64,000 nucleotides of DNA from the IMG/VR virus record IMGVR_UViG_2913177423_000001, positions 19,415-83,414 of that record; one strand, written 5' to 3'. The translations under genes and the position numbers were made by a program. Positions within the stretch are counted from its first letter, which is position 1, and each line of letters opens with the position of its first letter. Below the pieces are notes generated by a model. It did not search any database. It had not been told where the DNA came from and saw only the letters and a list, made by a program, of their open reading frames with translations. This document shows positions 1-64,000 of the stretch, piece after piece. The stretch comes from a virus (Duplodnaviria; Heunggongvirae; Uroviricota; Caudoviricetes).

Positions 1-1
1 A

Positions 2-424
2 ATCGATACCGTTAAACCGACAGAATCTTACCTTGAAGAAATTTTGCCGCAGGCGCTCAATGGCAGGAGTGAAGACGAGTTCCTGACAGTATATCTTGCT
101 GGGATGGTTGAAAGGCTAAAGAAAGATCCACAGCTTTATCACCTTTATGGTCCGTGGTGGCCTGCGCTTAAAACGATATTGCTGGAGCGCGGCGACACAT
201 CATTTGGACAGGTTGTAGATAGCGATGTGGCAGAGATCTACAGAATGAGTCGCCCGGCGCTTACGGTTTTAGCCGGGCATCTGTATTCGAGCGAGCGCCT
301 GGAAAATGACGCGGTATACAATCCAGTTCATGCTCTGGAAGTTGCACCTTATGCTGATGATACAGAGCCATACGTATACACTAGTTACGACGAGTCTATA
401 GAGAAATATCGAATTATGGGGTAG
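2..424 (+). CDS. hypothetical protein, 5' end probably outside window
   Basis: Frame is open from nt 2 with no stop before the TTG at 44 used by the ORF track; no motif recognised. Confidence 0.5.
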   Translation: MDTVKPTESYLEEILPQALNGRSEDEFLTVYLAGMVERLKKDPQLYHLYGPWWPALKTILLERGDTSFGQVVDSDVAEIYRMSRPALTVLAGHLYSSERLENDAVYNPVHALEVAPYADDTEPYVYTSYDESIEKYRIMG

Positions 425-426
425 TC

Positions 427-687
427 ATGCGAAAGAACCGTCGGTTTACGCTCGAAGACCTAAAGGAATATTCCATATCGAAGGGGTATGTCCTTGAGTT
501 CCACCGTTACAAGAAGGTTTTTACGCTGCGAAAAGCAGAAAAACCAGCGAGCTGGAGCTGGGTATACTTCCCTCATACAGAAGACAAACTGGTAGAGCTT
601 GTTGACGATTTGACCTATGAAGGTTGGCTAATCGCAATCGACAAGACAATCACAGAAATATCCGAACCGGATAAAATAAATCTTTAA
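427..687 (+). CDS. hypothetical protein (86 aa)
   Basis: ATG ORF starting 3 nt after the upstream stop; no motif recognised. Confidence 0.5.
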   Translation: MRKNRRFTLEDLKEYSISKGYVLEFHRYKKVFTLRKAEKPASWSWVYFPHTEDKLVELVDDLTYEGWLIAIDKTITEISEPDKINL

Positions 688-826
688 AAATAACAGGTTG
701 GGTAAATGCCATGCGATTTACCCGCCTTGTTGATTAAGGTCACTCTTTACTCTAAAAGCAAATCCGACCTGTTGCATATAGCCCAGCCTTGAGTAGTATC
801 TCTCTTGTTTTACAAATCTAACGTAG

Positions 827-1318
827 TTGTTATTATTTCGCTTATTTACTATCAATGGGTGTGTTAGAAAAATAGCGCGAAAAAGAAGGCGTCGCAGTGA
901 ATATTCTGAAACATCCCCACATGCCGCAGCTCTCAGAGAACTGGAGAAAAACCCAGATCTAATCAAAAGGAACCATGAGCATTACGAGCAGGTTCGCGTC
1001 CTGGACTGGTTGTATCGCAATATGCGCTATGTGTATGAGCATACTCACGCCACTCCAAACGGCGGTCTGCGAGGCATAAGGACGGCAATAAAGATGGTGG
1101 CAGAAGGCCAAAAGAAGGGATATCCCGATCTTTCTATAGACCTTGCTTGCGGGGGATACCACGGAATGCGCATTGAGATGAAACATGGGAGAAATCGCCT
1201 GACTCCCGAACAACTCGTCTGGATGACTCGCCTCACTGAAGCAGGTTACTACTGCTTTGAGGCGCGCAGTGCCGCTGAAGCCATAAAAGCTATCACGGAA
1301 TATGTTTGTCTTGATTAA
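827..1318 (+). CDS. VRR-NUC (PD-(D/E)XK) nuclease domain protein; start uncertain
   Basis: Residues HEHYEQVRVLDWL...PNGG...GYPDLSI...RIEMK...LTPEQLVW fit the VRR-NUC pattern. The only in-frame start upstream of the domain is a TTG at 827 without an SD; an operator-like 17-mer lies inside at 861. Confidence 0.6.
   Translation: MLLFRLFTINGCVRKIARKRRRRSEYSETSPHAAALRELEKNPDLIKRNHEHYEQVRVLDWLYRNMRYVYEHTHATPNGGLRGIRTAIKMVAEGQKKGYPDLSIDLACGGYHGMRIEMKHGRNRLTPEQLVWMTRLTEAGYYCFEARSAAEAIKAITEYVCLD
861..877 (+). promoter_or_regulatory. operator-like 17-mer GTGTTAGAAAAATAGCG
   Basis: Member of the GTGTTAGAAAATTAATT word family repeated about 16 times in the window. Confidence 0.45.
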
Positions 1319-1332
1319 ACGGAGAAATCGTT

Positions 1333-1533
1333 TTGCGTTTACTTAACGTGGCTGAACTTATCCCTGCTGGTGCTAACGTTGTTGCTCGCCGTCGGTCCTG
1401 GCAGCAACCATTGTGTGTTGAGTTGTCGAAACACAGCAATGGAACAATAGAGGCTCGCAATATTGTTACTGGTGATAAGGTTCACATTACCCCGGAAAGT
1501 ACAGGCGCTGATGATTGGGAGTTTGTACATTGA
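1333..1533 (+). CDS. minimal DUF2829 (Tad2-like) domain protein, 66 aa
   Basis: TTG start 8 nt after GGAG. The pattern ...VARRRSW...TGDK...ADDWEFV matches the DUF2829 signature (G..vaRr.W ... D.lA.DWe.v). Confidence 0.55.
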   Translation: MRLLNVAELIPAGANVVARRRSWQQPLCVELSKHSNGTIEARNIVTGDKVHITPESTGADDWEFVH

Positions 1534-1829
1534 GCAAAAAACATTATGTGAACCTGACGTTTGCTGATGACGCCGGGAGAACGCGGAGCATAACGCTCAA
1601 CACTGCCCGCAAGGTGGTAACCGCGCCGTTAATCCGTGAAGCCCTCAGGGAGCTGGATATGGGTGAGAACTCGGCCCTGTTGTCGGTTAGCTGGCTAGGG
1701 AAAATGTCAGAGAAAGAATACGTAGACGGACTTACTCCAATAACAGCTATGAGACTGCTTTCATTGTTGCAATGGGCTATCGTGCCTTTATGCATCGTGT
1801 ATTTTATCTACCAGGCAATGACACAATAA
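1530..1829 (+). CDS. hypothetical protein with C-terminal transmembrane anchor
   Basis: TTG at 1530 is preceded by GGGAG (8-nt spacing) and overlaps the upstream stop (TTGA). Hydrophobic C-terminus LLSLLQWAIVPLCIVYFIY. The track start at 1515 lacks an SD. Confidence 0.5.
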   Translation: MSKKHYVNLTFADDAGRTRSITLNTARKVVTAPLIREALRELDMGENSALLSVSWLGKMSEKEYVDGLTPITAMRLLSLLQWAIVPLCIVYFIYQAMTQ

Positions 1830-1835
1830 CCGCTC

Positions 1836-1865
1836 AAAAACCCGCCGACTAGCGGGTTTTTTGTT
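1836..1865 (+). terminator. intrinsic terminator
   Basis: AAACCCGC-cgacta-GCGGGTTTTTTG stem-loop plus T-run just after the stop at 1829. Confidence 0.8.
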
Positions 1866-1903
1866 TATCACATCTTTCGCTCTTGTTCTCATGCTAATAA
1901 AAT

Positions 1904-1920
1904 GTGTTAGAAAACTAATT
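1904..1920 (+). promoter_or_regulatory. operator-like 17-mer GTGTTAGAAAACTAATT
   Basis: Word-family member, 12 nt upstream of the 406-aa ORF. Confidence 0.55.
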
Positions 1921-1931
1921 TTGCAAAAGTA

Positions 1932-3152
1932 ATGGGAACTGCAATGAGTCAACAAACTGATACTTCTAATCTGGAAATCATCTCAGCCGCGATTGAAACG
2001 CTGCGGACACAGATCGCCCTTATTCAAAAGCGGAATCCGGGGGATGACCTGTCTAGGCGACTACATGAGAGCGTCATTGCCACTACTGATAACCTGGTCG
2101 CGGAGATCAACCAGCTACTTGAGGAAGGGACGGTTGATTACAACAAGCTGGTGGATCAGTTTGAGGAATATCAGCAAGCTGTTAATGATGGCCTGATTCG
2201 TTTTTCACAAGTCACAGGCGTATCAGCGACAGTTGAAAGCCTGGGCGATGCAGTTAATCAATTTGCCGCTAATATGCGTAGTGAGATCGGCAATCTGGAA
2301 GCGCGTCTTGAACAGGCAAATACACTGCGCAAATCTGCTGAAGCCGATTTGAGCCGTTACAAAAAAGACTATCCGCCCAGCCTGTCAAAACGTCTGGATG
2401 TTGCGGAGAAGGATAACCGCGCACTGAAAAGAGAGCGCCGGGAGCTGAAAGAGCGTTTAACAGAGCTGAATCAGCAATGTATTAAGTATCAAGGTGAAGG
2501 CGTCACTCTGCGTAAGAAGTTAGCAGCTGCGCAGAACATTATTGAAACTCTGAAACGAGAGTGCTCACAGCTTGGGCATGATCTGAATCGCGCTTGTGGC
2601 ATGGGGCAAAGACCAGAGACATTTCCGCTTATGTATGATGGGAGGGAAGCTATTGCCTATATCCATGAGTTTCCGCATGGCCTGGTCGCGGAGACTGGGC
2701 AGCGAGGAGAAGCATTACTGACGGCTAATTACCATCAGCAAATCAGAACTAGCCGCCTGCTGACTATGGATGTGATCCCATCTGTATGGGGAACGCCGCT
2801 TTACTATCGCCTCCCCGGCTTCGAAAAGGACTGGAACAACGACATAGACGAATGTCTGGCAGATAAAATAATGGCGTACCTGGAGACTGATTTCCCACGC
2901 CTGCATCGCCGGATTATGGACTCTAAGGACGCGCCGATCGATGAATTGAAAATGCGCCCAGAGACGCTGGAGGCAATCAAGCAGACGGAGTTTGACACTG
3001 TATTCAGTGTGGCCTGCATTCCAAGCTGTTTCCATGAAAGTATCCCGTTCATGCAAGGCGATCGTCGTCAGGAAATCATTGATGCTTGTCGCGTATGGGC
3101 GAACGAATGGGACAAGAAGAATGGGGGAGTAGAAGATCTTTACGGGAAATAA
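1932..3152 (+). CDS. coiled-coil protein, 406 aa, unknown function
   Basis: Long ORF; the N-terminal half is heptad-like and charged (LEARLEQANTLRKSAEADL...KRERRELKERLTELNQQ). Bracketed by operator-like sites at 1904 and 3154. Confidence 0.75.
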   Translation: MGTAMSQQTDTSNLEIISAAIETLRTQIALIQKRNPGDDLSRRLHESVIATTDNLVAEINQLLEEGTVDYNKLVDQFEEYQQAVNDGLIRFSQVTGVSATVESLGDAVNQFAANMRSEIGNLEARLEQANTLRKSAEADLSRYKKDYPPSLSKRLDVAEKDNRALKRERRELKERLTELNQQCIKYQGEGVTLRKKLAAAQNIIETLKRECSQLGHDLNRACGMGQRPETFPLMYDGREAIAYIHEFPHGLVAETGQRGEALLTANYHQQIRTSRLLTMDVIPSVWGTPLYYRLPGFEKDWNNDIDECLADKIMAYLETDFPRLHRRIMDSKDAPIDELKMRPETLEAIKQTEFDTVFSVACIPSCFHESIPFMQGDRRQEIIDACRVWANEWDKKNGGVEDLYGK

Positions 3153-3153
3153 T

Positions 3154-3170
3154 GTGTTAGAAATTTAATT
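3154..3170 (+). promoter_or_regulatory. operator-like 17-mer GTGTTAGAAATTTAATT
   Basis: Starts 2 nt after the stop at 3152; nearly identical to the site at 13374 (minus). Confidence 0.55.
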
Positions 3171-3309
3171 TCAACATACGAACATGTTGATTGTAGGTGT
3201 AACATAACATAGAATTTTCCTTGCTGGTGGAGCGTTGCCACATTTCGCTTGCTGGGCTTGATAGTCACTTATTGGTTGTTGTTCGCCCACCAGCAAATAA
3301 CAAATTAAA

Positions 3310-3326
3310 GTGTTAGAAAATTACAG
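3310..3326 (+). promoter_or_regulatory. operator-like 17-mer GTGTTAGAAAATTACAG
   Basis: Word-family member at the entry to the non-coding RNA island. A 10-bp stem, TTGCTGGTGG/CCACCAGCAA (3221-3297), lies between this site and the one at 3154. Confidence 0.5.
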
Positions 3327-3526
3327 GTATACAGGGACTCGCTTTGGCACCGAGCAAGCCAAAGTTCGGCAGGTTTAGTGCGTAAAGTGGTTTCAGAGAG
3401 AGCACTTTACGGAGTAAACGACAAGACATGTTGAGCCACGGAAGGTCTTTTTAAGATGTTCATTGATGATGGTCCGGAAGAGAGTAACGGGACTCACCGC
3501 ATCGAATCATCATCAATGCACATCCT

Positions 3527-3692
3527 CAACATTAAGGAGGCGCAGGGTTGGTTTTGTGCTCGCTTTTTTACTGACTCTGAGTCTCCTTAATGTTGCGGTA
3601 ATGCACCTATGCGGATGCGGCCTTGCATTGTGTCTTGAAAGAATGGGGTAAGGCCGGGGATATCCCCAGGGGGAGGCACCCCCGCCGCAACG
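3527..3692 (+). repeat. structured repeat unit, copy 1 (full)
   Basis: CAACATTAAGGAG...CTCCTTAATGTTG stem, CGGTAATGC tail, GGGGG-AGGCA-CCCCC hairpin, then GCCGCAACG. Confidence 0.5.
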
Positions 3693-3912
3693 AACAGCCA
3701 TAGACGGCAGTCGAGTGATGAAAACGTGAAAAGACTTTAAACCTCGTTACGGCTGGCGTGGCAAACGCGACAACCGGGATAGGACGGTGACGGGCGGAGA
3801 GAGTGCCGCATCAAGAAAGAAGCCGACTTGTGATTACTTTCTGCGGGCCTTTGAAAGTGAATCCAGCTCAGGCAGTCGGCTTCTTTCTTGTGTGAGATGT
3901 AGTAGCGTGTTT

Positions 3913-3936
3913 GCCCATCTTCGGGTGGGCTTTTTT
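3913..3936 (+). terminator. intrinsic terminator
   Basis: GCCCATC-ttcg-GGTGGGC followed by TTTTTT. Confidence 0.7.
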
Positions 3937-4119
3937 AGGGTTTTCGTCATTGTTAGCGACTTTGCGGCTGTTTATAAACTGACCATTAAAGTAAATGCAA
4001 ACGATGATCTGATGATGGTAGCGGCCTAATAAGCCTGACGCCACGGGGTATGAGTCGTCCCCCGTCAAAAAATCGACCACAGAGTGTCCCCGTCTGTGTA
4101 TTAGGGAACGGGGAGGCAT

Positions 4120-4196
4120 AACAGGCAAGGGCGCTGGTGTGATTAACCAGATGAATGAGAAGGGTCAGGTCTTTCTGGTCAGCGCCCTTACCTGTT
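4120..4196 (+). repeat. structured repeat unit, partial (stem module only)
   Basis: AACAGGCAAGGGCGCTG...CAGCGCCCTTACCTGTT, a 17-bp stem resembling the CAACAGGTAAG... stems of the other copies. Confidence 0.4.
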
Positions 4197-4397
4197 ACGT
4201 CCCTCCCGCGTAACAGCCATTGCTTGATGGTATAGGGGAAAGTTTGTTGGTTACGGGTATATCCCGTCATGCTGAAGGCGCTAATCACGCTGGAAGCCAG
4301 GGTTATGCATCCCCTGTTACCGAATTGCAGCCAGGGCGCGTTGCGCCGAAAAGCATACGGAGGTGGAAGCCCTCGCCGGAGACGTACCCGGCACAAT

Positions 4398-4474
4398 GGT
4401 GGTGTAGCTCAGTAGGATAGAGCAGCAGCCTTCTAAGCTGTCGGTCGGTGGTTCGAATCCACTCACCATCGCCA
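4398..4474 (+). tRNA. tRNA-Arg (anticodon UCU, reads AGA)
   Basis: Cloverleaf folded by hand: acceptor GGTGGTG/CACCATC, D arm GCTC/GAGC, anticodon loop CTTCTAA, T arm GGTGG-TTCGAAT-CCACT, encoded CCA. Confidence 0.9.
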
Positions 4475-4478
4475 AATT

Positions 4479-4554
4479 GCCGATTTAGCTCAGTTGGTAG
4501 AGCAGTCGCTTTGTAAGCGAATGGTCAGCGGTTCGATCCCGTTAATCGGCACCA
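4479..4554 (+). tRNA. tRNA-Thr (anticodon UGU, reads ACA)
   Basis: Acceptor GCCGATT/AATCGGC, anticodon loop TTTGTAA, T arm AGCGG-TTCGATC-CCGTT, encoded CCA; 4 nt after tRNA-Arg. Confidence 0.9.
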
Positions 4555-4557
4555 ACA

Positions 4558-4632
4558 CAACAGGTAAGGGCATTCTCCCTTATGGGGCTTGGCTTAAATG
4601 CATCGAGTGCTCTTACCGTTGTGATGAAGTGC
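4558..4632 (+). repeat. structured repeat unit, partial (stem plus tail)
   Basis: CAACAGGTAAGGGCA...TGCTCTTACCGTTG stem followed by TGATGAAGTGC; begins 4 nt after tRNA-Thr. Confidence 0.45.
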
Positions 4633-4813
4633 AGCTCTTTGAAGCAACCAGAAGATAAGCATCTGGCTTCACAACATAAACCGCAGGAACGACCAATAAA
4701 CGGTAGTCCGTATGGCGAACACCCCGTTGAGGAAGAGGCCTGGCCGGAACCGTAACCGGCACTACAACGTTGAGAGCATTGGCGTAACGGGGTCATATCC
4801 CAATCTATGAATA

Positions 4814-4900
4814 AATGTTGCGTTGCAGCGTGACAACCAGTGTTTTCAACATTGTGGTGAATGCACAGGCTGATGTGCCGCAACTACAGTAGTGCGCGCT
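4814..4900 (+). repeat. structured repeat unit, partial (stem, tail, CCGCAAC)
   Basis: AATGTTG...CAACATT stem, GTGGTGAATGC tail, GCACA-ggctga-TGTGC hairpin, then CCGCAACTAC. Confidence 0.4.
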
Positions 4901-4972
4901 TTGCGGGGCTTGCTACAACCCTGTGTCGGAGTTCAGCGCCGACCATCACAATTTATTTAGAAACTGTCATCC

Positions 4973-5386
4973 ATGAGCGCGAGAACAGTAATTATGCAGA
5001 AAGAGCAGTTTGTTATTTCTCTAGTGGTTAGCACCAGTTATCAGGTCGATAAAGTTTCGAAAGAAAGCGTACCTGAAATTGATGTTGTCGATGTGTTCGG
5101 CAATGAACTCAAAATACCACTTCGTGAATTTAATGAAATAGCAGCTCCGTTGGGCAAAATTGAAGGCCTGGAAGAATACCACAAGCGGATGATTATCGAG
5201 CGCGCCCAACTATGCCAGCGCATAAATAAGCTGGTTAGATTTATCGGAACAGATAACTTTCTCGCCATCGGCTTGGACAGTCAGTTGGAATTACAAAATC
5301 AGCTCGAAAGCATGATTGAGTATCGAAAAGCTCTTGATTCGCGGTTGATTAAATTAACCGAATATGACCCATCAGTAAGCGGTTAA
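4973..5386 (+). CDS. hypothetical protein, 137 aa, helical C-terminus
   Basis: ATG ORF with ordinary composition, embedded between RNA repeat units; no motif recognised. Confidence 0.55.
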   Translation: MSARTVIMQKEQFVISLVVSTSYQVDKVSKESVPEIDVVDVFGNELKIPLREFNEIAAPLGKIEGLEEYHKRMIIERAQLCQRINKLVRFIGTDNFLAIGLDSQLELQNQLESMIEYRKALDSRLIKLTEYDPSVSG

Positions 5387-5441
5387 TTATAAATTTGGGG
5401 CGGATGGTTAGTCCGCCGTTAACTCCATGAAACGGAGTACG

Positions 5442-5638
5442 CAACAGGTAAGAGCATTCTCCTGTAACGGGTTCATATCCCAATCTACAGGTCCACCAAG
5501 AATGCTCTTTCCGTTGCGGTGAATGCGGCTAAGCGCACGCGGAACAGTTAAAACAATCTTCCTTAATGTTTAAGTCAAACATCCCGGCGTTAATTGTTAA
5601 CTGGTTAACGTCACCTGGAGGCACCAGGCACCGCAATC
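5442..5638 (+). repeat. structured repeat unit, copy 3 (full)
   Basis: CAACAGGTAAGAGCATTCT...AGAATGCTCTTTCCGTTG stem, CGGTGAATGCGGCTAAGCGCAC tail, CCTGG-AGGCA-CCAGG hairpin, then CACCGCAATC. Confidence 0.5.
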
Positions 5639-5889
5639 TAATAAAGTTTCAAGCAATGGAGTTTTTGTTGTCAGACTACAGATATAGATGGTTGTGGAAG
5701 AATATCCTGTCCATATTCAAGTTTTTTCTTCCGCTATTTGTCTGCTTTGTCATGCTTCCTGAGCTGAAATACGCAATTTCAGACACCTTAAGCACTATCG
5801 TTACTTTTGTGTTTTATCTTTACTTTGATTACTTATTGAGCACTAAAATCTATGAATTATCCGATGAAATGCAAGGTGGCTGTAAGTGA
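5566..5889 (+). CDS. possible small membrane protein (AT-rich); weak call
   Basis: Hydrophobic segments (FKFFLPLFVCFVMLP, IVTFVFYLYF). The 5' third overlaps the conserved RNA hairpin, so a later start (ATG at about 5656) is more likely if the gene is real. Confidence 0.3.
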   Translation: MFKSNIPALIVNWLTSPGGTRHRNLIKFQAMEFLLSDYRYRWLWKNILSIFKFFLPLFVCFVMLPELKYAISDTLSTIVTFVFYLYFDYLLSTKIYELSDEMQGGCK

Positions 5890-6026
5890 TGAATTTTTGG
5901 GCGTTTGCCGATAAGAACCCTGGTTGGACATTTTTATTTCTGCTGGTGGTTGCATATGGGGTCGAGCAAGCGGCAAAAGCCTTACGCGGTTCTGGCAAAA
6001 AGCGTAAGCGGAATTGACAGTAATCT

Positions 6027-6102
6027 GGCCCCTTAGCTCAGTGGTTAGAGCTGGCGACTCATAATCGCACGGCCATCGGTTCAAATCCGGTAGGGGCCAC
6101 CA
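6027..6102 (+). tRNA. tRNA with CAU anticodon, Ile2 (ileX-like, AUA reader) rather than Met
   Basis: Acceptor GGCCCCT/AGGGGCC, D arm and anticodon stem-loop GGCGA-CTCATAA-TCGC match my memory of E. coli ileX/ileY; encoded CCA. Confidence 0.85.
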
Positions 6103-6290
6103 TATTTGGTTGTAACACGGCGTCTGGCACATGCGTCGTTAGCGGTCTGGTGACGTTAAAGGGATTCCCTCCCTCGCTTAGGCAAACAAATCAGGTAGCC
6201 GGAATGTGCAAGCCACCGTTTAGTTCTTTCTCGGATAAAGGGGCTCACCACCCTGGCGACGCGGTGTGACAGCCGGAAGAGCACGGCGCA

Positions 6291-6447
6291 CAACAGGAAA
6301 AGGCGTTTAATTAGCGTGAGCGCCGTTTCCGTTGTGGTAATTGCGGCTATGCGCTCGTGACGAAGCCATTTTCATTCATTGCGGTTCTGATAAGTGTCGT
6401 CGCCGGGCGTGGCTGACCTGGCAGGTGGAGGCACCACCGCCACAACT
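6291..6447 (+). repeat. structured repeat unit, copy 4 (full)
   Basis: CAACAGGAAAAGGCG...CGCCGTTTCCGTTG stem, TGGTAATTGCGGCTATGCGC tail, GGTGG-AGGCA-CCACC hairpin, then GCCACAACT. Confidence 0.5.
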
Positions 6448-6558
6448 CCTTTCAATTCATCATATAGCCGCTCAGGCTGTAACCCTTAATTAATACGAAG
6501 TTTCGACATCTCTATCGGTTTAACCGAGGGATGGTCGCGCGTGTAAAAAGGAGACGTT

Positions 6559-7134
6559 ATGTTAACGGCGAACGATAACGCGTATGCAGAAGCAGATCTC
6601 ATATTGAGTGACTTCATCGGTCAGCGGGAACGCTGGACACAAAAGCGAGAGGAACTTTATGCCTCGTTAGTTCGCAAAGGTGTCAACATTGAAACCGCTC
6701 AAAGCGGCGATATGACGGTAGTCAGTGTTGGATTACATGGTGTGAGCGTGTCCGCAGCCAATCATGAGCCATACGTAGCGTTATCCGAGTCGATGGCAAG
6801 GCTAATTAAGTTTCTGAAGCAAACAGAAGCCAATAATGTTTTCATCGCCAAAAAGAACATCAATTTTTCTGCCGCCGTGTTCTGGATGATGAAGGGGCTT
6901 GACGCCCGCCGGGCATCATGGCCTAAAGGGAGCTATATGTCGATGTTCCGTGGCAGTATTGGCAGTAAAGAAAAGCTCGTCGAATTCCTGCCGGAAGAAG
7001 CATTCGATATTGTGGAAGGGTGCGATGTGATGGTTATGCCTCGCCTGGTAATGATGAATGGAGATTTACAGGCACAGACAGACTGGTTCGCCACTGGCGT
7101 GGATATTATCGCGACTGACTGGGAGGCATTCTGA
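6559..7134 (+). CDS. two-domain protein with C-terminal DUF2829 (Tad2-like) module
   Basis: AGGAG RBS. C-terminal FSAAVFWMMKGLDARRASWPKG...TDWFATGVDIIATDWEAF fits DUF2829; the N-terminal ~100 aa is unrecognised. Confidence 0.75.
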   Translation: MLTANDNAYAEADLILSDFIGQRERWTQKREELYASLVRKGVNIETAQSGDMTVVSVGLHGVSVSAANHEPYVALSESMARLIKFLKQTEANNVFIAKKNINFSAAVFWMMKGLDARRASWPKGSYMSMFRGSIGSKEKLVEFLPEEAFDIVEGCDVMVMPRLVMMNGDLQAQTDWFATGVDIIATDWEAF

Positions 7135-7526
7135 TGTACGAGACTACAAAATTAAGCATTCATGAAGCCACCAATATGGAGTGGAATATCGTCACCTGTA
7201 AGATTGTATCGTGTAATGCTGCGCGTACTGATGCAGGCCATAAGAGCACGATAACAGGCTACATGGTAATGGCTTATAGGGGATTGAGAGTTCGCTTTAT
7301 CTGGAAAGCTCGGCAATTGACACCATTCAGAGAGCCGTCAATGCCATTAGAGGTAGAACAGGATTATTTAAGCCTGCCGGAAATAGACGGTGCAACGCTG
7401 GTGGATTCTGATGGTCGTAAGGCTGATTTTGAAGTCAGCTTAAAGGTGGCGCAGGCCGTAATTAATAACTCACGTGGTAAGTGGATCGCTAAGGTAAAAC
7501 ACGTCGTTCGCTTATCTCGCTGGTAA
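7134..7526 (+). CDS. hypothetical protein, 130 aa
   Basis: ATGA stop-start overlap with the upstream gene; no motif recognised. Confidence 0.65.
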   Translation: MYETTKLSIHEATNMEWNIVTCKIVSCNAARTDAGHKSTITGYMVMAYRGLRVRFIWKARQLTPFREPSMPLEVEQDYLSLPEIDGATLVDSDGRKADFEVSLKVAQAVINNSRGKWIAKVKHVVRLSRW

Positions 7527-7557
7527 TGTTAGATAAATGGAATTAATTTTCTAATAT
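7526..7557. promoter_or_regulatory. overlapping inverted pair of operator-like 17-mers
   Basis: ATGTTAGATAAATGGAA (plus) overlaps the reverse complement ATATTAGAAAATTAATT. Sits between the stop at 7526 and the gene at 7635. Confidence 0.55.
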
Positions 7558-7634
7558 AGCTAACTTTTTGCCAGTCTATACAGAAATAACATTCTCATTA
7601 TCATCCCCTCGGTCATTTCCTGCCTGGGGGATTA

Positions 7635-8027
7635 ATGGAGCATATCAGCAGCGCAGAAATTGCGGATATCATGATTAGGGCTGACTGCTATCTGACAGTC
7701 ACCGAAATCACCACTCTCGCTAAAGAAAAATATCCTCACCTTCATGTTTCACGCGTAAGTGTAACCAACATCATTCGGCATTTTGTGCGGTCAAGCCGAG
7801 CTATTTGTGAGCTTGATGATCGTGTTTACCCACGGAAATACTGGTTGCATGGCCTGAACGGATATCAGTTCAAGGTGCGCGGGCGTACCCCTGAATACGG
7901 CAGTTTGCTGGTTAAAAACTGTAGCAGGAAGTCTGCCGAACTGGCGCGACAAGAGCAGCGCGAGCTGGTGGACATGGCTAATAAGCTGTGGAATGCCGCA
8001 GTTAAAAAGCGTGGTGTTGCTTTATGA
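7635..8027 (+). CDS. putative late-gene activator (positional analogue of P1 Lpa)
   Basis: Small gene directly upstream of pacA and behind an operator pair, as lpa/Op86 is in P1. Assigned by synteny only; no sequence motif recognised. Confidence 0.4.
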   Translation: MEHISSAEIADIMIRADCYLTVTEITTLAKEKYPHLHVSRVSVTNIIRHFVRSSRAICELDDRVYPRKYWLHGLNGYQFKVRGRTPEYGSLLVKNCSRKSAELARQEQRELVDMANKLWNAAVKKRGVAL

Positions 8028-9388
8028 GCCTGGTTAATTGGGAAGAGCACCGCGCCAAATTTATAGCGTTGCGTGAAGAAAAAGGGATCACCGTAAAGGA
8101 ATACTGCGAGCAACACGACCTTAGCTTCAATACCGCCAGAAAGCATCTCAATATGAAAAAAAATGAGGTGCGGTCGCAGGTGAAGACTACAAAAAAAAGC
8201 ACCAAATCACCTGAAAAAAAACGGGCAGGAAGAGCAAAAAAAAGGCCAGAAGAGGGTACAGAAACAACAAAATTTACAGAAACTGACAATTCACAGAGCG
8301 GAAGTTCTTTCCGGAGCATGCCGAGAAAGAAAACTTCGGATCATAAAAATAACGACAATAATAACAATGAGATAAAAGAATCTGTCAGGAGATCATTGCG
8401 CGAAAAAATGGCGAAAATGATCCCCGCCGAAGATAAATGCGCCTCAAAAACCGAGGGATCTTCAGCAATGATCCCTGGCGGTGCTGTGCAGCGTGCCACG
8501 TTGCCCACTACGAGTGTGGCTCGCGACATGATGAAGAACGGCGCAGAAGAGCACCTGCGGTTAGCAATTCAAATGGCGCAAGAACGCGCACTTCAGTACC
8601 AAAGCATTGTTGATCAGGAGGCCGAACGCCTACAGGCGGAGATAGACGCCCTGGGTGATGAACAGCCAGAAGGAATGCACCCTGGGCAGCGACTTCTCGG
8701 TCTAATCAGTGACGCGGCCTACTACATGAACGATTTTATCAGTAGGTTGGCAGCGATATATCAGTCCGAACAAAAGCTGCGACAGGGTGATGAAAAACTT
8801 CGTCAGGGTGCTCGCCAGCAAGCATTCAGAGAGGCCGAGGCCAGAGAAAAACTCGAATTAGCACGCCTACAGGCCGAACAGCGCGGCAAAGAGATTGAAT
8901 ATCGAATTGGCGCTGACGCACGCGCAGCCAGAGTTATCGCCGCCGCTATACGTATGCGTGAGCGCGAGGAACTGGACGATATCGGTGTTGCTGAATACAT
9001 CGAGCGTCAGGGTGTCAGTGTCCCGGCTATCCTCGCGGCGCGCGCGGCAAAAGCTATCGATCTTCTCGAACCGCCAGTTTCTGACATCAATGATGTTGAT
9101 GATGAACAGCTGGACAAAGAGGCAAGGGAGTATGCATTGCTTCAGGCAAACCATTCTCAATGGCTGGCAGAGCGCCGGGCAGATGTGGCTACCATTGTTG
9201 AAGACCTGGGGTGCGGAGATTACGACAGCAATGGCGAGCGTAAGGCTGGGGAATTCGAGGCCAACGACGAAGAGTTAGATATTGACCCTTCGGCAACGGC
9301 TGAAATTTACGGTGATTATGATGCATCAGACGTAGGGTATGACGCCGGAGATGATGATATCGCGATAGAACCTCCGGAGGACGATTAA
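8024..9388 (+). CDS. pacA: PacA-like small terminase / pac-recognition subunit
   Basis: N-terminal HTH-like segment (ITVKEYCEQHDLSFNTARKHL), Lys-rich linker and acidic tail. ATGA-type coupling on both sides; sits directly upstream of the large terminase, as in P1. Confidence 0.7.
   Translation: MSLVNWEEHRAKFIALREEKGITVKEYCEQHDLSFNTARKHLNMKKNEVRSQVKTTKKSTKSPEKKRAGRAKKRPEEGTETTKFTETDNSQSGSSFRSMPRKKTSDHKNNDNNNNEIKESVRRSLREKMAKMIPAEDKCASKTEGSSAMIPGGAVQRATLPTTSVARDMMKNGAEEHLRLAIQMAQERALQYQSIVDQEAERLQAEIDALGDEQPEGMHPGQRLLGLISDAAYYMNDFISRLAAIYQSEQKLRQGDEKLRQGARQQAFREAEAREKLELARLQAEQRGKEIEYRIGADARAARVIAAAIRMREREELDDIGVAEYIERQGVSVPAILAARAAKAIDLLEPPVSDINDVDDEQLDKEAREYALLQANHSQWLAERRADVATIVEDLGCGDYDSNGERKAGEFEANDEELDIDPSATAEIYGDYDASDVGYDAGDDDIAIEPPEDD
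8339..8473. promoter_or_regulatory. candidate pac site: cluster of five GATC (Dam) sites inside pacA
   Basis: GATC at 8339, 8391, 8419, 8457 and 8470 within 135 bp (contexts GGATCAT, AGATCAT, TGATCCC, GGATCTT, TGATCCC). P1 pac is a cluster of TGATCA/G hexamers inside pacA. Confidence 0.35.
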
Positions 9389-10896
9389 TGGCTGGCGGGC
9401 GCAAGATTAAATGCGTCACCAGCGATCCACGCTGGCGCGATTGGGTAATCAAATACCGCTACAACTTTACCAAGGCTGTTATTGATATTTTTGGATTGTT
9501 TCCCTCACCTCAGCAGCAGGAGATTATCCAGTCCGTACAGCAAAAAGGGAGCAGAACCACTGTTACCTCTGGTCACGGTACAGGGAAATCGTCGTTAACG
9601 GCTATGTTGTTGCTGATTTATTTGATTCTGTTCCCCGATGCCCGTGTCATCATTGTTGCTAACAAGATAGGCCAGGTTAAAACAGGCGTATTCAAATACG
9701 TTAAACAGTATTGGGCGAATGCAGTTAAGCGTCACGGGTGGTTACAGACCTATTTTGTCCTGTCTGACACCATGTTTTATGAACGTTCCCGCAAAGGGAT
9801 CTGGGAAGTTCTCTGCAAAGGTTATCGACTCGGTAACGAAGAAGCACTGGCGGGGGAGCACGCGGCACATTTGCTTCTAATTCTGGATGAAGCATCAGGT
9901 ATATCTGATAAAGCGATCGGCGTAATGACTGGCGCTCTGACTGAAGAAGATAACCGAATGTTGATGCTATCCCAGCCAACAAGGCCAAGTGGTTATTTCT
10001 ACGATTCGCACCATTCTCAAGCTAAAACCCCAGACAACCCGAAAGGGATCTGGACAGCAATTGTTCTTAACTCAGAAGAATCACCGTTCGTCACACCACA
10101 ATTCATCAGGCAGAAACTCCTGGAATATGGCGGTCGCGATTCTATTGAGTACATGGTTAAGGTGCTTGGTCAGTTCCCTCGGGAGATTAACGGCTATTTG
10201 CTTGGTCGTGATGAATGCGATCGCGCAGCGCGGCGCAAGGTGTTGTTGGAGAAAAACTGGGGATGGGTGGCAACAGCTGACGTTGGTAACGGGCGAGACA
10301 AGTCAGTTCTTAATATCTGTAAAGTGTCTGGTCACCGGGAAAAGCGGCGTGTTGTTAACTTTAAGATAATGGAAATGCCAGGGACTATGGACCCGCTGGC
10401 TTTTGCTGACTTTATATACAACGAATGCACGCCGGATAAATACCCGAATATTACAATCGCGGTTGACGCTGATGGTTTTGGTTCAGATACCTGTGCGCAG
10501 TTGGTGCGCCGTGGTGCTAATCCGGTACGTATTCGGTGGGGGAAACCCATGTTTTCGAACAAAGACAAGGAGCGTTTTGTTAACCAGCGTGCCTACGCAA
10601 ATATTATGGCTCGTGATGCCATAAAGTCAGGCCGTATGCGTATAGACAGTGACCCTAAAACGGCAGAGCAAGCGTCAAAAATCCCTTTTTTACTGAATGA
10701 AGAAGGGAAGATGGCGATGATGCGCAAAGAGCACATGCGGCAAAAGCTAAACATCAAATCGCCTGACCGATGGGATACCTACTGCTTCACTATGCTGGTG
10801 GACTATGTGCCTGCAAATGAAGATATCGGTGCGGAAATGGCTACCTTCCGCGACCAGGTTCTTGCAGACATAGAAATGCCGGATCTGGATATATAA
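9388..10896 (+). CDS. pacB: PacB-like large terminase subunit (ATPase plus nuclease)
   Basis: Walker A SGHGTGKSS, Walker B LLLILDEASG, 502 aa; TAATG overlap with pacA. Confidence 0.85.
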   Translation: MAGGRKIKCVTSDPRWRDWVIKYRYNFTKAVIDIFGLFPSPQQQEIIQSVQQKGSRTTVTSGHGTGKSSLTAMLLLIYLILFPDARVIIVANKIGQVKTGVFKYVKQYWANAVKRHGWLQTYFVLSDTMFYERSRKGIWEVLCKGYRLGNEEALAGEHAAHLLLILDEASGISDKAIGVMTGALTEEDNRMLMLSQPTRPSGYFYDSHHSQAKTPDNPKGIWTAIVLNSEESPFVTPQFIRQKLLEYGGRDSIEYMVKVLGQFPREINGYLLGRDECDRAARRKVLLEKNWGWVATADVGNGRDKSVLNICKVSGHREKRRVVNFKIMEMPGTMDPLAFADFIYNECTPDKYPNITIAVDADGFGSDTCAQLVRRGANPVRIRWGKPMFSNKDKERFVNQRAYANIMARDAIKSGRMRIDSDPKTAEQASKIPFLLNEEGKMAMMRKEHMRQKLNIKSPDRWDTYCFTMLVDYVPANEDIGAEMATFRDQVLADIEMPDLDI

Positions 10897-10917
10897 AGCC
10901 CCGGCGATGCGGGGCTT
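10897..10917. terminator. hairpin between convergent pacB and the repressor-position gene
   Basis: AAGCCCCG-gcgat-GCGGGGCTT. Confidence 0.6.
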
Positions 10918-10921
10918 GTGA

Positions 10922-11959
10922 TTACCAGAGTTTGGCGGCGCGCTGTGTTTGGGAGAAAGTGAACCCGTAACGTTCTTCTATGGTTTTACCGTATCTTTTA
11001 CGGGCATCTGTCAGTTTTATGCCCGTAAGGTCATCTCCGGACATCATCATTACGTCTATTAACTCCAGATCCATTTTATTCAGTCTCGCCATTGCTTCGC
11101 GCGCAGTTTGTATTTTACGCTCAATGATATGGCGAATAGCCGGATCGGCTTCTTCAAGCATTTTGGTCGATTTGTTCTTTAAGCTCTCACTGCGGATATC
11201 GATGTTCCGCAAGATGTATGACTTCGCAACATAGCTTGGTTGGTGCTTCTCCAGATCGCGAACGCGATAAAGACTAAAATCACCAATCAGGCCACAAGGT
11301 ATCGACTCGACCCCAGAATAAATAGTAATGCTGCGACGTTCGCCGACATTATTAACAACGGGTACTGTGGTATCCGGAAGTTTTGCGAAAACTAAGGCGC
11401 CATGTGCGCCGACCCTGAATCGTGACAGAGTATTGCTGTCTTCGATGTTTGTTGTCAGCACGACATCTGTATATCCCTCTTTGCGCGCCCGGTAAATTTC
11501 ACCTTCAGGTTCCGCCGCAAAAAAGCGGCGCTCTTCTTCAAGCGCCCCAACAATTTGTGAAAAAATCTTGTTTTTCAGGCTCTTCTTAATAATTGCGTCA
11601 TACTTTTTGAGCAAATTTTCGCGTGTAAATGAGCGAGTAGTAGTCGCGCTTTGCACAACAATATGCGTGCTTTGATTCGTGTCCTCTATGATGATTGGGA
11701 TCGGAGAATATACAGACTCAACAATGTTAGACGCTTTGCCGTCGGCATTACGGCACAAGTCAACAAAGGCTTTCCATTCTGCGAGGCACTTTTCAGCTTC
11801 TTCTAGTACATTCTGGTCATGCGTTAGTGCAACGTGGCGGAATTCCTCGCCAGCATAACTGGTATCATGGAAAACAGAGTTTGCGACCACCAGCTCTTTC
11901 CACCGTTCAGCGGTTTGCAGGAACCGTTTGTACTCTTTCTCGATCGACTTCTTACTCAT
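10922..11959 (-). CDS. putative immunity repressor (positional analogue of P1 C1)
   Basis: Convergent with pacB and divergent from the recombinase gene, as c1 is in P1. Three operator-like words lie in its upstream region (11972-12166). Only faint sequence resemblance to C1 as I remember it. Confidence 0.45.
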   Translation of the reverse strand: MSKKSIEKEYKRFLQTAERWKELVVANSVFHDTSYAGEEFRHVALTHDQNVLEEAEKCLAEWKAFVDLCRNADGKASNIVESVYSPIPIIIEDTNQSTHIVVQSATTTRSFTRENLLKKYDAIIKKSLKNKIFSQIVGALEEERRFFAAEPEGEIYRARKEGYTDVVLTTNIEDSNTLSRFRVGAHGALVFAKLPDTTVPVVNNVGERRSITIYSGVESIPCGLIGDFSLYRVRDLEKHQPSYVAKSYILRNIDIRSESLKNKSTKMLEEADPAIRHIIERKIQTAREAMARLNKMDLELIDVMMMSGDDLTGIKLTDARKRYGKTIEERYGFTFSQTQRAAKLW

Positions 11960-11971
11960 TATTCCTACTCG

Positions 11972-11988
11972 ATTTAGTTTTCTAACAT
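11972..11988 (-). promoter_or_regulatory. operator-like 17-mer ATGTTAGAAAACTAAAT
   Basis: 13 nt upstream of the ATG of the 345-aa minus-strand gene. Confidence 0.55.
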
Positions 11989-12060
11989 AAAATTACTATG
12001 ACAAATCTATGTCGAATAACAGGGTGAGTAAAGGATCAAGATGCGTTTTTTTATCATCAA

Positions 12061-12077
12061 ATTTAGAAAATTCTGCT
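12061..12077 (+). promoter_or_regulatory. weak operator-like word ATTTAGAAAATTCTGCT
   Basis: Shares the TTAGAAAATT core only. Confidence 0.3.
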
Positions 12078-12149
12078 TAAAAACTGCCAGGCATAACTTA
12101 AAGCCCACGCCAGCAATGCATTGCCCATCTACGCGGGAAGGAAAAAAAT

Positions 12150-12166
12150 TCCTAATTTTCTAACTT
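12150..12166 (-). promoter_or_regulatory. operator-like 17-mer AAGTTAGAAAATTAGGA overlapping the rox-like site
   Basis: Word-family member; overlaps the left arm of the recombination site by 6 nt. Confidence 0.45.
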
Positions 12167-12192
12167 TAGATAATTGGCATTATTTAAAGTTA
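12161..12192. other. rox-like recombination target (14-bp arm, 4-bp spacer, 14-bp arm)
   Basis: TAACTTTAGATAAT-TGGC-ATTATTTAAAGTTA. The arms are inverted repeats with one mismatch (G at arm position 9). Equals the reverse complement of the D6 rox site as I remember it, except for that base. Lies 150 bp upstream of the recombinase gene. Confidence 0.8.
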
Positions 12193-12201
12193 GTATATAA
12201 T
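12174..12201 (+). promoter_or_regulatory. sigma70-like promoter overlapping the rox-like site, pointing at the recombinase gene
   Basis: TTGGCA (12174-12179), 16-nt spacer, TATAAT (12196-12201). Two GATC sites follow at 12204 and 12213. Confidence 0.4.
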
Positions 12202-12344
12202 AATGATCAAACGATCAGTATTGACAGACTCAAAAAGTCATGGTTCGAATCAAGGGCTTAAATTTTAAATTCTCACGGATAACTAGCCTGTCATTTTTTG
12301 TTTTTTCGCGTAGCGACACCAATTTATAGAGGTGAAATGATTAC

Positions 12345-13373
12345 ATGAGTAAACTTATTATCTCCGGTAATCCTGGCATGTTTCTTCGTGATATTGGTGC
12401 TGAGTACCAGGAAGCCGCCAAAAATTTCATGCAGTTCCTTAATGACCAGGGCGCTTACTCACCTAATACACTGCGCGATCTGCGCCTGGTCTTTCACTCC
12501 TGGGCGCGTTGGTGCCACGCTCGTGGTCTTGCGTGGTTTCCGATCTCCCCGGAAGCTGCCCGCGAATACCTGCTTCAACTGCATGATGCGGATCTGGCTT
12601 CAACCACCATTGAAAAGCATTACGCCATGCTCAATATGCTGTTGTCACAATGCGGACTGCCGCAACTCTCTGATGACAAAAGCGTATCCCTGGCGATGCG
12701 GCGCATCCGGCGCGAAGCTGCAACCGAAAAAGGCGAACGCACAGGCCAGGCTATACCGTTGCGGTGGAATGATCTGAAATGGCTCGACGTGTTGCTGTCC
12801 CGTTCCGAGCGGCTGGTGGACCTGCGCAACCGGGCGTTTCTCTTCGTGGCATACAATACCCTGTTGCGTATGGCTGAAATGTCCCGCGTGCGTGTTCGCG
12901 ATCTGGAACAGACTGGTGACACTGTAACGCTTCACGTATCCCACACCAAAACCATCACGACCGCCGCCGGACTTGATAAGGTGCTCTCCCTCCGGACAAC
13001 TGCGGTTCTCAATGACTGGCTGGACGAGTCCGGACTACGTGATCACCCGGATGCGATACTTTTCCCGCCAGTACACCGGAGCAACAAAGCGCGGATCACC
13101 ACCACGCCACTAACCGCGCCCGCGATGGAGAAGATTTTCAGTGACGCCTGGGCGCTGCTGGGTAAGAGTGATGCCACCCCAAATAAAGGCCGTTACCGGA
13201 CGTGGACAGGCCACAGTGCGCGTGTTGGTGCCGCCATAGATATGGCTGAAAAACAGGTGTCTTTGGTTGAAATTATGCAGGAAGGTACATGGAAGAAGCC
13301 CGAAACACTGATGCGTTATCTTCGTCGTGGCGGTGTGACAGCAGGTGCCAATAGCCGCCTCATGGATTCATGA
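12345..13373 (+). CDS. dre: Cre-family tyrosine recombinase, Dre-like
   Basis: Colinear with Cre over its full length (AFLFVAYNTLLRMAE, GHSARVGAA, W...LMRYLRR with the catalytic Tyr). The sequence matches my memory of D6 Dre closely. Confidence 0.9.
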   Translation: MSKLIISGNPGMFLRDIGAEYQEAAKNFMQFLNDQGAYSPNTLRDLRLVFHSWARWCHARGLAWFPISPEAAREYLLQLHDADLASTTIEKHYAMLNMLLSQCGLPQLSDDKSVSLAMRRIRREAATEKGERTGQAIPLRWNDLKWLDVLLSRSERLVDLRNRAFLFVAYNTLLRMAEMSRVRVRDLEQTGDTVTLHVSHTKTITTAAGLDKVLSLRTTAVLNDWLDESGLRDHPDAILFPPVHRSNKARITTTPLTAPAMEKIFSDAWALLGKSDATPNKGRYRTWTGHSARVGAAIDMAEKQVSLVEIMQEGTWKKPETLMRYLRRGGVTAGANSRLMDS

Positions 13374-13390
13374 GATTAAATTTCTAACAC
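13374..13390 (-). promoter_or_regulatory. operator-like 17-mer GTGTTAGAAATTTAATC
   Basis: Starts 1 nt after the recombinase stop codon and upstream of the 13448 operon. Confidence 0.5.
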
Positions 13391-13447
13391 ACCTTTTTAG
13401 ATTGTTATCTTTGCTGTAAAGTACCCTCTCCTATTTCGGAGGGTGCT

Positions 13448-13792
13448 TTGCAGAGTCAAATCACGGAATCAAGACGCTTTAAGGTTGATGGTTACACCGT
13501 AACCTTCGCCGCTGGTGTTAAGAACAGTCATGCTGTCGTTGTATTTGGCATCATGACCGGACTTGAGGCCGTCCCTGTGTTTACCCTCGAAAAAAACTGG
13601 CGAAATCTGGAGGAAGCGGAAAGCTACGTCCGGAGAGTAACCATCGCTGCCGCCGAAAAACTCCTGTCCCACTATCAGGAAAATTATCGCACTATGGTCG
13701 AGAAGATTAATCTCGCTTTCACTCGCCCCACTACAGGCTTTATCGCCCCGGAGACTAATGCAGGTCGCTATCCTGCAAGGGGGCGTCGGTGA
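13448..13792 (+). CDS. hypothetical protein, 114 aa
   Basis: TTG start preceded by GGAGGG; first gene of a tightly packed plus-strand operon. Confidence 0.55.
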   Translation: MQSQITESRRFKVDGYTVTFAAGVKNSHAVVVFGIMTGLEAVPVFTLEKNWRNLEEAESYVRRVTIAAAEKLLSHYQENYRTMVEKINLAFTRPTTGFIAPETNAGRYPARGRR

Positions 13793-14265
13793 AAAATTAT
13801 TACCCATCTCTGAATTGTTACCCGTCTTCGTATCCGGAATTGTCCGGGAAGCTGTTAGCTCTATTGGCTAAATCACCAACTGAATGGTTTAGGCCAGTCG
13901 TTATCAATCCGCACTTCCTGGATTACGGATCTGTTCGCACTCGTAACGAACTCAAAAACCTGCTGGCGCATGGATTCATTCGACATCGCGCCGGGAAAGG
14001 CTATCAGTTAGCGATTGCGCCAGAAGAGGCCGTGCGGCTATTCGCATATCGTGACAGCCAGACAAAAGCGCGGGTAATAGCTCAAATACTTCATAACGGC
14101 AGCACCTATGCCCGCCAGTTTGGCGGCGACACGTCGCAGTTCTTGCGGGCTGTGCGATCGCTGGAAGAACAAGGAGTTATTGAAAGTTCCTGTCTTCCTG
14201 TTCCTACCGTTCCACATATCAAACGTCGGGTTTACACCTTCACGCAGAGAGCAAAAAAACAATGA
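13789..14265 (+). CDS. hypothetical protein, possibly winged-helix DNA binding
   Basis: GTGA overlap with the upstream gene; two segments look wHTH-like (weak). Confidence 0.55.
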   Translation: MKNYYPSLNCYPSSYPELSGKLLALLAKSPTEWFRPVVINPHFLDYGSVRTRNELKNLLAHGFIRHRAGKGYQLAIAPEEAVRLFAYRDSQTKARVIAQILHNGSTYARQFGGDTSQFLRAVRSLEEQGVIESSCLPVPTVPHIKRRVYTFTQRAKKQ

Positions 14266-14756
14266 TTTACGTAAAAGTGAAACGCCTACATCCGGCAGCG
14301 AAACTTCCAGCTTATGCCACTGCCGGATCGGCGGCGATGGATTTTGAGGCTGTTGAAATAACACCGTGCGTCGATAGCAATGGTGCAATTTCCTCAAGCT
14401 GGTGGGTGCATACCGGGCTGGCTATGGAGATCCCGCCCGGCTGGTGTCTGAAACTCTATCCGCGTTCCGGATTGGGCTGCAAAAAACATACTCGCCTGGC
14501 TAACTGTGTAGGAATTATCGACTCCGATTATCGCGGTGAAATCATGGCAAAACTGATTACTGATCCCGGCGGTGAAGGCGTTTGCCTCAAGCCAGGAATG
14601 GCGGTCATGCAAGGCATTTTTGAGCGTGTTGAACAAGTCTCTCTTGTCGAAGTTGAGGAACTCAACGAAACGGAACGTGGTGCTGGTGGCTTTGGTAGCA
14701 CATCAGAAGGCCGCTTTGAAATTAAGCGTTCACCGCTTCAGTACGAAAAGTTATAA
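14262..14756 (+). CDS. dut: dUTPase (trimeric Dut family)
   Basis: Motifs AGSAAMD, GIIDSDYRGE and RGAGGFGST. Confidence 0.85.
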   Translation: MIYVKVKRLHPAAKLPAYATAGSAAMDFEAVEITPCVDSNGAISSSWWVHTGLAMEIPPGWCLKLYPRSGLGCKKHTRLANCVGIIDSDYRGEIMAKLITDPGGEGVCLKPGMAVMQGIFERVEQVSLVEVEELNETERGAGGFGSTSEGRFEIKRSPLQYEKL

Positions 14757-14770
14757 GCAGAGGGACAACT

Positions 14771-15457
14771 ATGAAGGAAAAGCTTTTGAAGACGCTCCCT
14801 GAGTACAAATACCACGGAACCATTCGCGCATCGAAAATCAAAAAGATCAAGCCTATTGGCGGATTAATTCCTCTCTGGGGTGATATTGAGGTCACCGAAC
14901 CAAAAGGGGTAACGATTCGTGTTGATTTAATGTTTTTACAAAAATACCGACCACAAATTGGCGGGTATTTGGTCGTTCATGAGGACGGATATTTGTCCTA
15001 TTTATCAGAAAAAACATTTAAAGAGGGCTTTAGTCGAATTGATGACATCTCAGAAAATGAAACAACAGTCATCATTGCCGATGACAAAGGCATGATGATT
15101 AATCTTGCCGGGATCGTATCTATTTATGCTGATGACATCACTAACCAACAAGAAGAAATCGACCTTGAGGCAGCCGACTTTTCTGACGCGCTGATGTGGC
15201 TGAAGGATGGCAAGAAAGTTGCTCGACGCGGGTGGAACGGCGAAAACCAATTCTGCTGGCTGGTTCCTGACAAACAGGGCGCTTCAAGACTAACCCCTAT
15301 AAAACATGCCGCAAGCGGAGAGCTTGAAATCAATTTCGGCTCGCCCCTTGCTCCTTATGGAGAGCATTTCACTTTGAAAAATGCACAAGGTGTCTTTCTT
15401 CCGTGGCTACCTTCTGTCGGCGACCTGCTGGCATGTGACTGGTTTGTAGTGGAGTGA
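14771..15457 (+). CDS. two-domain protein with C-terminal DUF2829 (Tad2-like) module
   Basis: C-terminal FSDALMWLKDGKKVARRGWNGENQF...PWLPSVGDLLACDWFVVE is a textbook DUF2829 pattern; the N-terminal ~135 aa is unrecognised. Confidence 0.8.
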   Translation: MKEKLLKTLPEYKYHGTIRASKIKKIKPIGGLIPLWGDIEVTEPKGVTIRVDLMFLQKYRPQIGGYLVVHEDGYLSYLSEKTFKEGFSRIDDISENETTVIIADDKGMMINLAGIVSIYADDITNQQEEIDLEAADFSDALMWLKDGKKVARRGWNGENQFCWLVPDKQGASRLTPIKHAASGELEINFGSPLAPYGEHFTLKNAQGVFLPWLPSVGDLLACDWFVVE

Positions 15458-15463
15458 TTTGAC

Positions 15464-16237
15464 ATGGAAAGCACCAAAACAACTCAATACCGCTTGCGTA
15501 ATGGCCTGCTGGTGGCTGTTAACGCCGACATGTCACTGCCGTTTGACACGATAGAACGCACTATCATGACGTATCTCGGCTTTAATGAAGAGCTGAATGA
15601 AGAGCATGGCGTAGCTATATGGAGTGATGCAGACAGCGGCGTTCGTCGTTACATCACTGCCAGAGGCAAAGACTACTCTCTGGAAGAACTGTTTACCCTT
15701 GCGCAGTCTTTCGAATGTGTAGCATTGGACCTGTTTAATGATCCTGCTATAGCGCAACGACTTATCCGCGAGCTTGGGCTGTCGGTTACCCCAATTATCT
15801 TTAAAAATGGCAGCCTGACTGGCACATGGCGCGTAGAGCGCATCTCAAACTACCTTCCATATAACCGCCAGTTAAACGGGGTAATTTCCGGCGTCAATCA
15901 GCCTGTAGCGTGTGAAAACGCAAACCTGGTTGTCGCTGTTTTGGCAACTGCATGTCGCGTTATTGGTTTGACTAAACAGGCATTTATCCATTTTCCCAAT
16001 GGTGCAGAAGGTGGCGTAGAAATTATCGCGTGTGATTTCGAATTTACCTGGATGCTTCGTGAATATCTGGACCGAACAGTGTTCCGCGCCGAAGAACTGG
16101 ATCTGTATATCACGTCAACGATTCCTGATGATGTGCGAGCTGAAGCAATCGCTACAGCCAGAGCGAAATGCCGTGCGTCGATTGCAGAACAAGCCAAAGA
16201 AGAAGTTACAGTTAAGGAAGTGGCAGATGGTAACTAA
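15464..16237 (+). CDS. hypothetical protein, 257 aa
   Basis: ATG ORF in the operon; its 3' end overlaps the next gene's ATG at 16227. Confidence 0.65.
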   Translation: MESTKTTQYRLRNGLLVAVNADMSLPFDTIERTIMTYLGFNEELNEEHGVAIWSDADSGVRRYITARGKDYSLEELFTLAQSFECVALDLFNDPAIAQRLIRELGLSVTPIIFKNGSLTGTWRVERISNYLPYNRQLNGVISGVNQPVACENANLVVAVLATACRVIGLTKQAFIHFPNGAEGGVEIIACDFEFTWMLREYLDRTVFRAEELDLYITSTIPDDVRAEAIATARAKCRASIAEQAKEEVTVKEVADGN

Positions 16238-17321
16238 GAGCAATATTTATAAAGATCCGCGCTGGCTGTCGCTGGTGGAGAAATATAAAGACAATTGGGT
16301 ACTGGCAGCAAAAGAATTGTTTGATATTGATTTAAGCCACCAGCAACAACAAATTGTTGAAGCTATACAGCCCAATAATGCAAAAGCTACTGTCACCACT
16401 CCGCATGGGATCGGACGACCGCAAGTGCTTGCTGTTATTAGTACCCTTTATACGATTATGTATCCTGATTCCCGGACAGTAATTGTTTATCCAAAATCAA
16501 ATGCTTGCAAAAGAGGAATTGTTGCATATGTGTGGCAATGTTGGGAGGCATTGCTGAAAAAACAACCTTTTATCATTGAGTATTTTAAGGTCGGTGATAG
16601 CGGTCTGATGTTCAATGAATTTTGGGGAATGTGCTTTTGTAACTACCGCCTTAACTATGAAGATAGCATTGCAGGTCACTACGCCGACCATCTTTTATTC
16701 ATTATTGTGGATTCCGCACATATCAGCGATCGGGCATACAGTATTGTGTGGGCAAGCATGACTAGTGGTGATTCACGCATATTGCTCACTTCAATTCCGT
16801 CACCAGAGGAAATAGGCTTTTTTTATGATTCACATCATGGACGTGCTTTAGCTGAAGATAATCCGAGTGGTGTCTATAAAGCCATTAAGCTGAGTGCTGA
16901 GGATTCACCATTTATTACCCAAGAATATCTTGATCATTTTGCCGAAAGGTATGGCGGGCGAAATAGTGATGACTATCGTCGTATGATTCTTGGTGAGTTC
17001 CCTGGTATTAGGGAGGCTGTTCTTGAATCAGATATGCCGAAGACAATGCGCTTTTCGATGCCTGATGGTAGTGAATGGACAATGCCATTACGAGTGATAG
17101 CCCGGCATCATGCGCAGCACCACGCCAAAAAACATAGCGTCACGACATTAGAATGGTTGAAATCGCACACTATTCCACTCTTCACTGCAGATCACAATGC
17201 TATCGTTGAGTGGGCCAAAACAATTCCGTGGGAGCATGTCGCTGAATACGCTCACATGCTAAAACCGCCGAAAGACAGACACGAAATTAGCTGGCTGACA
17301 GCCGAAAAAATCATTGAATGA
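16227..17321 (+). CDS. paralogue of the PacB ATPase domain with degenerate Walker motifs and an unrelated C-terminus
   Basis: Colinear with PacB residues ~10-290 (DPRW, QQQxI, FYDSHH, DNPxG, SPFxT, YGGRxS, LGxFP). Walker A is TPHGIGRPQ (PacB: SGHGTGKSS) and Walker B is LLFIIVDSAH (PacB: LLLILDEASG). The last ~90 aa are His-rich and unrelated to the nuclease half. Confidence 0.75.
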   Translation: MVTKSNIYKDPRWLSLVEKYKDNWVLAAKELFDIDLSHQQQQIVEAIQPNNAKATVTTPHGIGRPQVLAVISTLYTIMYPDSRTVIVYPKSNACKRGIVAYVWQCWEALLKKQPFIIEYFKVGDSGLMFNEFWGMCFCNYRLNYEDSIAGHYADHLLFIIVDSAHISDRAYSIVWASMTSGDSRILLTSIPSPEEIGFFYDSHHGRALAEDNPSGVYKAIKLSAEDSPFITQEYLDHFAERYGGRNSDDYRRMILGEFPGIREAVLESDMPKTMRFSMPDGSEWTMPLRVIARHHAQHHAKKHSVTTLEWLKSHTIPLFTADHNAIVEWAKTIPWEHVAEYAHMLKPPKDRHEISWLTAEKIIE

Positions 17322-17330
17322 TATCAACAA

Positions 17331-17360
17331 AAAGCCCGCCTGGTCTGGCGGGCTTCTTTT
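17331..17360 (+). terminator. intrinsic terminator
   Basis: AAAGCCCGCC-tggtct-GGCGGGCTTCTTTT. Confidence 0.8.
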
Positions 17361-17749
17361 CATAACACAGGGCAATCGTCAAATTCCCCACTCCGGGCAT
17401 CATTGATGATGTGGGTGATCACGCCAAACACAGCATTGCTGCCTGTATATCCATCGTCATCCTTCGGCAACGCTTCCTTCTTGCCGGATCTTAAATCCTC
17501 CAGGTGCTGATGCGGATGCTTCCGGTATCTCTTTACGCGATATTCCCCCTCTATAGCACATACAAGCAGCGAACCATCAACTGGAGTGAGTGAGGAATCG
17601 ACCACAAGCAACGCTCCTTGCAATATGCCTTCGCGGTAATGGCTGTCAGCCGCCCGCATGAAGTAGGTGGCTGATGGATGCCTGATTAGGTGCTGATCAA
17701 GAGATATGCGGCGTTCAGCGTAATCCGCCGCAGGAGAAGGGAAGCCCAT
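17360..17749 (-). CDS. humD: UmuD'-like SOS mutagenesis protein (P1 HumD-like)
   Basis: Starts MGFPSPAADYAE, which corresponds to the processed UmuD' N-terminus; S24 peptidase core. Confidence 0.85.
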   Translation of the reverse strand: MGFPSPAADYAERRISLDQHLIRHPSATYFMRAADSHYREGILQGALLVVDSSLTPVDGSLLVCAIEGEYRVKRYRKHPHQHLEDLRSGKKEALPKDDDGYTGSNAVFGVITHIINDARSGEFDDCPVL

Positions 17750-17767
17750 AGCGTTTTCACCTCTAAA

Positions 17768-17787
17768 TACTGTTTATATATACAGTA
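17768..17787. promoter_or_regulatory. LexA SOS box
   Basis: TACTGTTTATATATACAGTA, a perfect CTG-N10-CAG palindrome 19 nt upstream of humD. Confidence 0.85.
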
Positions 17788-17847
17788 TACATTAAAGAGG
17801 CTTGAAGTGTGCAATAGAGCGATGCTTTGCGCTCGCCTGGTGGCGCG

Positions 17848-18099
17848 TTATTTTTTGGCTATATCATCTTTCTGATATACCGGATCGTTCCCTTTTGGCA
17901 GCTGGAGGCTTAACTGCCGGTAGTGCCGTAGCCGTTCCATGAAATAGGTGCGCAGGTTCTCCGGCTGCTCACGGGCTACCTGTTCCGCTATGACGGGTAT
18001 GTTCAATCGCTCTTTGTAGGCTACGCCGCTGGCAGCAAGATCTACGTTTACCTTGTCTCGCTCTTCCTGATTTTTAGCCGCAATATTCCAGTCTGACAT
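17848..18099 (-). CDS. hypothetical protein, 83 aa (last gene of the leftward accessory operon)
   Basis: ATG ORF with ordinary composition. Confidence 0.55.
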
Positions 18100-18120
18100 A
18101 AAATAGCCCTAATTTATTGA

Positions 18121-18534
18121 TTAGTGTTCATCCCAGGGAGACATATCCGGAAGGGTATCAACAATACGGAATTTACCGGGATAACGGTATCTACAGCCCG
18201 CCTGAGTCCATACAGTAACGACAAATCCCCCGCCCTGTTCATCTTCAGGTAGCAGGCGATCTGCTTGCTCGGAAACCATGTGGACCACAAAAGGAGCATC
18301 ACTACCGTCTTCGAATAGCACCTCAAGGGCGTCCCGGCCTTCCAGGCTACCTCTGCTGATGATGACATATTCTGCACCGCGCATTTCTTTCAACAAATGC
18401 TTTGCGGAGTCAGGCACAAGCAACCTGGCTGCGCCAGCGTTCCACGAGAGATACACATATCCAGCTCGTGCATTTTCTGACTTCCAGTAGTCAGTTTCCT
18501 TTAACGCCTGACCTTCGTTCTTAATGAAAAACAT
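18121..18534 (-). CDS. hypothetical protein, 137 aa
   Basis: ATG at 18534 is preceded by GGGAG with 5-nt spacing; the track start at 18567 lacks an SD. Confidence 0.6.
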   Translation of the reverse strand: MFFIKNEGQALKETDYWKSENARAGYVYLSWNAGAARLLVPDSAKHLLKEMRGAEYVIISRGSLEGRDALEVLFEDGSDAPFVVHMVSEQADRLLPEDEQGGGFVVTVWTQAGCRYRYPGKFRIVDTLPDMSPWDEH

Positions 18535-18616
18535 AAAAACTCCCTTTTCAAATTTTCGAGTAAACAACTTAGCGCGGAATCAGTATTCGCCCCAAGATGT
18601 AAAAAGTCCACCAGCG

Positions 18617-18889
18617 TTATGGTTCGCATTTCCATATGGTGTTCTGAACGCCAGTACCGGGCGCGAGATGGGGGTTAGCGTTCGCGCTATGCTGATATAC
18701 GGCTTTAGACTTTCCATATTGCTGACAGGCTTTATCTGCGGTTTTTTGCAGGCTATCCAGCCCATACCAGCCATCTGACTGAATGCTTACCTTTTCACCG
18801 TCGTTGTATTGCACCATCGCACACCCGGACATAGCCAACATCGCACCGACAATAACGCTTTTCCATAAAACTCTATGCAACATATACAA
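18617..18889 (-). CDS. putative lipoprotein
   Basis: Signal peptide ending in the lipobox LAMSGC. Confidence 0.6.
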   Translation of the reverse strand: MYMLHRVLWKSVIVGAMLAMSGCAMVQYNDGEKVSIQSDGWYGLDSLQKTADKACQQYGKSKAVYQHSANANPHLAPGTGVQNTIWKCEP

Positions 18890-18952
18890 AAATCCCCTCT
18901 GTGAATTAAGGGGATTTTAACATGGTGATCGGATATCAGCTTTATCCGGAAT

Positions 18953-19687
18953 TTAATCAGCCTCCAGTGGCAATAACGCCTTAGCCATTTCATGAATCAG
19001 CATGGCATCAATGACGCCTAGCGTATGGCCCGGCTTAATCTTTAATGCGGCCTCAAGATAGCCTCTTTCCAGAGTGGTTTTTACGCTTTTCCTGGGCGCT
19101 TGTTGGGGACTATCCGGAAGATCCGGATGGTTGCCAGCCTCATAAGCTACCCGCAACCAGTGCATGAATGTTTCCGCAGACACACAACCACAGTCCACAT
19201 CGATTTTCCCGCGTTGCTGTTCCAGCCATTGCTCAAAATCTAACTTGCAAGCCTTACTTTCAAGTTCATCACCATTGAACTCGACTTTCTGCGACGCTAT
19301 GAGAGCGGCTTCGTACTGTTCGCGAGAGACAACTGACTGGTATTCATCGCTATCAAGGTCACGAATTGGAAGCTCAATCTCACGACAAAAATTCCGCCCA
19401 TAGAACTGGTCTTTTTTGTGGTCTGAGCCAAAAGCAAAAGTCGCGCATGGCGCCATTAAATTGACACTGAGTATGTGACAATAACTCATGCCATCAGGCC
19501 ATCCGCCGCACTTAGGCAACTCCTTCACTAATAAGTCGATCAGCTTCATTGTTTTACCATCTTTGCAAGTCGCCAAAGCCATTTGAGCAAGCGCCAATAC
19601 TTCATCTGCCGTATATCCAGCACCGTGACCATACATTTCTATTCGGGAAATAATCTCTGATATACGCTCTTTATTGATTCTGATCAT
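18953..19687 (-). CDS. hypothetical protein, 244 aa
   Basis: ATGA overlap with the upstream gene at 19684-19687. Confidence 0.65.
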   Translation of the reverse strand: MIRINKERISEIISRIEMYGHGAGYTADEVLALAQMALATCKDGKTMKLIDLLVKELPKCGGWPDGMSYCHILSVNLMAPCATFAFGSDHKKDQFYGRNFCREIELPIRDLDSDEYQSVVSREQYEAALIASQKVEFNGDELESKACKLDFEQWLEQQRGKIDVDCGCVSAETFMHWLRVAYEAGNHPDLPDSPQQAPRKSVKTTLERGYLEAALKIKPGHTLGVIDAMLIHEMAKALLPLEAD

Positions 19688-19908
19688 AGTTCTATTTCCT
19701 TGCATGGTTCGCCTTTACGGCACACAGTAGCGCGATCATTTCTCACATTAACCACTGTCACCGTCCCATCATCACATTGAGTAACAATGAAAGGGTATTC
19801 GCTCTCTTTTATGCAATGTTGCTGTTCTCCAGCCGTTACAACAAAGGGGATTAATAAAGTCAAAAGCACTGCTAATTTACTAAATGTAGCCATAGCGATC
19901 GTTACCAT
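19684..19908 (-). CDS. small secreted Cys-containing protein
   Basis: N-terminal signal-like segment FSKLAVLLTLLIPFVVTAG. Confidence 0.5.
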   Translation of the reverse strand: MVTIAMATFSKLAVLLTLLIPFVVTAGEQQHCIKESEYPFIVTQCDDGTVTVVNVRNDRATVCRKGEPCKEIEL

Positions 19909-20108
19909 AACTTTCCTCCTGACTCAAAGTCAGCTATAAGCCAGGCTGCAAAAAGCGGAAACCCGCTCCAAAAACCACACGCCTCCGTACCCCATGTCAC
20001 ACCACCAGCCAACAAAACAAATAAACCGCAAAAGCATACAAACAAAAAAGTAATCCAAATTTCTTTCTGTTTTTCATTATGGTTGACTCCAGTTATCTTC
20101 AATAACAA
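19902..20108 (-). CDS. small membrane protein (two TM segments)
   Basis: Hydrophobic stretches ITFLFVCFCGLFVLLAGGV and GFPLFAAWLIA. Confidence 0.5.
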   Translation of the reverse strand: MLLKITGVNHNEKQKEIWITFLFVCFCGLFVLLAGGVTWGTEACGFWSGFPLFAAWLIADFESGGKLW

Positions 20109-20370
20109 TACTTAACCTCTGAAGCCATTCAGCTAATTTCAACATGGCTTCTCTTTCGCTTAAACCACGCGGAAAATCATCAAGCGAAATTGCTGGCTTG
20201 ATGATCCCCGAATTATCCATTTCAACGGTCAGATTTTGCTCCAGCACGGTATTCCTTACGCGGCTATTGTGCCGAAGCAAATATACTGAACGTGATTTAT
20301 TGGTTTTGTGGTCGAACGTATATTCGGTAAGTATCATCTGGCTTCCGCCATGATTATTACCGCGCCACAT
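20077..20370 (-). CDS. hypothetical protein (start uncertain; ATG at 20337 is possible)
   Basis: ORF in the operon; no motif recognised. Confidence 0.5.
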   Translation of the reverse strand: MWRGNNHGGSQMILTEYTFDHKTNKSRSVYLLRHNSRVRNTVLEQNLTVEMDNSGIIKPAISLDDFPRGLSEREAMLKLAEWLQRLSIVIEDNWSQP

Positions 20371-20382
20371 AATTACTCCGTG

Positions 20383-20799
20383 TTAATAAGAGAAATAGAC
20401 CGTTGCAACACTGTTATATTGGTCGAACGAAATAGCATTTACTTCATAGCTGGTGGGCAGCTTCTTACCAAGAATGTAGCCTGGCCATGAGTTCCACGGA
20501 ATTTCTGCACGGTCGTCGTCTTGCCACATTACGCAACCAAGAGAGCCAACCATTTCACCATATCGCTTGCCACAAGTAACAAAGCCGATATTCGGCTTTT
20601 CTTGTGTTACTGATACCGTGGTGGTATTGGCAGATGCATTGATTGCAGTACGCCGCGCTTGCTCGCTAGCGATAGAAGCATTTACTGCCGCCGTGGTCGC
20701 TGCTGTTGCCGCCGCTCCAGCGGCAATAACTGACGCGTGGGATAAATGACTGGCTGATAACATAGCCAGAAAAATAATAGCTCTTTGAAATTTAGCCAT
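20383..20799 (-). CDS. secreted protein with Ala/Thr-rich linker
   Basis: Signal peptide MAKFQRAIIFLAMLSASHLSHA. Confidence 0.55.
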   Translation of the reverse strand: MAKFQRAIIFLAMLSASHLSHASVIAAGAAATAATTAAVNASIASEQARRTAINASANTTTVSVTQEKPNIGFVTCGKRYGEMVGSLGCVMWQDDDRAEIPWNSWPGYILGKKLPTSYEVNAISFDQYNSVATVYFSY

Positions 20800-21073
20800 T
20801 GATATTCACCTTTATTGCGTACACCTTTACCGGATTCTCTCCAAAGTGCGGATGTGTAATTGTCTTTATTTCATACCCTTCATACGGGACGTCTATTCTG
20901 CGACTGGAGTCGTCGCGCTTCGGATATCCCCTTGTGATAATCAGGCGGTCATACTCCCGGAACATAATTCGCTTATTCCAGTAGTCATTACACAGGCGAT
21001 ACTCTTCCGTTTTCTCTCCGCGAATGATGGCATCGAAGTATTCACCTTTAACGGCAAGTTGCAGGTTAGCCAC
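20792..21073 (-). CDS. ASCH-domain-like protein
   Basis: GTG at 21073 is preceded by GGAG and overlaps the upstream stop. The pattern KGEYFDAIIRGEKTEEYR...ITRGYP resembles ASCH. Confidence 0.5.
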   Translation of the reverse strand: MANLQLAVKGEYFDAIIRGEKTEEYRLCNDYWNKRIMFREYDRLIITRGYPKRDDSSRRIDVPYEGYEIKTITHPHFGENPVKVYAIKVNING

Positions 21074-21575
21074 GGTTAACTCCTTGCTGTGTGGCGTCGA
21101 GTAATAAATCCCACAACCGCTGAGAGCAATTTCCGCATGTACAGCGTTGACCCACAACGTTTATCGCGTTGCTGATTTCCGGCGTTACCTGTTTAGGAAC
21201 CATAACCCAACCATCCGGAGTTACCGGAGAGTTGCGCATTGCGACCTTTAATGCCTCATAGAAGCAACTTTTCAGATTGTTGAACTGACGCCCATTTAGA
21301 GGGCCGTGTTCAGTCAGCATGTTGTGTAATTTCCATGCCGCGTCGTTTACTTCGTTGGATGACAGGGGAGGCAGCTTGTAAGCCTGGCTTACAGGCTCGT
21401 CACCATTAAGCATGGCAGCGCGGAGTTTCTGTATCTCCCGTGCCATTATTGCGTCCTGACGAGGAGTGAACATATCACCTGCAATAATTCTGTTTAGTTC
21501 CTCGTCAGTGAACTCATAATCATCAGGAACATTGTTAACCTCAGCATAAAGAGGCTTTTTGGTAGAAATGGTCAT
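21066..21575 (-). CDS. hypothetical protein, 169 aa
   Basis: ATGA overlap with the upstream gene. Confidence 0.65.
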   Translation of the reverse strand: MTISTKKPLYAEVNNVPDDYEFTDEELNRIIAGDMFTPRQDAIMAREIQKLRAAMLNGDEPVSQAYKLPPLSSNEVNDAAWKLHNMLTEHGPLNGRQFNNLKSCFYEALKVAMRNSPVTPDGWVMVPKQVTPEISNAINVVGQRCTCGNCSQRLWDLLLDATQQGVNRG

Positions 21576-22198
21576 CGTAAAACACCCTCCACACTTACCA
21601 GTCCGTTCCGCAAAAGATAATCCATCGCCCTATCTGGTAATTTGCAATCAGGTTTTGCTTTTTTCAGTTGGCTGACCAATTGTTTAACCAGCATTGTTAA
21701 TTCGATAACCTGGTAGCGCGGCAATGGTGAATTATCGGATTTGTCCTGACTGTCTGCGCTGCATGAATGCCCTTCCAGCCAAGCCAATGCTTGTCGCATG
21801 AAATACGCAATATGTTTGCCGTGGTAATCGTCTTCATCGATGTGAAAAGCGATACTGCGGATGTATTCAATTGCGTTTTCAATGGCCTCCGGCGTTATCG
21901 GCGCTGACATATTTTGATTTTGGAATGCCAAGACGCGGCTGGCATCCTCAACACCTTTAACTGCATCTGCGCAGTAGTTATAGCGATTGCATTCCACTAA
22001 CTTCTGCTTGAGATTTTCAATTGCTTGCGCGATTTTATCCGGCACTGGCGGTTCTGCCCGGCCTTTCCAGCCTTCCCACATGGCAGCCATCATCACGAAC
22101 CAGGTGTTTCCACAGCCATCTTTTTTGTTATCAAAGAACCAGTCAGCGAACTCTAGGCTCATGCCATTTTGTTCTGCTATTTCATATCGATTATCCAT
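21572..22198 (-). CDS. hypothetical protein, 208 aa; C-terminal module shared with the DUF4406 protein
   Basis: C-terminal KLPDRAMDYLLRNGLVSVEG parallels PLPNDAMNYLKSCGVVSEDA in the gene at 25272..25895. Confidence 0.65.
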   Translation of the reverse strand: MDNRYEIAEQNGMSLEFADWFFDNKKDGCGNTWFVMMAAMWEGWKGRAEPPVPDKIAQAIENLKQKLVECNRYNYCADAVKGVEDASRVLAFQNQNMSAPITPEAIENAIEYIRSIAFHIDEDDYHGKHIAYFMRQALAWLEGHSCSADSQDKSDNSPLPRYQVIELTMLVKQLVSQLKKAKPDCKLPDRAMDYLLRNGLVSVEGVLR

Positions 22199-22213
22199 TG
22201 TTCATCTCCTTGT

Positions 22214-22495
22214 TTAGCATGGCGGCGCGGCGTATAGCTTACGGGTCTGAACGCCTTCCCCAAGGCGTTTCTCTCCCTCGGCAAACCATTCGAAAGCACA
22301 TTCCCCGCAATCTTCCCATTCCCCCCATTCATCATTTTCTGCATCCCACTGGCGATACTGATATGCCACAGGCTCTGCTCCCAGCGATGCCAGCGCAATT
22401 TCATAAGCACGGCGCTCAATATTGTCTCTAACGTCCAGGCTACCGATTCGCTCTTTGATTTCTTTAATCAGTTCTTTGTCTGTAAAAGTGTTCAT
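22214..22495 (-). CDS. hypothetical protein, 93 aa
   Basis: ATG ORF in the operon. Confidence 0.6.
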   Translation of the reverse strand: MNTFTDKELIKEIKERIGSLDVRDNIERRAYEIALASLGAEPVAYQYRQWDAENDEWGEWEDCGECAFEWFAEGEKRLGEGVQTRKLYAAPPC

Positions 22496-22498
22496 AGG

Positions 22499-22687
22499 TT
22501 ATCCTCTAAGTGCCACAACGCGCACTTCCGGGTCAAAGGATGATGAATTTTCATCTGTAATATCAGCGACATGGACTACGAAATCGTTATAGTCACCCTC
22601 TGATTGGTCATAGCCCTGCCAGACCACGACAGCCTCAGGAGGCATTTTTCTGAGCTTGCTGATTAACTGCCTCACTGTCAGTGACAT
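22499..22687 (-). CDS. hypothetical protein, 62 aa
   Basis: ATG at 22687 is preceded by AAGGAG and overlaps the upstream stop; the longer track ORF overlaps its neighbour. Confidence 0.55.
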   Translation of the reverse strand: MSLTVRQLISKLRKMPPEAVVVWQGYDQSEGDYNDFVVHVADITDENSSSFDPEVRVVALRG

Positions 22688-22688
22688 A

Positions 22689-23243
22689 TCACTCTCCTTT
22701 GATGCGAATGCCAGCGGCGCGGATAGATTTCCATTGTTCCCACATTCGGTTGAAGTCTGTGCCTGATAAGGTTGCGTTACGGTATCCAGTTTCGGTACGC
22801 AATCCTTCAAGCGTCGATTTGGAGATACAAATTGAATGCATTACCCATGATTCAAACAAATCACGCTCCCGAGCTTCGCAACTTTGCTTACTCATATATT
22901 CGATACGATCAGCCATCGCAGCGCACTCTTCAAAGTTGCTAAATGCCTTTCGCTCCCATTCAGCGCATTGTTTTCTAAGCTCTGCAATCAGCTTGTCTTT
23001 GCCTTCCAGCTCAACGCGCAGCTTCCCTACCGTTAGCGCAATATCCTCATTCTCCTGATCGCGGTGTTTGATGTATTGCTGGTTTCTTTCCCGTTCATCC
23101 AGAAGCGCTAGCACAATGTGTGGCGTTATCAAGGACTCAAATTCGGTAACAGCTTGCTCACCTCGCTTGTAATTCTTAATCCCACCTAAATTTTTCGCGT
23201 TCTGTGCCGCCTCACGCAGTGCCTGGTAATTAATTTCGCTCAC
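22689..23243 (-). CDS. Ead/Ea22-like coiled-coil protein (paralogue A)
   Basis: The segment ALTVGKLRVELEGKDKLIAELRK is shared with the gene at 24267..24968. Confidence 0.65.
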   Translation of the reverse strand: MSEINYQALREAAQNAKNLGGIKNYKRGEQAVTEFESLITPHIVLALLDERERNQQYIKHRDQENEDIALTVGKLRVELEGKDKLIAELRKQCAEWERKAFSNFEECAAMADRIEYMSKQSCEARERDLFESWVMHSICISKSTLEGLRTETGYRNATLSGTDFNRMWEQWKSIRAAGIRIKGE

Positions 23244-23947
23244 TGGCTGCCTCCTTTGCGAAGCTCTGCGGCAAAGTCAGTGGCATGTTCACCGAGTAGT
23301 TTCCAGTTATCGCGTATATCAGATGCAAGCGACTGTTCGGATTTTGAGTTACATTTCTGTGCAAACATCTCCACCCCCTGCGCCCGCACTTCAGCCAGGA
23401 AAGCGCCAGTAGCAGGAGTGTCAATGCAAACACTGTCACGAAGGATGAAGAACGCATTAAGCATTCCTCTTTCTGGTACATCGTCCTGGCATTCCTCATA
23501 TGCAGCCAATGCATCCATCATTTTCTGACCGAATTGCGGAGGTTGTGCAGATTTCAGTGCTATATTCTCCGCCGCCAGCGTCGCGCGATTGCTCTCCAGT
23601 TCTGCAATGCGCTGTTTTGCGGCATCAAGTTCAATCGACAATTTTTCCAACTGCTCTTTATGCTTTTTGTATGCCTGATATGCGTGCCAGGACTGTCCTT
23701 TGCGCACACTTTCAGTAATATCAGAAATCTGTTCTGGTGTTAGCGTGGTCAGTGGCTGCGCCGGGAAAATCAGCACTTTCCCGGCATCCCAATCAAAACC
23801 CGCCTGAATTGACTGAACCTCAACTGATGGTGTTGAACCAATGCTACCTGGTGAATGGATAACAATCGCCATGTCCATATCACGATGCTGGCAGTGTTTG
23901 TTGGACAAGATACGATTCACCAACTCAGAAAATTTGGAAAATTTCAT
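23240..23947 (-). CDS. Ead/Ea22-like coiled-coil protein (paralogue B)
   Basis: ATGA overlap at 23944-23947. [23 protein letters not shown] parallels [23 protein letters not shown] in paralogue C. Confidence 0.65.
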
Positions 23948-24270
23948 GCTGATTCCCTTTGCTCTTCTTGGATAATGTTGTTGCAATCTTTCACGCACTC
24001 GTCACAGATGAAAACGTTGTCCCCGGCAATTAACTTTTTGACGGTGTGCTGGGATTTATTGCAGAAGCTGCAATAAAGCGTTGGACTGGCTGATACGGAT
24101 GGTGCTCCGGATGTCAGCCGCGCGATGTCGTCCTTGCGGCGCAACATCACACGGCAGCACTCAGCAAGTTTCTCCGGGGAGATTCCTTCCTCCGTGGCGA
24201 GTGCCTCCAGTCGTTCAAGCACGTGGAAGGCTTTTTCCTGGGTAAATGCAGAATGTGATATGGCCATCAT
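23944..24270 (-). CDS. small protein carrying a ClpX-type C4 zinc-binding domain
   Basis: C-terminal [39 protein letters not shown] is nearly superimposable on the E. coli ClpX N-domain ([39 protein letters not shown], from memory). Confidence 0.8.
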
Positions 24271-24968
24271 CTCTCCCCTTCAAAGTTCGGGCGCAGGCAG
24301 GATTGTCCTTTACGAAGCAGGGCTGCGAACCTGTCAGCCGCATCCGCGCAAGCAGAAGCAACGGAATCAAAAAATGGATCATCTCCGGTATCGCGCATCG
24401 TCAAAGCGAATGCCTCCAATCCCTGAGCCTGTATTTCTACAAGATAAGCCTCAGATATAGTGCTTTTCGCTTCACCTAACTCGTTATGAGCTATGTTCGC
24501 TACACATGCGATGTCTATATCTGGATGATTAATTGGGAGATGGCTAAGAATTGCCTCAAGTGCTGCTTTTTTGTTTTGGCATTCCGCCACCAGCGCCCCG
24601 CTATTGCTTTCCAGCTCTGCAATACACTTTTTAGCGGCCTCCAGCTCAACACGCAGCTTCTCAAGCGTTAGGGCCATCTCCACTTTCTCGTCCAGCAGTT
24701 CAATCACATCAGGATCGCTACCATCAACTACTGATATGCGCGAATTTTTGTAATGCTCGTCAGCATAAGTTCGTCCAGTTTTGAAGCGTCCGTCAGCCTC
24801 CATGCCGGAACAGGCATAAACAACATGTGATCCAGATATGCGTTCCATTGACATTTCCTCGCCACAAACAGAGCATTTAGGCGCTGGTTTCGGTGAATAA
24901 CGTTCACGTAACGGATAGTAAAGCTCGATCTCCGCCAGTTGCTCTGGCGTTAAACCTTCAGACTTCAT
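24267..24968 (-). CDS. Ead/Ea22-like protein with N-terminal zinc ribbon (paralogue C)
   Basis: CSVCGEE...YACSG Cys cluster plus the shared coiled-coil segment. Confidence 0.65.
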
Positions 24969-25275
24969 GCACTCTCCTTTCGAAATAAACGTACTGATTA
25001 ATCATGCCCAGGGGCATTTCGAGTTTTTCCGCGATCTCACGGCGGGGAACGCCACACTGATGAAGCTGCCGCGCCAGCTCTATATCGCTCTGCCGATATT
25101 TGGCTGACTGGTGAAAGTCACCTTTCAGAATCATTCTGATCCCCAGTTCCCGCGCTTTAGTCCTGACAGCATCTCCGGTACGCCCGATCAGCCTCCCGAT
25201 ACTCTCGACTGTCATAGTTCCGGCGCACTGGCGGAGTATCATGATTTCTGCCCTTCTCCATCCCCGCCATCTCAC
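24958..25275 (-). CDS. small DNA-binding-like protein (two HTH-like segments)
   Basis: GTGA overlap with the upstream gene; contains MTVESIGRLIGRTGDAVRTKARELGI and RREIAEKLEMPLGMINQY. Confidence 0.55.
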   Translation of the reverse strand: MRWRGWRRAEIMILRQCAGTMTVESIGRLIGRTGDAVRTKARELGIRMILKGDFHQSAKYRQSDIELARQLHQCGVPRREIAEKLEMPLGMINQYVYFERRVHEV

Positions 25276-25895
25276 GCTGACATCCTCTGAGACATAAACT
25301 CCACAAAACGAACTGCATCTTCAGAAACAACGCCGCATGACTTCAGATAATTCATTGCGTCATTAGGTAGCGGATTAGTTGGTTCGGCATTTGCCAGGGG
25401 TTGAGATAAACGCGTGATTAATTTGACCATTCTCCGCTGCCGGAGGTTGTATCCTTCAGCTAAAGACAGGTAACTGGAAAGGGTATTGCTTAAGCGGGCG
25501 CGAAGCTGATCCGTGCCGTGACATTCAATAGCAACATCACGTAACGCATCGACCAGTTCACGGTAAATATGCGCAGCCATTCTGCAATCTGAGTCAGACG
25601 GCGCTTCATAAATTACCGTCAGCTCCAGTTTTTCAGCCAGGGCGTGTTCTGCTCGTGCTCCTGCGGACGCTTCCCAGCCATTAAGCAGATAGATAGCATC
25701 AGCAGAACGCACCATTGCCAGGCAAATATCCATGTATTCGCTCTGACAAAGGCCACCAGGTAATACCGCCGGATTAAGAACGATATGCCCTTCAGCCATC
25801 AGCTCGCTCGCTTTCGCATTAAACGCCGCGCGGTTGTAATCTGGATAACCAGTCATCGGACCCGCGATGTAAATTTTCAAAACACGTTTCACCAT
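25272..25895 (-). CDS. DUF4406 (nucleoside 2-deoxyribosyltransferase-like) protein with C-terminal extension
   Basis: KIYIAGPMTGYPDYNRAAF...NPA...AIYLLNGWEASAGARAEHALA fits DUF4406. The ATG at 25895 overlaps the upstream stop (TGATG). Confidence 0.7.
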   Translation of the reverse strand: MVKRVLKIYIAGPMTGYPDYNRAAFNAKASELMAEGHIVLNPAVLPGGLCQSEYMDICLAMVRSADAIYLLNGWEASAGARAEHALAEKLELTVIYEAPSDSDCRMAAHIYRELVDALRDVAIECHGTDQLRARLSNTLSSYLSLAEGYNLRQRRMVKLITRLSQPLANAEPTNPLPNDAMNYLKSCGVVSEDAVRFVEFMSQRMSA

Positions 25896-26050
25896 CAAAA
25901 TTTCCCCAGCATCGTGACGCAAAACATAAGCACTGCAAAAAGCTCAATACCAAGCTCAAGTAGCGCCAACGCGCCGAAAAACAGCACATAAAACAGGCCG
26001 ATCTCATTCACAGGTGGCTGGTGGATCGCACTTAAGGCTATAAGCATCAT
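25895..26050 (-). CDS. 51-aa membrane peptide, first gene of the leftward operon (not in the ORF track)
   Basis: GGAGGAC then ATG. Translation is MMLIALSAIHQPPVNEIGLFYVLFFGALALLELGIELFAVLMFCVTMLGKF. Its stop overlaps the next ATG. Confidence 0.5.
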   Translation of the reverse strand: MMLIALSAIHQPPVNEIGLFYVLFFGALALLELGIELFAVLMFCVTMLGKF

Positions 26051-26089
26051 GTCCTCCAAACAGTAAACAGCGACTGATATTAATGTTTT

Positions 26090-26121
26090 GTGTTAGAAAA
26101 TCAATTTTGAATATCTAACAA
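26090..26121. promoter_or_regulatory. overlapping inverted pair of operator-like 17-mers in the divergent control region
   Basis: GTGTTAGAAAATCAATT (plus) and TTGTTAGATATTCAAAA (minus). Located between the leftward operon (start 26050) and ref (start 26169). Confidence 0.6.
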
Positions 26122-26168
26122 ATATGATCAATCATAAAAAAATCGCTGATAAGTAAGAGGCAGCCAAC

Positions 26169-26747
26169 ATGCAGAGACAGAGTTATTGGGAGAAACAGAG
26201 ACAAAAAGCCATGCAAAAACTGGCTGATCCGGAATGGCGGGAAGAGCAAAGGGCAAAACGTCTTCAGCAGGCTCAACGCCAGCAGCAACGCGCAAGGGAA
26301 AAAGCCGCATCGCCTGAATATCGTCAAAAGAAACTTGAAAAAGTGAGGCAAAGTGAACAGCGCAGAAGAGAGAGGGCGGCGTCAGCCCTCCCCAAAAAAA
26401 CGCGCCCGTCACGCGGATTAAAAGGGAGATCACTCACAGCAGAAGAGCGCCGGATACAGGAGGCTATAGGCAAACTCCCCTGTATTGCCTGCCATCTTCA
26501 CGGGAAGCATAGCCCTGTCGTATCTCTCCACCACATATTTGGCAGAACGGCTAAAGATGCCCATAAATACGTTCTCCCTTTGTGTAAATGGCACCACCAG
26601 CACGCAGCGCCAGCAGAGATCCGCGAACAATATCCCTGGTTGGTTCCTGTTCATGCTGATGGAAAAATAGGCGGGAAAGCAGATTTTATACGGCACAATG
26701 CCGAAGAGATGACGCTCTATCAGACGGTGCAAGAAATGGTGAATTAA
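26169..26747 (+). CDS. ref: Ref-like RecA-dependent HNH endonuclease
   Basis: Charged N-terminus, then SRGLKGRSLTAEERRI, LPCIACH, VSLHHI, LPLCKWHHQHAAPAEIREQYPWLVPVHADG; matches P1 Ref as I remember it. Confidence 0.85.
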   Translation: MQRQSYWEKQRQKAMQKLADPEWREEQRAKRLQQAQRQQQRAREKAASPEYRQKKLEKVRQSEQRRRERAASALPKKTRPSRGLKGRSLTAEERRIQEAIGKLPCIACHLHGKHSPVVSLHHIFGRTAKDAHKYVLPLCKWHHQHAAPAEIREQYPWLVPVHADGKIGGKADFIRHNAEEMTLYQTVQEMVN

Positions 26748-26758
26748 TTTTCTAACAT
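26742..26758 (-). promoter_or_regulatory. operator-like 17-mer ATGTTAGAAAATTAATT
   Basis: Overlaps the ref stop codon and sits just upstream of a possible promoter (TTGAGT...TGTACATT) for the immI-like region. Confidence 0.55.
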
Positions 26759-26875
26759 TTTATGTTGAGTTTGAAATTTACTGATTGTACATTTTGATTA
26801 GATTGGTTCACCGCTCGACGCAACGAGACAAATCCTCAAGGATTTCGTATGATTGCCAATGTCATAGTTATGGCA

Positions 26876-26942
26876 GCGCAATACAGGTGGCTAAAAGCCC
26901 CCGTTGACTCACGGTGTTCCAACCTGTATTGCGCCGCCACCA
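26876..26942 (+). ncRNA. candidate C4-like (tRNA-like) antisense regulatory RNA
   Basis: Perfect 13-bp closing stem GCGCAATACAGGT/ACCTGTATTGCGC enclosing two small hairpins (GGC-taaaa-GCC and CCGT-tgactc-ACGG), followed by CGCCACCA. Position (operator, RNA, small ORFs, antirepressor-like gene) mirrors P1 immI. Confidence 0.35.
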
Positions 26943-26986
26943 GACCGTGGAACAGTCTGTGACGGCTTCGAAAGCAAGGAGTCACT

Positions 26987-27082
26987 ATGAACAATTACAA
27001 ACTTTTCCCATCACTCACCGTCTACTCACGCAATAACCTGCGTTCTTTGCTCCCATCAAAACTGGAGGGAGTATCAAAATGA
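26987..27082 (+). CDS. 31-aa leader ORF (weak call)
   Basis: AAGGAG RBS; its stop overlaps the next ATG (ATGA). Confidence 0.3.
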   Translation: MNNYKLFPSLTVYSRNNLRSLLPSKLEGVSK

Positions 27083-27246
27083 CCGTTCGCTACCTGAATT
27101 ATCAAATCCAGAACATCACTGGCGGTTGCTATGACTGGTTTGTCACTCTTGGTAAAGAAGTGATCACCGGGAAGCTGGATGAAGTGAAAGCTAAAGCAAT
27201 GGCCTACGCCTGCAAGCAAGCCCAAAAGAAGAAAAGAAAAGCATAA
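27079..27246 (+). CDS. 55-aa basic-tailed protein (not in the ORF track)
   Basis: GGAGGGAG RBS 7 nt upstream. Translation is MTVRYLNYQIQNITGGCYDWFVTLGKEVITGKLDEVKAKAMAYACKQAQKKKRKA. Confidence 0.5.
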   Translation: MTVRYLNYQIQNITGGCYDWFVTLGKEVITGKLDEVKAKAMAYACKQAQKKKRKA

Positions 27247-27352
27247 GAAAACACACTGTTGCGCCCTGGCATTATCGTGGGGTATATTTCTACGGCACCT
27301 TAGAAAAACGGGTGCCGGGATTGGTCTCCCGGTAATGTCAAAGGCGACACAT

Positions 27353-27374
27353 AGACGCCGCAAGCGTCTTTTTT
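27353..27374 (+). terminator. intrinsic terminator inside the immI-like leader
   Basis: AGACGC-cgcaa-GCGTCT followed by TTTTT. Confidence 0.7.
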
Positions 27375-27538
27375 GTTGTCGGCGCACTCGCACACCTATC
27401 AATGGTGGGCTGTGTGGTGGCTTCCTCGGAAGCGCCGGTTCCCTTTGACGCCGGTAAGACCAACTCCACACAGTCCACCGCCAGTAAGATTGGTCTCTTC
27501 GGCGGTGGTATCGTTCACTGTCAAAGGAGGCTGCCAAT

Positions 27539-27754
27539 ATGGCTACTACCCCTACCCCAACTCATTCTGAATTTATCTGGCGTTTCTATTCCTGCCAAAA
27601 ACACCTGTATATCTGCGTAATGGCTGCTACCGAAGCAGAAGCTCGCTCATACCTTCCTGATACTCCCTGCATTTTTGCTGCCCGCTTCACTCTTGATGCG
27701 ATGGAGATCCTCAATTACTGGAATCTGCCGATGAACTGCGTGGAGGTGCACTGA
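27539..27754 (+). CDS. 71-aa protein in the position of P1 icd
   Basis: AAGGAGG RBS; its stop overlaps the ATG of the antirepressor-like gene (TGATG). Assigned by position only. Confidence 0.5.
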   Translation: MATTPTPTHSEFIWRFYSCQKHLYICVMAATEAEARSYLPDTPCIFAARFTLDAMEILNYWNLPMNCVEVH

Positions 27755-28680
27755 TGAATCTGTCCATCTCTCAAAAAGCGACAATGACCAGCATTGAGAT
27801 CGCGGAGCTGGTAGGTAAGCGTCCTGATAACGTTAAACGCACCATTGAACACCTAGCGGAACGGGGCGTAATATCTTTTCCTCAAATTGAGGAAAAGCCC
27901 ACCGCAGGGCGCCCGGCGAGCTATTACGTCTTCGAAGGCGAGCAAGGCAAGCGCGACAGCATTATTGTCGTCGCACAGCTTTCTCCTGAATTTACCGCCC
28001 GGCTGGTGGACCGCTGGCGCGAACTGGAGAATGCCAGGGGACCGTTAAAAACAAAGGCCGAAATTCTGGCTGAAATGGCGCAAATGCATCTTGAGCATGA
28101 ACGCAGGATCAACGCCGTAAATGCCCAGGTAGCCGAAGTTTCGGCACAAGTGTCCAGGGTCGCTGAAACCGTCGAGCAAATAAAGAAAGGCAATATGCCG
28201 GAAGGTTACATTGGCTACCGCCAGCTGGCGGCGAAATGTGGCTTGACTGAAGCCAAATGTCGCAACCTGGTCAACGCTTACCGTATCCCCACCGATACGC
28301 ATGAGTTTTTAACGCCCGATGGTTTGCTTGCCCGACGCTCCATTGTGGCCCTGGCCCCCTTCCGGAAAGCCTTTAAGCAGGTTATGTCGGAGGCCGAACC
28401 ACGTAATAAACGCTGGTATCATCCAAAAATGGGCCTCTTTCAGGCAATCCACCATCCTTTACCGAAAATCCCAAAAGATAATCTGTCACTGCATACAGCC
28501 AGAGAGAAGATCAGAAGTGGATATGCAACGGTATGCCGTCGTGCCTCATGGTCTGAAGGTGTATGGGTATGGCCCGAAGGCGGATCAAGGAAGCACTGGC
28601 GCACTATCCGAGATGGTAAAATTCATGCTATTGATTTAGCGCCAGAGGATATGGTTGCTATGGACTGGATTGTTAGTTAA
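27754..28680 (+). CDS. Rha-family antirepressor-like protein fused to a C-terminal DUF2829-like module
   Basis: N-terminal MTSIEIAELVGKRPDNVKRTIEHL fits Phage_pRha. C-terminal ...CRRASWSEGVWVWPEG...APEDMVAMDWIVS fits DUF2829. Confidence 0.7.
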   Translation: MNLSISQKATMTSIEIAELVGKRPDNVKRTIEHLAERGVISFPQIEEKPTAGRPASYYVFEGEQGKRDSIIVVAQLSPEFTARLVDRWRELENARGPLKTKAEILAEMAQMHLEHERRINAVNAQVAEVSAQVSRVAETVEQIKKGNMPEGYIGYRQLAAKCGLTEAKCRNLVNAYRIPTDTHEFLTPDGLLARRSIVALAPFRKAFKQVMSEAEPRNKRWYHPKMGLFQAIHHPLPKIPKDNLSLHTAREKIRSGYATVCRRASWSEGVWVWPEGGSRKHWRTIRDGKIHAIDLAPEDMVAMDWIVS

Positions 28681-28688
28681 TTACTGTT

Positions 28689-28710
28689 GCCCCGGCCTGT
28701 CCGGGGCTTT
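28689..28710 (+). terminator. intrinsic terminator
   Basis: GCCCCGG-cctgt-CCGGGGC followed by TTT. Confidence 0.7.
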
Positions 28711-28739
28711 AACTGCTAAATAATCGGATTCTCCGCACG

Positions 28740-29051
28740 ATGAAGAAAATAGATTTCACTTACTCTGCCGCCACAGTCCAGCGACGTTTCAGTCTCATAA
28801 GGGAAGTGGAACTATCAAAAACCGGGTATCAGGTTCTGTTGGATGAAGAGTTATCACTGATGGTAATAGCAGAAAAATTGGCTATGCCGAATGATCGGCA
28901 CAAAGTCATTGCAAGCCTTGACCTGGTAACAAACAGATACTGGGAAGCAGAGGGACCACATGGAGATGGTGTAATACGCGAAATGATTGAACAAGCGACG
29001 CCCCTACGCTATCGGATACGAAATGAAGTCACCATAATTGAAAGGTCTTAA
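28740..29051 (+). CDS. hypothetical protein, 103 aa
   Basis: ATG ORF; no motif recognised. Confidence 0.5.
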   Translation: MKKIDFTYSAATVQRRFSLIREVELSKTGYQVLLDEELSLMVIAEKLAMPNDRHKVIASLDLVTNRYWEAEGPHGDGVIREMIEQATPLRYRIRNEVTIIERS

Positions 29052-29182
29052 CGATAGTCTGCCACGAATAGTAACTTCCACTGCCTTAAGTTATTTAATT
29101 GCATTACAAAGTGTAAATTAGTAATATTAGAGTCTCACACAGCACTATAACTATATGTTTTTTATGTAAAAGGACGATAATT

Positions 29183-29533
29183 TTGGCTACTAAAGTTAAA
29201 CTAGAAAATCCGCAAACTGGCGAGTCAATAACAGGTTTTTATGGCTTTTCCTGGACTACATTCTTGTTTGGCGCTTTTCCAGCTTTGTTCAGGAAAGACT
29301 TTATAACTTTTGTTGGGGTATTCGTTGTGATGCTGATACTGGCATGCCTCACATTCGGAATTGGCCCTTGGATAGCCTCGTTTATCTGGGCGTTCATGTA
29401 CAATAAATATTTCACCGTAAATAAGATAAAACAAGGATTCGTATTTGCTAGTTCTCACACAGAAAATGAGTTAGCCGCCAGCAAACTTGGATTAGCCTTA
29501 AATCAAAACAACTGCAAAACTATTACCGCGTGA
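29183..29533 (+). CDS. small inner-membrane protein (DUF2628-like), AT-rich moron
   Basis: TTG start; two TM segments after the FYGFSWTTFLFGAFPALFRKDF motif. Confidence 0.5.
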   Translation: MATKVKLENPQTGESITGFYGFSWTTFLFGAFPALFRKDFITFVGVFVVMLILACLTFGIGPWIASFIWAFMYNKYFTVNKIKQGFVFASSHTENELAASKLGLALNQNNCKTITA

Positions 29534-29537
29534 AACC

Positions 29538-29570
29538 AAAAAAGCAGGCTTATTTTAAGCCTGCTTTTTC
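29538..29570. terminator. bidirectional intrinsic terminator
   Basis: AAAAAAGCAGGCTTA-tttt-AAGCCTGCTTTTT between convergent genes. Confidence 0.8.
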
Positions 29571-29575
29571 GATTA

Positions 29576-30451
29576 CTAGTCCTGCTGACAATTAAGGAAC
29601 ATAAACGCACGTTTGTCCGTTAAATCAGTAACATAATATTCACGAATACCATTCGGTTTTATGCGGCGAGCATACACAAACTTATGAACTGGCTGGTCGC
29701 TGCCATAACTAACCTCAGTGCGAAATTCATCGACCGTGCTACCATCCTTTTCTGTCTCTTTGCGTATCAGTTTATTGTTCAGATCTGGCTGAGTCTCATC
29801 CATTCCGCTAAATGCATCTTGCCCGGTACTATTACCCCGGTTGCCACGTGGTAAATCCCACGAAAAATAAGTCCCATAGTCTGTAATTACCTGATCCCAC
29901 GCCCCGGTTTCATCCATATAATGACTACGCTTCCCTTGGTATGTTACGTCAACCTTACAGGAAAACGTTGGCGCGCTATTACTTGCAGCTGAGGCCGTTG
30001 AAGATTGTGTAACACTGCCATTGTTGGCATTTCCATAGTTCCAGCCATCATGCAACGCTTTAACCCACAGATTAGTCAGGGATAGCGTAACATCATTCCC
30101 CAACGCCTGGCTGATTCGAAGCCTCTGTATCCGGCGTAACCCATACTCATAGGCTTCATCGTCATTAATCACTCGCCCACGTTGAGCGGCTACCACCCCA
30201 GATTGCCACGCACGATTAATTTCACGAATAAGATACACTTGTGGATCAACGCCGTATCTGTTGTATTCATAGTAAAGGCTCATTGCGCCGTGTTGGCTCT
30301 GGTATTCATTAGCCCATGATATAACCGCGTTTCTTCCATAATCCGCGAGCGCAGAATGACTTGACAGAAGAAGAGCAACGCCAACAGTCTTCAGTAATTT
30401 GAATCGGCACAACTTTTTAATAATACGATTGGGAAATGTTTTTTTGCTCAC
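29576..30451 (-). CDS. secreted protein of unknown function, 291 aa (moron)
   Basis: Signal peptide LLKTVGVALLLSSHSALA; own terminator; surrounded by AT-rich DNA. Confidence 0.65.
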   Translation of the reverse strand: MSKKTFPNRIIKKLCRFKLLKTVGVALLLSSHSALADYGRNAVISWANEYQSQHGAMSLYYEYNRYGVDPQVYLIREINRAWQSGVVAAQRGRVINDDEAYEYGLRRIQRLRISQALGNDVTLSLTNLWVKALHDGWNYGNANNGSVTQSSTASAASNSAPTFSCKVDVTYQGKRSHYMDETGAWDQVITDYGTYFSWDLPRGNRGNSTGQDAFSGMDETQPDLNNKLIRKETEKDGSTVDEFRTEVSYGSDQPVHKFVYARRIKPNGIREYYVTDLTDKRAFMFLNCQQD

Positions 30452-30573
30452 TTTTCAACCTTTTGCCACAAATCCAGACCAACTACCTAATAATAATAAC
30501 TAACCACTCTGTTTTTTTGATAAGCACCAAATCGTTTACAAAAAAAATAGCAAATGACTATTGACACTATTCT

Positions 30574-30596
30574 GGAAATCACAAACTGCACATAAT
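30574..30596 (+). promoter_or_regulatory. late-promoter-like box GGAAATCACAAACTGCACATAAT
   Basis: 20 of 23 positions identical to the box at 62260; family consensus is GAAATCACAAA, N6-7, then a -10-like hexamer. Confidence 0.55.
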
Positions 30597-30680
30597 CCAT
30601 CGCGCTAACGGCTCCCGTTGAAGGTTCTTTTGACGATTAACTTTCAGCCGAAGCGCGGTAGGGAGTCATAACGCCAAAGC

Positions 30681-30706
30681 AGGCCGCCATGTGCGGCCTT
30701 TTTTTG
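30681..30706 (+). terminator. intrinsic terminator between a late-promoter-like box and its first gene
   Basis: AGGCCGC-catgt-GCGGCCT followed by TTTTTTT; lies 27 nt before the ATG at 30733. Confidence 0.7.
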
Positions 30707-30732
30707 TATCCGTCATCCGTGGAGGAAGGACA

Positions 30733-31386
30733 ATGGAAAAGATCGCAATATTCAGCCTGACCACCAGCAAACCGCAAATGCTCACTGCAATACTGAAAGA
30801 CGGCGCTCTCGTGATTAACGAAGTAAAACCCCTTCCCGCGTCAGCATTGGAACAAAAGCAAAAAATTCCTCCAGCTATAGCAGCCCTGCGGAAAAGCAAA
30901 TTTAAGGTGCTGGTTGACGAAATTACGCCAACGATCTCCGCTGGCACCGGAGCAAGCCAGGTAACACTCAAGACACGTCATGCCGACGGCAGAGCTGCGA
31001 TCATCGTAGGGATGGAAAGATACAGAGAGCTAAAACTCCAGAAGCTATTATCCCTGCCGCAAAATAACAAAGGAGCTTTCGAAATCCCCGACTCCATCGT
31101 TGACACCGAATACAACGGTAACGGAGAAGAAGTCTACCGAGTGAACTGGCAGGATATCAGGCCGGAACATATTCTGATGATCCTGTGTTGCTACGCGACC
31201 GTATACCACAACGTTGCCAGCGCGGATTACGTGGAACAGATGACAGGCACAGTCGAGAAAGAGCACAAAACAGGCATCCTCGCTTCGTTCCTGTCCATTA
31301 TTGGGCATGAAAAGGTTAAAGCAGGCACCTCCCAGCCAAAGTCACTGGCTGGGAAAGAAGTTGATGAAGATACCGTGATACTTTGA
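30733..31386 (+). CDS. hypothetical late protein, 217 aa
   Basis: ATG preceded by GGAGGAAGGA; the track start at 30691 lies inside the terminator. Confidence 0.65.
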   Translation: MEKIAIFSLTTSKPQMLTAILKDGALVINEVKPLPASALEQKQKIPPAIAALRKSKFKVLVDEITPTISAGTGASQVTLKTRHADGRAAIIVGMERYRELKLQKLLSLPQNNKGAFEIPDSIVDTEYNGNGEEVYRVNWQDIRPEHILMILCCYATVYHNVASADYVEQMTGTVEKEHKTGILASFLSIIGHEKVKAGTSQPKSLAGKEVDEDTVIL

Positions 31387-31715
31387 TCACATCAGTAGCT
31401 TTGTTAACTCCCTCAATACCAGGTAGAAGAGTAACAAAAATACTGACGCCAGTATTTGCGTGGTCAATGAAGCGTTCATAAACAGATCAATTAGCATTAT
31501 TAATTCGAAAATAACATCCATGTCATTCGCTCAGTTTAATTTTTAATCTACTGCCAGTAAGTAATGAAGCTGGCCCCGCATAAAGATTAATGAAAGTCAC
31601 TTGTCACCAGTGAGGGGATTTATGAATCACATCTCCCTGAGCTGGTGGCCTGTCTGTTTCTCGCATTTCACACCCTGCATACAGTTTCCCCAGGTTATGA
31701 CTGAGGATTTTTGTT

Positions 31716-32045
31716 ATGGGCTATAGCAGACTCGACGATCGATACATTGAAGACGATATTCTGCGCGCACTGTTCCACCAGGAGATGATTAAACGGGTAT
31801 CGGAATATCACCCGGATAACTTCCAGTACACGATAAAAATTGATGAAGTCTATCGTTCAGACCTGGCTGCCTACCGGGCGTATGGGAACGCAGATTTACG
31901 CTGGGTATTCAGAGTGCTGGTGGGGCATGAATCAGAAATGGAAGAAATGCCCGCCGGGACCACGTTAACTCTCCCTGATGTGGCATGGCTGAGAAACAAG
32001 ATCCGTGATTATGCTGGCGCTGAACCGGAGATAAAAAATGCCTGA
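31716..32045 (+). CDS. hypothetical late protein, 109 aa
   Basis: ATG ORF; overlaps the next gene by 8 nt. Confidence 0.6.
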   Translation: MGYSRLDDRYIEDDILRALFHQEMIKRVSEYHPDNFQYTIKIDEVYRSDLAAYRAYGNADLRWVFRVLVGHESEMEEMPAGTTLTLPDVAWLRNKIRDYAGAEPEIKNA

Positions 32046-33234
32046 TTTCCTGAAAAACCAGGACGGGCGCTATATCACTGACGGCCTGTCCTCTAAGGAC
32101 TTCACGCGTATATTCGACCTTATCAGGAAAGAACAAACCCGTAAGCGCCGACAAGCTCACCGAACGCTTACACCTGGCAGACTGAGGAACAAATCCGCCG
32201 AAGATATTCTCAAGTTAGGGAAGAAGAAAGGCGGCACGTTCTTTACGCGAGACGATCTGAAAGGTTTCGAAAAGCTACGGAGTAAAACGCGCGAAAAATA
32301 TGACAGCAAGACGGCTGGCATTACATACGCCCAGCTGGTGGCGTCCAGCCAGGCTATCGATATTAAGCGTGCAAATAACGCCGTAGACGACGGTTCCGGT
32401 ATCAAAAGAGCTACGCCCGTATCTCTTCGCCACAACGTGATTAATATCCGCGTAGAAGCATCAGATATATCCGTCCACCAGCATCATATCGTCCGGATAC
32501 GCTTTGAAGAATGGGATCAGATGGTCGATGACATCGCAGAAGACGATAAATCAGCCCTGAAAGTCACTAAATCACTGTGTGCTGGGCGGGTATCTTTCGA
32601 TTGTGACTGTGGTCGTCATCAATACTGGTATCGTTACATCGCCACTGCGGGTAACTTTGCCCTGGCACCGCCAAAAGAATACGCCTATCCAAAAGTTCGC
32701 AACCCGAAGCTGCAAGGCGTCGCCTGTAAACACGTGATCCACTCAATGACGCGGTTACAGTCCGCCAGTTGGCAAATGAGTATTGCTCGTGCGCTACAAA
32801 AGGCTGCAACGCAAATTGCATTTGGTGACGATCGCCGCCGTACAACCAAACACTTCTCAAAAGAAGACGAGAAGGAGTTTAATCGCAATCGTAGCAGTAA
32901 AACGAACGTTGAAGCCGCCAAACGCGAATGGAGGCTCTATCAGAAACGCCAGGCCGCTTTAAGCACAAAACTGGCAAAGGACAACGGCAAGATTGACATG
33001 CTACGTGACCAGCTGACCAGGGCCAGAAAGTTGTCAGACGCACAGAAAAAACGAGCGGCAGCAAAAGAAGCGGCCTTGCAACGCGAGAAACAGAAAAACA
33101 AGGAGCTTCAGCAACGCCTTGCCGATCAGTTCGCACTGAAGAAGCAGGCGTTCATTGATGCGCTTGTCATGGCAGGAACGTCACCTGAGCAAGCTGAAAA
33201 AATGTTTATGGAGTATGTGAAGAAAGGTTCTTAA
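32038..33234 (+). CDS. SWIM-zinc-finger-like protein with basic coiled-coil tail
   Basis: CDCGRHQYWY...GVACKHVIH matches the CxC...CxH SWIM pattern; the C-terminus is Lys/Arg/Gln-rich coiled coil. Confidence 0.6.
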   Translation: MPDFLKNQDGRYITDGLSSKDFTRIFDLIRKEQTRKRRQAHRTLTPGRLRNKSAEDILKLGKKKGGTFFTRDDLKGFEKLRSKTREKYDSKTAGITYAQLVASSQAIDIKRANNAVDDGSGIKRATPVSLRHNVINIRVEASDISVHQHHIVRIRFEEWDQMVDDIAEDDKSALKVTKSLCAGRVSFDCDCGRHQYWYRYIATAGNFALAPPKEYAYPKVRNPKLQGVACKHVIHSMTRLQSASWQMSIARALQKAATQIAFGDDRRRTTKHFSKEDEKEFNRNRSSKTNVEAAKREWRLYQKRQAALSTKLAKDNGKIDMLRDQLTRARKLSDAQKKRAAAKEAALQREKQKNKELQQRLADQFALKKQAFIDALVMAGTSPEQAEKMFMEYVKKGS

Positions 33235-33267
33235 TTTACAACAAAGGCGGTTATCCCGCCTTTTATA

Positions 33268-34005
33268 TTACTTGTCCTTTGATGTCGATTGAGACTCATA
33301 TATTGCCTCTACGTCATCTATTAGTTTATTAATACCCCACAATCCAGTGTCTTTATAAAAATCGCTTTCTTCAATTGCTTTTAATAAATCGGCAAAATCT
33401 TCTTGGGTGGAAATTCTTTTCTTTTTTGCTTTATATACATCGACAATTACTTTTATGCCGTGATACAGAGCCACTCTGGCACTCTCAATCTCTCTCTTCT
33501 TCTCTTCAATTGCAGACAATAATTTATATTGATCTTCTGTTTGCTTTTCTAGACTTAAAAGCTTGTTCTCTTTTTGCTTCAGGTTGATCTGCAATTCTTT
33601 TATTCTTGCTCTCTCTTCTAAATCAAACTCATAGTCAATGTATCTGATTCTTGCATAGTTCCTCCCTGTTGCTTTTGATATACACATTGTTATATAAGGC
33701 ATTACCACTGACGCAGTGGTTCCATATATAAATGGCATAACAAAATGAGCCACAAACGGAGATACAACGATGGGACCAATATAAGGAAAGTGATATTTCT
33801 CGCCAACCCATACTATAGACAATGTTGTATATATATCGTACTTTGATTTAAATAAAATAATAATATCCTGCCAGTTAACGACAAAAAAAGAAACCACAAC
33901 ATATGCAAACAACTTATTAAATAACTTGTCTCTTATGGCTTCTTCGATTGTGTTCTTGACTGTGACATTTTCATCTTTATTTTCTAGTGATGAATCTTTG
34001 CTCAT
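33268..34005 (-). CDS. membrane-anchored coiled-coil protein on an AT-rich island; candidate exclusion/abortive-infection factor
   Basis: Three hydrophobic segments followed by heptad-rich LEERARIKELQINLKQKENKLLSLEKQTE. Visibly lower GC than its neighbours. Start could be the ATG at 34005 or the TTG at 34017. Confidence 0.6.
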   Translation of the reverse strand: MSKDSSLENKDENVTVKNTIEEAIRDKLFNKLFAYVVVSFFVVNWQDIIILFKSKYDIYTTLSIVWVGEKYHFPYIGPIVVSPFVAHFVMPFIYGTTASVVMPYITMCISKATGRNYARIRYIDYEFDLEERARIKELQINLKQKENKLLSLEKQTEDQYKLLSAIEEKKREIESARVALYHGIKVIVDVYKAKKKRISTQEDFADLLKAIEESDFYKDTGLWGINKLIDDVEAIYESQSTSKDK

Positions 34006-34066
34006 ATAAACAATCAAACCTTCTTATCTTTATTTTTGGTAAAGGCGGTCATCCAGACCGCCAAAC

Positions 34067-34426
34067 TCAAACACCAACCAGGCTTTCAAGAGGAATACCA
34101 AACTGGGAATGTAAACGACGAATCATAGGTAACGTCAAATTTCGTGTCCCATTAAGCACTTCGTAAACACGGTTTGACTTACCAATTGCCGGTTCCAGAT
34201 CCTTCACTGTCAGCCCTTGCTGTTCCATACGAAACTTAATGGCTTCAATAGGTGATGGTGGCTCTATTGGGTAATGCTTTTTCTCGTACTCTTCAATGAG
34301 CAGGCACATTACTTCAAAGAAATCGCCTTCCGGTGTGTTCATTTCCGGTTCGTTATCGAACATCGGTTCGACCGCACGCAGTGCGGCCTCATAATCTTGT
34401 TCTGTACGGATAGGTTTAATGTTCAT
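34067..34426 (-). CDS. higA: HigA antitoxin (XRE HTH)
   Basis: C-terminal GLTVKDLEPAIGKSNRVYEVLNGTRNLTLPMIRRLHSQFGIP resembles E. coli HigA; lies downstream of higB in the reversed TA order. Confidence 0.8.
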   Translation of the reverse strand: MNIKPIRTEQDYEAALRAVEPMFDNEPEMNTPEGDFFEVMCLLIEEYEKKHYPIEPPSPIEAIKFRMEQQGLTVKDLEPAIGKSNRVYEVLNGTRNLTLPMIRRLHSQFGIPLESLVGV

Positions 34427-34429
34427 GAT

Positions 34430-34732
34430 TTACTCCAGTTCTATTGTATCCGCTTCAATGGCATCGTATTCCTTATGTGTTCCAATAAACTTAACGAACA
34501 TCCATCCTCGCTGATAAGCAATTGCGACAATTAACCTGTAATCATTTCCCTTAATATTGAACACCACGCGCCTGTTTTTAAGGATGCTGGCTGTCCGGTA
34601 CTGTTCTTTGATCTCAGCCGGATTTTTCCAGTCAGCCTTTGTTGCTTCATCAACCCATGCCTTTAATGGCTGTTCTGCATCGGGATTCTTCGCCCAGAAA
34701 TCCCTTAGTGTTTTTACCGAAATTATTTTCAT
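34430..34732 (-). CDS. higB: HigB mRNA-interferase toxin
   Basis: MKIISVKTLRDFW...FNIKGNDYRLIVAI...GTHKEYD; GAAGGAA RBS before the ATG at 34732. Confidence 0.8.
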   Translation of the reverse strand: MKIISVKTLRDFWAKNPDAEQPLKAWVDEATKADWKNPAEIKEQYRTASILKNRRVVFNIKGNDYRLIVAIAYQRGWMFVKFIGTHKEYDAIEADTIELE

Positions 34733-34762
34733 CACAGATTCCTTCTCTCTGAAAGCAGAGTA

Positions 34763-34807
34763 GTCCCAATATGGGACAATGTAAAGCACTTTAGTCCCAT
34801 GCTGGGA
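34763..34807. promoter_or_regulatory. two palindromes upstream of higB (likely HigA operators)
   Basis: GTCCCAATATGGGAC (34763-34777) and TCCCATGCTGGGA (34795-34807). Confidence 0.55.
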
Positions 34808-34814
34808 TATGAAT

Positions 34815-34837
34815 TGAAATCACAATCTCCAGACAAT
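34815..34837 (+). promoter_or_regulatory. late-promoter-like box TGAAATCACAATCTCCAGACAAT
   Basis: Family member; its -10 overlaps the track ATG at 34836, which argues for a downstream start. Confidence 0.5.
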
Positions 34838-34877
34838 GCACCTTCGATACCTGATACATCGACCTTTGAGGATGCTT

Positions 34878-35669
34878 ATGGGCCGTTTTGACGAATGGTT
34901 TGCTGACGATGCAAACCTGGTAAGTAAGGAGTCAGAACATGACAGCACGCAGAGAGAAACGCCAGCGCCGATTGAAGAGGATGCAGGAGGCGCGCCGGAA
35001 CATGGCAATACCGGATCGGATTCATTCAGCATTCTGGAAGAGCAATCCACCGCCGAAGCTGATCGCCATGATAATTTCCCTGGTAGCGGCGGTAGTTTTA
35101 CTCCGGACACTGGAGAACCTGATATAGCCATTCTGCCATCTTCCCTGGCAGGCAGAGAACCAACTCCACAGCTAAAAACACGCTATAACGGGCATAAAGC
35201 CTTTAACGACCAGATCCGTGCTGACTGGATGTTAATTATTGAATCCAGCCCAGACGCGTTCCAGGCGCTCTTATACCGACCTGATGTCGGCACATATGGC
35301 GTGGTCAGCGACGAAACTGGAGAAGAGTCATTCACTGAACTGGATAACAACCAGCGCGAACTGACTTACCAGGAACCTGAAATCGTTTATGTGCTGGATA
35401 ACCCTGATGGGCGTGACTCTTTCCATGCTCTTGACTCAGACGGTGAGCAGGACGGTCTGACTGATGACGTCCTTATTCTGCGAATCGCCGCAAATAACGT
35501 ACCCGTCGGCTCAATTCTTGAGTGGAATGAAGAGATGGCAAATGGTGTAGCTCGCCGCTGGTGGTATGTACACCGTATTTTCAGTTACGGCACACAGCAT
35601 GTCGGCTCGCTTTACTACTGCATACCCGCAAGAAACTTTGATACGACTCAGAATGGGGTGATCGAGTAA
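34878..35669 (+). CDS. acidic late (virion/baseplate module) protein
   Basis: ATG at 34878 lies 6 nt after GAGG and downstream of the promoter box; TAATG overlap with the next gene. Confidence 0.6.
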   Translation: MGRFDEWFADDANLVSKESEHDSTQRETPAPIEEDAGGAPEHGNTGSDSFSILEEQSTAEADRHDNFPGSGGSFTPDTGEPDIAILPSSLAGREPTPQLKTRYNGHKAFNDQIRADWMLIIESSPDAFQALLYRPDVGTYGVVSDETGEESFTELDNNQRELTYQEPEIVYVLDNPDGRDSFHALDSDGEQDGLTDDVLILRIAANNVPVGSILEWNEEMANGVARRWWYVHRIFSYGTQHVGSLYYCIPARNFDTTQNGVIE

Positions 35670-36433
35670 TGTCAAACAATACCCTCCTGGCGCGGATCGG
35701 CGAATGGCAGACAACACGCACAGGGAAATTCCAGACTACTGGCCTTGAGAGCGTGGATAACGCGTTCGCTTCGCTCATTAGCAACATTTTTTCAGATATC
35801 TTGCTGGTGGAACCTACGCGAGAAGAAAAGCGTTTTGCATCGTTTCTGAATCGCCCACCAGCCGAACGTGTTTACGTGGCTCGTTTCGATAATGCTATTG
35901 AGTTTCTTAAAGCCGTGCGCCGCGCAAATGCCGGGCAAGGAAGAAAACCGGAAAACCAGAACATTAATCGCGATGCCTTGCCGTTGATCAACATCTCCCG
36001 GTCTATGGATATCAGCTATATCAATGATGATCAGCAGATAGACCGCAGGCAAACTGCCAGTTTTTGCAACCCGGATACTGGAATGCCTTTAGCGACTCTG
36101 GAATACACCCAGGCTATCCTGACTTATGACGTTACGTTAATGGCTACTGATAAAGCAACCATGAGTCTGATGTGTAATTCGCTGGGCGCGCGGCTCCGCC
36201 TGATGACCGGAACACAATTTGAGGCAAACACTAACCTGGTGCGTGTTCCTGTTCCTCTGATTTGCTCCATTCAGGATGCTAAAGACGTTGGATTTACGGA
36301 TGTTTCGGCACCCGTGGGAGAAGAGAGGATTTATGCTACTCAGGCACCTGTAAGCGTCATTGCGGATGTAATCACAGCCTGGGAATTGGACGCGAAACGC
36401 GTTGTTACTGAAACCTCGCTGGCTATGGGGTAA
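35669..36433 (+). CDS. late structural-module protein, 254 aa
   Basis: Translationally coupled within the baseplate gene block; no motif recognised. Confidence 0.6.
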   Translation: MSNNTLLARIGEWQTTRTGKFQTTGLESVDNAFASLISNIFSDILLVEPTREEKRFASFLNRPPAERVYVARFDNAIEFLKAVRRANAGQGRKPENQNINRDALPLINISRSMDISYINDDQQIDRRQTASFCNPDTGMPLATLEYTQAILTYDVTLMATDKATMSLMCNSLGARLRLMTGTQFEANTNLVRVPVPLICSIQDAKDVGFTDVSAPVGEERIYATQAPVSVIADVITAWELDAKRVVTETSLAMG

Positions 36434-36436
36434 TCA

Positions 36437-37417
36437 ATGTCCCAGGAGTTACAACAATACTTCCTCCAGTCAGTCACAATTAACGATAACAAAGTGCCAC
36501 GAGACTGGATTTTTACCGCAGTGTACGTGGAAAAGAGCAGCCTTAAAGCGCCGTTATTGAAGCTGGAAATTCATGACATGACAGGCACCATAATTGATGA
36601 CTGGAAAGCTAAATACGGTGCATCGCTGGTGGCTGAAATGGGCGATCCAAACGGTAATGCTGGCACTTTTAAAACAACTTTTTTTGTTACGTCAGCAATG
36701 CTGGCTGGGGATGTAGTTACCGTTATTGCGGTCAGTGAAGACGTGCATCGGTTTAAGATCCCCTCCCCTCGCACCAATCTACACACGAACAAAACGCCGG
36801 ACACCATATTCAAGGCGTATAGCGGCAATCTTAAAATTTCCAGCAGTGTCCTAAAGCGTGCGGTTACATATCACCTGAACGCAGGCGACAAGCCGTCAAA
36901 AATGCTCTCAGAGATAGCACGCGACAAAGGTGCATTGTGTTGGGTCTGCCGGGGAGAATTTAACTTTTACACCCTGGCTGATCTGATGAAGCAAACTCCA
37001 TCCTTCACCTACGAAGGTAATAATCCACAAGCGAAATACACCTTGTCAAAAATGCGCATGATTCAACAGGAACATGCGACAACAGCAAAGAATCAGTACC
37101 GTTTTGTGGGCTATTCCATGACTGATGGTTATATCGAATATGGCGATAGTTCCCTGCCTGTACGTTACATATCCGATTCCGATATGGAAACTCTTCGCAA
37201 TATGCAGCTGTCTCTCGTCCCCAAAATGGATATAGAAGTTGCAGGCAATCCGGATATAAAGCCAGGAATGCTGATAGAGATTCTTGTATACCGTTATGAT
37301 CAAGAAAACCGTATCGATGAATCAATGCCACGTAAGCTCATAGTGAAAAACGTCGCTCACTTTGAAGATCGTATAGGCTACACAACCAGAATGATATTAG
37401 GAGTGCCAAATAAGTGA
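36437..37417 (+). CDS. baseplate hub / gpD-like tail protein
   Basis: The size, position before the spike gene, and C-terminal ...VKNVAHFEDRIGYTTRMILG resemble P2 gpD-family ends. Confidence 0.5.
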   Translation: MSQELQQYFLQSVTINDNKVPRDWIFTAVYVEKSSLKAPLLKLEIHDMTGTIIDDWKAKYGASLVAEMGDPNGNAGTFKTTFFVTSAMLAGDVVTVIAVSEDVHRFKIPSPRTNLHTNKTPDTIFKAYSGNLKISSSVLKRAVTYHLNAGDKPSKMLSEIARDKGALCWVCRGEFNFYTLADLMKQTPSFTYEGNNPQAKYTLSKMRMIQQEHATTAKNQYRFVGYSMTDGYIEYGDSSLPVRYISDSDMETLRNMQLSLVPKMDIEVAGNPDIKPGMLIEILVYRYDQENRIDESMPRKLIVKNVAHFEDRIGYTTRMILGVPNK

Positions 37418-38067
37418 AGCGTAGAGCGCAGATAGTAGGAACCGAACACCCGGCAGGACTCATGCGCGCTCAGGTTCGAATTTTACCTGACTGGAATGGA
37501 GTTCCCGACGATGATCTCCCCTGGGCAGAATACCAGTTACCCATAGGTAACGCGTTTGTACCTACAGTAAAAGGCGACCTGGTATGGGTAGAGTTTCCTT
37601 ATCTGGATGTTAATGGTCGAATTGATACCAGACGCCCAATGATAGTTGGCGCGGCTCAGGATGCGCCTGGTGGAGTACCAAACGTCGCGCCGGAGGCGTC
37701 AGGCAATGGTAGCGGCTGGACGCCACCTGAAGTAGACGGAGCGCCTCCCCGCCCGCAATTTTCGGCGACAAAAGATTTCGTTATTCACCGCAACAATGTG
37801 CTCGAAGTGCGAACGGTTGGCGGTGGATATGAAATAGCGAATACGGCAGCAGGCTCAAGGATAGGAATGAATGAATCAGGGCAGATATACATCATTGGCC
37901 CGGCTGATGTAGTAGTGAATGCGGGAGGGAGTGTTAACGTCAAATCAGCCGATAACATCAGCGTTAATGGCAAAAACATTTCTGTGACAGCCGACGAAAA
38001 TATTGATTTCAAGGCAGGAGGCACCTTCCAGGCTATCGCAAGCAACTTTGATTTCAAGAAGGGATAG
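37414..38067 (+). CDS. baseplate spike (gpV / Mu gp45-like)
   Basis: N-terminal OB-like GDLVWVEFPYLD...PMIVGA, then a repetitive beta-helix-like tail (VVNAGGSVNVKSADNISVNGKNISVTADENIDFKAGG). Confidence 0.65.
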   Translation: MKRRAQIVGTEHPAGLMRAQVRILPDWNGVPDDDLPWAEYQLPIGNAFVPTVKGDLVWVEFPYLDVNGRIDTRRPMIVGAAQDAPGGVPNVAPEASGNGSGWTPPEVDGAPPRPQFSATKDFVIHRNNVLEVRTVGGGYEIANTAAGSRIGMNESGQIYIIGPADVVVNAGGSVNVKSADNISVNGKNISVTADENIDFKAGGTFQAIASNFDFKKG

Positions 38068-38077
38068 AAAACACATC

Positions 38078-38120
38078 CAATTGTGTTAGATAATTGAATA
38101 GAATTTTCTAACACAATTGG
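38078..38120. promoter_or_regulatory. 43-bp palindrome containing an inverted pair of operator-like 17-mers
   Basis: CCAATTGTGTTAGATAATTGAATAGAATTTTCTAACACAATTGG, located 7 nt upstream of rdgC. Confidence 0.65.
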
Positions 38121-38126
38121 TGAAAC

Positions 38127-39032
38127 ATGAGATCTGTCGCTTTCAAAAACATCTTCATCTATCGTCTTTCACGTGAAGTTAACTGGAGTGCCGCAGAAGT
38201 ATCCGATGCTCTTAGCAAATTCGTGTTTACTCCTTGCGGTTCTCAGGACACAGCTAAAGTCGGTTGGACACCTGTTCTTGGTGACAACCTCACCCATGAA
38301 TACCAGGGTTTTCTGCTAATACAGCATAAGCGAGAAGAAAAAATTCTCCCTTCGCAGGTGCTCAAGGAAGAGTTGCAGAAAAAAGTCCTGAAACTCGAAG
38401 AAGAGCAAGCACGCAAGCTGAAGAAAACGGAAAGAGACAGTCTTAAAGATGAAGTCCTGCATTCCCTTTTGCCTCGCGCGTTCACGAGAAAATCACTCGC
38501 CAAAATCCTGATCGACCGCAGCAACCATCTGGTATTCGTTGAGGCAAGCAGCGCCAAAAAGGCAGAGGATCAGCTGGCTTTATTGCGAAAATCGCTCGGC
38601 AGCCTGCCCGTCATTCCATTCACACCACGCGAACCGCTGGAAATCACAATGACCGAGTGGTTTAAAAACGGCTTCCCTGCCGGATTCACAGCAGGTGAAG
38701 ATGCCACATTAAAGGCTCTGTTTGATGATGGTGGTGCCGTTCGCTGCAACAAAGTTGATCTACAGTCCGACGAGATTATGTCTCACATTGAGGCGGGGAA
38801 AGTAGCTACGACCGTTGCAATTAACTGGATGGACCGCGCGTCGTTCAGAGTAAACGATGATATGAGTATCAAAGCCCTGACATTCTGTGATGATCTCTAT
38901 GACCAGAATGACGATATCGACCGGGAGGATGTAGCACAACGATTTGATGCTGATTTCGTGCTCTTTACGGGCGAATTATCTGCACTGTTTAACGCGCTGG
39001 TGGAGGCCATTGGCGGTGAAGCAGAACGATAA
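38127..39032 (+). CDS. rdgC: RdgC recombination-associated protein
   Basis: Colinear with E. coli RdgC as remembered ([67 protein letters not shown]). Confidence 0.9.
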
Positions 39033-39048
39033 TAACCGACCGCTTGTT

Positions 39049-39696
39049 GTGAGTGTGTGTGATTTTACGGGGGGAATGGTTGCCCCCTGGCTGGAATACG
39101 GTGTCGATGCCGCTATCGTCGATCCACAGCACTTATCGACCAGTGACGAGCTGATGCAATCAGGTGCCGTTCTGACGCGTATTAGTGCGATCATCGATAG
39201 CGATGAAGTATACGCTTTTCTCCGTAAGAATTTGCAGCGCATCGTGTTTCTGGCCGGGTTCCCACCGTGTACTGACCTGGCTGTTTCCGGCGCGCGCTGG
39301 TTTTCGGACAAGGCTAATAAAGATCCGGTCTTCCAGTTCAAAGCAATGCAGGTTGTCTGGCAGTGTTATGACATTGCAAAGATGATCGGTTGTCCGTACA
39401 TGATTGAAAATCCGGTCAGCAAAATATCGACATTCTGGCGTAAGCCAGATCACATCTTTCACCCTTACTTCTTCACTGCATATTGTCAGGAAGATAACTA
39501 CACCAAAAAAACATGCCTCTGGAGCGGCCAGGGCTTTGTCATGCCTGATGCCCTAATGGACGAATCATTAGGCAAGCCAGATAACAGAATCCATGCCGCG
39601 CCACCAGGGCCTGACAGGGCTAATTTTAGAAGTGCTACTCCACATGGATTCGCAAAGGCAGTTTTCGAAGCGAATAAGGGGGTGCTCTATGAGTAA
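39049..39696 (+). CDS. C5-cytosine-methyltransferase-like protein (short)
   Basis: CDFTGGM (motif I-like), GFPPCTDLAVSG (motif IV, PC dipeptide) and MIENPV (motif VI, ENV). GTG start chosen just after the rdgC stop; start uncertain. Confidence 0.6.
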   Translation: MSVCDFTGGMVAPWLEYGVDAAIVDPQHLSTSDELMQSGAVLTRISAIIDSDEVYAFLRKNLQRIVFLAGFPPCTDLAVSGARWFSDKANKDPVFQFKAMQVVWQCYDIAKMIGCPYMIENPVSKISTFWRKPDHIFHPYFFTAYCQEDNYTKKTCLWSGQGFVMPDALMDESLGKPDNRIHAAPPGPDRANFRSATPHGFAKAVFEANKGVLYE

Positions 39697-40594
39697 ATCT
39701 ATAGCAAGCATAGCCATAGAAAAACGGGATACGATGGCTGAAATTAGCTATATGCGCACCATTCGGACTCCGGATGAATATGAGCGTCCGATCTTCAAAT
39801 GGGTAGGTGGTAAATTCTCAGAATTGCCTACAGTGCTTGAGCATCTACCACACGGCAAGCGGTTAATAGAACCGTTCGTTGGTGGCGGTTCCGTATTTAC
39901 GAATGCAGGATTTCGCCACAACCTGCTTAATGATATTAACGGTGACCTGATTAACTTCTATCAGACATTGCAGCGGGAAGGACATTCGCTCGTCACGCTG
40001 TCATATAGTTTTTTCAAAAATTACAACAACGCTGACGCTTACCTCGAAGTGCGTGAGGCATTTAACAGAGGAAAGTATGACCAGCTACATCATGCTGCCG
40101 CCTTTTTGTACCTTAATCGGCACTGTTTTAATGGCGTAACACGGTACAACCAAAATGGCGATTTCAACGTGGGGTATGGCAAATACAAAGCGCCCTACTT
40201 CCCACATGCAGAGATGGAGGCGTTTTTGGCTGATGACGTACTCAAAAACACATCCTTTGTATCAGGTGACTTTGCTGGCGTCATCGAGGCGGCTGGTGAA
40301 GACGATGTGATTTTTTGCGATCCGCCGTATGAACCGCTGCCGGATACAGAGGGATTTACCAGCTATTCAGGAAATAGCTTCCGTTTCGATGAACAAAAAA
40401 GGCTTGTATCACTGTTGGTGGCTGCCCACCAGCGCGGCGCGAAGGTAGTGATAACAAACAGTGGCGCGCCCAAAATTCGCGAATTGTACGAAAGAAACGG
40501 TTTTAAGCTGTACCACATGCCAGCCAGACGGTCCGTGTCATGCAAAGCATCCACGCGAATAGTCGCTAACGATATCATTGCAACGCTCAAATAG
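39689..40594 (+). CDS. dam: Dam-type N6-adenine DNA methyltransferase
   Basis: FKWVGGK, EPFVGGGSV and DPPY motifs; its ATG overlaps the upstream stop. Confidence 0.9.
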   Translation: MSKSIASIAIEKRDTMAEISYMRTIRTPDEYERPIFKWVGGKFSELPTVLEHLPHGKRLIEPFVGGGSVFTNAGFRHNLLNDINGDLINFYQTLQREGHSLVTLSYSFFKNYNNADAYLEVREAFNRGKYDQLHHAAAFLYLNRHCFNGVTRYNQNGDFNVGYGKYKAPYFPHAEMEAFLADDVLKNTSFVSGDFAGVIEAAGEDDVIFCDPPYEPLPDTEGFTSYSGNSFRFDEQKRLVSLLVAAHQRGAKVVITNSGAPKIRELYERNGFKLYHMPARRSVSCKASTRIVANDIIATLK

Positions 40595-40595
40595 A

Positions 40596-40617
40596 AAAAG
40601 CCCCAGGCGGGGCTTTT
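40596..40617 (+). terminator. intrinsic terminator
   Basis: AGCCCC-aggc-GGGGCT followed by TTT. Confidence 0.7.
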
Positions 40618-40661
40618 GATGCCGATACAGTGTCAATTTGATATCAATATGGTTGTATATT

Positions 40662-40720
40662 AACACCATTACGGCACCACTTTGACACCATTATTGCACC
40701 GGTACATGATAGACACCAAT
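40662..40720. repeat. RCACCA repeat cluster downstream of the ParA/RHH operon
   Basis: aaCACCAtt, ggCACCAct, gaCACCAtt, tgCACCggt and gaCACCAat at roughly helical spacing. Confidence 0.5.
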
Positions 40721-40737
40721 GAGGCATCAAATCGGTA

Positions 40738-41022
40738 TCATTTTGCATCCTCTGACTCAGCAAGCATGAGGATGGCATGTCGAATCAGGTTCAATTTGCT
40801 GCGGTTAAGCTTTTTGCTTAACGCATCGAGCACCCCGTACTCATATTCATTAAAGCTCACGCGTATGGATTTAAAGTCACGCGGCGCATCTTTATCTGGA
40901 GTTTGAGTTGCAGCCTCAACGCCCGGCACCAAATCGGCTTTAATGGCGAACTCTTCAATGCGGCGCTCTAGTTCAGGGTCTTTTACAGCTTGTGCATTCA
41001 CTGGCTCACGGCGCTTAATCAC
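40738..41022 (-). CDS. ribbon-helix-helix partition/centromere-binding protein (ParG-like)
   Basis: C-terminal RVSFNEYEYGVLDALSKKLNRSKLNLIRHAILML is RHH-like; overlaps the parA stop. Confidence 0.65.
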   Translation of the reverse strand: MIKRREPVNAQAVKDPELERRIEEFAIKADLVPGVEAATQTPDKDAPRDFKSIRVSFNEYEYGVLDALSKKLNRSKLNLIRHAILMLAESEDAK

Positions 41023-41651
41023 GATAACAACTCCTTAATCAACATCTGGATCTCGCCCTTTGCTTTCCCGTTGTCCATTTCAACAACACCCTTCCCTTCT
41101 GCCATGCAGTCACGATAAATCTTACGGTCACGGACGACAGTTTTCAGGAGTTCAAGTTGCGGGTATTCAGCAAGATATTCCCTTGCCTCATTGGCTTCGT
41201 TAACGACCGGGTTGGATGGTGCCATAGTCAGCATGGCATACGCCTTAAGTTTAGGGTTGAAATCCATCGCCTCAGCTATAACCTCAACAAGGTGCGGTAG
41301 AGTATCCAGATCCGGCTGGGAAGGACGGAACGGCACCAGAAGCACATCTGCCGCTGTCATGCCTGTACGCATCTCACGACTGTCGCGACCAGCAGTATCG
41401 ACGACAACGTACTCGTAACGTTTATCCAGATCGAGCAGCGTCTCACGAATATTATCGAACTTCTGCACGCAGTGAATGACAGGGGCAACCTCACCTGCAT
41501 TACGGTCTGACGCCCATCGAGCTGCCGTTCCCTGTTTATCAGCATCAATCAAGACGACATCTTTGTTTTTTCGGGCCAGCTCGGCACAAATATTGACGCT
41601 GGTGGTTGACTTGCCACAGCCTCCCTTTTGACTTGCTACCAGGATAATCAT
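41019..41651 (-). CDS. parA: small ParA-family partition ATPase (type Ib, ParF-like)
   Basis: Deviant Walker A SQKGGCGKST; 210 aa with no N-terminal HTH. Confidence 0.85.
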   Translation of the reverse strand: MIILVASQKGGCGKSTTSVNICAELARKNKDVVLIDADKQGTAARWASDRNAGEVAPVIHCVQKFDNIRETLLDLDKRYEYVVVDTAGRDSREMRTGMTAADVLLVPFRPSQPDLDTLPHLVEVIAEAMDFNPKLKAYAMLTMAPSNPVVNEANEAREYLAEYPQLELLKTVVRDRKIYRDCMAEGKGVVEMDNGKAKGEIQMLIKELLS

Positions 41652-41727
41652 GTCCGCACCTCGGCTTTATTACGGCTCTATTTTCACACTAAAACAGTAC
41701 CGATTTAACACATCAACGGTACAGCAA

Positions 41728-41890
41728 TAGCACCATTCTTAATGCCAGGAGTATAACATCAAATCCGATGGATACTGGTACACGTTTTGCGCCTGAATAG
41801 CACTAAATTAGCACCAAATATGCACCAGTACATTAACAACACCAATTCGGCGTTGTTTTGGTGCCACTTCAACACCATTTTGACACCAAA
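41728..41890. repeat. RCACCA repeat cluster upstream of parA (candidate centromere/operator)
   Basis: agCACCAtt, agCACCAaa, tgCACCAgt, aaCACCAat, inverted GGTGcc, aaCACCAtt, gaCACCAaa. Confidence 0.55.
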
Positions 41891-41897
41891 ACTGAAC

Positions 41898-41922
41898 AAA
41901 AAAGGCTGCAATTTGCAGCCTT
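41898..41922 (-). terminator. intrinsic terminator of the parMR operon
   Basis: On the minus strand: AAGGCTGCA-aat-TGCAGCCTT followed by TTTTT. Confidence 0.75.
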
Positions 41923-41940
41923 AAGATAGTGTATGAACCG

Positions 41941-42285
41941 TCAATCAGGTAGAGAGTCAGCCAGATTGCGCGCCGACGCGCTTTTGGCAACAACTTGCTC
42001 CTTCACTGGCTCAATGGAGGCAGGTCGCTCTTCAACCGCAGCAGGTAGTTCCAGGAAGGACGCCAGCATTTTTCGGATCAGATCCGGGTTATTGTCTTCG
42101 GTTAGCAGGGAAGCCAGTAATCCTGGAAGCCTGCTATCGACTTCTCCCAGCGCAAGCCCTGCCAACAATGCAGTTCTTGCCATATCGCTATGTTTTTTTA
42201 TCTTCTCGCTCGCCGCCTTTTCATTGGCATAAGCCTCTGGGCGAAGATAAATCATCACTTTCTTACGTTCCTGAGACATGGACAT
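41941..42285 (-). CDS. parR: ParR-like centromere-binding protein
   Basis: Small RHH-like N-terminus (KKVMIYLRPEAY) directly downstream of parM. Confidence 0.6.
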   Translation of the reverse strand: MSMSQERKKVMIYLRPEAYANEKAASEKIKKHSDMARTALLAGLALGEVDSRLPGLLASLLTEDNNPDLIRKMLASFLELPAAVEERPASIEPVKEQVVAKSASARNLADSLPD

Positions 42286-42291
42286 ACCTCG

Positions 42292-43248
42292 TTAACCGAT
42301 TGCTTTCAGGCCATGAACAAGAGCAAGTTGCGGGTCATCCGCCACGAAGAAACGGTCATCGCGAATATTAACTTGCTCGCGAATTGCATCAGCCACCAGT
42401 GGTGCGCCGCCACCGATCACCATGACATGCGTATATCCTTTAAAGTCGCCAATCACATCAAGAACGCGGGTACGCAGACGGTCAATACTTGCAGCAATGG
42501 CCTTTTTCACATCACCAATAGCTGATGGGTCATTGATATTGTCGTTCAGATAATCTTCATCGTGGCGGTTAATAATGAGCTGATCGACATTGTAATTTGA
42601 CGTTTCGGTATTGGCTCTGGCAAGTGCTTGCCTTACTTCCCTGGTAACCAGAGAGACGCCAAGATTCGAATCGCCAAAAACACGGGAAACTGCCGTCATT
42701 TGCCCGGCGACCATTGAAACATCAAGGGTAGTTCCACCCAAATCGACGATAAGAACAGAGTGGGCAGGGTTCAGATTGTCGCACAGGCCAATTCCTGCCG
42801 GAATAGACTCCGGGCGTACCGTAACTTTCTTAATCGTGAACACATTGCCTTTATTCAGCGTGACGGGGCGCATAAGGCTGGCTTTTTTGCGCTCGATGTT
42901 ATCGAGATTGTATTGCGCGTCGTCGTCGTAAAACTCCGCCAGAGGCAGCGTGACCACGATTTCTACTTCCTGCGGCTCAATGCCACTGGTCAGCAAAGCA
43001 TGGTGAACAGCCAGGACGTTAAGCGGGCTGTATTGCCATTCCACGTTATTCGTCGGCAGAACATCTGGCGAGATCAAATCATACGAATACTTTTCGTCGT
43101 CAATGACATAGTTAAACGGCTTGCCAGCACCAAATGTTGCGGACCAGCCGCGCTTAAAGCTGTTAGGACTGATGTGCGTGCGAGTTTCCCCGTCGTGTTC
43201 CCACAGCATTTTGATATTTGTTGAACCATCGTCGATAAAAATGCGCAT
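42292..43248 (-). CDS. parM: ParM actin-like segregation ATPase
   Basis: MRIFIDDGSTNIKMLW matches the ParM/StbA N-terminus. The ATG at 43248 follows GGAG with 8-nt spacing. Confidence 0.85.
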   Translation of the reverse strand: MRIFIDDGSTNIKMLWEHDGETRTHISPNSFKRGWSATFGAGKPFNYVIDDEKYSYDLISPDVLPTNNVEWQYSPLNVLAVHHALLTSGIEPQEVEIVVTLPLAEFYDDDAQYNLDNIERKKASLMRPVTLNKGNVFTIKKVTVRPESIPAGIGLCDNLNPAHSVLIVDLGGTTLDVSMVAGQMTAVSRVFGDSNLGVSLVTREVRQALARANTETSNYNVDQLIINRHDEDYLNDNINDPSAIGDVKKAIAASIDRLRTRVLDVIGDFKGYTHVMVIGGGAPLVADAIREQVNIRDDRFFVADDPQLALVHGLKAIG

Positions 43249-43272
43249 CTTCTTGCTCCACTTCTGAGACAC

Positions 43273-43430
43273 ATTTGAGAATCAAATCATGATTTTAAAA
43301 GAGAAGGAATCGAAAATCCACACAATTCGAGATGAAAGAGAGTCGTTATTGAGATTATTTTGAGAATATCTTTAACCACTTTCTGGGTTTGATGCAAAGG
43401 TGAGAACAATTCGAGAATAAAACGAGAATT
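43273..43430. repeat. parC-like iteron array (YGAGAAT words, partly at 11-bp phase)
   Basis: TGAGAAT 43276, CGAGATG 43328, TGAGATT 43350, TGAGAAT 43361, TGAGAAC 43401, CGAGAAT 43412, CGAGAAT 43423. Confidence 0.6.
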
Positions 43431-43449
43431 TTAAATATTTCGTGATTTC
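43428..43449 (-). promoter_or_regulatory. late-promoter-like box on the minus strand (GAAATCACGAAATATTTAAAAT)
   Basis: Matches the family spacing with a TAAAAT -10; points through parC towards parM. Confidence 0.3.
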
Positions 43450-43466
43450 ACTCTCTCTTTGAGTGA

Positions 43467-43489
43467 CGAAATAACAAAGTGATGACAAT
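43467..43489 (+). promoter_or_regulatory. late-promoter-like box CGAAATAACAAAGTGATGACAAT
   Basis: Family member 25 nt upstream of the PAAR gene. Confidence 0.5.
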
Positions 43490-43513
43490 AGGCGAATAAC
43501 CAGGAGATGAAGA

Positions 43514-43798
43514 ATGAGCGCAATAGCCACCAGCGACACACTTTGTTCCGGTCACGGAGGATTCCCGCCGCGGCTGGTTGCTGAAACCGTTCCCTGGTTC
43601 ACCGTCAACGGTAAGCCAGTTGTTGTGGATGGTGCCATGTTCCCCAGCCATACAGACGGTAACAGCACACATCCGGGATCGGCTGTATCGACGCGGGCAT
43701 GGTATTCAATAGGTGGAAAGGGAGTCGTCTGCGTAGGCGATCCGCTTTCTTGTGGTTCTGTTATCGCCAACGGCGAGGATATTTTTCAGGTCGCATAA
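43514..43798 (+). CDS. PAAR-domain spike-tip protein
   Basis: CSGHGG...VNGKPVVVDGAMFPSH...H...IGGKGVVCVGDPLSCG fits the PAAR repeat pattern. Confidence 0.75.
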   Translation: MSAIATSDTLCSGHGGFPPRLVAETVPWFTVNGKPVVVDGAMFPSHTDGNSTHPGSAVSTRAWYSIGGKGVVCVGDPLSCGSVIANGEDIFQVA

Positions 43799-44601
43799 TG
43801 CTTGATTCAATAGGTGAAGTTAAAGCCTTCCAAATTCTGTCCGGCGCTGGTGCCTCCACACCGGAATCAATATCCATAAGCCGGGCGGCTTCTTCAAAAG
43901 CTTCGTCACTCGCAAGCGACATACAGGAAATGGTTCATCCTGATAAAACCTATCCTGATTCAGTGTCTGCCTGGACGACTCAATTGCTTGGATTTTCCGA
44001 ACAACTCAATGAGGCAAGCAAGGCATCATCAGCCCTGGCTGACTCTCTTTCCCCATACACGACGCCATCAGAGCTGTTACAGATGAAGATTGGCTGGGAG
44101 TGCCACGCAAAAGGTAATGAACTGATCCCCACGCCAGCGTTCGCCCTGGTTGAGGGGATGGGGAATGTTTCCATACCGCAATCACTAACGGACGCATTGG
44201 CGGCGCTGAAACTTGACGATCTGAATACCGCCATGAACGCCATAAACGCAAAAATTGAAGCTGCCGGGAGTGCTGGGGGTGATAGTGATGGTGGACAGGC
44301 TGGTGGTGGGGCAGCTCAGGCTCCGGACATTACTCAGGATGAAATTGATGATTTACGGGAAGCTGTAACAGTAGCTGAAGTTTCACTCTCCGGGATTAAT
44401 TCAGCAAGTGAGAGTGTCGTAGCCCTTGCTGACCGCATTAAAACGTCAACAACTCAGGCCGCCAAGGGGCTAGAGAACGCTGTAGCCATCACCTTAACAG
44501 GTTCTCTACTGGGCGATGCAGTAATGAGTCCGGCAATCAGTTTAATCATGCCACAAGGCGTTATCGATGCGCTCCAAAAGAGCACCAAAAAGGAACCATA
44601 G
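43798..44601 (+). CDS. hypothetical late protein, 267 aa
   Basis: ATG overlaps the PAAR stop (TAATG); the track start at 43699 would overlap the PAAR gene. Confidence 0.6.
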   Translation: MLDSIGEVKAFQILSGAGASTPESISISRAASSKASSLASDIQEMVHPDKTYPDSVSAWTTQLLGFSEQLNEASKASSALADSLSPYTTPSELLQMKIGWECHAKGNELIPTPAFALVEGMGNVSIPQSLTDALAALKLDDLNTAMNAINAKIEAAGSAGGDSDGGQAGGGAAQAPDITQDEIDDLREAVTVAEVSLSGINSASESVVALADRIKTSTTQAAKGLENAVAITLTGSLLGDAVMSPAISLIMPQGVIDALQKSTKKEP

Positions 44602-44656
44602 CAGCACCACTTAGGCACATAAACGGATGTAAATTGGTACATGTTTAACACCAAAA

Positions 44657-45130
44657 GTGAACCTGAAGAGGATGGTTTTGAAAAAGATAATTTTGATTGT
44701 AATTGCGCTTTTAGCCATTTCTGGAATTTACCGAACAACGACGGCAGTTATCGAACACATCAGGTATGTCCGGTCGCTTGAAGACTCAAAATCACTACTG
44801 GAAAGCACAAACAACACGCTTTCTACCGCATTACAGTTAAGTGAGAACGCTCGCTCTGCCATGCAGGCCGAAAACGAAAGAGTCAAAGCTCTGGAAAAGG
44901 AGTACCAGCGAAAAACAGCAGAACTGAATACCAAACTGATCAAACAACGGGAGGAAAGCCAGAATGAAATCACTCGTCTTGAAACTGCGTTACGCCGTGC
45001 TGGGATTAACGATGTGCGTGTGCCTGATGACGTTATCAGGATGCAGCGGGAACGGGCAAAAGCCATCAACCAGCGTGCCAGTGAAAATTACCGTAGAAGC
45101 CACCAGCAAGCCGCAGGCAAATCTGATTGA
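44657..45130 (+). CDS. i-spanin (Rz-like)
   Basis: N-terminal TM anchor KKIILIVIALLAISGIY followed by coiled coil; the o-spanin gene is overlapped in another frame. True start is probably the TTG at 44678 (GAAGAGG with 6-nt spacing) or the ATG at 44672. Confidence 0.7.
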   Translation: MNLKRMVLKKIILIVIALLAISGIYRTTTAVIEHIRYVRSLEDSKSLLESTNNTLSTALQLSENARSAMQAENERVKALEKEYQRKTAELNTKLIKQREESQNEITRLETALRRAGINDVRVPDDVIRMQRERAKAINQRASENYRRSHQQAAGKSD

Positions 45131-45296
45131 TTACTCCCCTTGTTTAGTGCCAGAGGACACGCCAGTGCTGTTAAACAAGTATCCAACATACACAGAACAG
45201 TTATTCAGCACGATCGATGAATGCAACCAACGAAACGCACTGAATAACCAAAGGAATAGGGAGATTTGGGAAGGGAAGGGGGATCACGGCTCCTGA
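44964..45296 (+). CDS. o-spanin (Rz1-like lipoprotein), overlapped architecture
   Basis: Lipobox LMTLSGC and a Pro-rich mature part; starts inside the i-spanin gene in a different frame. Confidence 0.7.
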   Translation: MKSLVLKLRYAVLGLTMCVCLMTLSGCSGNGQKPSTSVPVKITVEATSKPQANLIDYSPCLVPEDTPVLLNKYPTYTEQLFSTIDECNQRNALNNQRNREIWEGKGDHGS

Positions 45297-45742
45297 AGCC
45301 AGATATCCTGGCTGTCAGCTTCTTCGAAACCGTGGCAGACGTTAAAGTCACTCAAACGATACTGACGCTGACGGCCTCTATTTCGCTCATGCCAATGCAT
45401 ATATCCACCAGCAAATGCCAGCGGGCAATCGCTATAGTCTATATAGCCAATACCATTCCCCAGGCGGGCCTCGCGTGCGCCAGCTTTCCAGGACAACAAA
45501 AACGAGTCACGATCTGCCAGCATGACAACAAAATCATCCGGCTCACCTATGCAGTGAAGAATCCCTGCTTTACATAACTGTTTTAGCGCCTTCGATTGGC
45601 CCAGGATGTCTTCGCCATAATACTGAAAACAATCATCAACAACAGCGGGATAACCAGCAGGGGGATTCAGGCTGGTTGGTATCGCTGACGCGATTGCCAG
45701 CATTAAGCGATATTGTGATTTTGATGGATTTGCGTGACTCAT
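45284..45742 (-). CDS. hypothetical protein (about 152 aa)
   Basis: ATG at 45742 follows AGGCAGGAAAAA; the alternative ATG at 45769 overlaps the upstream gene. Confidence 0.55.
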   Translation of the reverse strand: MSHANPSKSQYRLMLAIASAIPTSLNPPAGYPAVVDDCFQYYGEDILGQSKALKQLCKAGILHCIGEPDDFVVMLADRDSFLLSWKAGAREARLGNGIGYIDYSDCPLAFAGGYMHWHERNRGRQRQYRLSDFNVCHGFEEADSQDIWLQEP

Positions 45743-45756
45743 TTTTTCCTGCCTGT

Positions 45757-46149
45757 TCACTGTCGCCATGCGTTTTTTAACTCTGGGATATCAGCCATTT
45801 CAATTAACTTTCGCAGTCCAGCACTGACTTTCCCATTGCCAATCATAGCAAGCCAGTCTCTCACAGCTTTCGGCATATAGAGCGTAGCTGTTACCGGCTC
45901 TTCAACTCTCGCGGGACATCCGCATACAGGCCATTTAATTGATTCCATAACTTCGGAGGCCGGGGTGAGGGCGGGAACATTAAGAATATCTCTACCAGAA
46001 AACTGGATGACGATTCGTTCAGCGAGGGAGAGTATCTCACTTTCAGCAAGAATTGATGCCAGTTGCGCCTCAACAAGAAAGCGGCTCGTTGTGTTCAGGG
46101 AGTGGCTTTTCGCGCCATTTTTATACGAAACAAAGATCCGATACGCCAT
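45757..46149 (-). CDS. hypothetical protein, 130 aa, operator-controlled
   Basis: ATG ORF with an operator-like word 15 nt upstream. Confidence 0.6.
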   Translation of the reverse strand: MAYRIFVSYKNGAKSHSLNTTSRFLVEAQLASILAESEILSLAERIVIQFSGRDILNVPALTPASEVMESIKWPVCGCPARVEEPVTATLYMPKAVRDWLAMIGNGKVSAGLRKLIEMADIPELKNAWRQ

Positions 46150-46163
46150 AACCGTAATGATTT

Positions 46164-46180
46164 ATGTTAGAAAATTAAAA
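46164..46180 (+). promoter_or_regulatory. operator-like 17-mer ATGTTAGAAAATTAAAA
   Basis: Word-family member in the divergent region between the 45757 operon and the head-like gene. Confidence 0.5.
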
Positions 46181-46235
46181 TTAAACCACATAACAACGTG
46201 CGTGTTAATAGATTTTATTTTACTAATGCTATTGA

Positions 46236-46258
46236 CTAAATCACAAAGTTGGTATTGT
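46236..46258 (+). promoter_or_regulatory. late-promoter-like box CTAAATCACAAAGTTGGTATTGT
   Basis: Family member 50 nt upstream of the 565-aa ORF. Confidence 0.5.
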
Positions 46259-46307
46259 TAGCGCGTCAAAAGAACCTTCACGCCGCGCCCGAATTTAGGG
46301 CTTAACC

Positions 46308-48005
46308 GTGAATAAAAACATTCAGCCAGCTCGTGATCGCGAGCGCGATATTATGAATCGGGCGGCAAGCGTCATGGCTATGACCGTCGATCCGACCACC
46401 GATGCTGCGGGCAATATGATTGCTGATCAGGCAGTGATGATGGAGAACCTGGACAAAGCTATCCAGAAGGAGGCTATGTTTGAAGGCGTAAATCCAGAGG
46501 TTGCACGTCAGATCGCTGGTGGGTGGGCTATGTCTCTGCATGAGTACAAGCGCCAGCATGGTCACTACCCGGCAAGCGACATCCTGGCAAACGCACACAT
46601 GGCACTTGAGCGCCTGATGACTGAATGTGCCAGCGATAAGCATGAAGGTACTGGCAGGGCAATGTTTGAGTCTGTCGCTCAATCGATGCGCAGCTCTGAT
46701 GGTGTAATGAAAGTAGCTCAGTATGCAGCTCTGATTCTGCCTGCATCGCTGGGTGCTGCTACCAGTGATGCCTGTACTTTTGTTCCTTGTGAACGTGACG
46801 AGTCAAATATCTATGAACTGGTCAACGTAGCAGGCACAAAATTCGGCACCTTCAAGCAAGGTGACGAACTGAATATGCAGTCCGCAGGTGTTTATTCTCA
46901 AATGAAACGCCTGTATACCCTTTCCACTAAAGGTGATGGCAGCACCAAAACTTTCCAGTTCGACATCCAAAATTTTGAGGGCCAATCCTGCCCGCTGCGC
47001 GCTGGTTATAACAAACTGCTGATCAACCGCAAACCGTCCAAGGTTGACGACGGCGATGGCAACCTTTATTTCAATGATAAAGACAGCAAAGGCAATGCTT
47101 TCTCCGCCACCGCAAAAGTCGCTTATGACACTGGCGTCATCGACATTACCTTCACTCAAGCGCCAGCAGAAGGGACTGAAATTGCTGTTCAGGTCGAAAT
47201 TAACATCGAGCGCAATCCAAGCCTGATTCCGGTAATCAACCAGGCTATGCGCAAGTATGAAGTTCGCCCATCTCAGTACGTAATTGCTTCCGAACACACA
47301 GTAATGTCCGCTTCCGATTTAAGCCGCGAACACGGCCTTGAATTGGCAGCTCTTCAGTTCTCTGCAATGCGCAACTGGATCTCCCATGAAACCGACATCA
47401 TGCGTCTTCGCACCCTGGTATTCCATACCGTTTATGGTCGTGAATTTGATGTGGCTCTGCCTGAAGCTCAAAACTATGAGTCCTGGGTCGGCCTCCTGCG
47501 CCACGCAGTAAACGCCCTGTCTCAGGAAATGGCAAACCGCACCCTGACCACGGGTATTCGCGGCGGCTTCGCAGGTGGTGACGCAGCTAACTTCCTGCGT
47601 TCTCTGCCTCCACAGCACTTCCAAATCGCGCCGGGCTACGTTCAGTCACCGTATGTGCAGTACATCGGCACCCTGTTTGGCACGATTCGTATTTACGAAG
47701 TGCCGCAGCCTGTATGTGAGCAATTCCAGGCACAGGGATATGACTTAGGTCTGGATGACATTTATTTCTATGGTCGCGGTGAAGGCATCGGTAAAGCCGG
47801 GCTGATCGCTGGTGATGCGGTCCCAGCAATCCCGTATGTGCACGAAACCAATCCATCTCTCGTTAACCGCACCACTCTCTGGGGTAGTGCTATCAACGAA
47901 GTCCACCCGCGCAACGGTGAGAATTATTTCGCCCGCCTGCGTCTGACTCGTGCCAAAGAAGGTGCAATCGACATGCTGACCGGGAAGGTCAACGAAAAAA
48001 AGTAA
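46308..48005 (+). CDS. putative major head protein precursor (P1 gp23-sized)
   Basis: 565-aa late ORF behind a late-promoter-like box, followed by an Ig-like decoration ORF, and ending in a -1 slippery site (a head/tail-structural habit). No direct motif; the start could be the GTG at 46308 or the ATG at 46353. Confidence 0.5.
   Translation: MNKNIQPARDRERDIMNRAASVMAMTVDPTTDAAGNMIADQAVMMENLDKAIQKEAMFEGVNPEVARQIAGGWAMSLHEYKRQHGHYPASDILANAHMALERLMTECASDKHEGTGRAMFESVAQSMRSSDGVMKVAQYAALILPASLGAATSDACTFVPCERDESNIYELVNVAGTKFGTFKQGDELNMQSAGVYSQMKRLYTLSTKGDGSTKTFQFDIQNFEGQSCPLRAGYNKLLINRKPSKVDDGDGNLYFNDKDSKGNAFSATAKVAYDTGVIDITFTQAPAEGTEIAVQVEINIERNPSLIPVINQAMRKYEVRPSQYVIASEHTVMSASDLSREHGLELAALQFSAMRNWISHETDIMRLRTLVFHTVYGREFDVALPEAQNYESWVGLLRHAVNALSQEMANRTLTTGIRGGFAGGDAANFLRSLPPQHFQIAPGYVQSPYVQYIGTLFGTIRIYEVPQPVCEQFQAQGYDLGLDDIYFYGRGEGIGKAGLIAGDAVPAIPYVHETNPSLVNRTTLWGSAINEVHPRNGENYFARLRLTRAKEGAIDMLTGKVNEKK
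47996..48002 (+). promoter_or_regulatory. canonical -1 frameshift heptamer A_AAA_AAG in the zero frame
   Basis: The last sense codons are gaA AAA AAG, then TAA. An SD-like GGAAGG lies 7 nt upstream. The -1 frame is open for 35 codons, to 48109. Confidence 0.5.
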
Positions 48006-48152
48006 TGGTGGCGAACGTGTCGGTATCACCTACGTCAGTTGACGTAAATGAAGGTGAAACTATCGCCGCGAGCACTTCAAAGGCACAGAAAAAAACAAAG
48101 CAGAAGTAAGGCAAAAACACGCCCCTGAATAAGGGGCGTTCAGGAGAAAAGA

Positions 48153-48431
48153 ATGGCAAACATTCAAGTAACTATCACGCCATCTGACGCAACAGACAAA
48201 TCTTTCACTGTTGAGTCCGATCACCCTGAAATTGTCCAGGTTGATGGCACTACATGTACCGCTCTTAAGGCAGGGCAGGCAGTGCTGACAATCAAAACTA
48301 ATGACGGCAATAAAACCGCACAGTGCACGGTCACTGTTAGGGAGGCACCTAAAAGCGTAAGCGCCGTCAGTGTTGAACCGACTACGAAAGAAGTAACCGT
48401 AGGCGACAACTTCACGGTAAGCGAATCCTGA
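48153..48431 (+). CDS. Big_2 (bacterial Ig-like) domain protein, likely decoration
   Basis: ITPSDATDKSFTVESDHPEIVQVDGTTCTALKAGQAVLTIKTNDGNKTAQCTVTV fits Big_2. It ends with the opening strands of a second Ig-like repeat (VSVEPTTKEVTVGDNFTV). Confidence 0.75.
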   Translation: MANIQVTITPSDATDKSFTVESDHPEIVQVDGTTCTALKAGQAVLTIKTNDGNKTAQCTVTVREAPKSVSAVSVEPTTKEVTVGDNFTVSES

Positions 48432-48499
48432 TCAGAGGCTACCCATTAACCGTGGGTAGCCTTGCCTCGTTCTCTCGCTTTAGAGGATAAGAACACAGC

Positions 48500-50155
48500 A
48501 TGAATAAGATTAGTTTTTCGGTAGGGCAGGCAGCTGGCGTTGCTGTAATGGCGGTAAATGCTGACGCTACCCTCACCAATACCAGCGGTGGCGCATCCGT
48601 CTTTGCTGGACTTGTAATATCGCGTCGTGGCGCACCGGGTAAAGTGCTGAAAGTTGACGATACGACTTTTCAAAGCGTATTAGGTTCACCTATTCACCCT
48701 CGCCAGGGATCGGCATTTGAACCATACCGCCACGTGGAACGTGCCGTAAAAGGCGGCTCTGGTTATGTCGTTCGTGTTTGCGCTAAAGACATGAAGGTGC
48801 CGGGTATTTCTGTTTCCGTTGCGGGCAGAGCAAAAGCGGCTAAGGCGAACAAAACACTTACCGTGGAACCTACTGAAACCACAGTAAATCCAGGTGACAC
48901 ATTGAGCGTTGCCGTTGCTTCAACTGCAACAACGAAATCAGTAACCTTCACTCCAAAAGAGACACCCCAGATTGATGATGGGATGGCCGTATTCTTCATC
49001 AAAGATGGTGATGCATCTCAAAACCGCATGTTATCACTAACTCGCGATGATGAAGAAAGCGAACTCTTTACGCTGACGCTGAAAGAAAAACAAACCGATG
49101 GGTCCGTTGAGGTGCTGGAAAGCCACCAGGTGTCCTTCAATCCAGAAGGCACTAACGACATGGGCCAACCAGCATGGATTCCGACACTGCTTGAAAGCCA
49201 GTCCACTCGCATTGGTGCCGTCCTGGCAGATAATGCGGAAGCATCTGCTGCTCAACTCATGTTTGAGGATGTGGCTTTTGAAGGCGGCACTGATGGCGAT
49301 CTGTCCACCATTGACACTGAAGACTATCTGGAAGCATTAAAAGTCCTCGAAGCTTCAGAGGTTAATTACACCGCATTGCTGTCACTGGGCTGCTATGACG
49401 CTTCCGTCTTAGCCGCGCTCAAAAATCTGGCTGAAGACGTTCGCGTAGACATGTTCTACGACCTGAATGGCAATCAGATGCCAGAAAATGCCATTTCAGA
49501 AGCCAAAAGCCATAGTTTTGGTGGCTCACATCAACCAAGTCGTTATTACTTCCCATTCTCCTGTCGAGACACCTTCACTGGTATGAATGTTGTTTACGGC
49601 ATCAGTTGCGACGCATTTGTCGCAAAAGCGAAAGGTGTTGCGCTGGTTTCTGATGTTGGTGGCTGGCACTACGCTCCGGCAGGTGTATCTCGCGCGACGA
49701 TTGATCGACAGAATATTGCCCGAATACCAAATATCGGTGCCGTTGATCGCGAAGCGTTCGTCCTTGCACGCATTAATCCAGTTTCTGTTGCTGCTGATGG
49801 TTCTGTCTACATCGACGACTCTTTAACAACTTTCAGTAAAAACAACTACCTGCGATTCCAGCACGTTTCGTCTCTGATGAATGCTATTGCCCGCAATTTC
49901 TATGAAGTTGCTCAGACAATTAAGCATGAACCTGACGGCATTACCCAAGCGACGCTGATGAAAGCAATGACTGAATTGCTTGATCGATTCTATGCCTCAG
50001 GTGCGCTAGTGACGCCTCGTGACAAGTCTCAAGGCGAAGATCCATATGTTGTCCAGGTTGTCCAAAAAGACATCGACCTGTGGGAAGTATCCTGGTCTGT
50101 CTGCCCAACTGGAACTGCTCGCCGAATTGTCGGCAAACCAATTCTGATGCGCTGA
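48500..50155 (+). CDS. contractile tail sheath protein
   Basis: 551 aa. The N-terminal region (...VISRRGAPGKVLKVDDTTFQSVLG) and overall size are sheath-like; contains an inserted Ig-like stretch (LTVEPTETTVNPGDTLSVAV). Confidence 0.65.
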   Translation: MNKISFSVGQAAGVAVMAVNADATLTNTSGGASVFAGLVISRRGAPGKVLKVDDTTFQSVLGSPIHPRQGSAFEPYRHVERAVKGGSGYVVRVCAKDMKVPGISVSVAGRAKAAKANKTLTVEPTETTVNPGDTLSVAVASTATTKSVTFTPKETPQIDDGMAVFFIKDGDASQNRMLSLTRDDEESELFTLTLKEKQTDGSVEVLESHQVSFNPEGTNDMGQPAWIPTLLESQSTRIGAVLADNAEASAAQLMFEDVAFEGGTDGDLSTIDTEDYLEALKVLEASEVNYTALLSLGCYDASVLAALKNLAEDVRVDMFYDLNGNQMPENAISEAKSHSFGGSHQPSRYYFPFSCRDTFTGMNVVYGISCDAFVAKAKGVALVSDVGGWHYAPAGVSRATIDRQNIARIPNIGAVDREAFVLARINPVSVAADGSVYIDDSLTTFSKNNYLRFQHVSSLMNAIARNFYEVAQTIKHEPDGITQATLMKAMTELLDRFYASGALVTPRDKSQGEDPYVVQVVQKDIDLWEVSWSVCPTGTARRIVGKPILMR

Positions 50156-50196
50156 TTTATTACCCCCGCAGGAATGCGGGGGAGAGAGGTTTGAAA

Positions 50197-50931
50197 ATGA
50201 AAAATTATACTGCTGATCCTTTTATGCGTGCGATTTTTGGTTCTGGCTGCTTTGAAAGCGGTGATAAATCCACGCTGGGAAATGATGATAAAGCCATGCT
50301 GGAAAGCGCCGAACAGAAAGGAACTAACACTCAAGCAAAGCCAAAAGAAGATATTGAAACCGCGATGATGGAAGCGGTTGAGTCTCGCGCACAAGGAGAT
50401 ATGCGCAGCCTGGCGGCTTCCATGCTTGCTGGCTGGATTGAGGATGGCGATCCGGAAGCTGACTCATTTGATGCGTTAGCAATCACTATGGCTGGCCTGG
50501 CTGATATCGATGAAGACACCGATTTTACCGATGAACAAGTCGATGCTTATAACGATGCTCTTGCAGCCCTTGCAGATGCTGCTGTTGCGCTTGGCGCAGA
50601 CCAGGACGACGTAACCGAGATGATCGACGATGAAGATGACTCTGCTGCCGAACGTGTATATGACGCGCTTTCCGAAAGCGACGCCGACATGATGGAAGCG
50701 GCTATTGCCATTTACACCGTTGCTGGTGGTGACAGCGCAATGCTGGAAGCGGTACGTAAAAAAGTGGTCCGTGATGGCAAGGTTACCATTATCCGTAAGC
50801 GCCCGCGCCCTCGCCGCATGACATCATTGCAAAAACAGGCGCTGAAAAAAGCACGCCGCAAAGCGCACACATCCGTAGCAAATATCAACCGCAAAAAATC
50901 AATGCGCATTCGCAAAAAACGCGGTTTGTAA
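50197..50931 (+). CDS. very acidic protein with a strongly basic C-terminal tail (scaffold/internal-protein-like)
   Basis: ATG at 50197 follows GGGGAGAGAGG. The Asp/Glu/Ala-rich body ends in IRKRPRPRRMTSLQKQALKKARRKAH...RIRKKRGL. Confidence 0.6.
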   Translation: MKNYTADPFMRAIFGSGCFESGDKSTLGNDDKAMLESAEQKGTNTQAKPKEDIETAMMEAVESRAQGDMRSLAASMLAGWIEDGDPEADSFDALAITMAGLADIDEDTDFTDEQVDAYNDALAALADAAVALGADQDDVTEMIDDEDDSAAERVYDALSESDADMMEAAIAIYTVAGGDSAMLEAVRKKVVRDGKVTIIRKRPRPRRMTSLQKQALKKARRKAHTSVANINRKKSMRIRKKRGL

Positions 50932-50979
50932 GTGACACAGGCCGCCTGCAAAGGTGGCCTCTTTCTGGGAGGAATAGCT

Positions 50980-51576
50980 GTGTATTGCGGGGCAAGTTTA
51001 GCTGATGGCATAAGCCCTTTTTTAAAGGTTTATATTATAAACGAGTCCAATACAGATATGGTGGTTGGCTATATCGGAGAAGGTTCGTCTGCGGAATTAG
51101 CATCACTATGGCAATCTCCATTTGAAGATAAAGCTATGGGAAGTTTGTTAGGAACAATTAGTGATGCAGCTTCATCATTGACTGGCATAGTACAAACTTT
51201 AAGTGGCCGTACAAGCAAAAGCCGATTCAATTCCACGTTAATCTGGGAAGGGCAACAACCACCAGAGTTCAATCTAGTGCTGGATTTCTTAGCAACATCC
51301 AATGCGAAAATTGAAGTTAATGACGCAATTACAACCTTATTAAAAATGGCCTCTCCAGAGTTAAATGACGTTGCGCCAATGGGAAGGATTCCTGAAACAG
51401 TCACAATTAATATTGGCAGAAACGTCCTGCTGACTGGCGTTGTTATCAAAAGCGTAAGTTACCAGCTGGACGCCCCGCGCACACCGGAAGGCTATTTCAC
51501 TCATAACACGGTAACCCTGCAATGCAGCGGAAATACCTCGATTAACCGTAGCAACATATCATCTGTTTTTGTGTAG
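50980..51576 (+). CDS. tail-module structural protein, 198 aa
   Basis: GTG at 50980 is preceded by GGGAGGAA with 7-nt spacing; the track start at 50932 lies inside a hairpin. Confidence 0.55.
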   Translation: MYCGASLADGISPFLKVYIINESNTDMVVGYIGEGSSAELASLWQSPFEDKAMGSLLGTISDAASSLTGIVQTLSGRTSKSRFNSTLIWEGQQPPEFNLVLDFLATSNAKIEVNDAITTLLKMASPELNDVAPMGRIPETVTINIGRNVLLTGVVIKSVSYQLDAPRTPEGYFTHNTVTLQCSGNTSINRSNISSVFV

Positions 51577-51584
51577 GAGTATTT

Positions 51585-52076
51585 ATGTCCGGTTTTGCAA
51601 ATACAAAAGCCGATATCGCCTTTCTGAAATCTCGGTTTAATAAAAACCTGGCTGCGGGCGAAAAACTTATTGGCTCTGAATATTGGATGACCATTAAAGG
51701 TTATGAGCATTTGTCTGTGCTGGTTCGTACTGCTCAGTTACCAGAAATGACACGCGAAGATGTGGAAGATTACGCTCCTGGTGGCATGAAATTCAACCAG
51801 CACGGACCACTACGCAACTCTGGTGAATTTCAGGTCACATGTGCGGAAACCATCGAGGGCGCAGTTCTCGCTGCTGTAAAACAAATGGTATACGGCAAAG
51901 AATATCTGGAAATTACATTACAGGCAGCTGCTGAATCCAATAGCGGTAACCATAAAGGTCTGATCCGCACATATTCTCACTGCAAAGTGTATTCCGACGC
52001 CGTGGACTTCTCCTCCGAAGACGTAACGGCTGTTGTTAAACCTTCTCTGCGTATTGTTTACAACTGGGCAGAATAA
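51585..52076 (+). CDS. possible tail tube protein, 163 aa
   Basis: Size and position downstream of the sheath gene; no strong motif. Confidence 0.4.
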   Translation: MSGFANTKADIAFLKSRFNKNLAAGEKLIGSEYWMTIKGYEHLSVLVRTAQLPEMTREDVEDYAPGGMKFNQHGPLRNSGEFQVTCAETIEGAVLAAVKQMVYGKEYLEITLQAAAESNSGNHKGLIRTYSHCKVYSDAVDFSSEDVTAVVKPSLRIVYNWAE

Positions 52077-52130
52077 TCCCCGCTCCCGCCCTTGTGGCGG
52101 GAACATCTTTGTTTTGGAGTTGTAGGCACG

Positions 52131-52682
52131 ATGACACCAACCGAATTATTAGAAAGCGTTAAGGCACGATTTAATCCACTGCTTGTGCGTGAAGAAGAAA
52201 CGCTGAAAGCCTTCCTGATCAAAGCTCTGACCACGTATCAGGACAGGGCAGGGGTAGTGAAAACGTTAAAACTTGAAAAAGCTGGTGGTACTGCAATTCC
52301 ATTGCCAGAAGATTATCTCTCTCTGGTTCATGTTACCGACAACAATGGCCTGTTGGTCTATTCGGATGAATTATCCGGCTTTATTGAATTAGAGCTAACA
52401 GGTTCAGAACGCTGGCCTTTTCGGATGCTCTATCTGGTTAATCTACGCGACAGAAAGCTGGATGAATGGCAAGTGCCTCCTGCAATCATTGGAATGCTGG
52501 AGGAATATCTGGAGGCGCTTATCAATGTCAGAAATGTCGCCCGGCAGCGTAGAGCGTCCATCGACGGGAAATTTGACTACTCCGATCTGCCCGATGAAGC
52601 CACGCTATATGCCCGCGTGCAGGAGATTGAGGAAAAAATGTCCTCAAACCGGGCCATTATTCCGGGGGCTACCATTTTTTAA
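52131..52682 (+). CDS. late structural-module protein, 183 aa
   Basis: ATG downstream of the hairpin CCCGCC-cttgt-GGCGGG. Confidence 0.55.
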   Translation: MTPTELLESVKARFNPLLVREEETLKAFLIKALTTYQDRAGVVKTLKLEKAGGTAIPLPEDYLSLVHVTDNNGLLVYSDELSGFIELELTGSERWPFRMLYLVNLRDRKLDEWQVPPAIIGMLEEYLEALINVRNVARQRRASIDGKFDYSDLPDEATLYARVQEIEEKMSSNRAIIPGATIF

Positions 52683-52697
52683 CGCTGGAGGCGCAGA

Positions 52698-53405
52698 GTG
52701 AGTATTTTCAGCAGCGTTGGTAGAACGTTGACCACCGCATTGTCATTTAACACGAAATCATTCACCAGCAACCTCATTAGCGACATTCTTGATAAAGCCA
52801 TATCAGGCGGCGGGGTAAGCGGGAATTACAGTAGCGATATTGCCTACGGGAAAAATATTGTTGCTACCGCTATGCGTATCCGTTACGCCCAGGGGTGGCA
52901 GTGGACCGTTGAAGTGGATGGTCTGAACGGCTTCGATATGTTCGTGAAGGATATCACCTACAGCAGTGGGAACATTGAGACAGAAAGCAAGGTGATAGGC
53001 AGCGTGGAGTTCAGTAAGCCAACCTACGTTAGCGCCGGGCCTGTCACTATGACCGTAAGGGATACCGAAGACGGCAAGATCATGAACTGGTTCAAAGAGC
53101 GTCGCTCTCGCGTAACAAATCCGGACGGAACAATAAACCTTCCTCCTGAATATCTGATGAAAATCCGTCTCTACCGGGTAACTCAGGACGGAGGAAAAGA
53201 ACTGGAAGAAGAAATGCGCGTATTTCCTACGCAACTTGGGGAAATCACACGTTCACGTGATCAGGTGTCAGAGTTCTTGTCATACCCAATCACTTTCCAG
53301 AAATACACATCCGCAGGCTCAGGTGTTTCTGCTTTGGTCAACGGTGCAGCAGGTATGGCCACAAGTGCGTTAAAGGGGGCTATCAGTGGAGTGATCAAAT
53401 TCTGA
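52698..53405 (+). CDS. late structural-module protein, 235 aa
   Basis: GTG start after GGAGG; no motif recognised. Confidence 0.55.
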   Translation: MSIFSSVGRTLTTALSFNTKSFTSNLISDILDKAISGGGVSGNYSSDIAYGKNIVATAMRIRYAQGWQWTVEVDGLNGFDMFVKDITYSSGNIETESKVIGSVEFSKPTYVSAGPVTMTVRDTEDGKIMNWFKERRSRVTNPDGTINLPPEYLMKIRLYRVTQDGGKELEEEMRVFPTQLGEITRSRDQVSEFLSYPITFQKYTSAGSGVSALVNGAAGMATSALKGAISGVIKF

Positions 53406-53495
53406 AACGCTTTAATTATGTGTGCTGGCGGGATGATCATTTCCCGTCAGCAACCACGCCCCCAACGATAGCGGGTAGGGAAGGATGCGCAATTT

Positions 53496-53789
53496 TGAGG
53501 GCATTTTTTACATCATCAATCCATCTGTAATGATGGCATTCTTTACACATTCCAATGTAATCAATAAGTTAACCTAACAAACGATTAAGGAAAATAGCAA
53601 TAAGAATGCCAGACACACACGATATAGACTGAGGGTGATTTTTACATAATCATTGTATATCAATAGGTTACATGAAAACCTAAACTATAAACGACAAGAT
53701 ACATGCGATTTAGATGTAAAAATTGCCCTCAATTGCCGATCGTTGAGGGCAAATTCTACACCTACAGAGTGGTGTAAAAATTGCCCTTA
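53496..53789. repeat. incA-like iteron field downstream of repA (five 19-bp iterons, mixed orientation)
   Basis: TGAGGGCATTTTTTACATC 53496(+), TGAGGGTGATTTTTACATA 53630(+), 53713-53731(-), TGAGGGCAAATTCTACACC 53744(+), 53771-53789(-). Confidence 0.7.
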
Positions 53790-54542
53790 AGACTGTTGAT
53801 AGGTAAATTTTATCCTGGAAACTTTGCCGCCTTCCGTCACTTCTGAGAAGACTATTTTCATTTTTGTATTTTTTTCAATCTCTGCTACAGCCTTCGTTAA
53901 AAAACTTCTCTTAAATTCAGCATACCGCTGGTAGCTTTTTGGCAGCCCGTAACGCTCCCGCATCCATTCGACGCCCAGTATGGCAAAACCGCTTCCATCA
54001 TCCTTTCTGTACTGGCATAAGGACTCATAAAGCCGCATAGAATAAGGATTTGTTAGGCGAGATACTTCGGTAAAATTCAGCCTTGTGAATCTCTTATCAA
54101 GCAGAGTAAAAAATGGCATGAGATATGGATTCAGATGAATAATGTAAGTCCCGCGCCGTGGTGAATAGGCATCCTTAATCATCCAAGGATAAGACTCATA
54201 ACTGTCTTCTGATTCAGTCGATTCATCAGGGTTATATATCGTGACTTTCTTCTCGCTAAGTCCTGAGATGGCCTTACGAATATCCTTGCTGGCTTCGGCA
54301 GAGGGCAAATTATACATCTCTGCATATTCGTTGACCGTTAACTCACAGGCACCTGAACCAAGAACGCCATCCTTAGAAGCATAACGAAGTCTTCCCACCA
54401 CAATAAACAACAATCGCTTTTGGTCGCGCGTCAGGTGATAAGCCGCCTCTGTGATCTCGTTGGCCTGGGCCAGACTACGACTAATTGGTGTCGCTGATTC
54501 AATAAGACTGACGGCTTTTGCCGTTAATTCCGCTCTGTTCAT
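53787..54542 (-). CDS. repA: iteron-binding replication initiator RepA (Rep_3-like)
   Basis: Flanked on both sides by 19-bp iterons. ATG at 54542 chosen; the track TTG at 54575 lies inside an iteron. Confidence 0.75.
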   Translation of the reverse strand: MNRAELTAKAVSLIESATPISRSLAQANEITEAAYHLTRDQKRLLFIVVGRLRYASKDGVLGSGACELTVNEYAEMYNLPSAEASKDIRKAISGLSEKKVTIYNPDESTESEDSYESYPWMIKDAYSPRRGTYIIHLNPYLMPFFTLLDKRFTRLNFTEVSRLTNPYSMRLYESLCQYRKDDGSGFAILGVEWMRERYGLPKSYQRYAEFKRSFLTKAVAEIEKNTKMKIVFSEVTEGGKVSRIKFTYQQS

Positions 54543-54566
54543 AACCCTGTGTGATCCTTCAAATGG

Positions 54567-54684
54567 TGAGGGCAATTTTTACATCACTTTGAGGGTAATT
54601 ACTACACCTTTTGAGGGCAAATCTTACACCTTCTGAGGGCAAATCTTACACCGATCACGCTTAGTTGAGGGCAAATCTTACACC
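54567..54684 (+). repeat. incC-like array of five direct 19-bp iterons upstream of repA (origin core)
   Basis: TGAGGGCAAATCTTACACC-type repeats starting at 54567, 54590, 54612, 54634 and 54666. Confidence 0.8.
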
Positions 54685-54724
54685 TTCCTCCTCTACAGGC
54701 CGCGCCACCACTGGCTCCAGCGAT

Positions 54725-54788
54725 GCCTAAAAAGGATCTAAAAATGATTAAAAATGGAAAAAGGTTTATAAAAATACTCTGTGGATAT
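54725..54788. promoter_or_regulatory. AT-rich unwinding-type block with one GATC, followed by a DnaA-box-like 9-mer
   Basis: Tandem A5-rich words AAAAAGGATC, TAAAAATGATT, AAAAATGGAA, AAAAGGTTTA, TAAAAATACT. TGTGGATAT at 54780-54788 matches 8 of 9 positions of TGTGGATAA. Confidence 0.55.
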
Positions 54789-54806
54789 GTGAATAGCGTC
54801 ACTTAA

Positions 54807-54825
54807 GGTGTAAAAATCACCCTCA
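54807..54825 (-). repeat. inverted outlying iteron
   Basis: Reverse complement is TGAGGGTGATTTTTACACC. Confidence 0.6.
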
Positions 54826-54868
54826 ATAATCACTACACGATTGACAAAATCATCACTCAATCCCCCTC

Positions 54869-54891
54869 CGAAATCACACACTCCCTATCCT
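54869..54891 (+). promoter_or_regulatory. late-promoter-like box CGAAATCACACACTCCCTATCCT
   Basis: Family member 39 nt upstream of the 54930 gene. Confidence 0.45.
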
Positions 54892-54929
54892 CTGGAAAAT
54901 GAACAGATACCTGCTTATCGGAGGAATAC

Positions 54930-55751
54930 TTGAACATTCCAAAATTCCCATTGCCTTCCCGCCCTGAGACAGAAATTCAGTTCCACGCACCCACCGTGAA
55001 GGATGCGCTGAAATATTCTGACCTGAACCCGGCAGAAGATGAAGCAACTACTACAGAGTACCTGAACTCTATGCAGGATGGCGAAATTAACGACAGTGCT
55101 TACTGGACAGTCCAGGATCGCAGAACTGCCCTTTGGTGGATATTTGTTAATTCACGTCCCGATGCAGTAATGACCTACTCCTATGAGTGCAGTCACTGCG
55201 GTAATACGCATCACGCTGATATAAACCTGAGCGATCTGGCTCAAACAGTAGAGATACTCACTGTACCGCCTTACGTAAAAACCAACGTACCGGTAAACGG
55301 TGTACCAACTGACTGGATACTTAAACCATTAACCGGGAAAGGCGCGGAACTCCTTGAACGTATGCGTGCGTCACTTCCTGATATGAAAAGCCCTGAATAC
55401 AGTGCAGGCGTGGCCCGTATGCGCATTGCAGAACTCGCTTTATGCACGGCACTGGACGACGATCCGGAAGACTTCACTCAAGCAGCTAACCGCCGTTTCG
55501 ACATCATTGAAAGCATGGCGCTTGAAACGGAGTTTACTCCGCTTGTAGCTCGCATACAGCTTATGCAAAAAGACCTTCGCCACGGCCTGAAAATGTCTAT
55601 TGAGAGAGGCAAAAGCCGCCTAATCCTGCCTCCGCAACATTGCAAAAACGCTAAGGAGGGTGCAGACGTGACTACCACGCTGTACGTCCCCTTTCTCAAT
55701 AGAGAGTTTATCCCATCAATTAGATCTGAATGGATGGCTAACCATTATTAA
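54930..55751 (+). CDS. putative tail assembly chaperone (gene preceding the tape measure)
   Basis: TTG start, position immediately upstream of the tape-measure gene, and a CSHCGNTHH Cys/His cluster. A second frame continues to the tape-measure start. Confidence 0.5.
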   Translation: MNIPKFPLPSRPETEIQFHAPTVKDALKYSDLNPAEDEATTTEYLNSMQDGEINDSAYWTVQDRRTALWWIFVNSRPDAVMTYSYECSHCGNTHHADINLSDLAQTVEILTVPPYVKTNVPVNGVPTDWILKPLTGKGAELLERMRASLPDMKSPEYSAGVARMRIAELALCTALDDDPEDFTQAANRRFDIIESMALETEFTPLVARIQLMQKDLRHGLKMSIERGKSRLILPPQHCKNAKEGADVTTTLYVPFLNREFIPSIRSEWMANHY

Positions 55752-55871
55752 CAACCTGACTCTGTATGGATATCAGCCTGTTAGTGACGTTGAACAATTA
55801 CCGCAATGGCGAGCACTCCACATGTCAAAAGCCCTGGAAGAAAAATACAAAGCTCAAGCCGGGAATAAACG

Positions 55872-58800
55872 TTGATCGCCGCTGGCAAAAGAGAGGTTAT
55901 TTTGAAAGAGAATAAAGACCGCATCGCAATAATTGACGCTATTCAGGGGGCGAGCACAAACGAACTCAAGGCTCTTGCTGAGATCAAAGACGCCATTCTC
56001 TCTGGTAGAGGGTCTATAACTCAACTTAATGAAAGGCAGGGTAAAGTTAGTCAAAGACTATCCCGTAGACGCATAGCAAGCGAACCCGATGCCTCTGATG
56101 ATGCCAAGAATACCCAGGCCAACCCATATATAAAGCGCCTTCCGATGAAAAAAGGGAGGACACAGGTCAACAACGGAGAAAAACGACTCATTGTTGCAAC
56201 CAACACATCAGAGCGCGTTCATTTTGCGTCATCACGCCAGTCCGCCCAAAAGTTGAAAGGTTCTGTACCAGTAGCCGCCAATTCTGCCCCTCTTGAACCA
56301 CAATCCCCCCAAAGCCAAAAAGGACCGCTTCGGGATAGTAATGGACGCTTTGTATCCCAGAAAAACAACGAGGATATAGCCAGAAAAAAAGAATGGCAGA
56401 ACGCACGTAAGGCCGACGCCAAACTACAAGAAGGCTTCCTCCGGAAATTAGGCTCCATTATGGGGGTAGATGGCAATCGGTCTTCCAGTGAAGAGTCCTT
56501 AACAGATGCCGCAGGTGTCGGCGCTGGTGGCCCGTTGTGGATGGCTGCTCGCGGCATGTACGACATTACTAAAGAGATCACAGGTAAAGCAGAATCTCTT
56601 AAAGAATGGGTAGAAAAGGGGAAAGGTGAGGCTTCAGCTTCAAAAGTGACATCGCCAGCAATCACTTATCCGGCAGCGGTGAATGCTCAAAAAGCAACAT
56701 CCGCAAAAGCGTTTAATAATGCTGTTGAGACAAAATCCACACAGGCAGTAGAAGAGCAAACAAAAATCCTTCAGACCAATGACAACAAAATAATTGATGG
56801 TCTGGAAAATGTCTCTGACGAAGTAGTTAAACTCCGCAAATCGGTGTCTTCTGGGAATAAGTTCGGCTTAAGTGATCTCTGGAGAAATCGACAAGGCGGA
56901 AGAAATAAAATCAATTTTGGCGATCAGACAAGTAAAAACAAAAGGCGTAAATCGAAAAGGAAAGGTCGCAATCTGGGGAAAAAAGCCCTTTCCGTTGGTG
57001 AAAAAGCCGCTGCCGGAACCGCTGCCGCTGGAGCTGGTGCCGGAGCTGCAAAGACTGTTAAAACAAAGGTTAGTAAAGCCAAAGACATCAGCACCACTAG
57101 CGACGTATCTAAGGGTATTGGTAAAGAGGCAAAAAACACTGCAAAGGCAGTTAAGCCAGTAGGTGTAGTTGCCGAAGAGGCCACAATTAAAACAGGTGAA
57201 ACTGTTGCAAAGAAAAAAACCGAATCCGTAGCCCTCAAAAGTGCTGCAAAAATAGGCGTTAAATCAGCTGCATCTACAGCTGCAAGAGCTATCCCGATCA
57301 TCGGATCGCTGGCTATGGCGGGATATGACGCAATAGATGGTTACACTGATACAGATGCGCAAAAGGCAGCCTTTGGCTTAAGTGATGATGATGCAGTATC
57401 CACACAGCAAAAATCCGCTTACGCAACAGCTAATGTGCTTGATATGGGCGGCTTAGTGTCGGGCGCAACCAACCTGATAGGCAAAGGGATTTCTGCGTTA
57501 GGCTTCGAAAGGGCAGGTGAAAAACTTCAGAATTTTGATACCGGAGATATTGCTCGTGGTGTTAATGGCGCAGTAGATATCACTAAATCTGCTTTTGGAA
57601 GCCTTAAGGATAAATTTTTATCCACTGATGAAAACACGAAGCAAGTAAAAAAAGCGGTTGAGGATGGCACCAAGAAGACTGTCGATGCGATTCATTCTTT
57701 AGGTGAGCAGCTACAAGGCGGGCGTGATGGTGAAGATGGTGTTGGTGAGCACGGGTATACTTCCCCGGCTGAATTTAATGCCCCTACCAGCAACACCATT
57801 GCAGCGGATCTGAATATTGGTGGCAGCAACGCTAAAAACCGCAATTACCGGAATAATAATCTCGGCAACCTTGTTTTCGCTAATCAGGAAGGGGCGACGC
57901 TGGAAGCGCCAAATGCAAAAGGTGAGCAACGTTTTGCGCGATTTAACACGCCTGAAGAAGGGATCAGGGCGCTGGCAAACCAGGTGTCAAGCTATTACAA
58001 CGGCACCAGTGCCGCAGCGGGACACCAGAAGTTACAGACGGTATCAAGCATCATTTCCAAATGGGCGCCGCCAAATGAGAACAATACCAATCAATATATT
58101 GATAACGTCAGTAAATATCTTGGCGTCTCGCCTAATGAAAAAATAGATGTCAGCAACCCAGAGGTTATGACGCAATTAGTTCGTGCAATAGCAACGAAAG
58201 AAGGCGGAAACCCGGCGGTTAACAATGAGTTCATAAAGAATGCTCTTGGGACATTCAACGCAAATACTGGTCGTTGGGAAGGGCGTTTCTCCGATGAAAC
58301 ATTGGCGCGACTTAATAAAATTCAGAAAGAGAATGGCGGTCAGCTAATTGCTCGTGATTCGCAATATAGCGTTGGTCGCAAGGTGAAATATGCTGATGGA
58401 ACATCTCCGGCAAAATCTGTATTGAATGCAGTTCCAACAGCAACACCTAAGCCAATTGAAGTTGCACAACATGCCCAGGCAGCCAAAAAGCCACTAAAAC
58501 CAGGCAACCAACCACAACCGATTAATCCAGAGAACGCTGATGTTAATACCGGCACGCCATCAAGTTTGCCTGAGCGGTTAATCGCCATAAATGAAAGCGG
58601 AATTAGTGGCGTAACTAATTTGTTTGGCGGCGCGGCTACCAGCCTTGCTGGAACACACCTGGACTTGGTGAAGGATTTTGCGTCGGCTACTTCATTAGGT
58701 TCTGTATCTTCGCTTTCCGAAAAAGCGAAGGGAATGGACCAGGCTCTGACTGAAAAAATATCCGGATTAACAGGCAAACCTTTTGGATTCAAAAAAGCCT

Positions 58801-59561
58801 CCCAGGTAGCTGATATCAGAGAGGCTATACAAAAAAGGCCAACCCATGAACGCGATATATCTTCAGTCGATCTTCTCGCTGGCGCGTCACAGCCAACAGA
58901 GAATAAAAAAACACCTGTAAACCCAAAAGGGATTCCGGTCTATGACAATGGCTACAAGGTAATAGACGGCGAAGATAAGGGATTTCTTGGCTCTTTGTTT
59001 GATTCGTCATTAACAGGCATGAAGCGCATTGGTTCGGCTGTATTACCTGCAATTGGTGACAACGTTTCACAACTTGTAGGCGGCATCGATGGCACTGGCA
59101 TATTGAATGATTTTGTCTATCAGGCTACAGGGCAGAATTCAACAATCGCCAGGGCGATTAGCCCACTTACAAGAAGTGCTGGTGGTTGGCTAAATAATGG
59201 CATTCAACAAACCGCTGATAGCATCAGGGGAATATCAACTGAGGCAAATAATGCCATATTTGGCTCTGCGTCAGCCGTGCAGGAACCTTTTCTTGCTATG
59301 CCGCCACAGCTTCCCACTGTAACCGATCTTGCTCGAAGCGGAATAAGGCAACCATTAACTACTGACACTGCAAATAACGATCCTGCTATGTTGAAGGCAT
59401 TGGATAACGTCTGTTCTATCCTGAACGACCTTCTGAATGTGAGCAAAAATAATACGAAAGGCGATCCGGATAAGGTTGTCAAAACATCGCAGCCACAGCC
59501 GCGACCACGTGCGAGCACAACCATTAATGACCCGTCGCTGGATGCTCTGCTTGAGGATTAA
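55872..59561 (+). CDS. tape-measure / injection protein (P1 Sit-like), 1229 aa
   Basis: Very long Ala/Lys/Gly-rich ORF with an internal globular module (NLGNLVFANQEGATLEAPNAKGEQRFARFNTPEEGIRALANQV...ISKWAPPNENNT). TTGA coupling to the upstream alternative frame. Confidence 0.75.
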   Translation: MIAAGKREVILKENKDRIAIIDAIQGASTNELKALAEIKDAILSGRGSITQLNERQGKVSQRLSRRRIASEPDASDDAKNTQANPYIKRLPMKKGRTQVNNGEKRLIVATNTSERVHFASSRQSAQKLKGSVPVAANSAPLEPQSPQSQKGPLRDSNGRFVSQKNNEDIARKKEWQNARKADAKLQEGFLRKLGSIMGVDGNRSSSEESLTDAAGVGAGGPLWMAARGMYDITKEITGKAESLKEWVEKGKGEASASKVTSPAITYPAAVNAQKATSAKAFNNAVETKSTQAVEEQTKILQTNDNKIIDGLENVSDEVVKLRKSVSSGNKFGLSDLWRNRQGGRNKINFGDQTSKNKRRKSKRKGRNLGKKALSVGEKAAAGTAAAGAGAGAAKTVKTKVSKAKDISTTSDVSKGIGKEAKNTAKAVKPVGVVAEEATIKTGETVAKKKTESVALKSAAKIGVKSAASTAARAIPIIGSLAMAGYDAIDGYTDTDAQKAAFGLSDDDAVSTQQKSAYATANVLDMGGLVSGATNLIGKGISALGFERAGEKLQNFDTGDIARGVNGAVDITKSAFGSLKDKFLSTDENTKQVKKAVEDGTKKTVDAIHSLGEQLQGGRDGEDGVGEHGYTSPAEFNAPTSNTIAADLNIGGSNAKNRNYRNNNLGNLVFANQEGATLEAPNAKGEQRFARFNTPEEGIRALANQVSSYYNGTSAAAGHQKLQTVSSIISKWAPPNENNTNQYIDNVSKYLGVSPNEKIDVSNPEVMTQLVRAIATKEGGNPAVNNEFIKNALGTFNANTGRWEGRFSDETLARLNKIQKENGGQLIARDSQYSVGRKVKYADGTSPAKSVLNAVPTATPKPIEVAQHAQAAKKPLKPGNQPQPINPENADVNTGTPSSLPERLIAINESGISGVTNLFGGAATSLAGTHLDLVKDFASATSLGSVSSLSEKAKGMDQALTEKISGLTGKPFGFKKASQVADIREAIQKRPTHERDISSVDLLAGASQPTENKKTPVNPKGIPVYDNGYKVIDGEDKGFLGSLFDSSLTGMKRIGSAVLPAIGDNVSQLVGGIDGTGILNDFVYQATGQNSTIARAISPLTRSAGGWLNNGIQQTADSIRGISTEANNAIFGSASAVQEPFLAMPPQLPTVTDLARSGIRQPLTTDTANNDPAMLKALDNVCSILNDLLNVSKNNTKGDPDKVVKTSQPQPRPRASTTINDPSLDALLED

Positions 59562-59941
59562 TGCTGATGCTTTACGAAATAGACGCAAGACTTCAAACGA
59601 ATGAGAGTGGCGTCATTATTGCAGAGGGTAGTAACGCTACCTGGATGGCCCGCCTTGACGAGTGGCTACGAACCCCCGAAGGGAGCGTTTATGGCTTACC
59701 GTCATGGGGAAACCCAATGGAAGAGTTTAAGCACGAACCATTCGGTTCTGAAACTTCGCACATAGTTGAAGTGGCTATCGAAGGGAGAATGATGACAAAA
59801 CTACGACAAGACCTGCCCGGTTTAGATGTGCAGGGGATTCGCTGTACATCCATTTCTGAAGATTCTTTATTAATCAGTTTTTATGCGAAAGGGGGGAGCA
59901 TGGATATTGTTATGCAGAAATCAAGCGAGGTGGGTGCGTGA
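59561..59941 (+). CDS. gp25/gpW-like baseplate wedge protein
   Basis: 126 aa with the pattern ...G..YGLPSWGNP......IVEVAIEGRMMTKLRQDLPGL.V; ATGA-type couplings on both sides. Confidence 0.55.
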   Translation: MLMLYEIDARLQTNESGVIIAEGSNATWMARLDEWLRTPEGSVYGLPSWGNPMEEFKHEPFGSETSHIVEVAIEGRMMTKLRQDLPGLDVQGIRCTSISEDSLLISFYAKGGSMDIVMQKSSEVGA

Positions 59942-61368
59942 CGATTACCGAATTACTCGACAAATTTAATACCAAGCTGAATGAAAACCCCTGGTGGTCA
60001 CGTTTTGTAAACAGTCAGTTTGTACAGATGCAGGCGGTGTTCGGTGCGCAGGTGATTTATATTGCGCGCACATTTGCAAGTCGCGCTCTGACCGAGGGAT
60101 TTATTTCAACGGCCACACGGAGAGCAAGCATTTTAGCGGGAGCTGAAGACCGCAGTTACGTCGGGCGATTTGTGAGTGCTTCATACGGCACAATTTCGAT
60201 AACGAATAAAACAGATCGGGATATAACGTTGCCTGCGGGAGCAGAGTTGCTTGCCAGCGACCAAACGCCACTTGCAATTATTAACAGTGTTATTGTTCCT
60301 GCCGGGGGAGCTGTTCACGGTGTTGAAACCAAACAGCATGAAGCCGTGAGCGTGACATTTGATGTTGAAAAAGAAACCGCCTTTCTTACGCTGTTGCTTT
60401 CCAGGGAACTGACAAAAGAAGTGTCCAGCCTCGATGTTACTGTGATTATTAATGGTGCAGAAGAGAAATGGACCTACAACCCATTATTTCGAATGTCCAG
60501 AGACAAGAGCAAACACTATGTATTGGCATATAAGCCAACGGAACAACTTGGCGTCAAATTTGGTGATGGTTCTATGGGGATGATGCCGCCAGCTGGGTGC
60601 CAGGTGCGAATTGATGTAATGGCAAGTCTCGGTGACTACACTTTGGCTGAAGGACAAAAGTTAGAACCTGCTGGAAATATTGCTCAATATGTAGAGTCAC
60701 TGGAAATTAAAACCGATTCGATTATTACCGGAGGCGGTGGAATGGAAACCACAGAAGAAACCCGAAACCGTGCACAGTATTATGTTGCATACGATGAACA
60801 AGTCGTATGGGGAGGTGATTATCGTCAATTCATCCAGAACGTGGTACACGGCACGTCATGGCTTAACGTTTGGGGGGAAGCGTTACAAGAAAAAATAACC
60901 GGATTTGATGTGCGCAACATCAATAAGATTTTCTTTTGTGGGCATAAGCCGGGCGTAAGCCAGGAACAACTAAAGTCAGAAATACTTAAAGCCCTGGAGA
61001 ATGTGCCAAACGAATTGAACAAGCGGTTCGAATATGTGGACACAAATGAGCAGCCATTTACTATAACTTTCACAGGCATTGCACGTAAAAACGTTCTGAT
61101 AGATGACGCTAAAAACGCCATTAGAAAGGCGTTAGAGGATAATTTTGGTCGTGATTCGTCTTCATTTAGTTTGTTGTTACAGAGCGATGATGATTCCCAG
61201 CAATGCTATGCGCAGGTAAAAGTTAAAGACATTTGGCGCGTTATAGAATCACTGGATATGTTTCTCTCTTACGATATTACAACACAGAATATGAAGGATG
61301 CTGTTTACTTCAATGACTTTATATACCTTGACGTAAATTCATCTACCTTCAGTATTTCCTATCCGTAA
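59938..61368 (+). CDS. baseplate J-like protein
   Basis: 476 aa immediately after the gp25-like gene, the conserved myovirus order. Confidence 0.55.
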   Translation: MTITELLDKFNTKLNENPWWSRFVNSQFVQMQAVFGAQVIYIARTFASRALTEGFISTATRRASILAGAEDRSYVGRFVSASYGTISITNKTDRDITLPAGAELLASDQTPLAIINSVIVPAGGAVHGVETKQHEAVSVTFDVEKETAFLTLLLSRELTKEVSSLDVTVIINGAEEKWTYNPLFRMSRDKSKHYVLAYKPTEQLGVKFGDGSMGMMPPAGCQVRIDVMASLGDYTLAEGQKLEPAGNIAQYVESLEIKTDSIITGGGGMETTEETRNRAQYYVAYDEQVVWGGDYRQFIQNVVHGTSWLNVWGEALQEKITGFDVRNINKIFFCGHKPGVSQEQLKSEILKALENVPNELNKRFEYVDTNEQPFTITFTGIARKNVLIDDAKNAIRKALEDNFGRDSSSFSLLLQSDDDSQQCYAQVKVKDIWRVIESLDMFLSYDITTQNMKDAVYFNDFIYLDVNSSTFSISYP

Positions 61369-61378
61369 TGAGGCTGAA

Positions 61379-62224
61379 ATGAAAGAGAATTGGTTTAAGG
61401 AGCGGTTAACTAAAGCAAAACAGGATTCTAAGCTCTGGAGCGCCTTCATAGGCGCTTTACAGGACGTCTGGGATGAAGCTGTAGAACCGATATTAACCAG
61501 AATAAGTAACAGAAAATCATTCTTCACGATGGCAAGTGAAGATATGGATACTCGTATCGCGGAATACGGGCGCTTTTTCGTTATTACCGAAAAAGATAAG
61601 ACCCGTAGACCAATGCTTCTGGCCCAACGTTTAGATGAAGTGCATTTTAAAGGAACTCTCCGCCCGATTGAGCAGACGTTCTGGCGTGAATTCGGCACAA
61701 TCCCTGTAACATGGGAGCCTCTTTACGCCCCCGTAGATTTAGAAAAGCATCCCTATGGTTCGTATTTTGCTACAGCAATTGAGATACCTACAGCGCAGGC
61801 CCAATTTGGAGAATTCTTTCTAACATCACGAGGGCTGGTTGTTGTTGATCAGAATAAGCTCTATCGCTCATATGGCGAGTATAATAAAGGTACGGCAGTA
61901 CAGAAATTATTAGCAGATTTTGAAACAGTAATCGCGCCTTTGTTACCGCTGCATATTGTTTTTGATGGAGTGTCCTTCCAGCTTAGTGCTGTATTCCCTG
62001 AAGTGGCAGAAATACTAAATTGCTTGTCTACGGACGTTTCGGTAATTGAAGGTGTTTATGTTACTGATAGTATGACTGATATGCTATCCCGTAGTGATAA
62101 CTCCTGCCAGGTAGACAATATTTCGCTTGATGCTATTCCGAACAGAACGGCAGAAAAGCAACTACATCTTGATATAATCCCACTAGATGCCTGGCCTTTA
62201 GATTACCACCTTCAGCCTGTTTGA
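61379..62224 (+). CDS. baseplate/tail protein (gpI-position)
   Basis: Position after the J-like gene and before the fibre genes. Confidence 0.5.
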   Translation: MKENWFKERLTKAKQDSKLWSAFIGALQDVWDEAVEPILTRISNRKSFFTMASEDMDTRIAEYGRFFVITEKDKTRRPMLLAQRLDEVHFKGTLRPIEQTFWREFGTIPVTWEPLYAPVDLEKHPYGSYFATAIEIPTAQAQFGEFFLTSRGLVVVDQNKLYRSYGEYNKGTAVQKLLADFETVIAPLLPLHIVFDGVSFQLSAVFPEVAEILNCLSTDVSVIEGVYVTDSMTDMLSRSDNSCQVDNISLDAIPNRTAEKQLHLDIIPLDAWPLDYHLQPV

Positions 62225-62259
62225 TAATTCTTCCCCCGGGCGTGCGGGGGAAGAACAAC

Positions 62260-62282
62260 GGAAATCACAAACTGAGCATACT
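62260..62282 (+). promoter_or_regulatory. late-promoter-like box GGAAATCACAAACTGAGCATACT
   Basis: Family member following the hairpin CTTCCCCC...GGGGGAAG (62230-62253); 39 nt upstream of the gene at 62321. Confidence 0.55.
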
Positions 62283-62320
62283 CTCCTTCGGTTCATTGCT
62301 TATGAAGGGGCTATGTTCGT

Positions 62321-62767
62321 ATGGCAGAAAATTTAAAGGCAAGAGATGGCAATAGCCTGTATAAGGCACAATTGCTTTCCTACTACTATTCACGCCGTGC
62401 CGAATCAGCGATCGGTAAAGGTGCGCGTTTCGTTATCTCTAAGGCGTATTGGTGCAAATCTGGACTGGTAACTGCAAATGGTGCTGGTGGCTGGAATATT
62501 GCTGACATTCCACTCGATTTTAAATTGAGTGACGCTCAACAGTTTGCTGCTTCCGATCTGATATTGTCCAGTGTGGATGGAATTATCACTATCAATGCTG
62601 CCTTCCCTCAAGAAAGAATGCCGGATAACACGCCCTATGACTTTAACACGCTTGTGCTTGTTGATGCTGAAGATCAGGCTTTTGGCGTGCTTTGTACCCA
62701 ACAGGATACTCTCTACAAAGGTAAGCGTTACAGCATTCTCATGACAATCGAGCAAGTTGAGGGATGA
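62321..62767 (+). CDS. tail-fibre-associated protein (P1 R-position)
   Basis: 148-aa gene directly upstream of, and coupled to, the tail fibre gene. Confidence 0.5.
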   Translation: MAENLKARDGNSLYKAQLLSYYYSRRAESAIGKGARFVISKAYWCKSGLVTANGAGGWNIADIPLDFKLSDAQQFAASDLILSSVDGIITINAAFPQERMPDNTPYDFNTLVLVDAEDQAFGVLCTQQDTLYKGKRYSILMTIEQVEG

Positions 62768-62769
62768 TT

Positions 62770-64000
62770 ATGGGAGCTGATAAAACGAAAAGCATAATGA
62801 CACTATCTTCACGTGTCACGCAGCCACTGCTTGCTGATGTTCAATATTTCGAACTGTATAGTAGTTCGGCTCTTAACAGGAAGTTAAAAAATATTGTTTT
62901 GCCAGGTTTTTACTGCGGATTTGAACCAGTTCCCGGCACAGGATTGAGTGTCCGTATTACTTCTGAAAATTCAGATGGTAAGGGTGCTGCTTCAGTAGAT
63001 GTAAATAATGTTCAGATATCCGTTCAACAAATAGAAGATGTGATTGTTCCGGTAAAGGCCGGGGCTACGAACATTATTGTGCTGGAAGCTAATTTTGAAC
63101 ATGGTGTAAAAACTACCCAGGTAGATATCACATCTTCTGTCAGTGCTGCCAGAATATACGCTCGCACGGACAACACTATCGGGCAGAATCAAATTGAATT
63201 ATGTCGAGTTGTCGTGCCTAGCGGTGCTACAGCCGTGACTAAAGAAATGATTGTGCTTAAATACCGCGTCAATCGTGCTGTTGGCGTTGAGTTCTCTAAT
63301 GAAATAAGCAGTACAGAAGAGAGAAAAGCGGCTACTCCCCTGGCTGTCAAAACCCTCCATGATTTGGTTGATACAAAAGCCCCGATCGACAGCCCGAATC
63401 TGACAGGGACGCCAACTTCGCCTACACCAGAACCTGGTACAAACAACACACAGATCGCAAATGCGGCCTTTGTCTATGCGGCTATAAATGCGCTGATCAA
63501 TGGCGCACCAGGGACTCTGGATACACTGAAAGAAATTGCGTCCGCCATCAACAACGATCCGAAGTTCAGTGAAACTATTAATAAAGCACTGGCTCTTAAA
63601 GCACCTTTGGCAAGTCCTGCATTAACGGGAATCCCTACTGCGCCTACCGCTGCACAGGGAACAAATAATACTCAGATCGCTACGACTGCTTACGTACGGG
63701 CTGCTATATCTGCATTGGTCGGCTCATCACCAGAAGCTCTTGATACCCTGAATGAGCTTGCAGCAGCACTTGGCAATGACCCGAACTTTGCGACAACAAT
63801 GACAAATGCGCTGGCAGGCAAACAGCCCCTTGACGCAACTTTAACCGCACTTGCGGGGCTTGCAACTGGCGCAAATAAATTGCCGTACTTTACAGGTAAA
63901 GATACTGTTGCCCAGACTGATTTAACTTCAGTCGGTCGCGATATCCTGGCTAAAACAAGTGTCCTTGCTGTTATCCAATACCTTGGTTTAAGAGAACTCG
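62770..64000 (+). CDS. tail fibre protein (P1 S / Mu S-like), 3' end outside window
   Basis: My own translation from the ATG at 62770 stays open to the window end. Contains SPNLTGTPTSPTPEPGTNNTQIANAAFV and SPALTGIPTAPTAAQGTNNTQIATTAYV repeats plus DTLNELAAALGNDPNFA, typical of these fibres. Confidence 0.8.
   Translation, partial: MGADKTKSIMTLSSRVTQPLLADVQYFELYSSSALNRKLKNIVLPGFYCGFEPVPGTGLSVRITSENSDGKGAASVDVNNVQISVQQIEDVIVPVKAGATNIIVLEANFEHGVKTTQVDITSSVSAARIYARTDNTIGQNQIELCRVVVPSGATAVTKEMIVLKYRVNRAVGVEFSNEISSTEERKAATPLAVKTLHDLVDTKAPIDSPNLTGTPTSPTPEPGTNNTQIANAAFVYAAINALINGAPGTLDTLKEIASAINNDPKFSETINKALALKAPLASPALTGIPTAPTAAQGTNNTQIATTAYVRAAISALVGSSPEALDTLNELAAALGNDPNFATTMTNALAGKQPLDATLTALAGLATGANKLPYFTGKDTVAQTDLTSVGRDILAKTSVLAVIQYLGLREL

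Follow-up and report, generated by a model that had tools for sequence, protein, structure and literature searches.

A dispersed asymmetric 17-bp word as the probable operator of a C1-type repressor in a D6-like plasmid prophage

Introduction

What is the function of a 17-bp word that recurs throughout the non-coding DNA of a P1-family element? The stretch of DNA analysed here, called the window, is 64 kb long and by its sequence is a D6-like P1-family plasmid prophage, with 86–89% DNA identity to phage D6. It carries many copies of the word GTGTTAGAAAATTAATT. In the immC system of phages P1 and P7 the C1 operator is a dispersed, asymmetric 17-bp site with the consensus ATTGCTCTAATAAATTT (PMC8546580). 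The word in the window is best explained as the operator of this element's own C1-type prophage repressor, and we put the probability of this reading at about 0.85. A heteroimmune C1 regulon is a known kind of system, of which this element would be a new example, although one that may have been described earlier. The D6 records (NC_050154 / MF356679, and AY753669 for the immC region with Dre/rox) annotate c1, rox and cix but not the operators.

Results

The repeated word and its placement

Allowing up to 3 mismatches, GTGTTAGAAAATTAATT has 11 matches in the window against 0.22 expected from dinucleotide-preserving shuffles, and none of 100 shuffles reaches 11. The exact core TGTTAGAAA is also found 11 times (0.55 expected), and the core consensus is (G/A)TGTTAGAAAATTAA. 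In an unbiased search the commonest 12-mer of non-ORF DNA was the same word, which was the top motif. A weight matrix scores 15 strong sites at 17.3–26.7 bits, and nothing else in the window exceeds 12.1. The matrix was built from the sites, and as far as the seed sites are concerned the test is circular. Together with the weak site at 12061 the strong sites form a set of dispersed, asymmetric, non-coding copies of about 17 bp:

861..877, +, single site GTGTTAGAAAAATAGCG upstream of pmgM; 20.3 bits
1904..1920, +, single copy 11 nt before pmgS, which starts at 1932; 25.8 bits
3154..3170, +, single copy 2 nt past the pmgS stop and ahead of the tRNA/tci unit; 26.1 bits
3310..3326, +, single copy before the tRNA island; 22.2 bits; D6 copy at 8911
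7526..7557, 7526+/7541−, inverted pair upstream of lpa; 17.3 and 23.8 bits
11972..11988, −, copy nearest to c1, 12 nt before its start; 25.5 bits
12061..12077, +, weak second site ATTTAGAAAATTCTGCT upstream of c1; below the matrix threshold
12150..12166, −, copy directly adjoining the left arm of rox, the recombination site; 17.9 bits
13374..13390, −, single copy 1 nt past the dre stop and ahead of the orf2-dut unit; 23.5 bits
26090..26121, 26090+/26105−, inverted pair separating ref (26169..) from the leftward operon; 25.6 and 18.1 bits
26742..26758, −, single copy that overlaps the stop codon of ref and comes before the immI region; 26.0 bits; D6 copy at 75978
38083..38114, 38083+/38098−, inverted pair lying 12 nt before hrdC/rdgC and the methylases; 24.0 and 22.0 bits
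46164..46180, +, single copy with the leftward 45757..46149 unit on one side and capsid gene 23 on the other; 26.7 bits; D6 copy at 54202

An earlier note on this DNA had counted about 16 copies, with 12061 as a weak one, and every coordinate that it listed does carry the word. It had also described the sites as almost all intergenic and some of them as inverted pairs, and both descriptions agree with our data. Specifically, the centres of all 15 strong sites lie outside ORFs of at least 120 aa, and such DNA makes up 27% of the window (P = 3e-9). Three sites touch shorter mechanical ORFs, in stretches that are intergenic in the D6 annotation. The inverted pairs are three in number and have identical geometry, with a + copy at x and a − copy at x+15, 32 bp in total. 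Comparison of the surroundings of the copies showed no extension of similarity into the flanks. The late structural block (46.3–64 kb) has no site. An extra exact core at 61817(−), within a late gene and without a flanking match, is probably there by chance.

D6 has 17–19 sites in orthologous places, plus sites flanking repL; it has a site at 76631 in the place of the ref pair, and its hrdC pair is at 64114/64130. The window lineage differs from D6 by the extra site 12150 abutting rox, which is lineage-specific and overlaps the outer bases of TAACTTTAGATAATTGGCATTATTTAAAGTTA, and by the missing ppp/pdcB pair, within the stretch seen. The core of 861 is kept in D6 and in the diverged relatives L031/L034, and a 1-nt indel in L014 argues that this stretch is non-coding. 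Conservation at 1904 is 0.98 in the site and 0.88 in the flank; at 13374, a site found in D6, L006, L055 and L056, it is 0.98 against 0.91. The 3154 site is kept across a neighbouring indel in L032. The right half of the lpa pair (7541–7557, −) is strong and kept in all relatives; the left half is degenerate and retains TTAG only. Site 11972, which presumably serves c1 autoregulation, has a conservation of 0.98, also in the lineage with 72% C1 identity, where the flanks diverge. At the weak 12061 site the core TTAGAAAA is kept in three lineages, and L055 and L056 have a full-strength site at the equivalent position in the same orientation.

The C1 homologue and its neighbourhood

The protein proposed to recognise the word is encoded beside site 11972:

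10922..11959, −, c1 homologue of 345 aa, proposed repressor on the basis of homology and locus

Gene order at this locus is pacB (9388..10896), c1, rox (~12163–12194) and dre (12345..13373), which is the P1-type arrangement; unlike in P1, however, no ORF of coi size (at least 60 aa) lies between c1 and the recombinase gene in the window. The protein is 89% identical to D6 C1, labelled 'phage repressor protein' in the D6 record. It falls in PHROG 1678 together with P1 C1, has a precomputed match to Pfam PF27008 (Phage_P7_repressor_C1) and aligns collinearly with P1 C1 at 21% identity. It also matches NCBIfam phage_rep_C1 (NF041318) over residues 7–241 (235 residues; E = 1.6e-5, 24.6 bits). Judged from these alignments, the 345-aa protein is a distant homologue of P1 C1. 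It is important to note how distant this similarity is (identity 21%; 24.6 bits, where the NCBIfam equivalog cut-off is 500 bits), and this counts against our reading. The window protein is also longer than that of P1 (345 versus 283 aa) and has a C-terminal extension of about 50 residues.

Further along the window, a tRNA island has tRNAs at 4398, 4479 and 6027 on the + strand, and lpa lies at 7635..8027. Downstream of site 26742 are isrK (27295–27374) and a C4 RNA (27398–27485; Rfam match of 73.7 bits), followed by icd and ant homologues according to the D6 annotation. This immI module (C4 RNA, icd, ant) is a P1-type second immunity module, present in the window as in P1.

Comparison with P1 and with relatives

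Operator positions of P1 were taken from the annotation of AF234172. P1 Olpa, just past the stop codon of the upstream gene, has its equivalent in the same place at 7526–7557, and Oref, upstream of ref, at 26090–26121; Omat overlaps the ref stop codon, and so does 26742. Odmt, before uhr-hrdC-dmt, corresponds to 38083–38114, OpmgRa/b, upstream of pmgR-pmgS, to 1904, and O26, upstream of pmgL-pmgM, to 861. The divalent Obanab, before the tRNA-tci-ban operon, corresponds to 3154/3310 and the Op99 set to 11972/12061. Thus the sites precede orthologues of genes that C1 controls in P1, namely lpa, ref, hrdC-dmt, pmgS, pmgM, the tRNA operon and c1, and in D6 also repL. Moreover, P1 operators often start where the preceding gene has its stop codon, as Olpa, OpmgRa, OpmgT, Orlf and Omat do, and so do window sites 3154, 7526, 13374 and 26742. 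Both elements have more than 15 dispersed non-coding copies, some as overlapping inverted pairs, but P1 has one such pair (Obanab) and the window three, with an offset of 11 bp in P1 and 15 bp in the window. The sites after dre (13374), beside rox (12150) and at gene 23/orf52 (46164) have no counterpart in P1.

The operator sequences themselves are unrelated except for a common TTAG/CTAA core. The P1 consensus ATTGCTCTAATAAATTT has no match in the window with up to 3 mismatches, and the window word gives no site above 14.4 bits in P1. Window and P1 share a tRNA module at 88% identity, but each element has its own resident operator type in front of it, a natural swap. The earlier note had proposed operators like those of P1 C1 with a different sequence, recognised by the 345-aa protein at the c1 position, and had placed them at genes that are here pmgS, the tRNA island, lpa, c1/dre, ref, immI and hrdC/methylases. 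The analysis supports this: P1 operator positions are matched, the P1 consensus is absent, a C1 homologue lies between pacB and rox/dre, and the gene assignments are right.

Among relatives whose C1 is 72%, 52% and 44% identical, the core is kept where the flanks diverge. Elements with a C1 of about 30% identity bear a different word, CCTTAGAAT, at the same places: upstream of rdgC, ref, c1 and lpa, downstream of the recombinase gene and around pmgS. The 13374 position also has the clade-specific word in Leclercia and Pantoea elements. TGTTAGAAA is found 11, 12, 74 and 10 times in four clade-A groups and 0–1 times elsewhere; CCTTAGAAT is found 9 and 30 times in the Leclercia and Pantoea clades and is absent from clade A and P1; the P1 word is found 18 times in P1 and 0–5 times elsewhere. 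Clade D (L039, L041, L042) has no recognisable word. Across the relatives compared at the sequence level, the word tracks the C1 clade. Co-variation alone does not single out C1, because most other genes also vary between clades with different C1 proteins.

Discussion

Every computational test that was run agrees with, and so supports, the reading of the word as a P1-C1-like operator. It is improbable, in our estimate, that the word is bound by another protein co-inherited with the D6 lineage, a phage regulator or a host nucleoid-associated protein, with C1 recognising something else. Such an explanation would be helped by the remote homology to P1 C1, by whole-genome divergence, which confounds the co-variation with C1 clade, and by further regulators annotated in D6, e.g. 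orf72 'transcriptional regulator'. However, the sites match the places of P1 C1 operators, even to the detail that one of them overlaps the stop codon of ref, and no other repeated non-coding word of comparable number was found as a candidate C1 operator. In addition, a clade A site lies 12 nt from the c1 start and the clade-B word lies beside c1 in clade B, as expected for autoregulation. An idle repeat, either a mobile or recombinogenic remnant or a product of AT-rich intergenic composition, is disfavoured, and we rate it as the least probable explanation. The word is AT-rich, as intergenic DNA is, and one site abuts rox, but 11 copies against 0.22 in dinucleotide-preserving shuffles, the fixed pair geometry and the copies without extended flanking similarity argue against it, as does the core kept at orthologous positions from 44% to 100% C1 identity while the flanks change.

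There is very little probability, too, that the word is a promoter element, i.e. an extended −10-like TGnTAGAAA for the host polymerase or a box for the late activator Lpa. TGTTAGAAA resembles TGnTATAAT at 4/6 hexamer positions, and most single sites (861, 1904, 3154, 3310, 11972 and 46164) are co-directional with the downstream gene. The hexamer, however, is without the conserved final T, 13374 and 26742 point in the opposite direction to the genes that follow them, and at three loci the copies form symmetric pairs; 1904, 11972 and the 38083–38114 pair end only about 12 nt before a start codon. As to a late box, late promoters would be expected upstream of late operons, co-directional and at fixed distance from the transcription start. 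Site orientations are mixed, the word precedes lpa itself, and the P1 late box is not enriched in the window. None of the late operons pacA, 26, 7, 22, sit and R has a site upstream; since the word is absent there and from 46.3–64 kb, it is not the late box.

If the word is the C1 operator, the 345-aa protein would bind each asymmetric 17-mer as a single molecule, and two molecules would sit head to head at each 32-bp inverted pair. Bound C1 would act at the host sigma-70 promoters of early and accessory units, stopping transcription either as it initiates or early in elongation. Targets would include lpa (the late-gene activator), hrdC-methylases, ref with the divergent leftward operon and the unit running into immI, and also the tRNA/tci unit, pmgM, pmgS, the unit after dre and c1 itself. 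Sites also flank repL, the gene for lytic replication, in the complete genome of D6. With lpa and repL off, the element would remain a plasmid prophage. Its operator sequence is unlike that of P1, and it should therefore be heteroimmune to P1. Counting against this scheme, a consensus promoter scan placed a −10 inside a site at hrdC only (GATAAT at 38089–38094); other sites lie 17–40 bp up- or downstream of the best match, and promoter-like matches are no commoner than in shuffles. More specifically, 861 lies 25–41 nt downstream of TTTACA-16-TATTAT at 809–836, TTGATT-17-TAGAAT at 3187–3215 is near 3154, and 46164 is downstream of a leftward TTGTGA-18-TAAAAT. By eye, a leftward TTGATT-16-TAATAT (8/12 matches, below the scan threshold) overlaps the ref pair.

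The predicted structure of C1 resembles Tus only, with low TM-scores of 0.33–0.38, and the two proteins have no sequence similarity. Escherichia coli Tus binds asymmetric 23-bp Ter sites as a monomer. A monomer on an asymmetric site, assumed for C1 by analogy, would be common to both systems; they differ in that Tus-Ter arrests replication forks and C1 is proposed to repress transcription at many sites. We suggest tentatively, from the model and with rather less than even confidence, that C1 repressors of P1/D6-type phage-plasmids could be Tus-fold proteins, monomers that read an asymmetric site through interdomain beta strands. Such a fold would explain both the asymmetric operators and why no helix-turn-helix is recognised in C1. 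The clade words are ATTAGAGCAAT in P1, TGTTAGAAAA in the D6 type and CCTTAGAAT in the Leclercia and Pantoea types, and the TTAG core is present in all examined clades except clade D, with varying flanks. With the core fixed and the flanks varying, the C1 family would be a natural series of matched repressor/operator pairs. If this is true, the series could reveal both a recognition code and orthogonal groups of immunity.

Probable operator sites in the window

Our results indicate, with a probability of about 0.85, that the repeated asymmetric 17-mer GTGTTAGAAAATTAATT (the word) is the operator of the C1-type repressor of this element, as in the scheme of P1. The word has 11 matches in the window at up to three mismatches against 0.22 expected, and none of 100 dinucleotide-preserving shuffles reaches 11. 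The exact core TGTTAGAAA is found in 11 copies against 0.55 expected. When aligned, the copies share about 14 informative positions, (G/A)TGTTAGAAAATTAA, with no conservation beyond them. A weight matrix made from the copies gives 15 sites at 17.3–26.7 bits, the next best score in the window being 12.1, a separation that is circular as a test because the matrix was built from the same sites. Therefore, a blind search was also run for the most repeated 12-mer, with two mismatches allowed and in the DNA outside long ORFs only. Its top motif was the word, both in the window and in most of the related loci. The word is present at every position listed in an earlier note, and 12061, described there as weak, is a weak site here too.

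ORFs of at least 120 aa occupy 73% of the window, and the centres of all 15 sites lie outside them (P = 3e-9), in agreement with the intergenic placement proposed earlier. Three sites touch shorter mechanical ORFs in stretches that the annotation of Escherichia phage D6 has as intergenic. Three inverted pairs (7526/7541, 26090/26105 and 38083/38098) have a common geometry with a 15-bp offset and a 32-bp span. No sites of the word were found in the late structural block (46.3–64 kb); an extra exact core at 61817, inside a late gene and without flanking match, is treated as chance. Site 861 lies within the annotated 5' end of pmgM (window 827–900; D6 11359–11412). Since the related locus L014 has a 1-nt insertion at this stretch, the true pmgM start is probably a GTG near 897.

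The element and its C1 homologue

The window is 86–89% identical to D6, a P1-family plasmid prophage, and 89–93% identical to many plasmids of E. coli, Salmonella and Shigella. The relevant features are:

10922..11959 (-), gene for the 345-aa D6 c1 homologue, flanked by pacB and by the rox site with the dre recombinase
27398-27485, C4 antisense RNA (Rfam) of the second immunity module, immI, followed by icd and ant homologues
27295-27374 (+), isrK-family RNA (61 bits, above gathering), directly upstream of the C4 RNA
5515-5635 (+), STnc100-like match in the tRNA/tci region (42.4 bits, just under the gathering value of 47)

C1 is only 21% identical to P1 C1 (283 aa), being collinear with it over about 240 residues and having an extra C-terminal helical segment. 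The two proteins are in one PHROG. The match of C1 to NCBIfam phage_rep_C1 (E = 1.6e-5) is far below the equivalog cut-off of that model, and the newer Pfam family PF27008, Phage_P7_repressor_C1, is a hit in precomputed form only; a local Pfam scan returned no families. In PLSDB this C1 is carried by 152 plasmids. On the Enterobacter IncF plasmid L007 (NZ_CP058198.1, 20001–20417) only the C-terminal 140 residues are present, beside IS5 and a truncated terminase; the piece is what remains of a D6-like prophage after decay. H89, from Enterobacter, was considered as an N-terminal domain swap of C1 and rejected as an IS-truncated remnant.

Correspondence with the P1 operators

P1 has 22 C1 operators with an asymmetric 17-bp consensus, and its repL and lpa are under C1 control (PMC8546580). 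We took the P1 operators from the annotation of AF234172 and extracted their sequences for comparison.

Table. P1 C1 operators, their location in P1, and the corresponding sites in the window
Olpa, upstream of lpa: 7526-7557
Oref, upstream of ref: 26090-26121
Omat, overlapping the ref stop codon: 26742, also overlapping the ref stop codon
Odmt, upstream of uhr-hrdC-dmt: 38083-38114
OpmgRa/b, upstream of pmgR-pmgS: 1904
O26, upstream of pmgL-pmgM: 861
Obanab (divalent), upstream of the tRNA-tci-ban operon: 3154 and 3310
Op99 group, at c1: 11972 and 12061

The likeness extends to the placement at gene ends: many P1 operators (Olpa, OpmgRa, OpmgT, Orlf and Omat) start where the preceding gene has its stop codon, as do 3154, 7526, 13374 and 26742 in the window. 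Overlapping inverted pairs are likewise found in both, one in P1 (offset 11) and three in the window (offset 15). Sites 13374 (after dre), 46164 (between gene 23 and a leftward unit) and 12150 (abutting rox) are without a P1 counterpart. The complete D6 genome has 17–19 sites at orthologous places, and there they also flank the lytic replication gene repL on both sides. The P1 consensus has no match in the window at up to three mismatches, and the best site for the word in P1 reaches no higher than 14.4 bits. The earlier proposal of operators behaving like those of P1 C1 with a different sequence is supported by the matching neighbourhoods. In a base-by-base alignment of D6 and P1 operators the TTAG/CTAA core is the sole common part. 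Orientation of the syntenic sites leaves the register unsettled, and therefore we do not claim homology of the operator sequences.

Conservation and co-variation with C1

Nine site regions were aligned across 20-odd related loci. The core is constant while the flanks diverge at 861 and 1904 in loci L031 and L034, beside an indel at 3154 in L032, and at 11972 in a lineage with 72% C1 identity. Mean conservation of site and flank in the best cases was 0.98 and 0.88, 0.98 and 0.93, and 0.98 and 0.91, respectively. Excess over the flanks was not found for the degenerate left half at lpa, the weak 12061 and the lineage-specific 12150. Chance or composition as the origin of the word is ruled out by the shuffles together with this conservation.

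Relatives whose C1 is 72%, 52% or 44% identical still have TGTTAGAAA at corresponding places, i.e. after the recombinase, upstream of c1 and lpa, and on both sides of pmgS; upstream of c1 there are two such sites in the same orientations as in the window. In elements with a C1 only about 30% identical the word is absent. In a Leclercia plasmid of this kind, CCTTAGAAT(T/C) lies in front of rdgC, in front of ref (two copies), behind the recombinase and beside c1. A Pantoea plasmid has (C/T)CTTAGA(A/T)TT at lpa, at c1 and after the recombinase, and also as inverted pairs flanking pmgS on both sides.

Table. Copies of the operator words among 45 viral-contig loci and plasmids and genomes (clade A, relatives with the core TGTTAGAAA)
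TGTTAGAAA: 11, 12, 74 and 10 in the four clade-A groups; 0-1 elsewhere
CCTTAGAAT: 9 and 30 in the Leclercia and Pantoea clades; 0 in clade A and P1
P1 word: 18 in P1; 0-5 elsewhere

The counts separate the words cleanly. The clades are whole diverged genomes, and therefore these counts do not isolate C1 as the cause. The same confounding is what speaks for a different, co-inherited protein binding the word; beyond it this explanation has no support, and we regard it as improbable. A natural swap helps here: the tRNA modules of the window and P1 are 88% identical, yet in front of each stands the operator type of the resident c1. The TTAG core is common to all clades examined but clade D (L039, L041 and L042), a fourth C1 clade 31–45% identical to the others. 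None of the three operator words is found in clade D, and a search of its c1 surroundings gave no repeated word. As for the P1-like DNA itself, four patches 85–90% identical to P1 (3909–4954, 6017–6290, 17367–18100 and 63328–64000) cover the tRNA/tci module, the humD-hot region and the tail fibre, the rest of the genome being below 70%, which suggests that P1-type and D6-type elements have recently exchanged modules.

Two promoter readings of the word were rejected. For a late promoter, the P1 late −22 box ACAAGTGACTT shows no enrichment (17 matches, 16.8 expected), and the word is absent upstream of late operons. For an extended −10, the hexamer is without the final T, the copies run in either orientation and three loci consist of symmetric pairs. 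One exact copy of the P1 late −22 box is present at 31594–31604 (-). A separate motif, GAAATCACA, occurs at 30575, 34816, 53241, 54870 and 62261 (+), precedes several late genes (26/mat region, 7, pmgB and R) by 40–60 nt, and may be the −10/start part of the late promoters of this lineage; RAAATCACA has 10 copies in the window against 1.9 expected.

C1 structure

Comparison of C1 with the PDB by single sequence and by profile gave nothing relevant. An AlphaFold model built on 18 aligned sequences reached a mean pLDDT of 84.5 and a pTM of 0.53. Foldseek against the PDB returned four significant matches, all of them E. coli Tus on Ter DNA; their E-values are 9.5e-8 to 1.5e-6 over about 272 aligned columns, compared with 0.11 for the hit that follows. 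TM-scores are low (0.33–0.38) and sequence signal is absent; the viral structure library BFVD contained no significant match to the model. Tus acts as a monomer and grips its asymmetric site by means of beta strands between its domains, a mode that would suit an asymmetric operator. No paper linking C1 and Tus was found in the literature searched. We treat the likeness only as a lead.

Implications

Systems of this kind are familiar from P1, and the known picture of P1-type prophage silencing is left as it is. What our comparison adds is, for the D6 lineage, a putative operator sequence with a map of its sites and, more widely, the apparent replacement of the operator with the C1 clade while the genomic positions stay fixed. 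In GenBank, the D6 records do not annotate operators, and a literature search for the word or D6 operators, whose scope did not take in the D6 genome and 2004 immC papers, gave nothing relevant. The map and the predicted C1 regulon are testable in D6-like phage-plasmids, which are frequent among E. coli, Salmonella and Shigella, and heteroimmunity to P1 is predicted. Replacement of this kind would account for a constant control logic of the genes while operator sequence changes together with the repressor. Matched repressor/operator pairs from several clades are possible orthogonal switches and material for the study of C1 DNA recognition.

Proposed mechanism and promoter context

It is likely that C1 would occupy each asymmetric site, with two molecules at the inverted pairs, and would hold off early and accessory promoters, above all that of lpa and, in the full element, that of repL. 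A site 12 nt from its own start codon would allow C1 to curb its synthesis. Promoters were sought by six consensus scans, a weak kind of evidence whose few matches are not enriched over shuffles. On that basis, a −10 lies within the hrdC pair, 861 and 46164 are 25–45 nt downstream of promoter-like matches, and 3154 and 7526–7557 are about 20 bp upstream of one. Visual inspection also shows a leftward TTGATT-16-TAATAT overlapping the ref pair.

Site 12150, absent in D6, overlaps the outer bases of the left arm of rox. The best sigma-70-like match of the c1–dre spacer, TTGGCA-16-TATAAT (11/12; 12174–12201), lies within rox and points toward dre. The interval 11960–12344 has no ORF of at least 60 aa; because the largest is 46 aa, this position seems to lack the coi-type antirepressor gene of P1. 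Chi, GCTGGTGG, ranks first among the repeated non-coding words of many Pantoea-type relatives and has 43 copies in the window against 1.7 expected (e.g. 3223, 3287 and 26017), several of them close to operator sites.

Follow-up and report, generated by a model that had tools for sequence, protein, structure and literature searches.

The window analyzed here, a stretch of 64,000 nucleotides, is assigned to a D6-like (P1-family) phage-plasmid of E. coli, with ~88% identity to phage D6 and ~92% identity to E. coli phage-plasmids. It contains four ORFs that share a bipartite motif, three of them with distinguishable domains:

1333 to 1533, plus strand: copy 1, a stand-alone 66-aa mini Tad2-like protein, homolog of D6 orf11
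6559 to 7134, plus strand: copy 2, 191 aa, homolog of D6 orf6
6862 to 7131 (aa 102 to 190), plus strand: divergent Tad2-like domain of copy 2, after an unassigned N-terminal domain of ~100 aa
7134 to 7526, plus strand: 130-aa ORF, homolog of D6 orf5 (phrog_7004; D6 annotation)
14771 to 15457, plus strand: copy 3, 228 aa, downstream of dre-orf-orf-dut
aa ~19 to 86 of copy 3, plus strand: Dec-like OB-type N-terminal domain (profile match), followed by a beta-rich linker and then the Tad2 domain
15176 to 15454 (aa 136 to 227), plus strand: canonical Tad2 domain of copy 3 (PF11195 and PDB matches)
27754 to 28680, plus strand: copy 4, a 308-aa Rha/Ant-type anti-repressor, homolog of D6 orf82
28483 to 28677, plus strand: last 65 aa of copy 4, a predicted mini module of the Tad2 fold

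A regular-expression search of the 959 six-frame ORFs of the window (G..R..W followed by [AS].DW, ending at most 4 residues from the stop) matches only these four, at exactly the coordinates given in the initial annotation, and the numbers of matches expected from shuffled ORFs are 0 for a strict and 0.015 for a loose form of the pattern. The pN/pS values against relatives range from 0.11 to 0.30 across all four copies, and this purifying selection indicates that they are real genes. Our own Tad2 HMM and a mini-family HMM reveal no further copy in the window, and a weak Tad2-HMM match at 41119 to 41415 (E = 0.17) was dismissed as an improbable low-complexity frame. Three copies are indeed fused to different N-terminal domains (unassigned in copy 2, Dec-like OB-type in copy 3, and Rha/Ant in copy 4), of which those of copies 2 and 3 have no Pfam family. 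Scanned with PADLOC and NCBIfam, the four proteins and those encoded next to them show nothing relevant except for Icd.

All four copies had been placed in DUF2829, the Tad2 family, an assignment borne out by PF11195 (Tad2-like; gathering threshold, 25 bits) for copies 3 and 2 (74.4 and 37.7 bits) but not for copies 1 and 4. The characterized Tad2/DUF2829 sponges (SPO1 gp34.65, HgmTad2 [AcrIIA7], SptTad2, and ModTad2; PF11195) are stand-alone proteins of ~90 to 105 aa, unlike three of the four modules here, which are C-terminal domains of larger proteins. Tad2 forms a homotetramer whose pockets lie between protomers. Ligand-pocket residues are W25/N26/W73/S76/D79 in SPO1 Tad2 and W21/N22/W87/S90/D93 in HgmTad2, and sequence alignment to SPO1 Tad2 (W25, N26, W73, S76, T78, and D79) places five of six in copy 3, but only two in the copy 4 tail and one in copy 1. 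The R..W / A.DW motif is probably mainly a fold signature, because the reported ligand contacts exclude it apart from its Trp.

Copy 3 is a genuine Tad2-family domain by homology, and its gcADPR/ADPR-type pocket is essentially intact in sequence. It scores 111 bits with our Tad2 HMM, its PDB matches include ModTad2 (E = 3.8e-12; 38% identity) and Tad2 8v3e (5e-12), as well as SptTad2, SPO1 gp34.65, and AcrIIA7, and its pTB423 homolog carries the RefSeq name 'DUF2829 domain-containing protein'. The pocket motifs GWNG and PWLPSVGD supply W, N, W, S, G, and D, with Gly at the position of SPO1 Tad2 T78. Copy 3 is a probable sponge; by homology, it would most likely form a Tad2-like assembly that sequesters TIR-derived (Thoeris) signals, and its long β2-β3 insertion, present as three distinct alleles among close relatives, could permit capture of other cyclic nucleotides. 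The N-terminal domain, which might alter how copy 3 assembles, has a profile that matches residues 25 to 90 of the phage L Dec OB-fold (PDB 6e3c; E = 3e-4), sharing the segment GGYL...G.L.Y....AFE..Y, a weak likeness at the level of sequence profiles that is confined to one region.

Copy 2 has a full-length, divergent domain with a PF11195 E value of 3e-9, 27 bits with our Tad2 HMM, and a weak PDB match (SptTad2; E = 0.12). In the sequence alignment its gcADPR pocket reads W, P, W, T, V, and D, so that both Trp residues and the Asp are kept. The motifs SWPKG and DWFATGVD are unchanged in every intact copy among 27 related loci, the sole exception (L174) having a frameshift across the first motif. 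Unlike in characterized Tad2, the pocket Asn is Pro in all of the intact relatives and the S/T pair is T/V, and pN/pS is 0.11. Copy 2 is a possible sponge, and would probably be a binder whose specificity for gcADPR is changed or lost. Its stop overlaps the start of the 130-aa ORF, with lpa and pacAB further downstream. The supplementary tables of a 2025 sponge survey, which list tested homologs, contain none of three peptide motifs taken from copies 2 and 3.

Copy 1 is flanked by a VRR-NUC (pmgM-like) gene on one side and a pmgR-like gene on the other. It and the copy 4 tail depart from characterized Tad2 in being only ~65 aa, ~25 residues shorter than any of them, and below all sequence-family thresholds: there are no PF11195 matches even at an E value of 10, no NCBIfam Tad2-type matches, and our Tad2 HMM, even with its filters disabled, gives 2.9 bits for copy 4 and no match for copy 1. 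The two are reciprocal best tblastn matches within the window, and their families align with an hhalign probability of 86.8%, such that sequence comparison groups them in one narrow, hitherto unrecognized ~65-aa mini family. Word-indexed and exhaustive protein searches return very shallow families for both copies. Among 1.84 billion representative proteins the mini family has only nine matches, all of them lacking a recorded Pfam domain; their contigs reach ~110 kb, the largest being mostly 85 to 110 kb. The family is narrow and is known here only from phage-plasmid-sized contigs.

Several comparisons connect this family with Tad2. The hhalign probability between mini and Tad2 profiles is 39 to 67%, the merged mini profile gives 27.8 against the Tad2 profile with a null of 10.2 ± 2.4, and the mini HMM ranks copy 2 (E = 0.003) directly behind the two mini copies among its matches in the window, although a sequence search of PDB with the mini profile did not find Tad2 proteins. 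AlphaFold models were built from 16 to 17 sequences, each alignment mixing both mini subfamilies, and that of the copy 4 tail has the Tad2 fold, with an N-terminal helix on a small antiparallel sheet and a C-terminal strand; for copy 1 the link to Tad2 is weak. In the alignments and the hhalign register, the pocket positions read W, S, I, A, E, and D in the copy 4 tail and W, Q, V, T, E, and S in copy 1, and neither module has the β2-β3 insertion. The mini modules would be Tad2-fold barrels that keep R..W / A.DW but no longer have the insertion or most of the residues that contact the ligand, a clade missed by current family models.

Copy 4 lies in an immunity operon preceded by two predicted RNAs:

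27295 to 27374, plus strand: isrK-like sRNA, ahead of the immunity operon (61 bits with Rfam RF01394, whose gathering score is 50)
27398 to 27485, plus strand: C4 antisense RNA (73.7 bits with Rfam RF01695, whose gathering score is 45)
27539 to 27754, plus strand: Icd-like 71-aa ORF (NCBIfam phage_ICD_like; 50.2 bits, cut-off 25)

C4 antisense RNA regulates the P1 immI-type operons, which are expressed early. As in P1 immI (c4 antisense RNA, icd, and ant1/ant2), the C4 RNA is upstream and the Icd-like ORF (homologous to D6 orf83, annotated as Icd-like) is translationally coupled to the next gene, its stop overlapping the copy 4 ATG (27754) by one base. Copy 4 matches Phage_pRha (30.6 bits; cut-off, 29.9), HTH_24, and phrog_63 'anti-repressor Ant' (E = 4e-64), and is annotated as an anti-repressor in D6, which together identify it as the predicted anti-repressor of a C4 RNA-icd-ant operon, ending in a mini module. 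Unlike in P1 immI, the anti-repressor is Rha-type and has a Tad2-fold tail, and among 50,697 phage records (tblastn; E ≤ 0.01) the tail is found in D6 only, and not in P1. Neither the P1 C1-operator consensus (0 matches at ≤3 mismatches) nor a P1 late-promoter-like pattern (5 matches versus 7 expected) is informative on expression timing in the window.

The module also occurs as a separate gene. In pTB423, the order is c4-a1b1 with C4 RNA, icd, a 235-aa Rha protein (73% identity to residues 1 to 236 of copy 4), and a 66-aa mini ORF (41.5% identity to the copy 4 tail), which has a 4-nt overlap with the Rha gene, indicating translational coupling. This split form is present in ~110 of the 122 matching plasmids, and most of these ~110 have a second matching place that we take to be the putative fused form. 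In contrast to P1 immI, D6-like plasmids are predicted to carry two paralogous C4-controlled operons, with the module fused in one and split in the other.

The mini modules would form a new, minimal clade of the Tad2 fold with a tie to anti-repressors, and the module would work together with the anti-repressor, most likely as an Ant target-recognition or assembly domain and not a gcADPR sponge. The initial annotation had offered either a panel of sponges or a module reused for regulation; the first fits copy 3 (canonical, pocket kept) and possibly copy 2 (Asn to Pro), but not copies 1 and 4, which lack the β2-β3 insertion and most gcADPR-contacting residues, while the second fits copy 4 by its operon context (C4 RNA-icd-ant, with a coupled ORF in the paralogous operon). 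The joint reading, with copy 3 most likely a sponge, copy 2 an altered binder, and the mini module an Ant partner, with activities predicted from sequence, has roughly an even chance of being right. The link to anti-repressors, seen with the module fused as well as split, offers a way to ask whether a sponge fold entered the regulation of immunity switches or, in the other direction, whether small binding barrels of this kind gave rise to sponges. P1 Coi, a 69-aa C1 repressor inactivator, targets the immunity repressor as a free-standing protein about as long as a mini module; it was dropped as a relative of these modules, having no sequence similarity, there is no coi-like ORF upstream of c1 in the window, and a functional analogy would be speculation.

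It is unlikely that all four copies (five per element including the split one) are working sponges, each for a different immune messenger. Tad2 homologs together inhibit type I, II, and IV Thoeris, CBASS, and Pycsar via two different pockets, and no other known phage sponge family has so wide a functional range; every copy is under purifying selection, and early immI-type expression as in P1 would suit counter-defense. Stand-alone mini proteins also occur in unrelated contexts distant from Ant genes (copy 1, and P0018 near ParM genes), which favors an autonomous function over an obligate Ant-partner role. However, the mini modules lack the β2-β3 insertion, which forms the second pocket, and four to five of the six gcADPR-contacting positions (equivalents of W73, S76, T78, and N26), the copy 4 module is covalently joined to a DNA-binding or anti-repressor protein, and the copy 1 and 4 modules have no Pfam match.

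It is quite improbable that copy 1, or with still lower odds the copy 4 tail, is a non-Tad2, generic SH3-like small barrel with DUF2829-like terminal motifs arising by convergence; the copy 1 model fits a DtxR SH3-like domain at least as well as it fits Tad2. That the Rha/Ant-linked module senses a nucleotide by binding it, or represents a new clade of sponges for some signal, is similarly doubtful; ligand binding by the copy 4 C-terminal family is possible because the Trp at the first pocket position is kept, the Asp is invariant, and the place of the second Trp is taken by a hydrophobic residue. Its narrower form, in which the Ant module is a small-molecule sensor gating the anti-repressor so that a host or immune nucleotide signal leads to prophage induction, is very unlikely: the Tad2 fold, these retained residues, and the fused and split association with Rha/Ant in two C4-controlled operons speak for it, but most ligand contacts are not conserved, no sequence feature requires a ligand, and the literature offers no precedent, a search finding no paper that ties DUF2829 to anti-repressors or phage-plasmids. 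If true, the phage-plasmid would read host immune or second-messenger signaling into its lysis-lysogeny switch.

An active copy 3 would arm D6- and P1-like phage-plasmids, frequent carriers of resistance genes in Enterobacteria, against signaling-based immunity. P1 isaA was considered as an IS-disrupted homolog of copy 3, wrongly, as IsaA and the SJ46-type gene share the N-terminal leader only, and the position after ssb is a site of variable cargo.

The initial annotation of this window described four DUF2829 (PF11195, Tad2-like) modules and proposed that they are either a panel of sponges or a ligand-sensing module reused for regulation. All four open reading frames (ORFs) are present at exactly the coordinates claimed for them: copy 1 at 1333-1533 (66 aa), copy 2 at 6559-7134 (191 aa), copy 3 at 14771-15457 (228 aa), and copy 4 at 27754-28680 (308 aa). 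Searching 959 six-frame ORFs with a regular expression for the two-part motif (G..R..W, followed by [AS].DW no more than four residues from the stop codon) recovers only these four, with 0 to 0.015 matches per window in shuffled ORFs, and no fifth copy is picked up in the window by the Tad2 HMM or by the mini-family HMM described below. All four copies have pN/pS values of 0.11-0.30 relative to phage D6 or other relatives, and are therefore genes under purifying selection. The observation of four related modules is confirmed in part, as copies 2 and 3 pass the family threshold, the C-terminal 65 aa of copy 4 (28483-28677; the copy 4 tail) share the fold, and membership of copy 1 is probable. 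By megablast, the region belongs to the D6 group of P1-like phage-plasmids, with ∼88% identity to Escherichia phage D6 and ∼92% identity to ∼90-kb non-mobilizable Escherichia coli plasmids such as pTB423.

The PF11195 model, with a cut-off of 25 bits, bears out the assignment of copies 3 and 2 (74.4 and 37.7 bits, respectively) but not that of copies 1 and 4, which give no match even at E≤10. A custom Tad2 HMM, built from 63 diverse viral homologues and run with all filters off, scores copy 3 at 111 bits, copy 2 at 27 bits, and copy 4 at 2.9 bits, with no match to copy 1. Copy 3 also matches the solved structures of ModTad2, Tad2 (8v3e), SptTad2, SPO1 gp34.65, and AcrIIA7/HgmTad2 (E values of 4e-12 to 4e-6), the best value for copy 2 is just 0.12, and the pTB423 homologue of copy 3 is named 'DUF2829 domain-containing protein' in RefSeq. 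Copy 3 can be regarded as an ordinary addition to the Tad2 family, its N-terminal partner being unusual, and copy 2 is a divergent member.

Copy 1 and the copy 4 tail are mutual best non-self tblastn matches in the window, and their sub-families match over the full length by hhalign (probability 86.8%, P 4e-6). With the two short modules as queries, phmmer run exhaustively against 1.84 billion representative proteins returns only nine, namely stand-alone relatives of copy 1 (66-76 aa) and of the copy 4 tail (52-96 aa), a single Rha/Ant protein of 313 aa, and a repetitive protein that is unrelated; profile searching adds a few further members to this mini family. None of the members found has a Pfam domain on record, the clade is covered by no Pfam, NCBIfam, or PADLOC model, and neither it nor its anti-repressor link was found in the literature searched. 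The source contigs are up to ∼110 kb long, the largest being mostly 85-110 kb, the size of phage-plasmids. The merged mini profile has a score of 27.8 when compared with the Tad2 profile, against a null of 10.2 ± 2.4 from 100 column permutations, none of which attains that score; the values for the copy 4 and copy 1 families are 23.6 (attained by 0/100) and 18.4 (attained by 1/100), with probabilities of 67%, 39%, and 7% for the merged, copy 4, and copy 1 profiles, respectively. The best match of the mini HMM in the window, after both mini copies, is copy 2 (E 0.003), and the match falls on a segment that copy 2 has in common with the copy 4 tail (ARRASWPKG and CRRASWSEG, respectively). The predicted structure of the copy 4 tail, with an input alignment of mini-family sequences only, is confident (pLDDT 92.4), with a helix followed by strands, and this model shows a Tad2 fold. 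Among predicted viral structures no match to copy 1 reaches an E value of 0.001; a DUF2829 protein from Pectobacterium phage CBB, 66 aa in length, ranks first (E 9e-3, probability 0.99), and two more Tad2-like entries appear lower in the list. Copy 1 is probably of the same fold lineage as the Tad2 modules.

The gcADPR pocket of SPO1 Tad2 contains W25, N26, W73, S76, T78, and D79, with W21, N22, G23, W87, S90, T92, and D93 as the equivalents in HgmTad2. The corresponding residues of the four copies, placed by sequence alignment, are as follows.

Residues at the six SPO1 Tad2 pocket positions
Copy 3: W, N, W, S, G, D (five of six identical)
Copy 2: W, P, W, T, V, D (three of six identical)
Copy 4 tail: W, S, I, A, E, D (two of six identical)
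Copy 1: W, Q, V, T, E, S (one of six identical)

In the motif used in the initial annotation (an Arg three residues before a Trp, and a terminal A.DW), the Trp is the sole reported ligand contact, and we take the rest to be fold-determining. The mini modules lack the beta2-beta3 insertion, which in HgmTad2, SptTad2, and MoTad2 forms the second pocket, where cyclic di- or mononucleotides bind. Tad2 homologues sequester 3'cADPR, His-ADPR, N7-cADPR, cyclic dinucleotides, and cUMP/cCMP. A gcADPR sponge seems unlikely for copies 1 and 4, a sponge role is possible for copy 2, and one for copy 3 would be reasonable. The copy 4 family still has the Trp and the Asp, and its second-Trp position is occupied by a hydrophobic residue; a pocket of different specificity is therefore possible.

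The proposed reuse of a Tad2-fold module for regulation has contextual backing from copy 4, which is preceded by three features.

27295-27374, + strand: isrK-like sRNA (Rfam), directly 5' of the C4 RNA on the same strand and ahead of icd-ant
27398-27485, + strand: C4 antisense RNA (Rfam), just upstream of icd-copy 4
27539-27754: Icd-like 71-aa ORF (NCBIfam, 50 bits), with a stop codon overlapping the copy 4 ATG

Copy 4 contains a Rha domain (30.6 bits, barely over the cut-off of 29.9), its whole length matches phrog_63 'anti-repressor Ant', and the D6 homologues of the 71-aa ORF and copy 4 are annotated as Icd-like and Ant; the locus is a module of the P1 immI type. In plasmid pTB423, another immI-like module lies upstream of darB, outside the window (positions 2017-3398 of locus L181, NZ_CP034790.1 27500-32000). 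It is organized as c4-a1b1 and C4 RNAs, icd, a gene for a 235-aa Rha protein (73% identity to copy 4 residues 1-236), and a separate 66-aa mini ORF (41.5% identity to the copy 4 tail) that overlaps the Rha gene by 4 nt. The Rha and mini parts are thus fused in one of these paralogous operons and split in the other, and divergence has been much faster in the mini part than in the Rha part; together, these observations suggest that the two parts are functionally linked, with specificity set by the mini module. The split version is present at ≥80% identity in ∼110 of 122 matching D6-like plasmids, and most of these records have two matching places, which we read as the split and fused forms; if so, D6-like elements probably hold five Tad2-fold modules typically. 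Stand-alone mini proteins elsewhere, namely copy 1 in the pmg operon and P0018 near the ParM genes of another phage-plasmid, favour a role that is at least partly autonomous.

Copy 3 lies downstream of dre-orf-orf-dut, and its relatives in viral contigs, many of them phage-plasmid-sized, have mosaic N-terminal domains. Close relatives (loci L003-L067) have three alternative beta2-beta3 insertions (in the region equivalent to window 15260-15370) and several N-terminal alleles, and in one allele (L056-L058) the pocket motif RGWNGEN is replaced by REWKGEK (GWNG to EWKG); variation of this kind is expected of arms-race genes. The N-terminal domain of copy 3 (aa ∼10-90, window 14798-15040) has a weak profile match (E 3e-4) to the OB-fold domain of Dec, the capsid decoration protein of phage L (PDB 6e3c), and is followed by a beta-rich linker; fusion of a capsid-decoration-like domain to a sponge domain would be odd. 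P1-like phages have a variable cargo site downstream of ssb, and in one IMG/VR contig (L039) this slot holds a Dec-like+Tad2 gene. Such a gene is cut off by IS26 in RCS47 (L179 2815-3448), and in P1 (L180 2570-3532) the same N-terminal leader is followed by an unrelated IsaA body adjoining IS1.

Copy 2 is translationally coupled to a 130-aa ORF upstream of lpa, and its pocket pattern is the same in every intact copy across 27 related loci. In the viral contig L174 (1501-2073), copy 2 is frameshifted, with in-frame stops within the Tad2-like domain, and the gene is therefore dispensable in at least one lineage.

The gene order of the region matches that of D6: the darB end-ulx-pmgM-orf11-pmgR-pmgS, tRNAs, tciAB, orf6-orf5-lpa-pacAB, c1, dre-dut, and then ref, icd-ant, and mat. 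In P1, coi, imcB, and imcA precede c1, whereas no coi-like ORF is present between c1 and dre in this D6-like window (11960-12345), where the c1 strand has only ORFs of ≤33 aa; a P1-type C1 operator is found nowhere in the window. Three tRNA genes lie between pmgS and copy 2.

4398-4471, + strand: tRNA gene
4479-4551, + strand: tRNA gene
6027-6099, + strand: tRNA gene

The equivalent part of D6 contains genes for tRNA-Asn, tRNA-Thr, and a putative tRNA-Ser. The 363-aa ORF at 16230-17321, two genes downstream of copy 3, belongs to phrog_5902 and weakly resembles terminase large subunits (phrog_2, E 2.6e-9); pacA and pacB are located elsewhere.

Follow-up and report, generated by a model that had tools for sequence, protein, structure and literature searches.

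What does a phage genome hold in 3.4 kb in which few genes can be defended? In the window, the whole 64,000-nucleotide stretch of a Caudoviricetes record analyzed here, an initial annotation described positions 3153-6558 as a mostly non-coding, hairpin-dense plus-strand unit with three tRNAs behind operator words, set among genes that abut or overlap. Structure density and operator counts agree with this description, as does the packing of the genes downstream, and the island is a real, gene-poor, repressor-controlled array of phage RNA genes (Table 1).

Coding content, structure, and entrance of the island

The coding share of 3153-6558 is about 23%. The low coding content noted earlier stands, though the two CDSs then thought defensible were an undercount that missed the small CDS at 5886-6017. 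The longest other ORF, on the minus strand at 3986-4396, is spurious, since stops or frameshifts interrupt it in relatives and its substitutions show no third-position excess (21/19/15 by codon position). After G+C correction, the top-structured 3.4-kb blocks of the window on the plus strand overlapped the island, where the mean residual was -4.3 kcal/mol per 120 nt (Mann–Whitney p = 2e-10) versus only -1.0 (p = 0.065) on the minus strand, so the structure signal is RNA-like and strand-specific.

The word GTGTTAGAAAWTTA, with at most two mismatches, was found at 14 dispersed sites in the window against 1.16 expected. These include 3154 and 3310, the two sites placed earlier at the island entrance, which flank the only promoter-like site within 3000-6700. 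Downstream of it, an alignment of the leader in nine relatives revealed conserved stems and variable loops; hairpin A and the 17-bp stem both have compensatory changes. By our reading, indels of 2 nt in the loop of hairpin A argue against an ORF through it. The leader closes with a terminator right before 3937, so expression of what follows would require read-through or processing.

In P1, the island corresponds to the C1-controlled leader of the ban operon, of which it is the D6-type counterpart. Nothing like it was thought to be described for P1-type phages, but the syntenic P1 stretch is annotated with an Op72/Oban operator, P1ban/P2ban, a "dicF-like region", trnA, trnT, tciA-C, and trnI, and the D6-like literature names a "tRNAs region" (PMC6799933). 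The two share 88-96% identity over 3909-4957, 5413-5542, and 6017-6290, as well as tRNA order, a repressor-controlled entrance, and the module at 3937-4116. They differ in that the leader is 715 nt in the D6-type copy versus about 180 nt in P1, tRNA-Arg here replaces tRNA-Asn, a crAss001_48-like gene replaces plp/upl/tciA, and the downstream ban gene is absent.

Table 1. Features of the island, in window coordinates
Feature	Position	Strand	Basis or remark
Operator-like word 1 (GTGTTAGAAATTTA)	3154..3167	+	1 of 14 window matches
Sigma-70-like promoter, TTGATT-17-TAGAAT	3187..3215	+	Between the two operator words
D6-type leader RNA	3221..3936	+	Hairpins 3221/3296, 3373/3419, 3450/3529, A 3527/3595; 17-bp stem 3812/3890
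Operator-like word 2 (GTGTTAGAAAATTA)	3310..3323	+	Invariant in 9 D6-like sequences
dicB-leader-like copy 1	3596-3691	+	Inside the leader RNA
Intrinsic terminator, strong	3909-3936	+	End of leader, directly upstream of module
38-nt arm antisense to E. coli ssrA nt 68-104	3937..3974	+	Local alignment, duplex energy
Linker with tmRNA-type resume context UAAAU|GCA	3975..4032	+	Rfam, ARAGORN
10-codon tag frame ANDDLMMVAA	3997-4026	+	Kept in 29 nucleotide versions
Double stop TAATAA	4027-4032	+	Ends tag frame
PKa, H-type pseudoknot	S1 4043-4048/4060-4065, S2 4054-4057/4074-4077	+	Helices in 21 variants
PKb, H-type pseudoknot	S1 4078-4083/4093-4098, S2 4087-4092/4109-4114	+	Helices in 21 variants
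Long hairpin B, foot UAACAGG.AAGGGC / GCCCUUACCUGUUA	4117..4199	+	z = -5.4
tRNA-Arg(UCU)	4398-4474	+	ARAGORN, Rfam 68 bits
tRNA-Thr(UGU)	4479-4554	+	ARAGORN, Rfam 68 bits
Long hairpin C, CACAAC-A-GGUAAGGGC... / ...GCUCUUACC-GUUGUG	4556..4623	+	Folding
Long hairpin D with GGUGAAUGC tail	4760..4864	+	z = -3.6
CDS, crAss001_48-related protein	4973..5386	+	PF21825 E 2.4e-12; phrog_15270 E 2e-75
Long hairpin E	5440..5518 (5440-5460/5499-5518)	+	z = -5.0
dicB/kil-leader-like copy 2 (STnc100-like), small hairpin 5614-5628	5515..5648	+	Rfam, identity to Qin
Small CDS	5656-5889, further in-frame ATG upstream at 5566	+	Credible CDS
Small CDS, tciC-like, 43 aa	5886-6017	+	PGAP calls a 132-nt CDS in relatives
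tRNA, CAU anticodon	6027-6102	+	Equals P1 trnI, annotated tRNA-Ile2
12-mer (TCTGGTGACGTT) identical to DicF nt 3-14	6146..6157	+	Complement at 5601-5615
Long hairpin F	6289-6336	+	Upstream of CDS 6559
Leader-like copy 3, small hairpin 6424-6438	Within 6289..6446, with hairpin F	+	Upstream of CDS 6559

Four roles had been proposed for the island, and none fits its most distinctive part, the tmRNA-related module at 3937-4116, which had been overlooked. A locus that adjoins phage tRNAs and is followed by a gene (6559-7134) with a Tad2-like anti-defence domain might hold decoys for anticodon nucleases or for RNA-sensing defences, mimics of type III antitoxins, or a large ornate RNA. We nevertheless regard such roles as extremely improbable: Rfam returned no large ornate RNA family over 2500-7500 at an E-value limit of 5, with tRNAs alone passing the gathering scores, tandem repeats like those of type III antitoxins were absent, and nothing positive emerged for nuclease decoys. 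At default thresholds, ARAGORN and Rfam confirmed the three tRNAs called earlier on one strand and reported no further tRNA-like elements.

Long hairpins between cassettes

All six stems listed in the initial annotation exist. Those at 3221/3296 (10 bp) and 3812/3890 (17 bp) are perfect, and the 3461/3518 stem is included in a longer one (3450-3476/3503-3529). The stem given as a perfect 17 bp at 4120/4196 instead pairs 4117-4137 with 4180-4199 as 10 + 6 bp flanking one C-A mismatch. Nine long hairpins were folded; relative to dinucleotide shuffles, eight had z-scores of -3.0 to -5.8, and hairpin F, folded at 6284-6365, had z = -1.8. The long, near-perfect hairpins belong to one family, with a CAAC...GUUG foot and a GGUAAGRGC/GCUCUUWCC helix, that is confined to the plus strand of the island, and two G-U pairs in hairpin C are compatible with plus-strand RNA alone.

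Mosaic breakpoints for cassette swaps between phages coincide with these hairpins, as at 4875 by hairpin D and at 5493 within hairpin E in comparison with relatives. The module and tRNAs are flanked by such hairpins in SSU5-like plasmids and lambdoid prophages as well, and also in other phages, where a hairpin of B's kind begins directly 3' of PKb. The hairpins bracketing the cassettes are most likely sites of endonucleolytic processing, and of the earlier proposals, scaffolds for processing the tRNAs is still a reasonable reading of them. The early operon of phage T7 contains RNase III processing hairpins, which those of the island resemble as repeated stems of at least 20 bp between cistrons of one polycistronic early transcript. 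The sequences are unrelated, however, processing of the island is predicted, and its hairpins also mark recombination breakpoints.

A tmRNA-like module without a tRNA-like domain

The module is made up of three pieces: an antisense arm, a resume context with a tag frame, and two consecutive pseudoknots (4043..4114). Its best Rfam match was tmRNA_permuted (26.2 bits, E 0.0024, under the gathering score of 47), accompanied by a match to alpha_tmRNA, and it matched the ARAGORN resume consensus once the threshold was lowered; homology to E. coli ssrA by sequence only was not significant (nhmmer top match E = 1). The pseudoknots covary: across 14 variants, 95.1% of cells were paired versus 86.6% in shuffles, and 11 of the 19 pairs were altered on both sides, a count reached by 0 of 500 shuffles, with 33-50% paired in slid controls.

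Like tmRNAs (ssrA and two-piece or permuted forms; RF00023, RF04321, RF01849), the module has a GCA resume codon with an A at position -4 that is kept in its variants, a 10-codon tag that starts with AN[DE] and closes with small hydrophobic residues and A, a stop that is often doubled, as in E. coli, and pseudoknots after the message. Unlike them, it lacks pseudoknot 1, a CCA end, and a tRNA-like domain (absent by ARAGORN and Rfam), and so fails the definition of a tmRNA. It is also ~180 nt long, scores under the Rfam family thresholds, is phage- or plasmid-encoded, and has an arm directed antisense against the tmRNA of its host. The TLD-only tmRNA of mycobacteriophage DS6A is likewise a partial tmRNA carried by a phage, but DS6A retains the tRNA-like half, whereas the module has kept the half with the message and pseudoknots, to which the arm is added.

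The permuted (two-piece) top match, the usual setting of the module within tRNA clusters, and the genuine permuted tmRNAs of giant phages would fit a two-piece phage tmRNA proper, with the module as its coding piece and an acceptor piece encoded elsewhere in the genome, for example among odd tRNA-like genes. We consider this very unlikely, because neither the window nor the loci yielded an acceptor piece with G3-U70, compact copies (Aeromonas phage pAh6-C, lambdoid prophages) have no nearby tRNA-like partner, and the 5' arm fits host tmRNA and not an acceptor strand.

The tag is under selection as a reading frame. In 29 of 29 nucleotide versions it is 10 codons long with a stop at codon 11, which may be TAA, TAG, or TGA; many differences are synonymous, and amino-acid conservation begins exactly at GCA. 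The frame is open back to 3787 in this window, and an AUG or GUG in another frame overlaps the first base of GCA, as might be seen if the tag were an ordinary tiny ORF, or the C-terminus of one, normally initiated and acting as an ssrA-like degron. That reading is hardly credible given the in-frame TAG 7 codons upstream of GCA in P1, the unconserved residues before GCA, the lack of a Shine–Dalgarno sequence on reading the upstream bases, and an overlapping AUG frame whose length ranges between 5 and 9 codons and whose changes are non-conservative.

Complementarity to host tmRNA

The arm is complementary to host tmRNA across pseudoknot 1 (its 3' strand), the leader, and the resume codon together with codons 1-5, and it has a conserved seed, GTTTTCGTC, at 3940-3948. 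Its local alignment with E. coli ssrA scored 32 (shuffles 15.3 ± 2.2, maximum 24), and its duplex with ssrA 61-112 reached -39.6 kcal/mol (z = -6.9), compared to z = -0.5 with the module's own message. Seven variants scored 32-36 against host ssrA versus shuffle maxima of 24-27, and duplex z in 14 variants was -3.6 to -9.1 with the host and -1.5 to +1.5 with their own message. Variant sets retrieved by the pattern GTTTTCGT carry a bias toward that seed, and the set free of this bias comprises four lineages only. Full-length co-folding with ssrA gave a modest net gain for the window's copy (-8.4 versus a control of -4.3 ± 2.6), zero net gain for the SSU5-type copy, and a clear gain in two other variants alone. 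A single host-covariation attempt, in Aeromonas with the host gene not retrieved, did not bear out its specific prediction.

We favor, tentatively and with a little less than even confidence, a repressor-controlled cassette array in which 3937-4116 is a tmRNA-derived RNA that base-pairs with the tmRNA of the host, whose tag template it would mask or replace. The island would then be a mostly non-coding early transcription unit under repressor control, whose cassettes, separated by long hairpins, comprise RNA genes, tRNAs, and, behind dicB-type leaders, a few small ORFs. Upon derepression or infection, the module would be transcribed, processed out of the transcript, and released to form a hybrid with host tmRNA, masking the host tag template. 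The phage template may thus be presented beside the host tRNA-like domain with SmpB, and rescued ribosomes would translate a tag dictated by the phage, of the ...MVAA or ...LAVA class, in place of ANDENYALAA; alternatively, the pairing might block tagging.

Arm complementarity to host ssrA would also serve a module acting solely to inhibit host tmRNA as an antisense RNA or to sponge it, a counterpart of the DS6A TLD-only RNA whose tag-like frame is untranslated molecular mimicry, for example for S1, SmpB, or RNase R binding. There is precedent for a tmRNA fragment that inhibits trans-translation (PMC4131195). By our reading of the sequence, a putative -10-like box, TATAAG, closely precedes the seed in SSU5-type copies, so that the seed may be near the transcript 5' end. 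We find this unlikely, since mimicry predicts neither a codon-11 stop with interchangeable TAA, TAG, and TGA nor synonymous changes.

Occurrence and conservation of the module

We detected the module in P1/D6-like and SSU5-like phage-plasmids, in records named Felixounavirus, in relatives of ViI, T1, and N4, in lambdoid prophages, and in Aeromonas phage pAh6-C (the SSU5-like label and the ViI/T1/N4 grouping are our own). It was present in 752 phage records and in 660 of 5426 complete E. coli genomes; most copies carry no annotation, and the others are annotated as a hypothetical protein. The P1 copy, at about 68,880-69,065, is also unannotated, and we found no published description of the element, though it is present in many well-known phages.

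The mosaic organization of the island, and the dispensability in the laboratory of the P1 genes from trnT to ban and of the operon for P1 plaque formation (PMC10695390), might suggest evolutionary debris, with a captured ssrA fragment, terminators, and recombination scars among which the tRNAs alone are functional. We give this almost no weight, as phages of several unrelated kinds have retained the module, with its base pairs covarying and its frame under selection, and only 16 of its 180 positions vary among 19 P1/D6-type sequences in which neighboring loops have been replaced.

dicB-leader-like elements and small genes

Also overlooked earlier was the homology of 5515-5635 to the dicB leader of prophage Qin: this segment is 81.6% identical over 125 nt to the dicF-dicB spacer (E 6e-24), and the same leader element was found upstream of kil in an Stx phage. 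Its STnc100 match reached 42.4 bits, under the gathering score of 47; STnc100 is regarded as a prophage sRNA related to PasD (bioRxiv 10.64898/2026.05.13.724894). The island differs from the dicB operon and the STnc100 and PasD sRNAs in having three diverged copies within one operon and no DicF gene (zero Rfam DicF matches at an E-value limit of 5). The 12-mer shared with DicF also occurs in P1 and is alone at chance level (E 0.39).

The CDS at 4973-5386 is a cargo cassette in place of the D6 tRNA-Ser. On reading its sequence, the product of 5656-5889 looks hydrophobic, and residues 4-28 of the ORF from 5566 merely overlap the leader element.

Island organization and coding content

The closest match to the island was phage D6, at 90% identity and 71% coverage; P1-type phages and 993 plasmid records came next. 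The island lies between a pmgS-like gene and a 191-aa gene, and in the P1 annotation the syntenic stretch forms the entrance to the ban operon, in the order C1 operator Op72/Oban with P1ban/P2ban, "dicF-like region", trnA, trnT, plp/upl, tciA-C, trnI and ban. Taken as a whole, the island belongs to a known class of locus: the initial annotation knew of nothing like it in P1-type phages, but the P1 annotation and a paper on D6-like plasmids, which calls the region the "tRNAs region" and takes tciA/B as morons (PMC6799933), show that the general layout was already known. Synteny, common tRNAs and a repressor operator with promoter at the entrance are all shared with the P1 ban-operon leader, whereas the island does not lie upstream of ban, a DnaB-like helicase gene. 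On its 3' side come a Tad2-like protein and then abutting ORFs that match the D6 row orf5, lpa and pacA in size and order. The first of these genes past the island encodes a Thoeris anti-defence 2-like domain (PF11195, E = 3e-9; phrog_7362); its homologue in one relative carries the PGAP name "MW1434 family type I TA system toxin". P1 with the genes from trnT to ban knocked down still makes plaques, so this unit is accessory in the laboratory (PMC10695390).

Credible CDSs occupied about 780/3406 nt, in keeping with the low coding content described initially, although a small tciC-like CDS had been overlooked. For the CDS preceding it, ATG 5656 is a likelier start than ATG 5566 because the in-frame stretch between them merely overlaps a leader element. 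The longest remaining ORF (3986-4396, minus strand; phrog_27020) is broken by stops or frameshifts in P1-type relatives and has no third-position bias (21/19/15), and we therefore consider it spurious. ORFs across hairpin A, one of the long hairpins of the island, were likewise rejected as genes, being broken in relatives, with 2-nt indels in the hairpin loop by our reading of the alignment. PHROGs 27020 and 24763 seem to have been built from ORFs called over RNA elements, namely a pseudoknot and hairpin B region (4067-4270, minus strand) and a dicB-type leader (5575-5650, plus strand), respectively. About 200 nt of the D6-type leader (3597-3800) were near-invariant in nine relatives, with adjoining hairpin loops replaced.

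We counted 14 occurrences of the operator-like word GTGTTAGAAAWTTA in the window, where 1.16 would be expected. The region's sole sigma-70-like site lies between two of these copies, which bears out the earlier claim of repressor-operator words at the island entrance. Judged from the sequence, the scatter of further copies looks like the map of a C1-type regulon. Close pairs of copies on opposite strands were seen at 26745/26767 and 38083/38101.

Coordinates of features in and around the island (window positions unless a relative is named)
Feature	Coordinates	Strand	Remark
pmgS-like gene	1932-3152		neighbour of island
Island	3153-6558	+	D6-type
Sigma-70-like site	3187-3215		flanked by two operator words
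Hairpin A	3527-3595	+	
tmRNA-like module	3937-4116		
Hairpin B	4117-4199	+	
Hairpin C	4556-4623	+	
Hairpin D	4760-4864	+	
Hairpin E	5440-5518	+	
Hairpin F	6289-6336	+	
CDS	4973-5386	+	crAss001_48-related, not TciA
CDS	5656-5889	+	preferred start ATG 5656
CDS	5886-6017	+	tciC-like
dicB-type leader	5515-5635		
Diverged leader copies	3596-3691, 6336-6446		
Small GGG..ATATCCC hairpins	3655-3668, 4255-4270, 4787-4802, 5467-5482		
191-aa gene	6559-7134	+	first gene past island
Further operator-word copies	861, 1904, 7544, 11975, 12153, 13377, 26090, 26745, 26767, 38083, 38101, 46164		
tRNAs compared	window 4398-4474; L002 (P1) 2995-3070; L008 (SSU5-like plasmid) 2362-2436; L004 1837-1913		window copy is tRNA-Arg(UCU)

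Long hairpins and cassettes

The stems listed in the initial annotation were real: folded alone against shuffles, 8/9 long hairpins gave z scores of -3.0 to -5.8, and hairpin F gave -1.8. The description of the region as hairpin-dense also held, as the blocks overlapping the island were the most structured 3.4-kb plus-strand blocks of the window, and all three tRNAs were confirmed on the plus strand. When folding energy was regressed on G+C in 120-nt windows, the residual at the island was -4.3 kcal/mol (p = 2e-10) on the plus strand and -1.0 (p = 0.065) on the minus strand. Both this asymmetry and the G-U pairs found in hairpins C and D speak for structure in the RNA of the transcribed strand. 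The same two features led us to reject integron attC-like sites as an explanation of the CAAC...GTTG feet, and no integrase gene was found among the ORFs listed or scanned around the island.

The long hairpins form a family of six copies confined to the island and to its plus strand, with a common CAAC...GUUG foot and, in most copies, a helix GGUAAGRGC/GCUCUUWCC plus a tail GGUGAAUGC. Read by eye, the feet seem to differ yet stay paired (CACAAC/GUUGUG, CGCAAC/GUUGCG, UAACAGG/CCUGUUA), and feet read in the same way in other phages were CUAUC/GAUAG and AACUGG/CCAGUU. Breakpoints of homology with relatives fall at or beside long hairpins (4875, 4952-4957, 5493, 5635-5648, 5873-5887), and the cargo between hairpins varies: it is a crAss001_48-like gene here and tRNA-Ser(UGA) in D6, some plasmids have an additional tRNA-Tyr, and SPFH, TerB/TciA or DUF3927 genes occur elsewhere. 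RNase III typically acts on stems of at least 20 bp. The long hairpins, with 17-25 paired positions, resemble its processing sites in placing about 20 bp or more of double-stranded RNA between cistrons. We infer that they are candidate processing sites and portable cassette borders, which would recast the "tRNA regions" of phages as RNA-cassette arrays bounded by a common hairpin and swapped between unrelated phages. Small GGG..ATATCCC hairpins also recur in the island, two of them in the apical loops of hairpins D and E, which have a 24-nt stretch in common.

A tmRNA-like module

Following a terminator (3909-3936), we detected weak matches to two tmRNA models, tmRNA_permuted (RF04321; 26.2 bits against a threshold of 47, E = 0.0024 on 701 nt) and alpha_tmRNA (RF01849; 16.2 bits against a threshold of 50), and P1 and D6 gave the same two matches. 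The module beneath them consists of a 38-nt arm, a linker with a tag frame, and two pseudoknots. Its tag region reads UAAAU, then GCA AAC GAU GAU CUG AUG AUG GUA GCG GCC UAA UAA, giving the tag ANDDLMMVAA with a double stop, while Escherichia coli ssrA, the host tmRNA gene, reads GCA AAC GAC GAA AAC UAC GCU UUA GCA GCU UAA UAA, giving ANDENYALAA with a double stop. As in tmRNA, a resume codon opens a short frame with a hydrophobic/Ala-Ala type of end, and a stop comes next. Two H-type pseudoknots follow the tag stop; in tmRNA the pseudoknots flank the message, whereas here both lie downstream and no upstream counterpart of PK1 (pseudoknot 1) was identified. Across 14 variants, the pseudoknot partners could pair in 95.1% of cells compared with 86.6% for shuffled sequences and 33-50% when the partners were slid, and 11/19 pairs were altered on both sides, a count reached by 0/500 shuffles.

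The module differs from tmRNA in having no tRNA-like domain (acceptor stem with G3-U70, T arm, 3' CCA/processing site) and in scoring below the curated family thresholds. In the RF04321 alignment 13 nt stand for the 108-nt core of the tRNA domain, and an nhmmer profile of the module had ssrA as its top match at a non-significant E = 1. ARAGORN found no tmRNA at default settings; at a lowered threshold (-ps80) it recognised the resume consensus and returned three tRNA-like domains, whose mutual inconsistency led us to reject a complete tmRNA. We also discounted the 7-bp terminator stem at 3912-3929 as a capped acceptor stem, as the T arm is missing in front of it. Inspection of the tRNA alignment showed no G3-U70 in the neighbouring tRNAs.

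The general idea of an RNA island was right, though the roles initially proposed for it miss its main point, the tmRNA-directed module. In the Rfam scan only tRNAs scored above threshold, with no large ornate RNA (GOLLD, ROOL, HEARO and similar), riboswitch or known sRNA, and the suggested large ornate RNA found no such family at E up to 5. A type III antitoxin mimic fared no better: the sole repeat reported by TRF, a 9-nt unit in 2.2 copies, lay within a CDS, no ToxI-like tandem array was present, and none of the proteins compared with Pfam and PHROGs fell into a toxin family.

The tag frame is under selection. It was exactly 10 codons long in 29/29 distinct nucleotide versions, ending in TAA, TAG or TGA, with synonymous differences (TAT/TAC, GCC/GCT/GCG, CTG/TTG, GAA/GAG, GTC/GTG) and two classes of peptide, ..[YF]LAVA and ..[MV][LM][AMV]AA. 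Amino-acid conservation starts precisely at GCA; the in-frame residues upstream vary by lineage, and P1 has an in-frame TAG 7 codons 5' of the tag frame. By comparison, an overlapping AUG/GUG frame varied in length (5-9 codons) and showed radical changes, and no Shine-Dalgarno sequence was seen when the bases upstream of the tag were read by eye. The A at -4, which we take to correspond to A86 of E. coli tmRNA and to be important for frame setting, is kept.

Distribution of the module

Diverged copies of the module were detected in several other kinds of phage, with 752 phage records in all (SSU5-like, T1-like and ViI-like are labels of our own, judged by record name and size). In SSU5-like phage-plasmids (~109 kb) the tag is ANEEVYLAVA with a double stop and lies roughly 50-60 nt past a putative -10-like box, with the same set of long hairpins and tRNAs again following the tag. 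The module was also present in Escherichia phage ECBP1 and other records including Gamaleyavirus (N4-like), in Aeromonas phage pAh6-C as a compact intergenic unit, and in Felixounavirus-named records as well as ~157 kb and 46-49 kb genomes (ViI-like, T1-like) with Salmonella, Klebsiella, Erwinia, Serratia and Enterobacter hosts. Among complete E. coli genomes, 660/5426 (~1 in 8) carry it, annotated by PGAP as nothing or as a hypothetical protein. In lambdoid prophages it is placed between Q and the holin gene and directly follows an apparent PR'/tR'-type promoter and terminator; Stx phages have their stx genes and tRNAs in this position.

Several of these copies have distinctive surroundings. 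In the E. coli FORC_028 chromosome (L234 2400-2800), a prophage module is bracketed by two long hairpins with no tRNA, while in pAh6-C (L013 3120-3390) the module sits between two copies of a ~50-nt element, gcataactcgag...ctctatggtatgttta, which may be phage promoters or processing hairpins. In ECBP1 (L026 11041-12260) it lies amid odd tRNA-like genes, including a 72-nt tRNA-Ala(CGC), a "tRNA-Cys(ACA)" and short CCA-ended tRNA-like hairpins, seemingly without an anticodon arm. Genuine permuted tmRNA genes (ARAGORN default) with the tag ANDEVYALAA and a double stop were found on two very large viral contigs of 332 kb and 172 kb (L017 2455-2848, L018 3888-4298).

Complementarity to host tmRNA and a proposed role

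The 38-nt arm 5' of the linker is antisense to E. coli ssrA nt 68-104, a segment that spans the PK1 3' strand, leader, resume codon and codons 1-5. Local alignment of the arm with the ssrA reverse complement scored 32-36 in seven variants (window copy 32), compared with 15 +/- 2 and maxima of 24-27 for shuffled arms. Across 14 variants, the duplex of the arm with ssrA 61-112 had energies of -19 to -41 kcal/mol (z -3.6 to -9.1), whereas pairing with its own message was no better than shuffles (z -1.5 to +1.5); we therefore rejected a cis-hairpin and consider the arm directed at host RNA. A conserved segment complementary to a defined target is also a feature of antisense sRNAs and RNA sponges. 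The seed GUUUUCGU, complementary to host codons 3-5, occurred in 4/4 lineages found by an arm-free pattern; later variant sets, retrieved with this seed in the search pattern, are biased for it. Full-length co-folding with ssrA gave a clear net gain in 2/4 variants (L026, from ECBP1, and L075), a weak one for the window copy (-8.4 against a control of -4.3 +/- 2.6) and none for the SSU5-like plasmid (L008), and, in a host-covariation test, the ssrA pattern predicted for Aeromonas matched no Aeromonas genome.

We tentatively propose that a ~180-nt RNA encoded by many enterobacterial phages docks through base pairs on host tmRNA, producing a hybrid two-piece tmRNA that rewrites the ribosome-rescue degradation tag. 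The module RNA would be cut from the operon transcript at its flanking hairpins, or in SSU5-type copies could start at its own promoter, and would then pair with host tmRNA, displacing the PK1 3' strand and the host message. Tagging might be blocked as a result, or the module resume codon might be offered to the host tRNA-like domain with SmpB, in which case rescued proteins would receive a phage-specified tag; a hybrid of host tRNA-like domain with SmpB and phage message strikes us as possible rather than probable. Carriers of such a docking RNA could conceivably include P1/D6-like and SSU5-like phage-plasmids, Felix O1, ViI-like, T1-like and N4-like phages, and lambdoid prophages, though we hold this, too, with less than even confidence.

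Trans-translation is the main bacterial pathway of ribosome rescue and quality control and is known to affect how well some phages grow. Were a conserved phage RNA to pair with tmRNA while bringing a tag frame of its own, phages would be editing or silencing this process, a previously unknown viral route to reprogram it that could matter especially when defence nucleases or phage-induced mRNA decay leave many stalled ribosomes. The module sits in phages relevant to the laboratory and to therapy, including P1, relatives of Felix O1, ViI, T1 and N4, and Stx-type prophages. A precedent for a tmRNA fragment acting on the host system is the TLD-only RNA (the tRNA-like half of tmRNA) of mycobacteriophage DS6A, as a molecule like it strongly inhibits tmRNA (PMC4131195; PMC11915505). 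Among the viral and plasmid records searched, a 2014 survey found ssrA in only eight mycobacteriophages, adding Bacillus phage G and DS6A from outside its dataset (PMC4131195), so the module escaped that survey. Nothing relevant emerged from our literature search on the tags, on tmRNA-like RNAs of phages or on anti-tmRNA, and the module is undescribed as far as the literature searched and Rfam 15 show.

dicB-type leaders and tRNAs

The dicB-type leader matched the Qin prophage dicF-dicB spacer (81.6% over 125 nt, E = 6e-24) and, at 42.4 bits over model positions 31-147 of 206, fell below the gathering score (47) of STnc100 (RF02076), a prophage sRNA related to PasD (bioRxiv 10.64898/2026.05.13.724894). 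Like dicB leaders it precedes a small kil/dicB-type ORF. In an Stx phage these same 134 nt precede kil, and many other lambdoid and Stx phages have matches to them. The two further diverged copies each end with a small hairpin with a GGAGGCACC core and a co-varying stem. The "dicF-like region" of P1 is homologous to sequence upstream of dicF, not to DicF. A DicF gene in the island was rejected, as Rfam gave no match and the only identity was a 12-mer equal to DicF nt 3-14, alone at chance level. This 12-mer (6146-6157) directly follows the CAU tRNA and has its complement inside the dicB-type leader (5601-5615), and the pair recurs in P1 (L002 4699-4710) and in prophage Qin.

The tRNA-Arg(UCU) of the island has the acceptor stem and T arm of tRNA-Asn(GUU) from P1 and the SSU5-like plasmid but differs in anticodon arm and D loop, one scaffold with swapped identities. 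In some relatives, a tRNA-Tyr is inserted between the two tRNAs.
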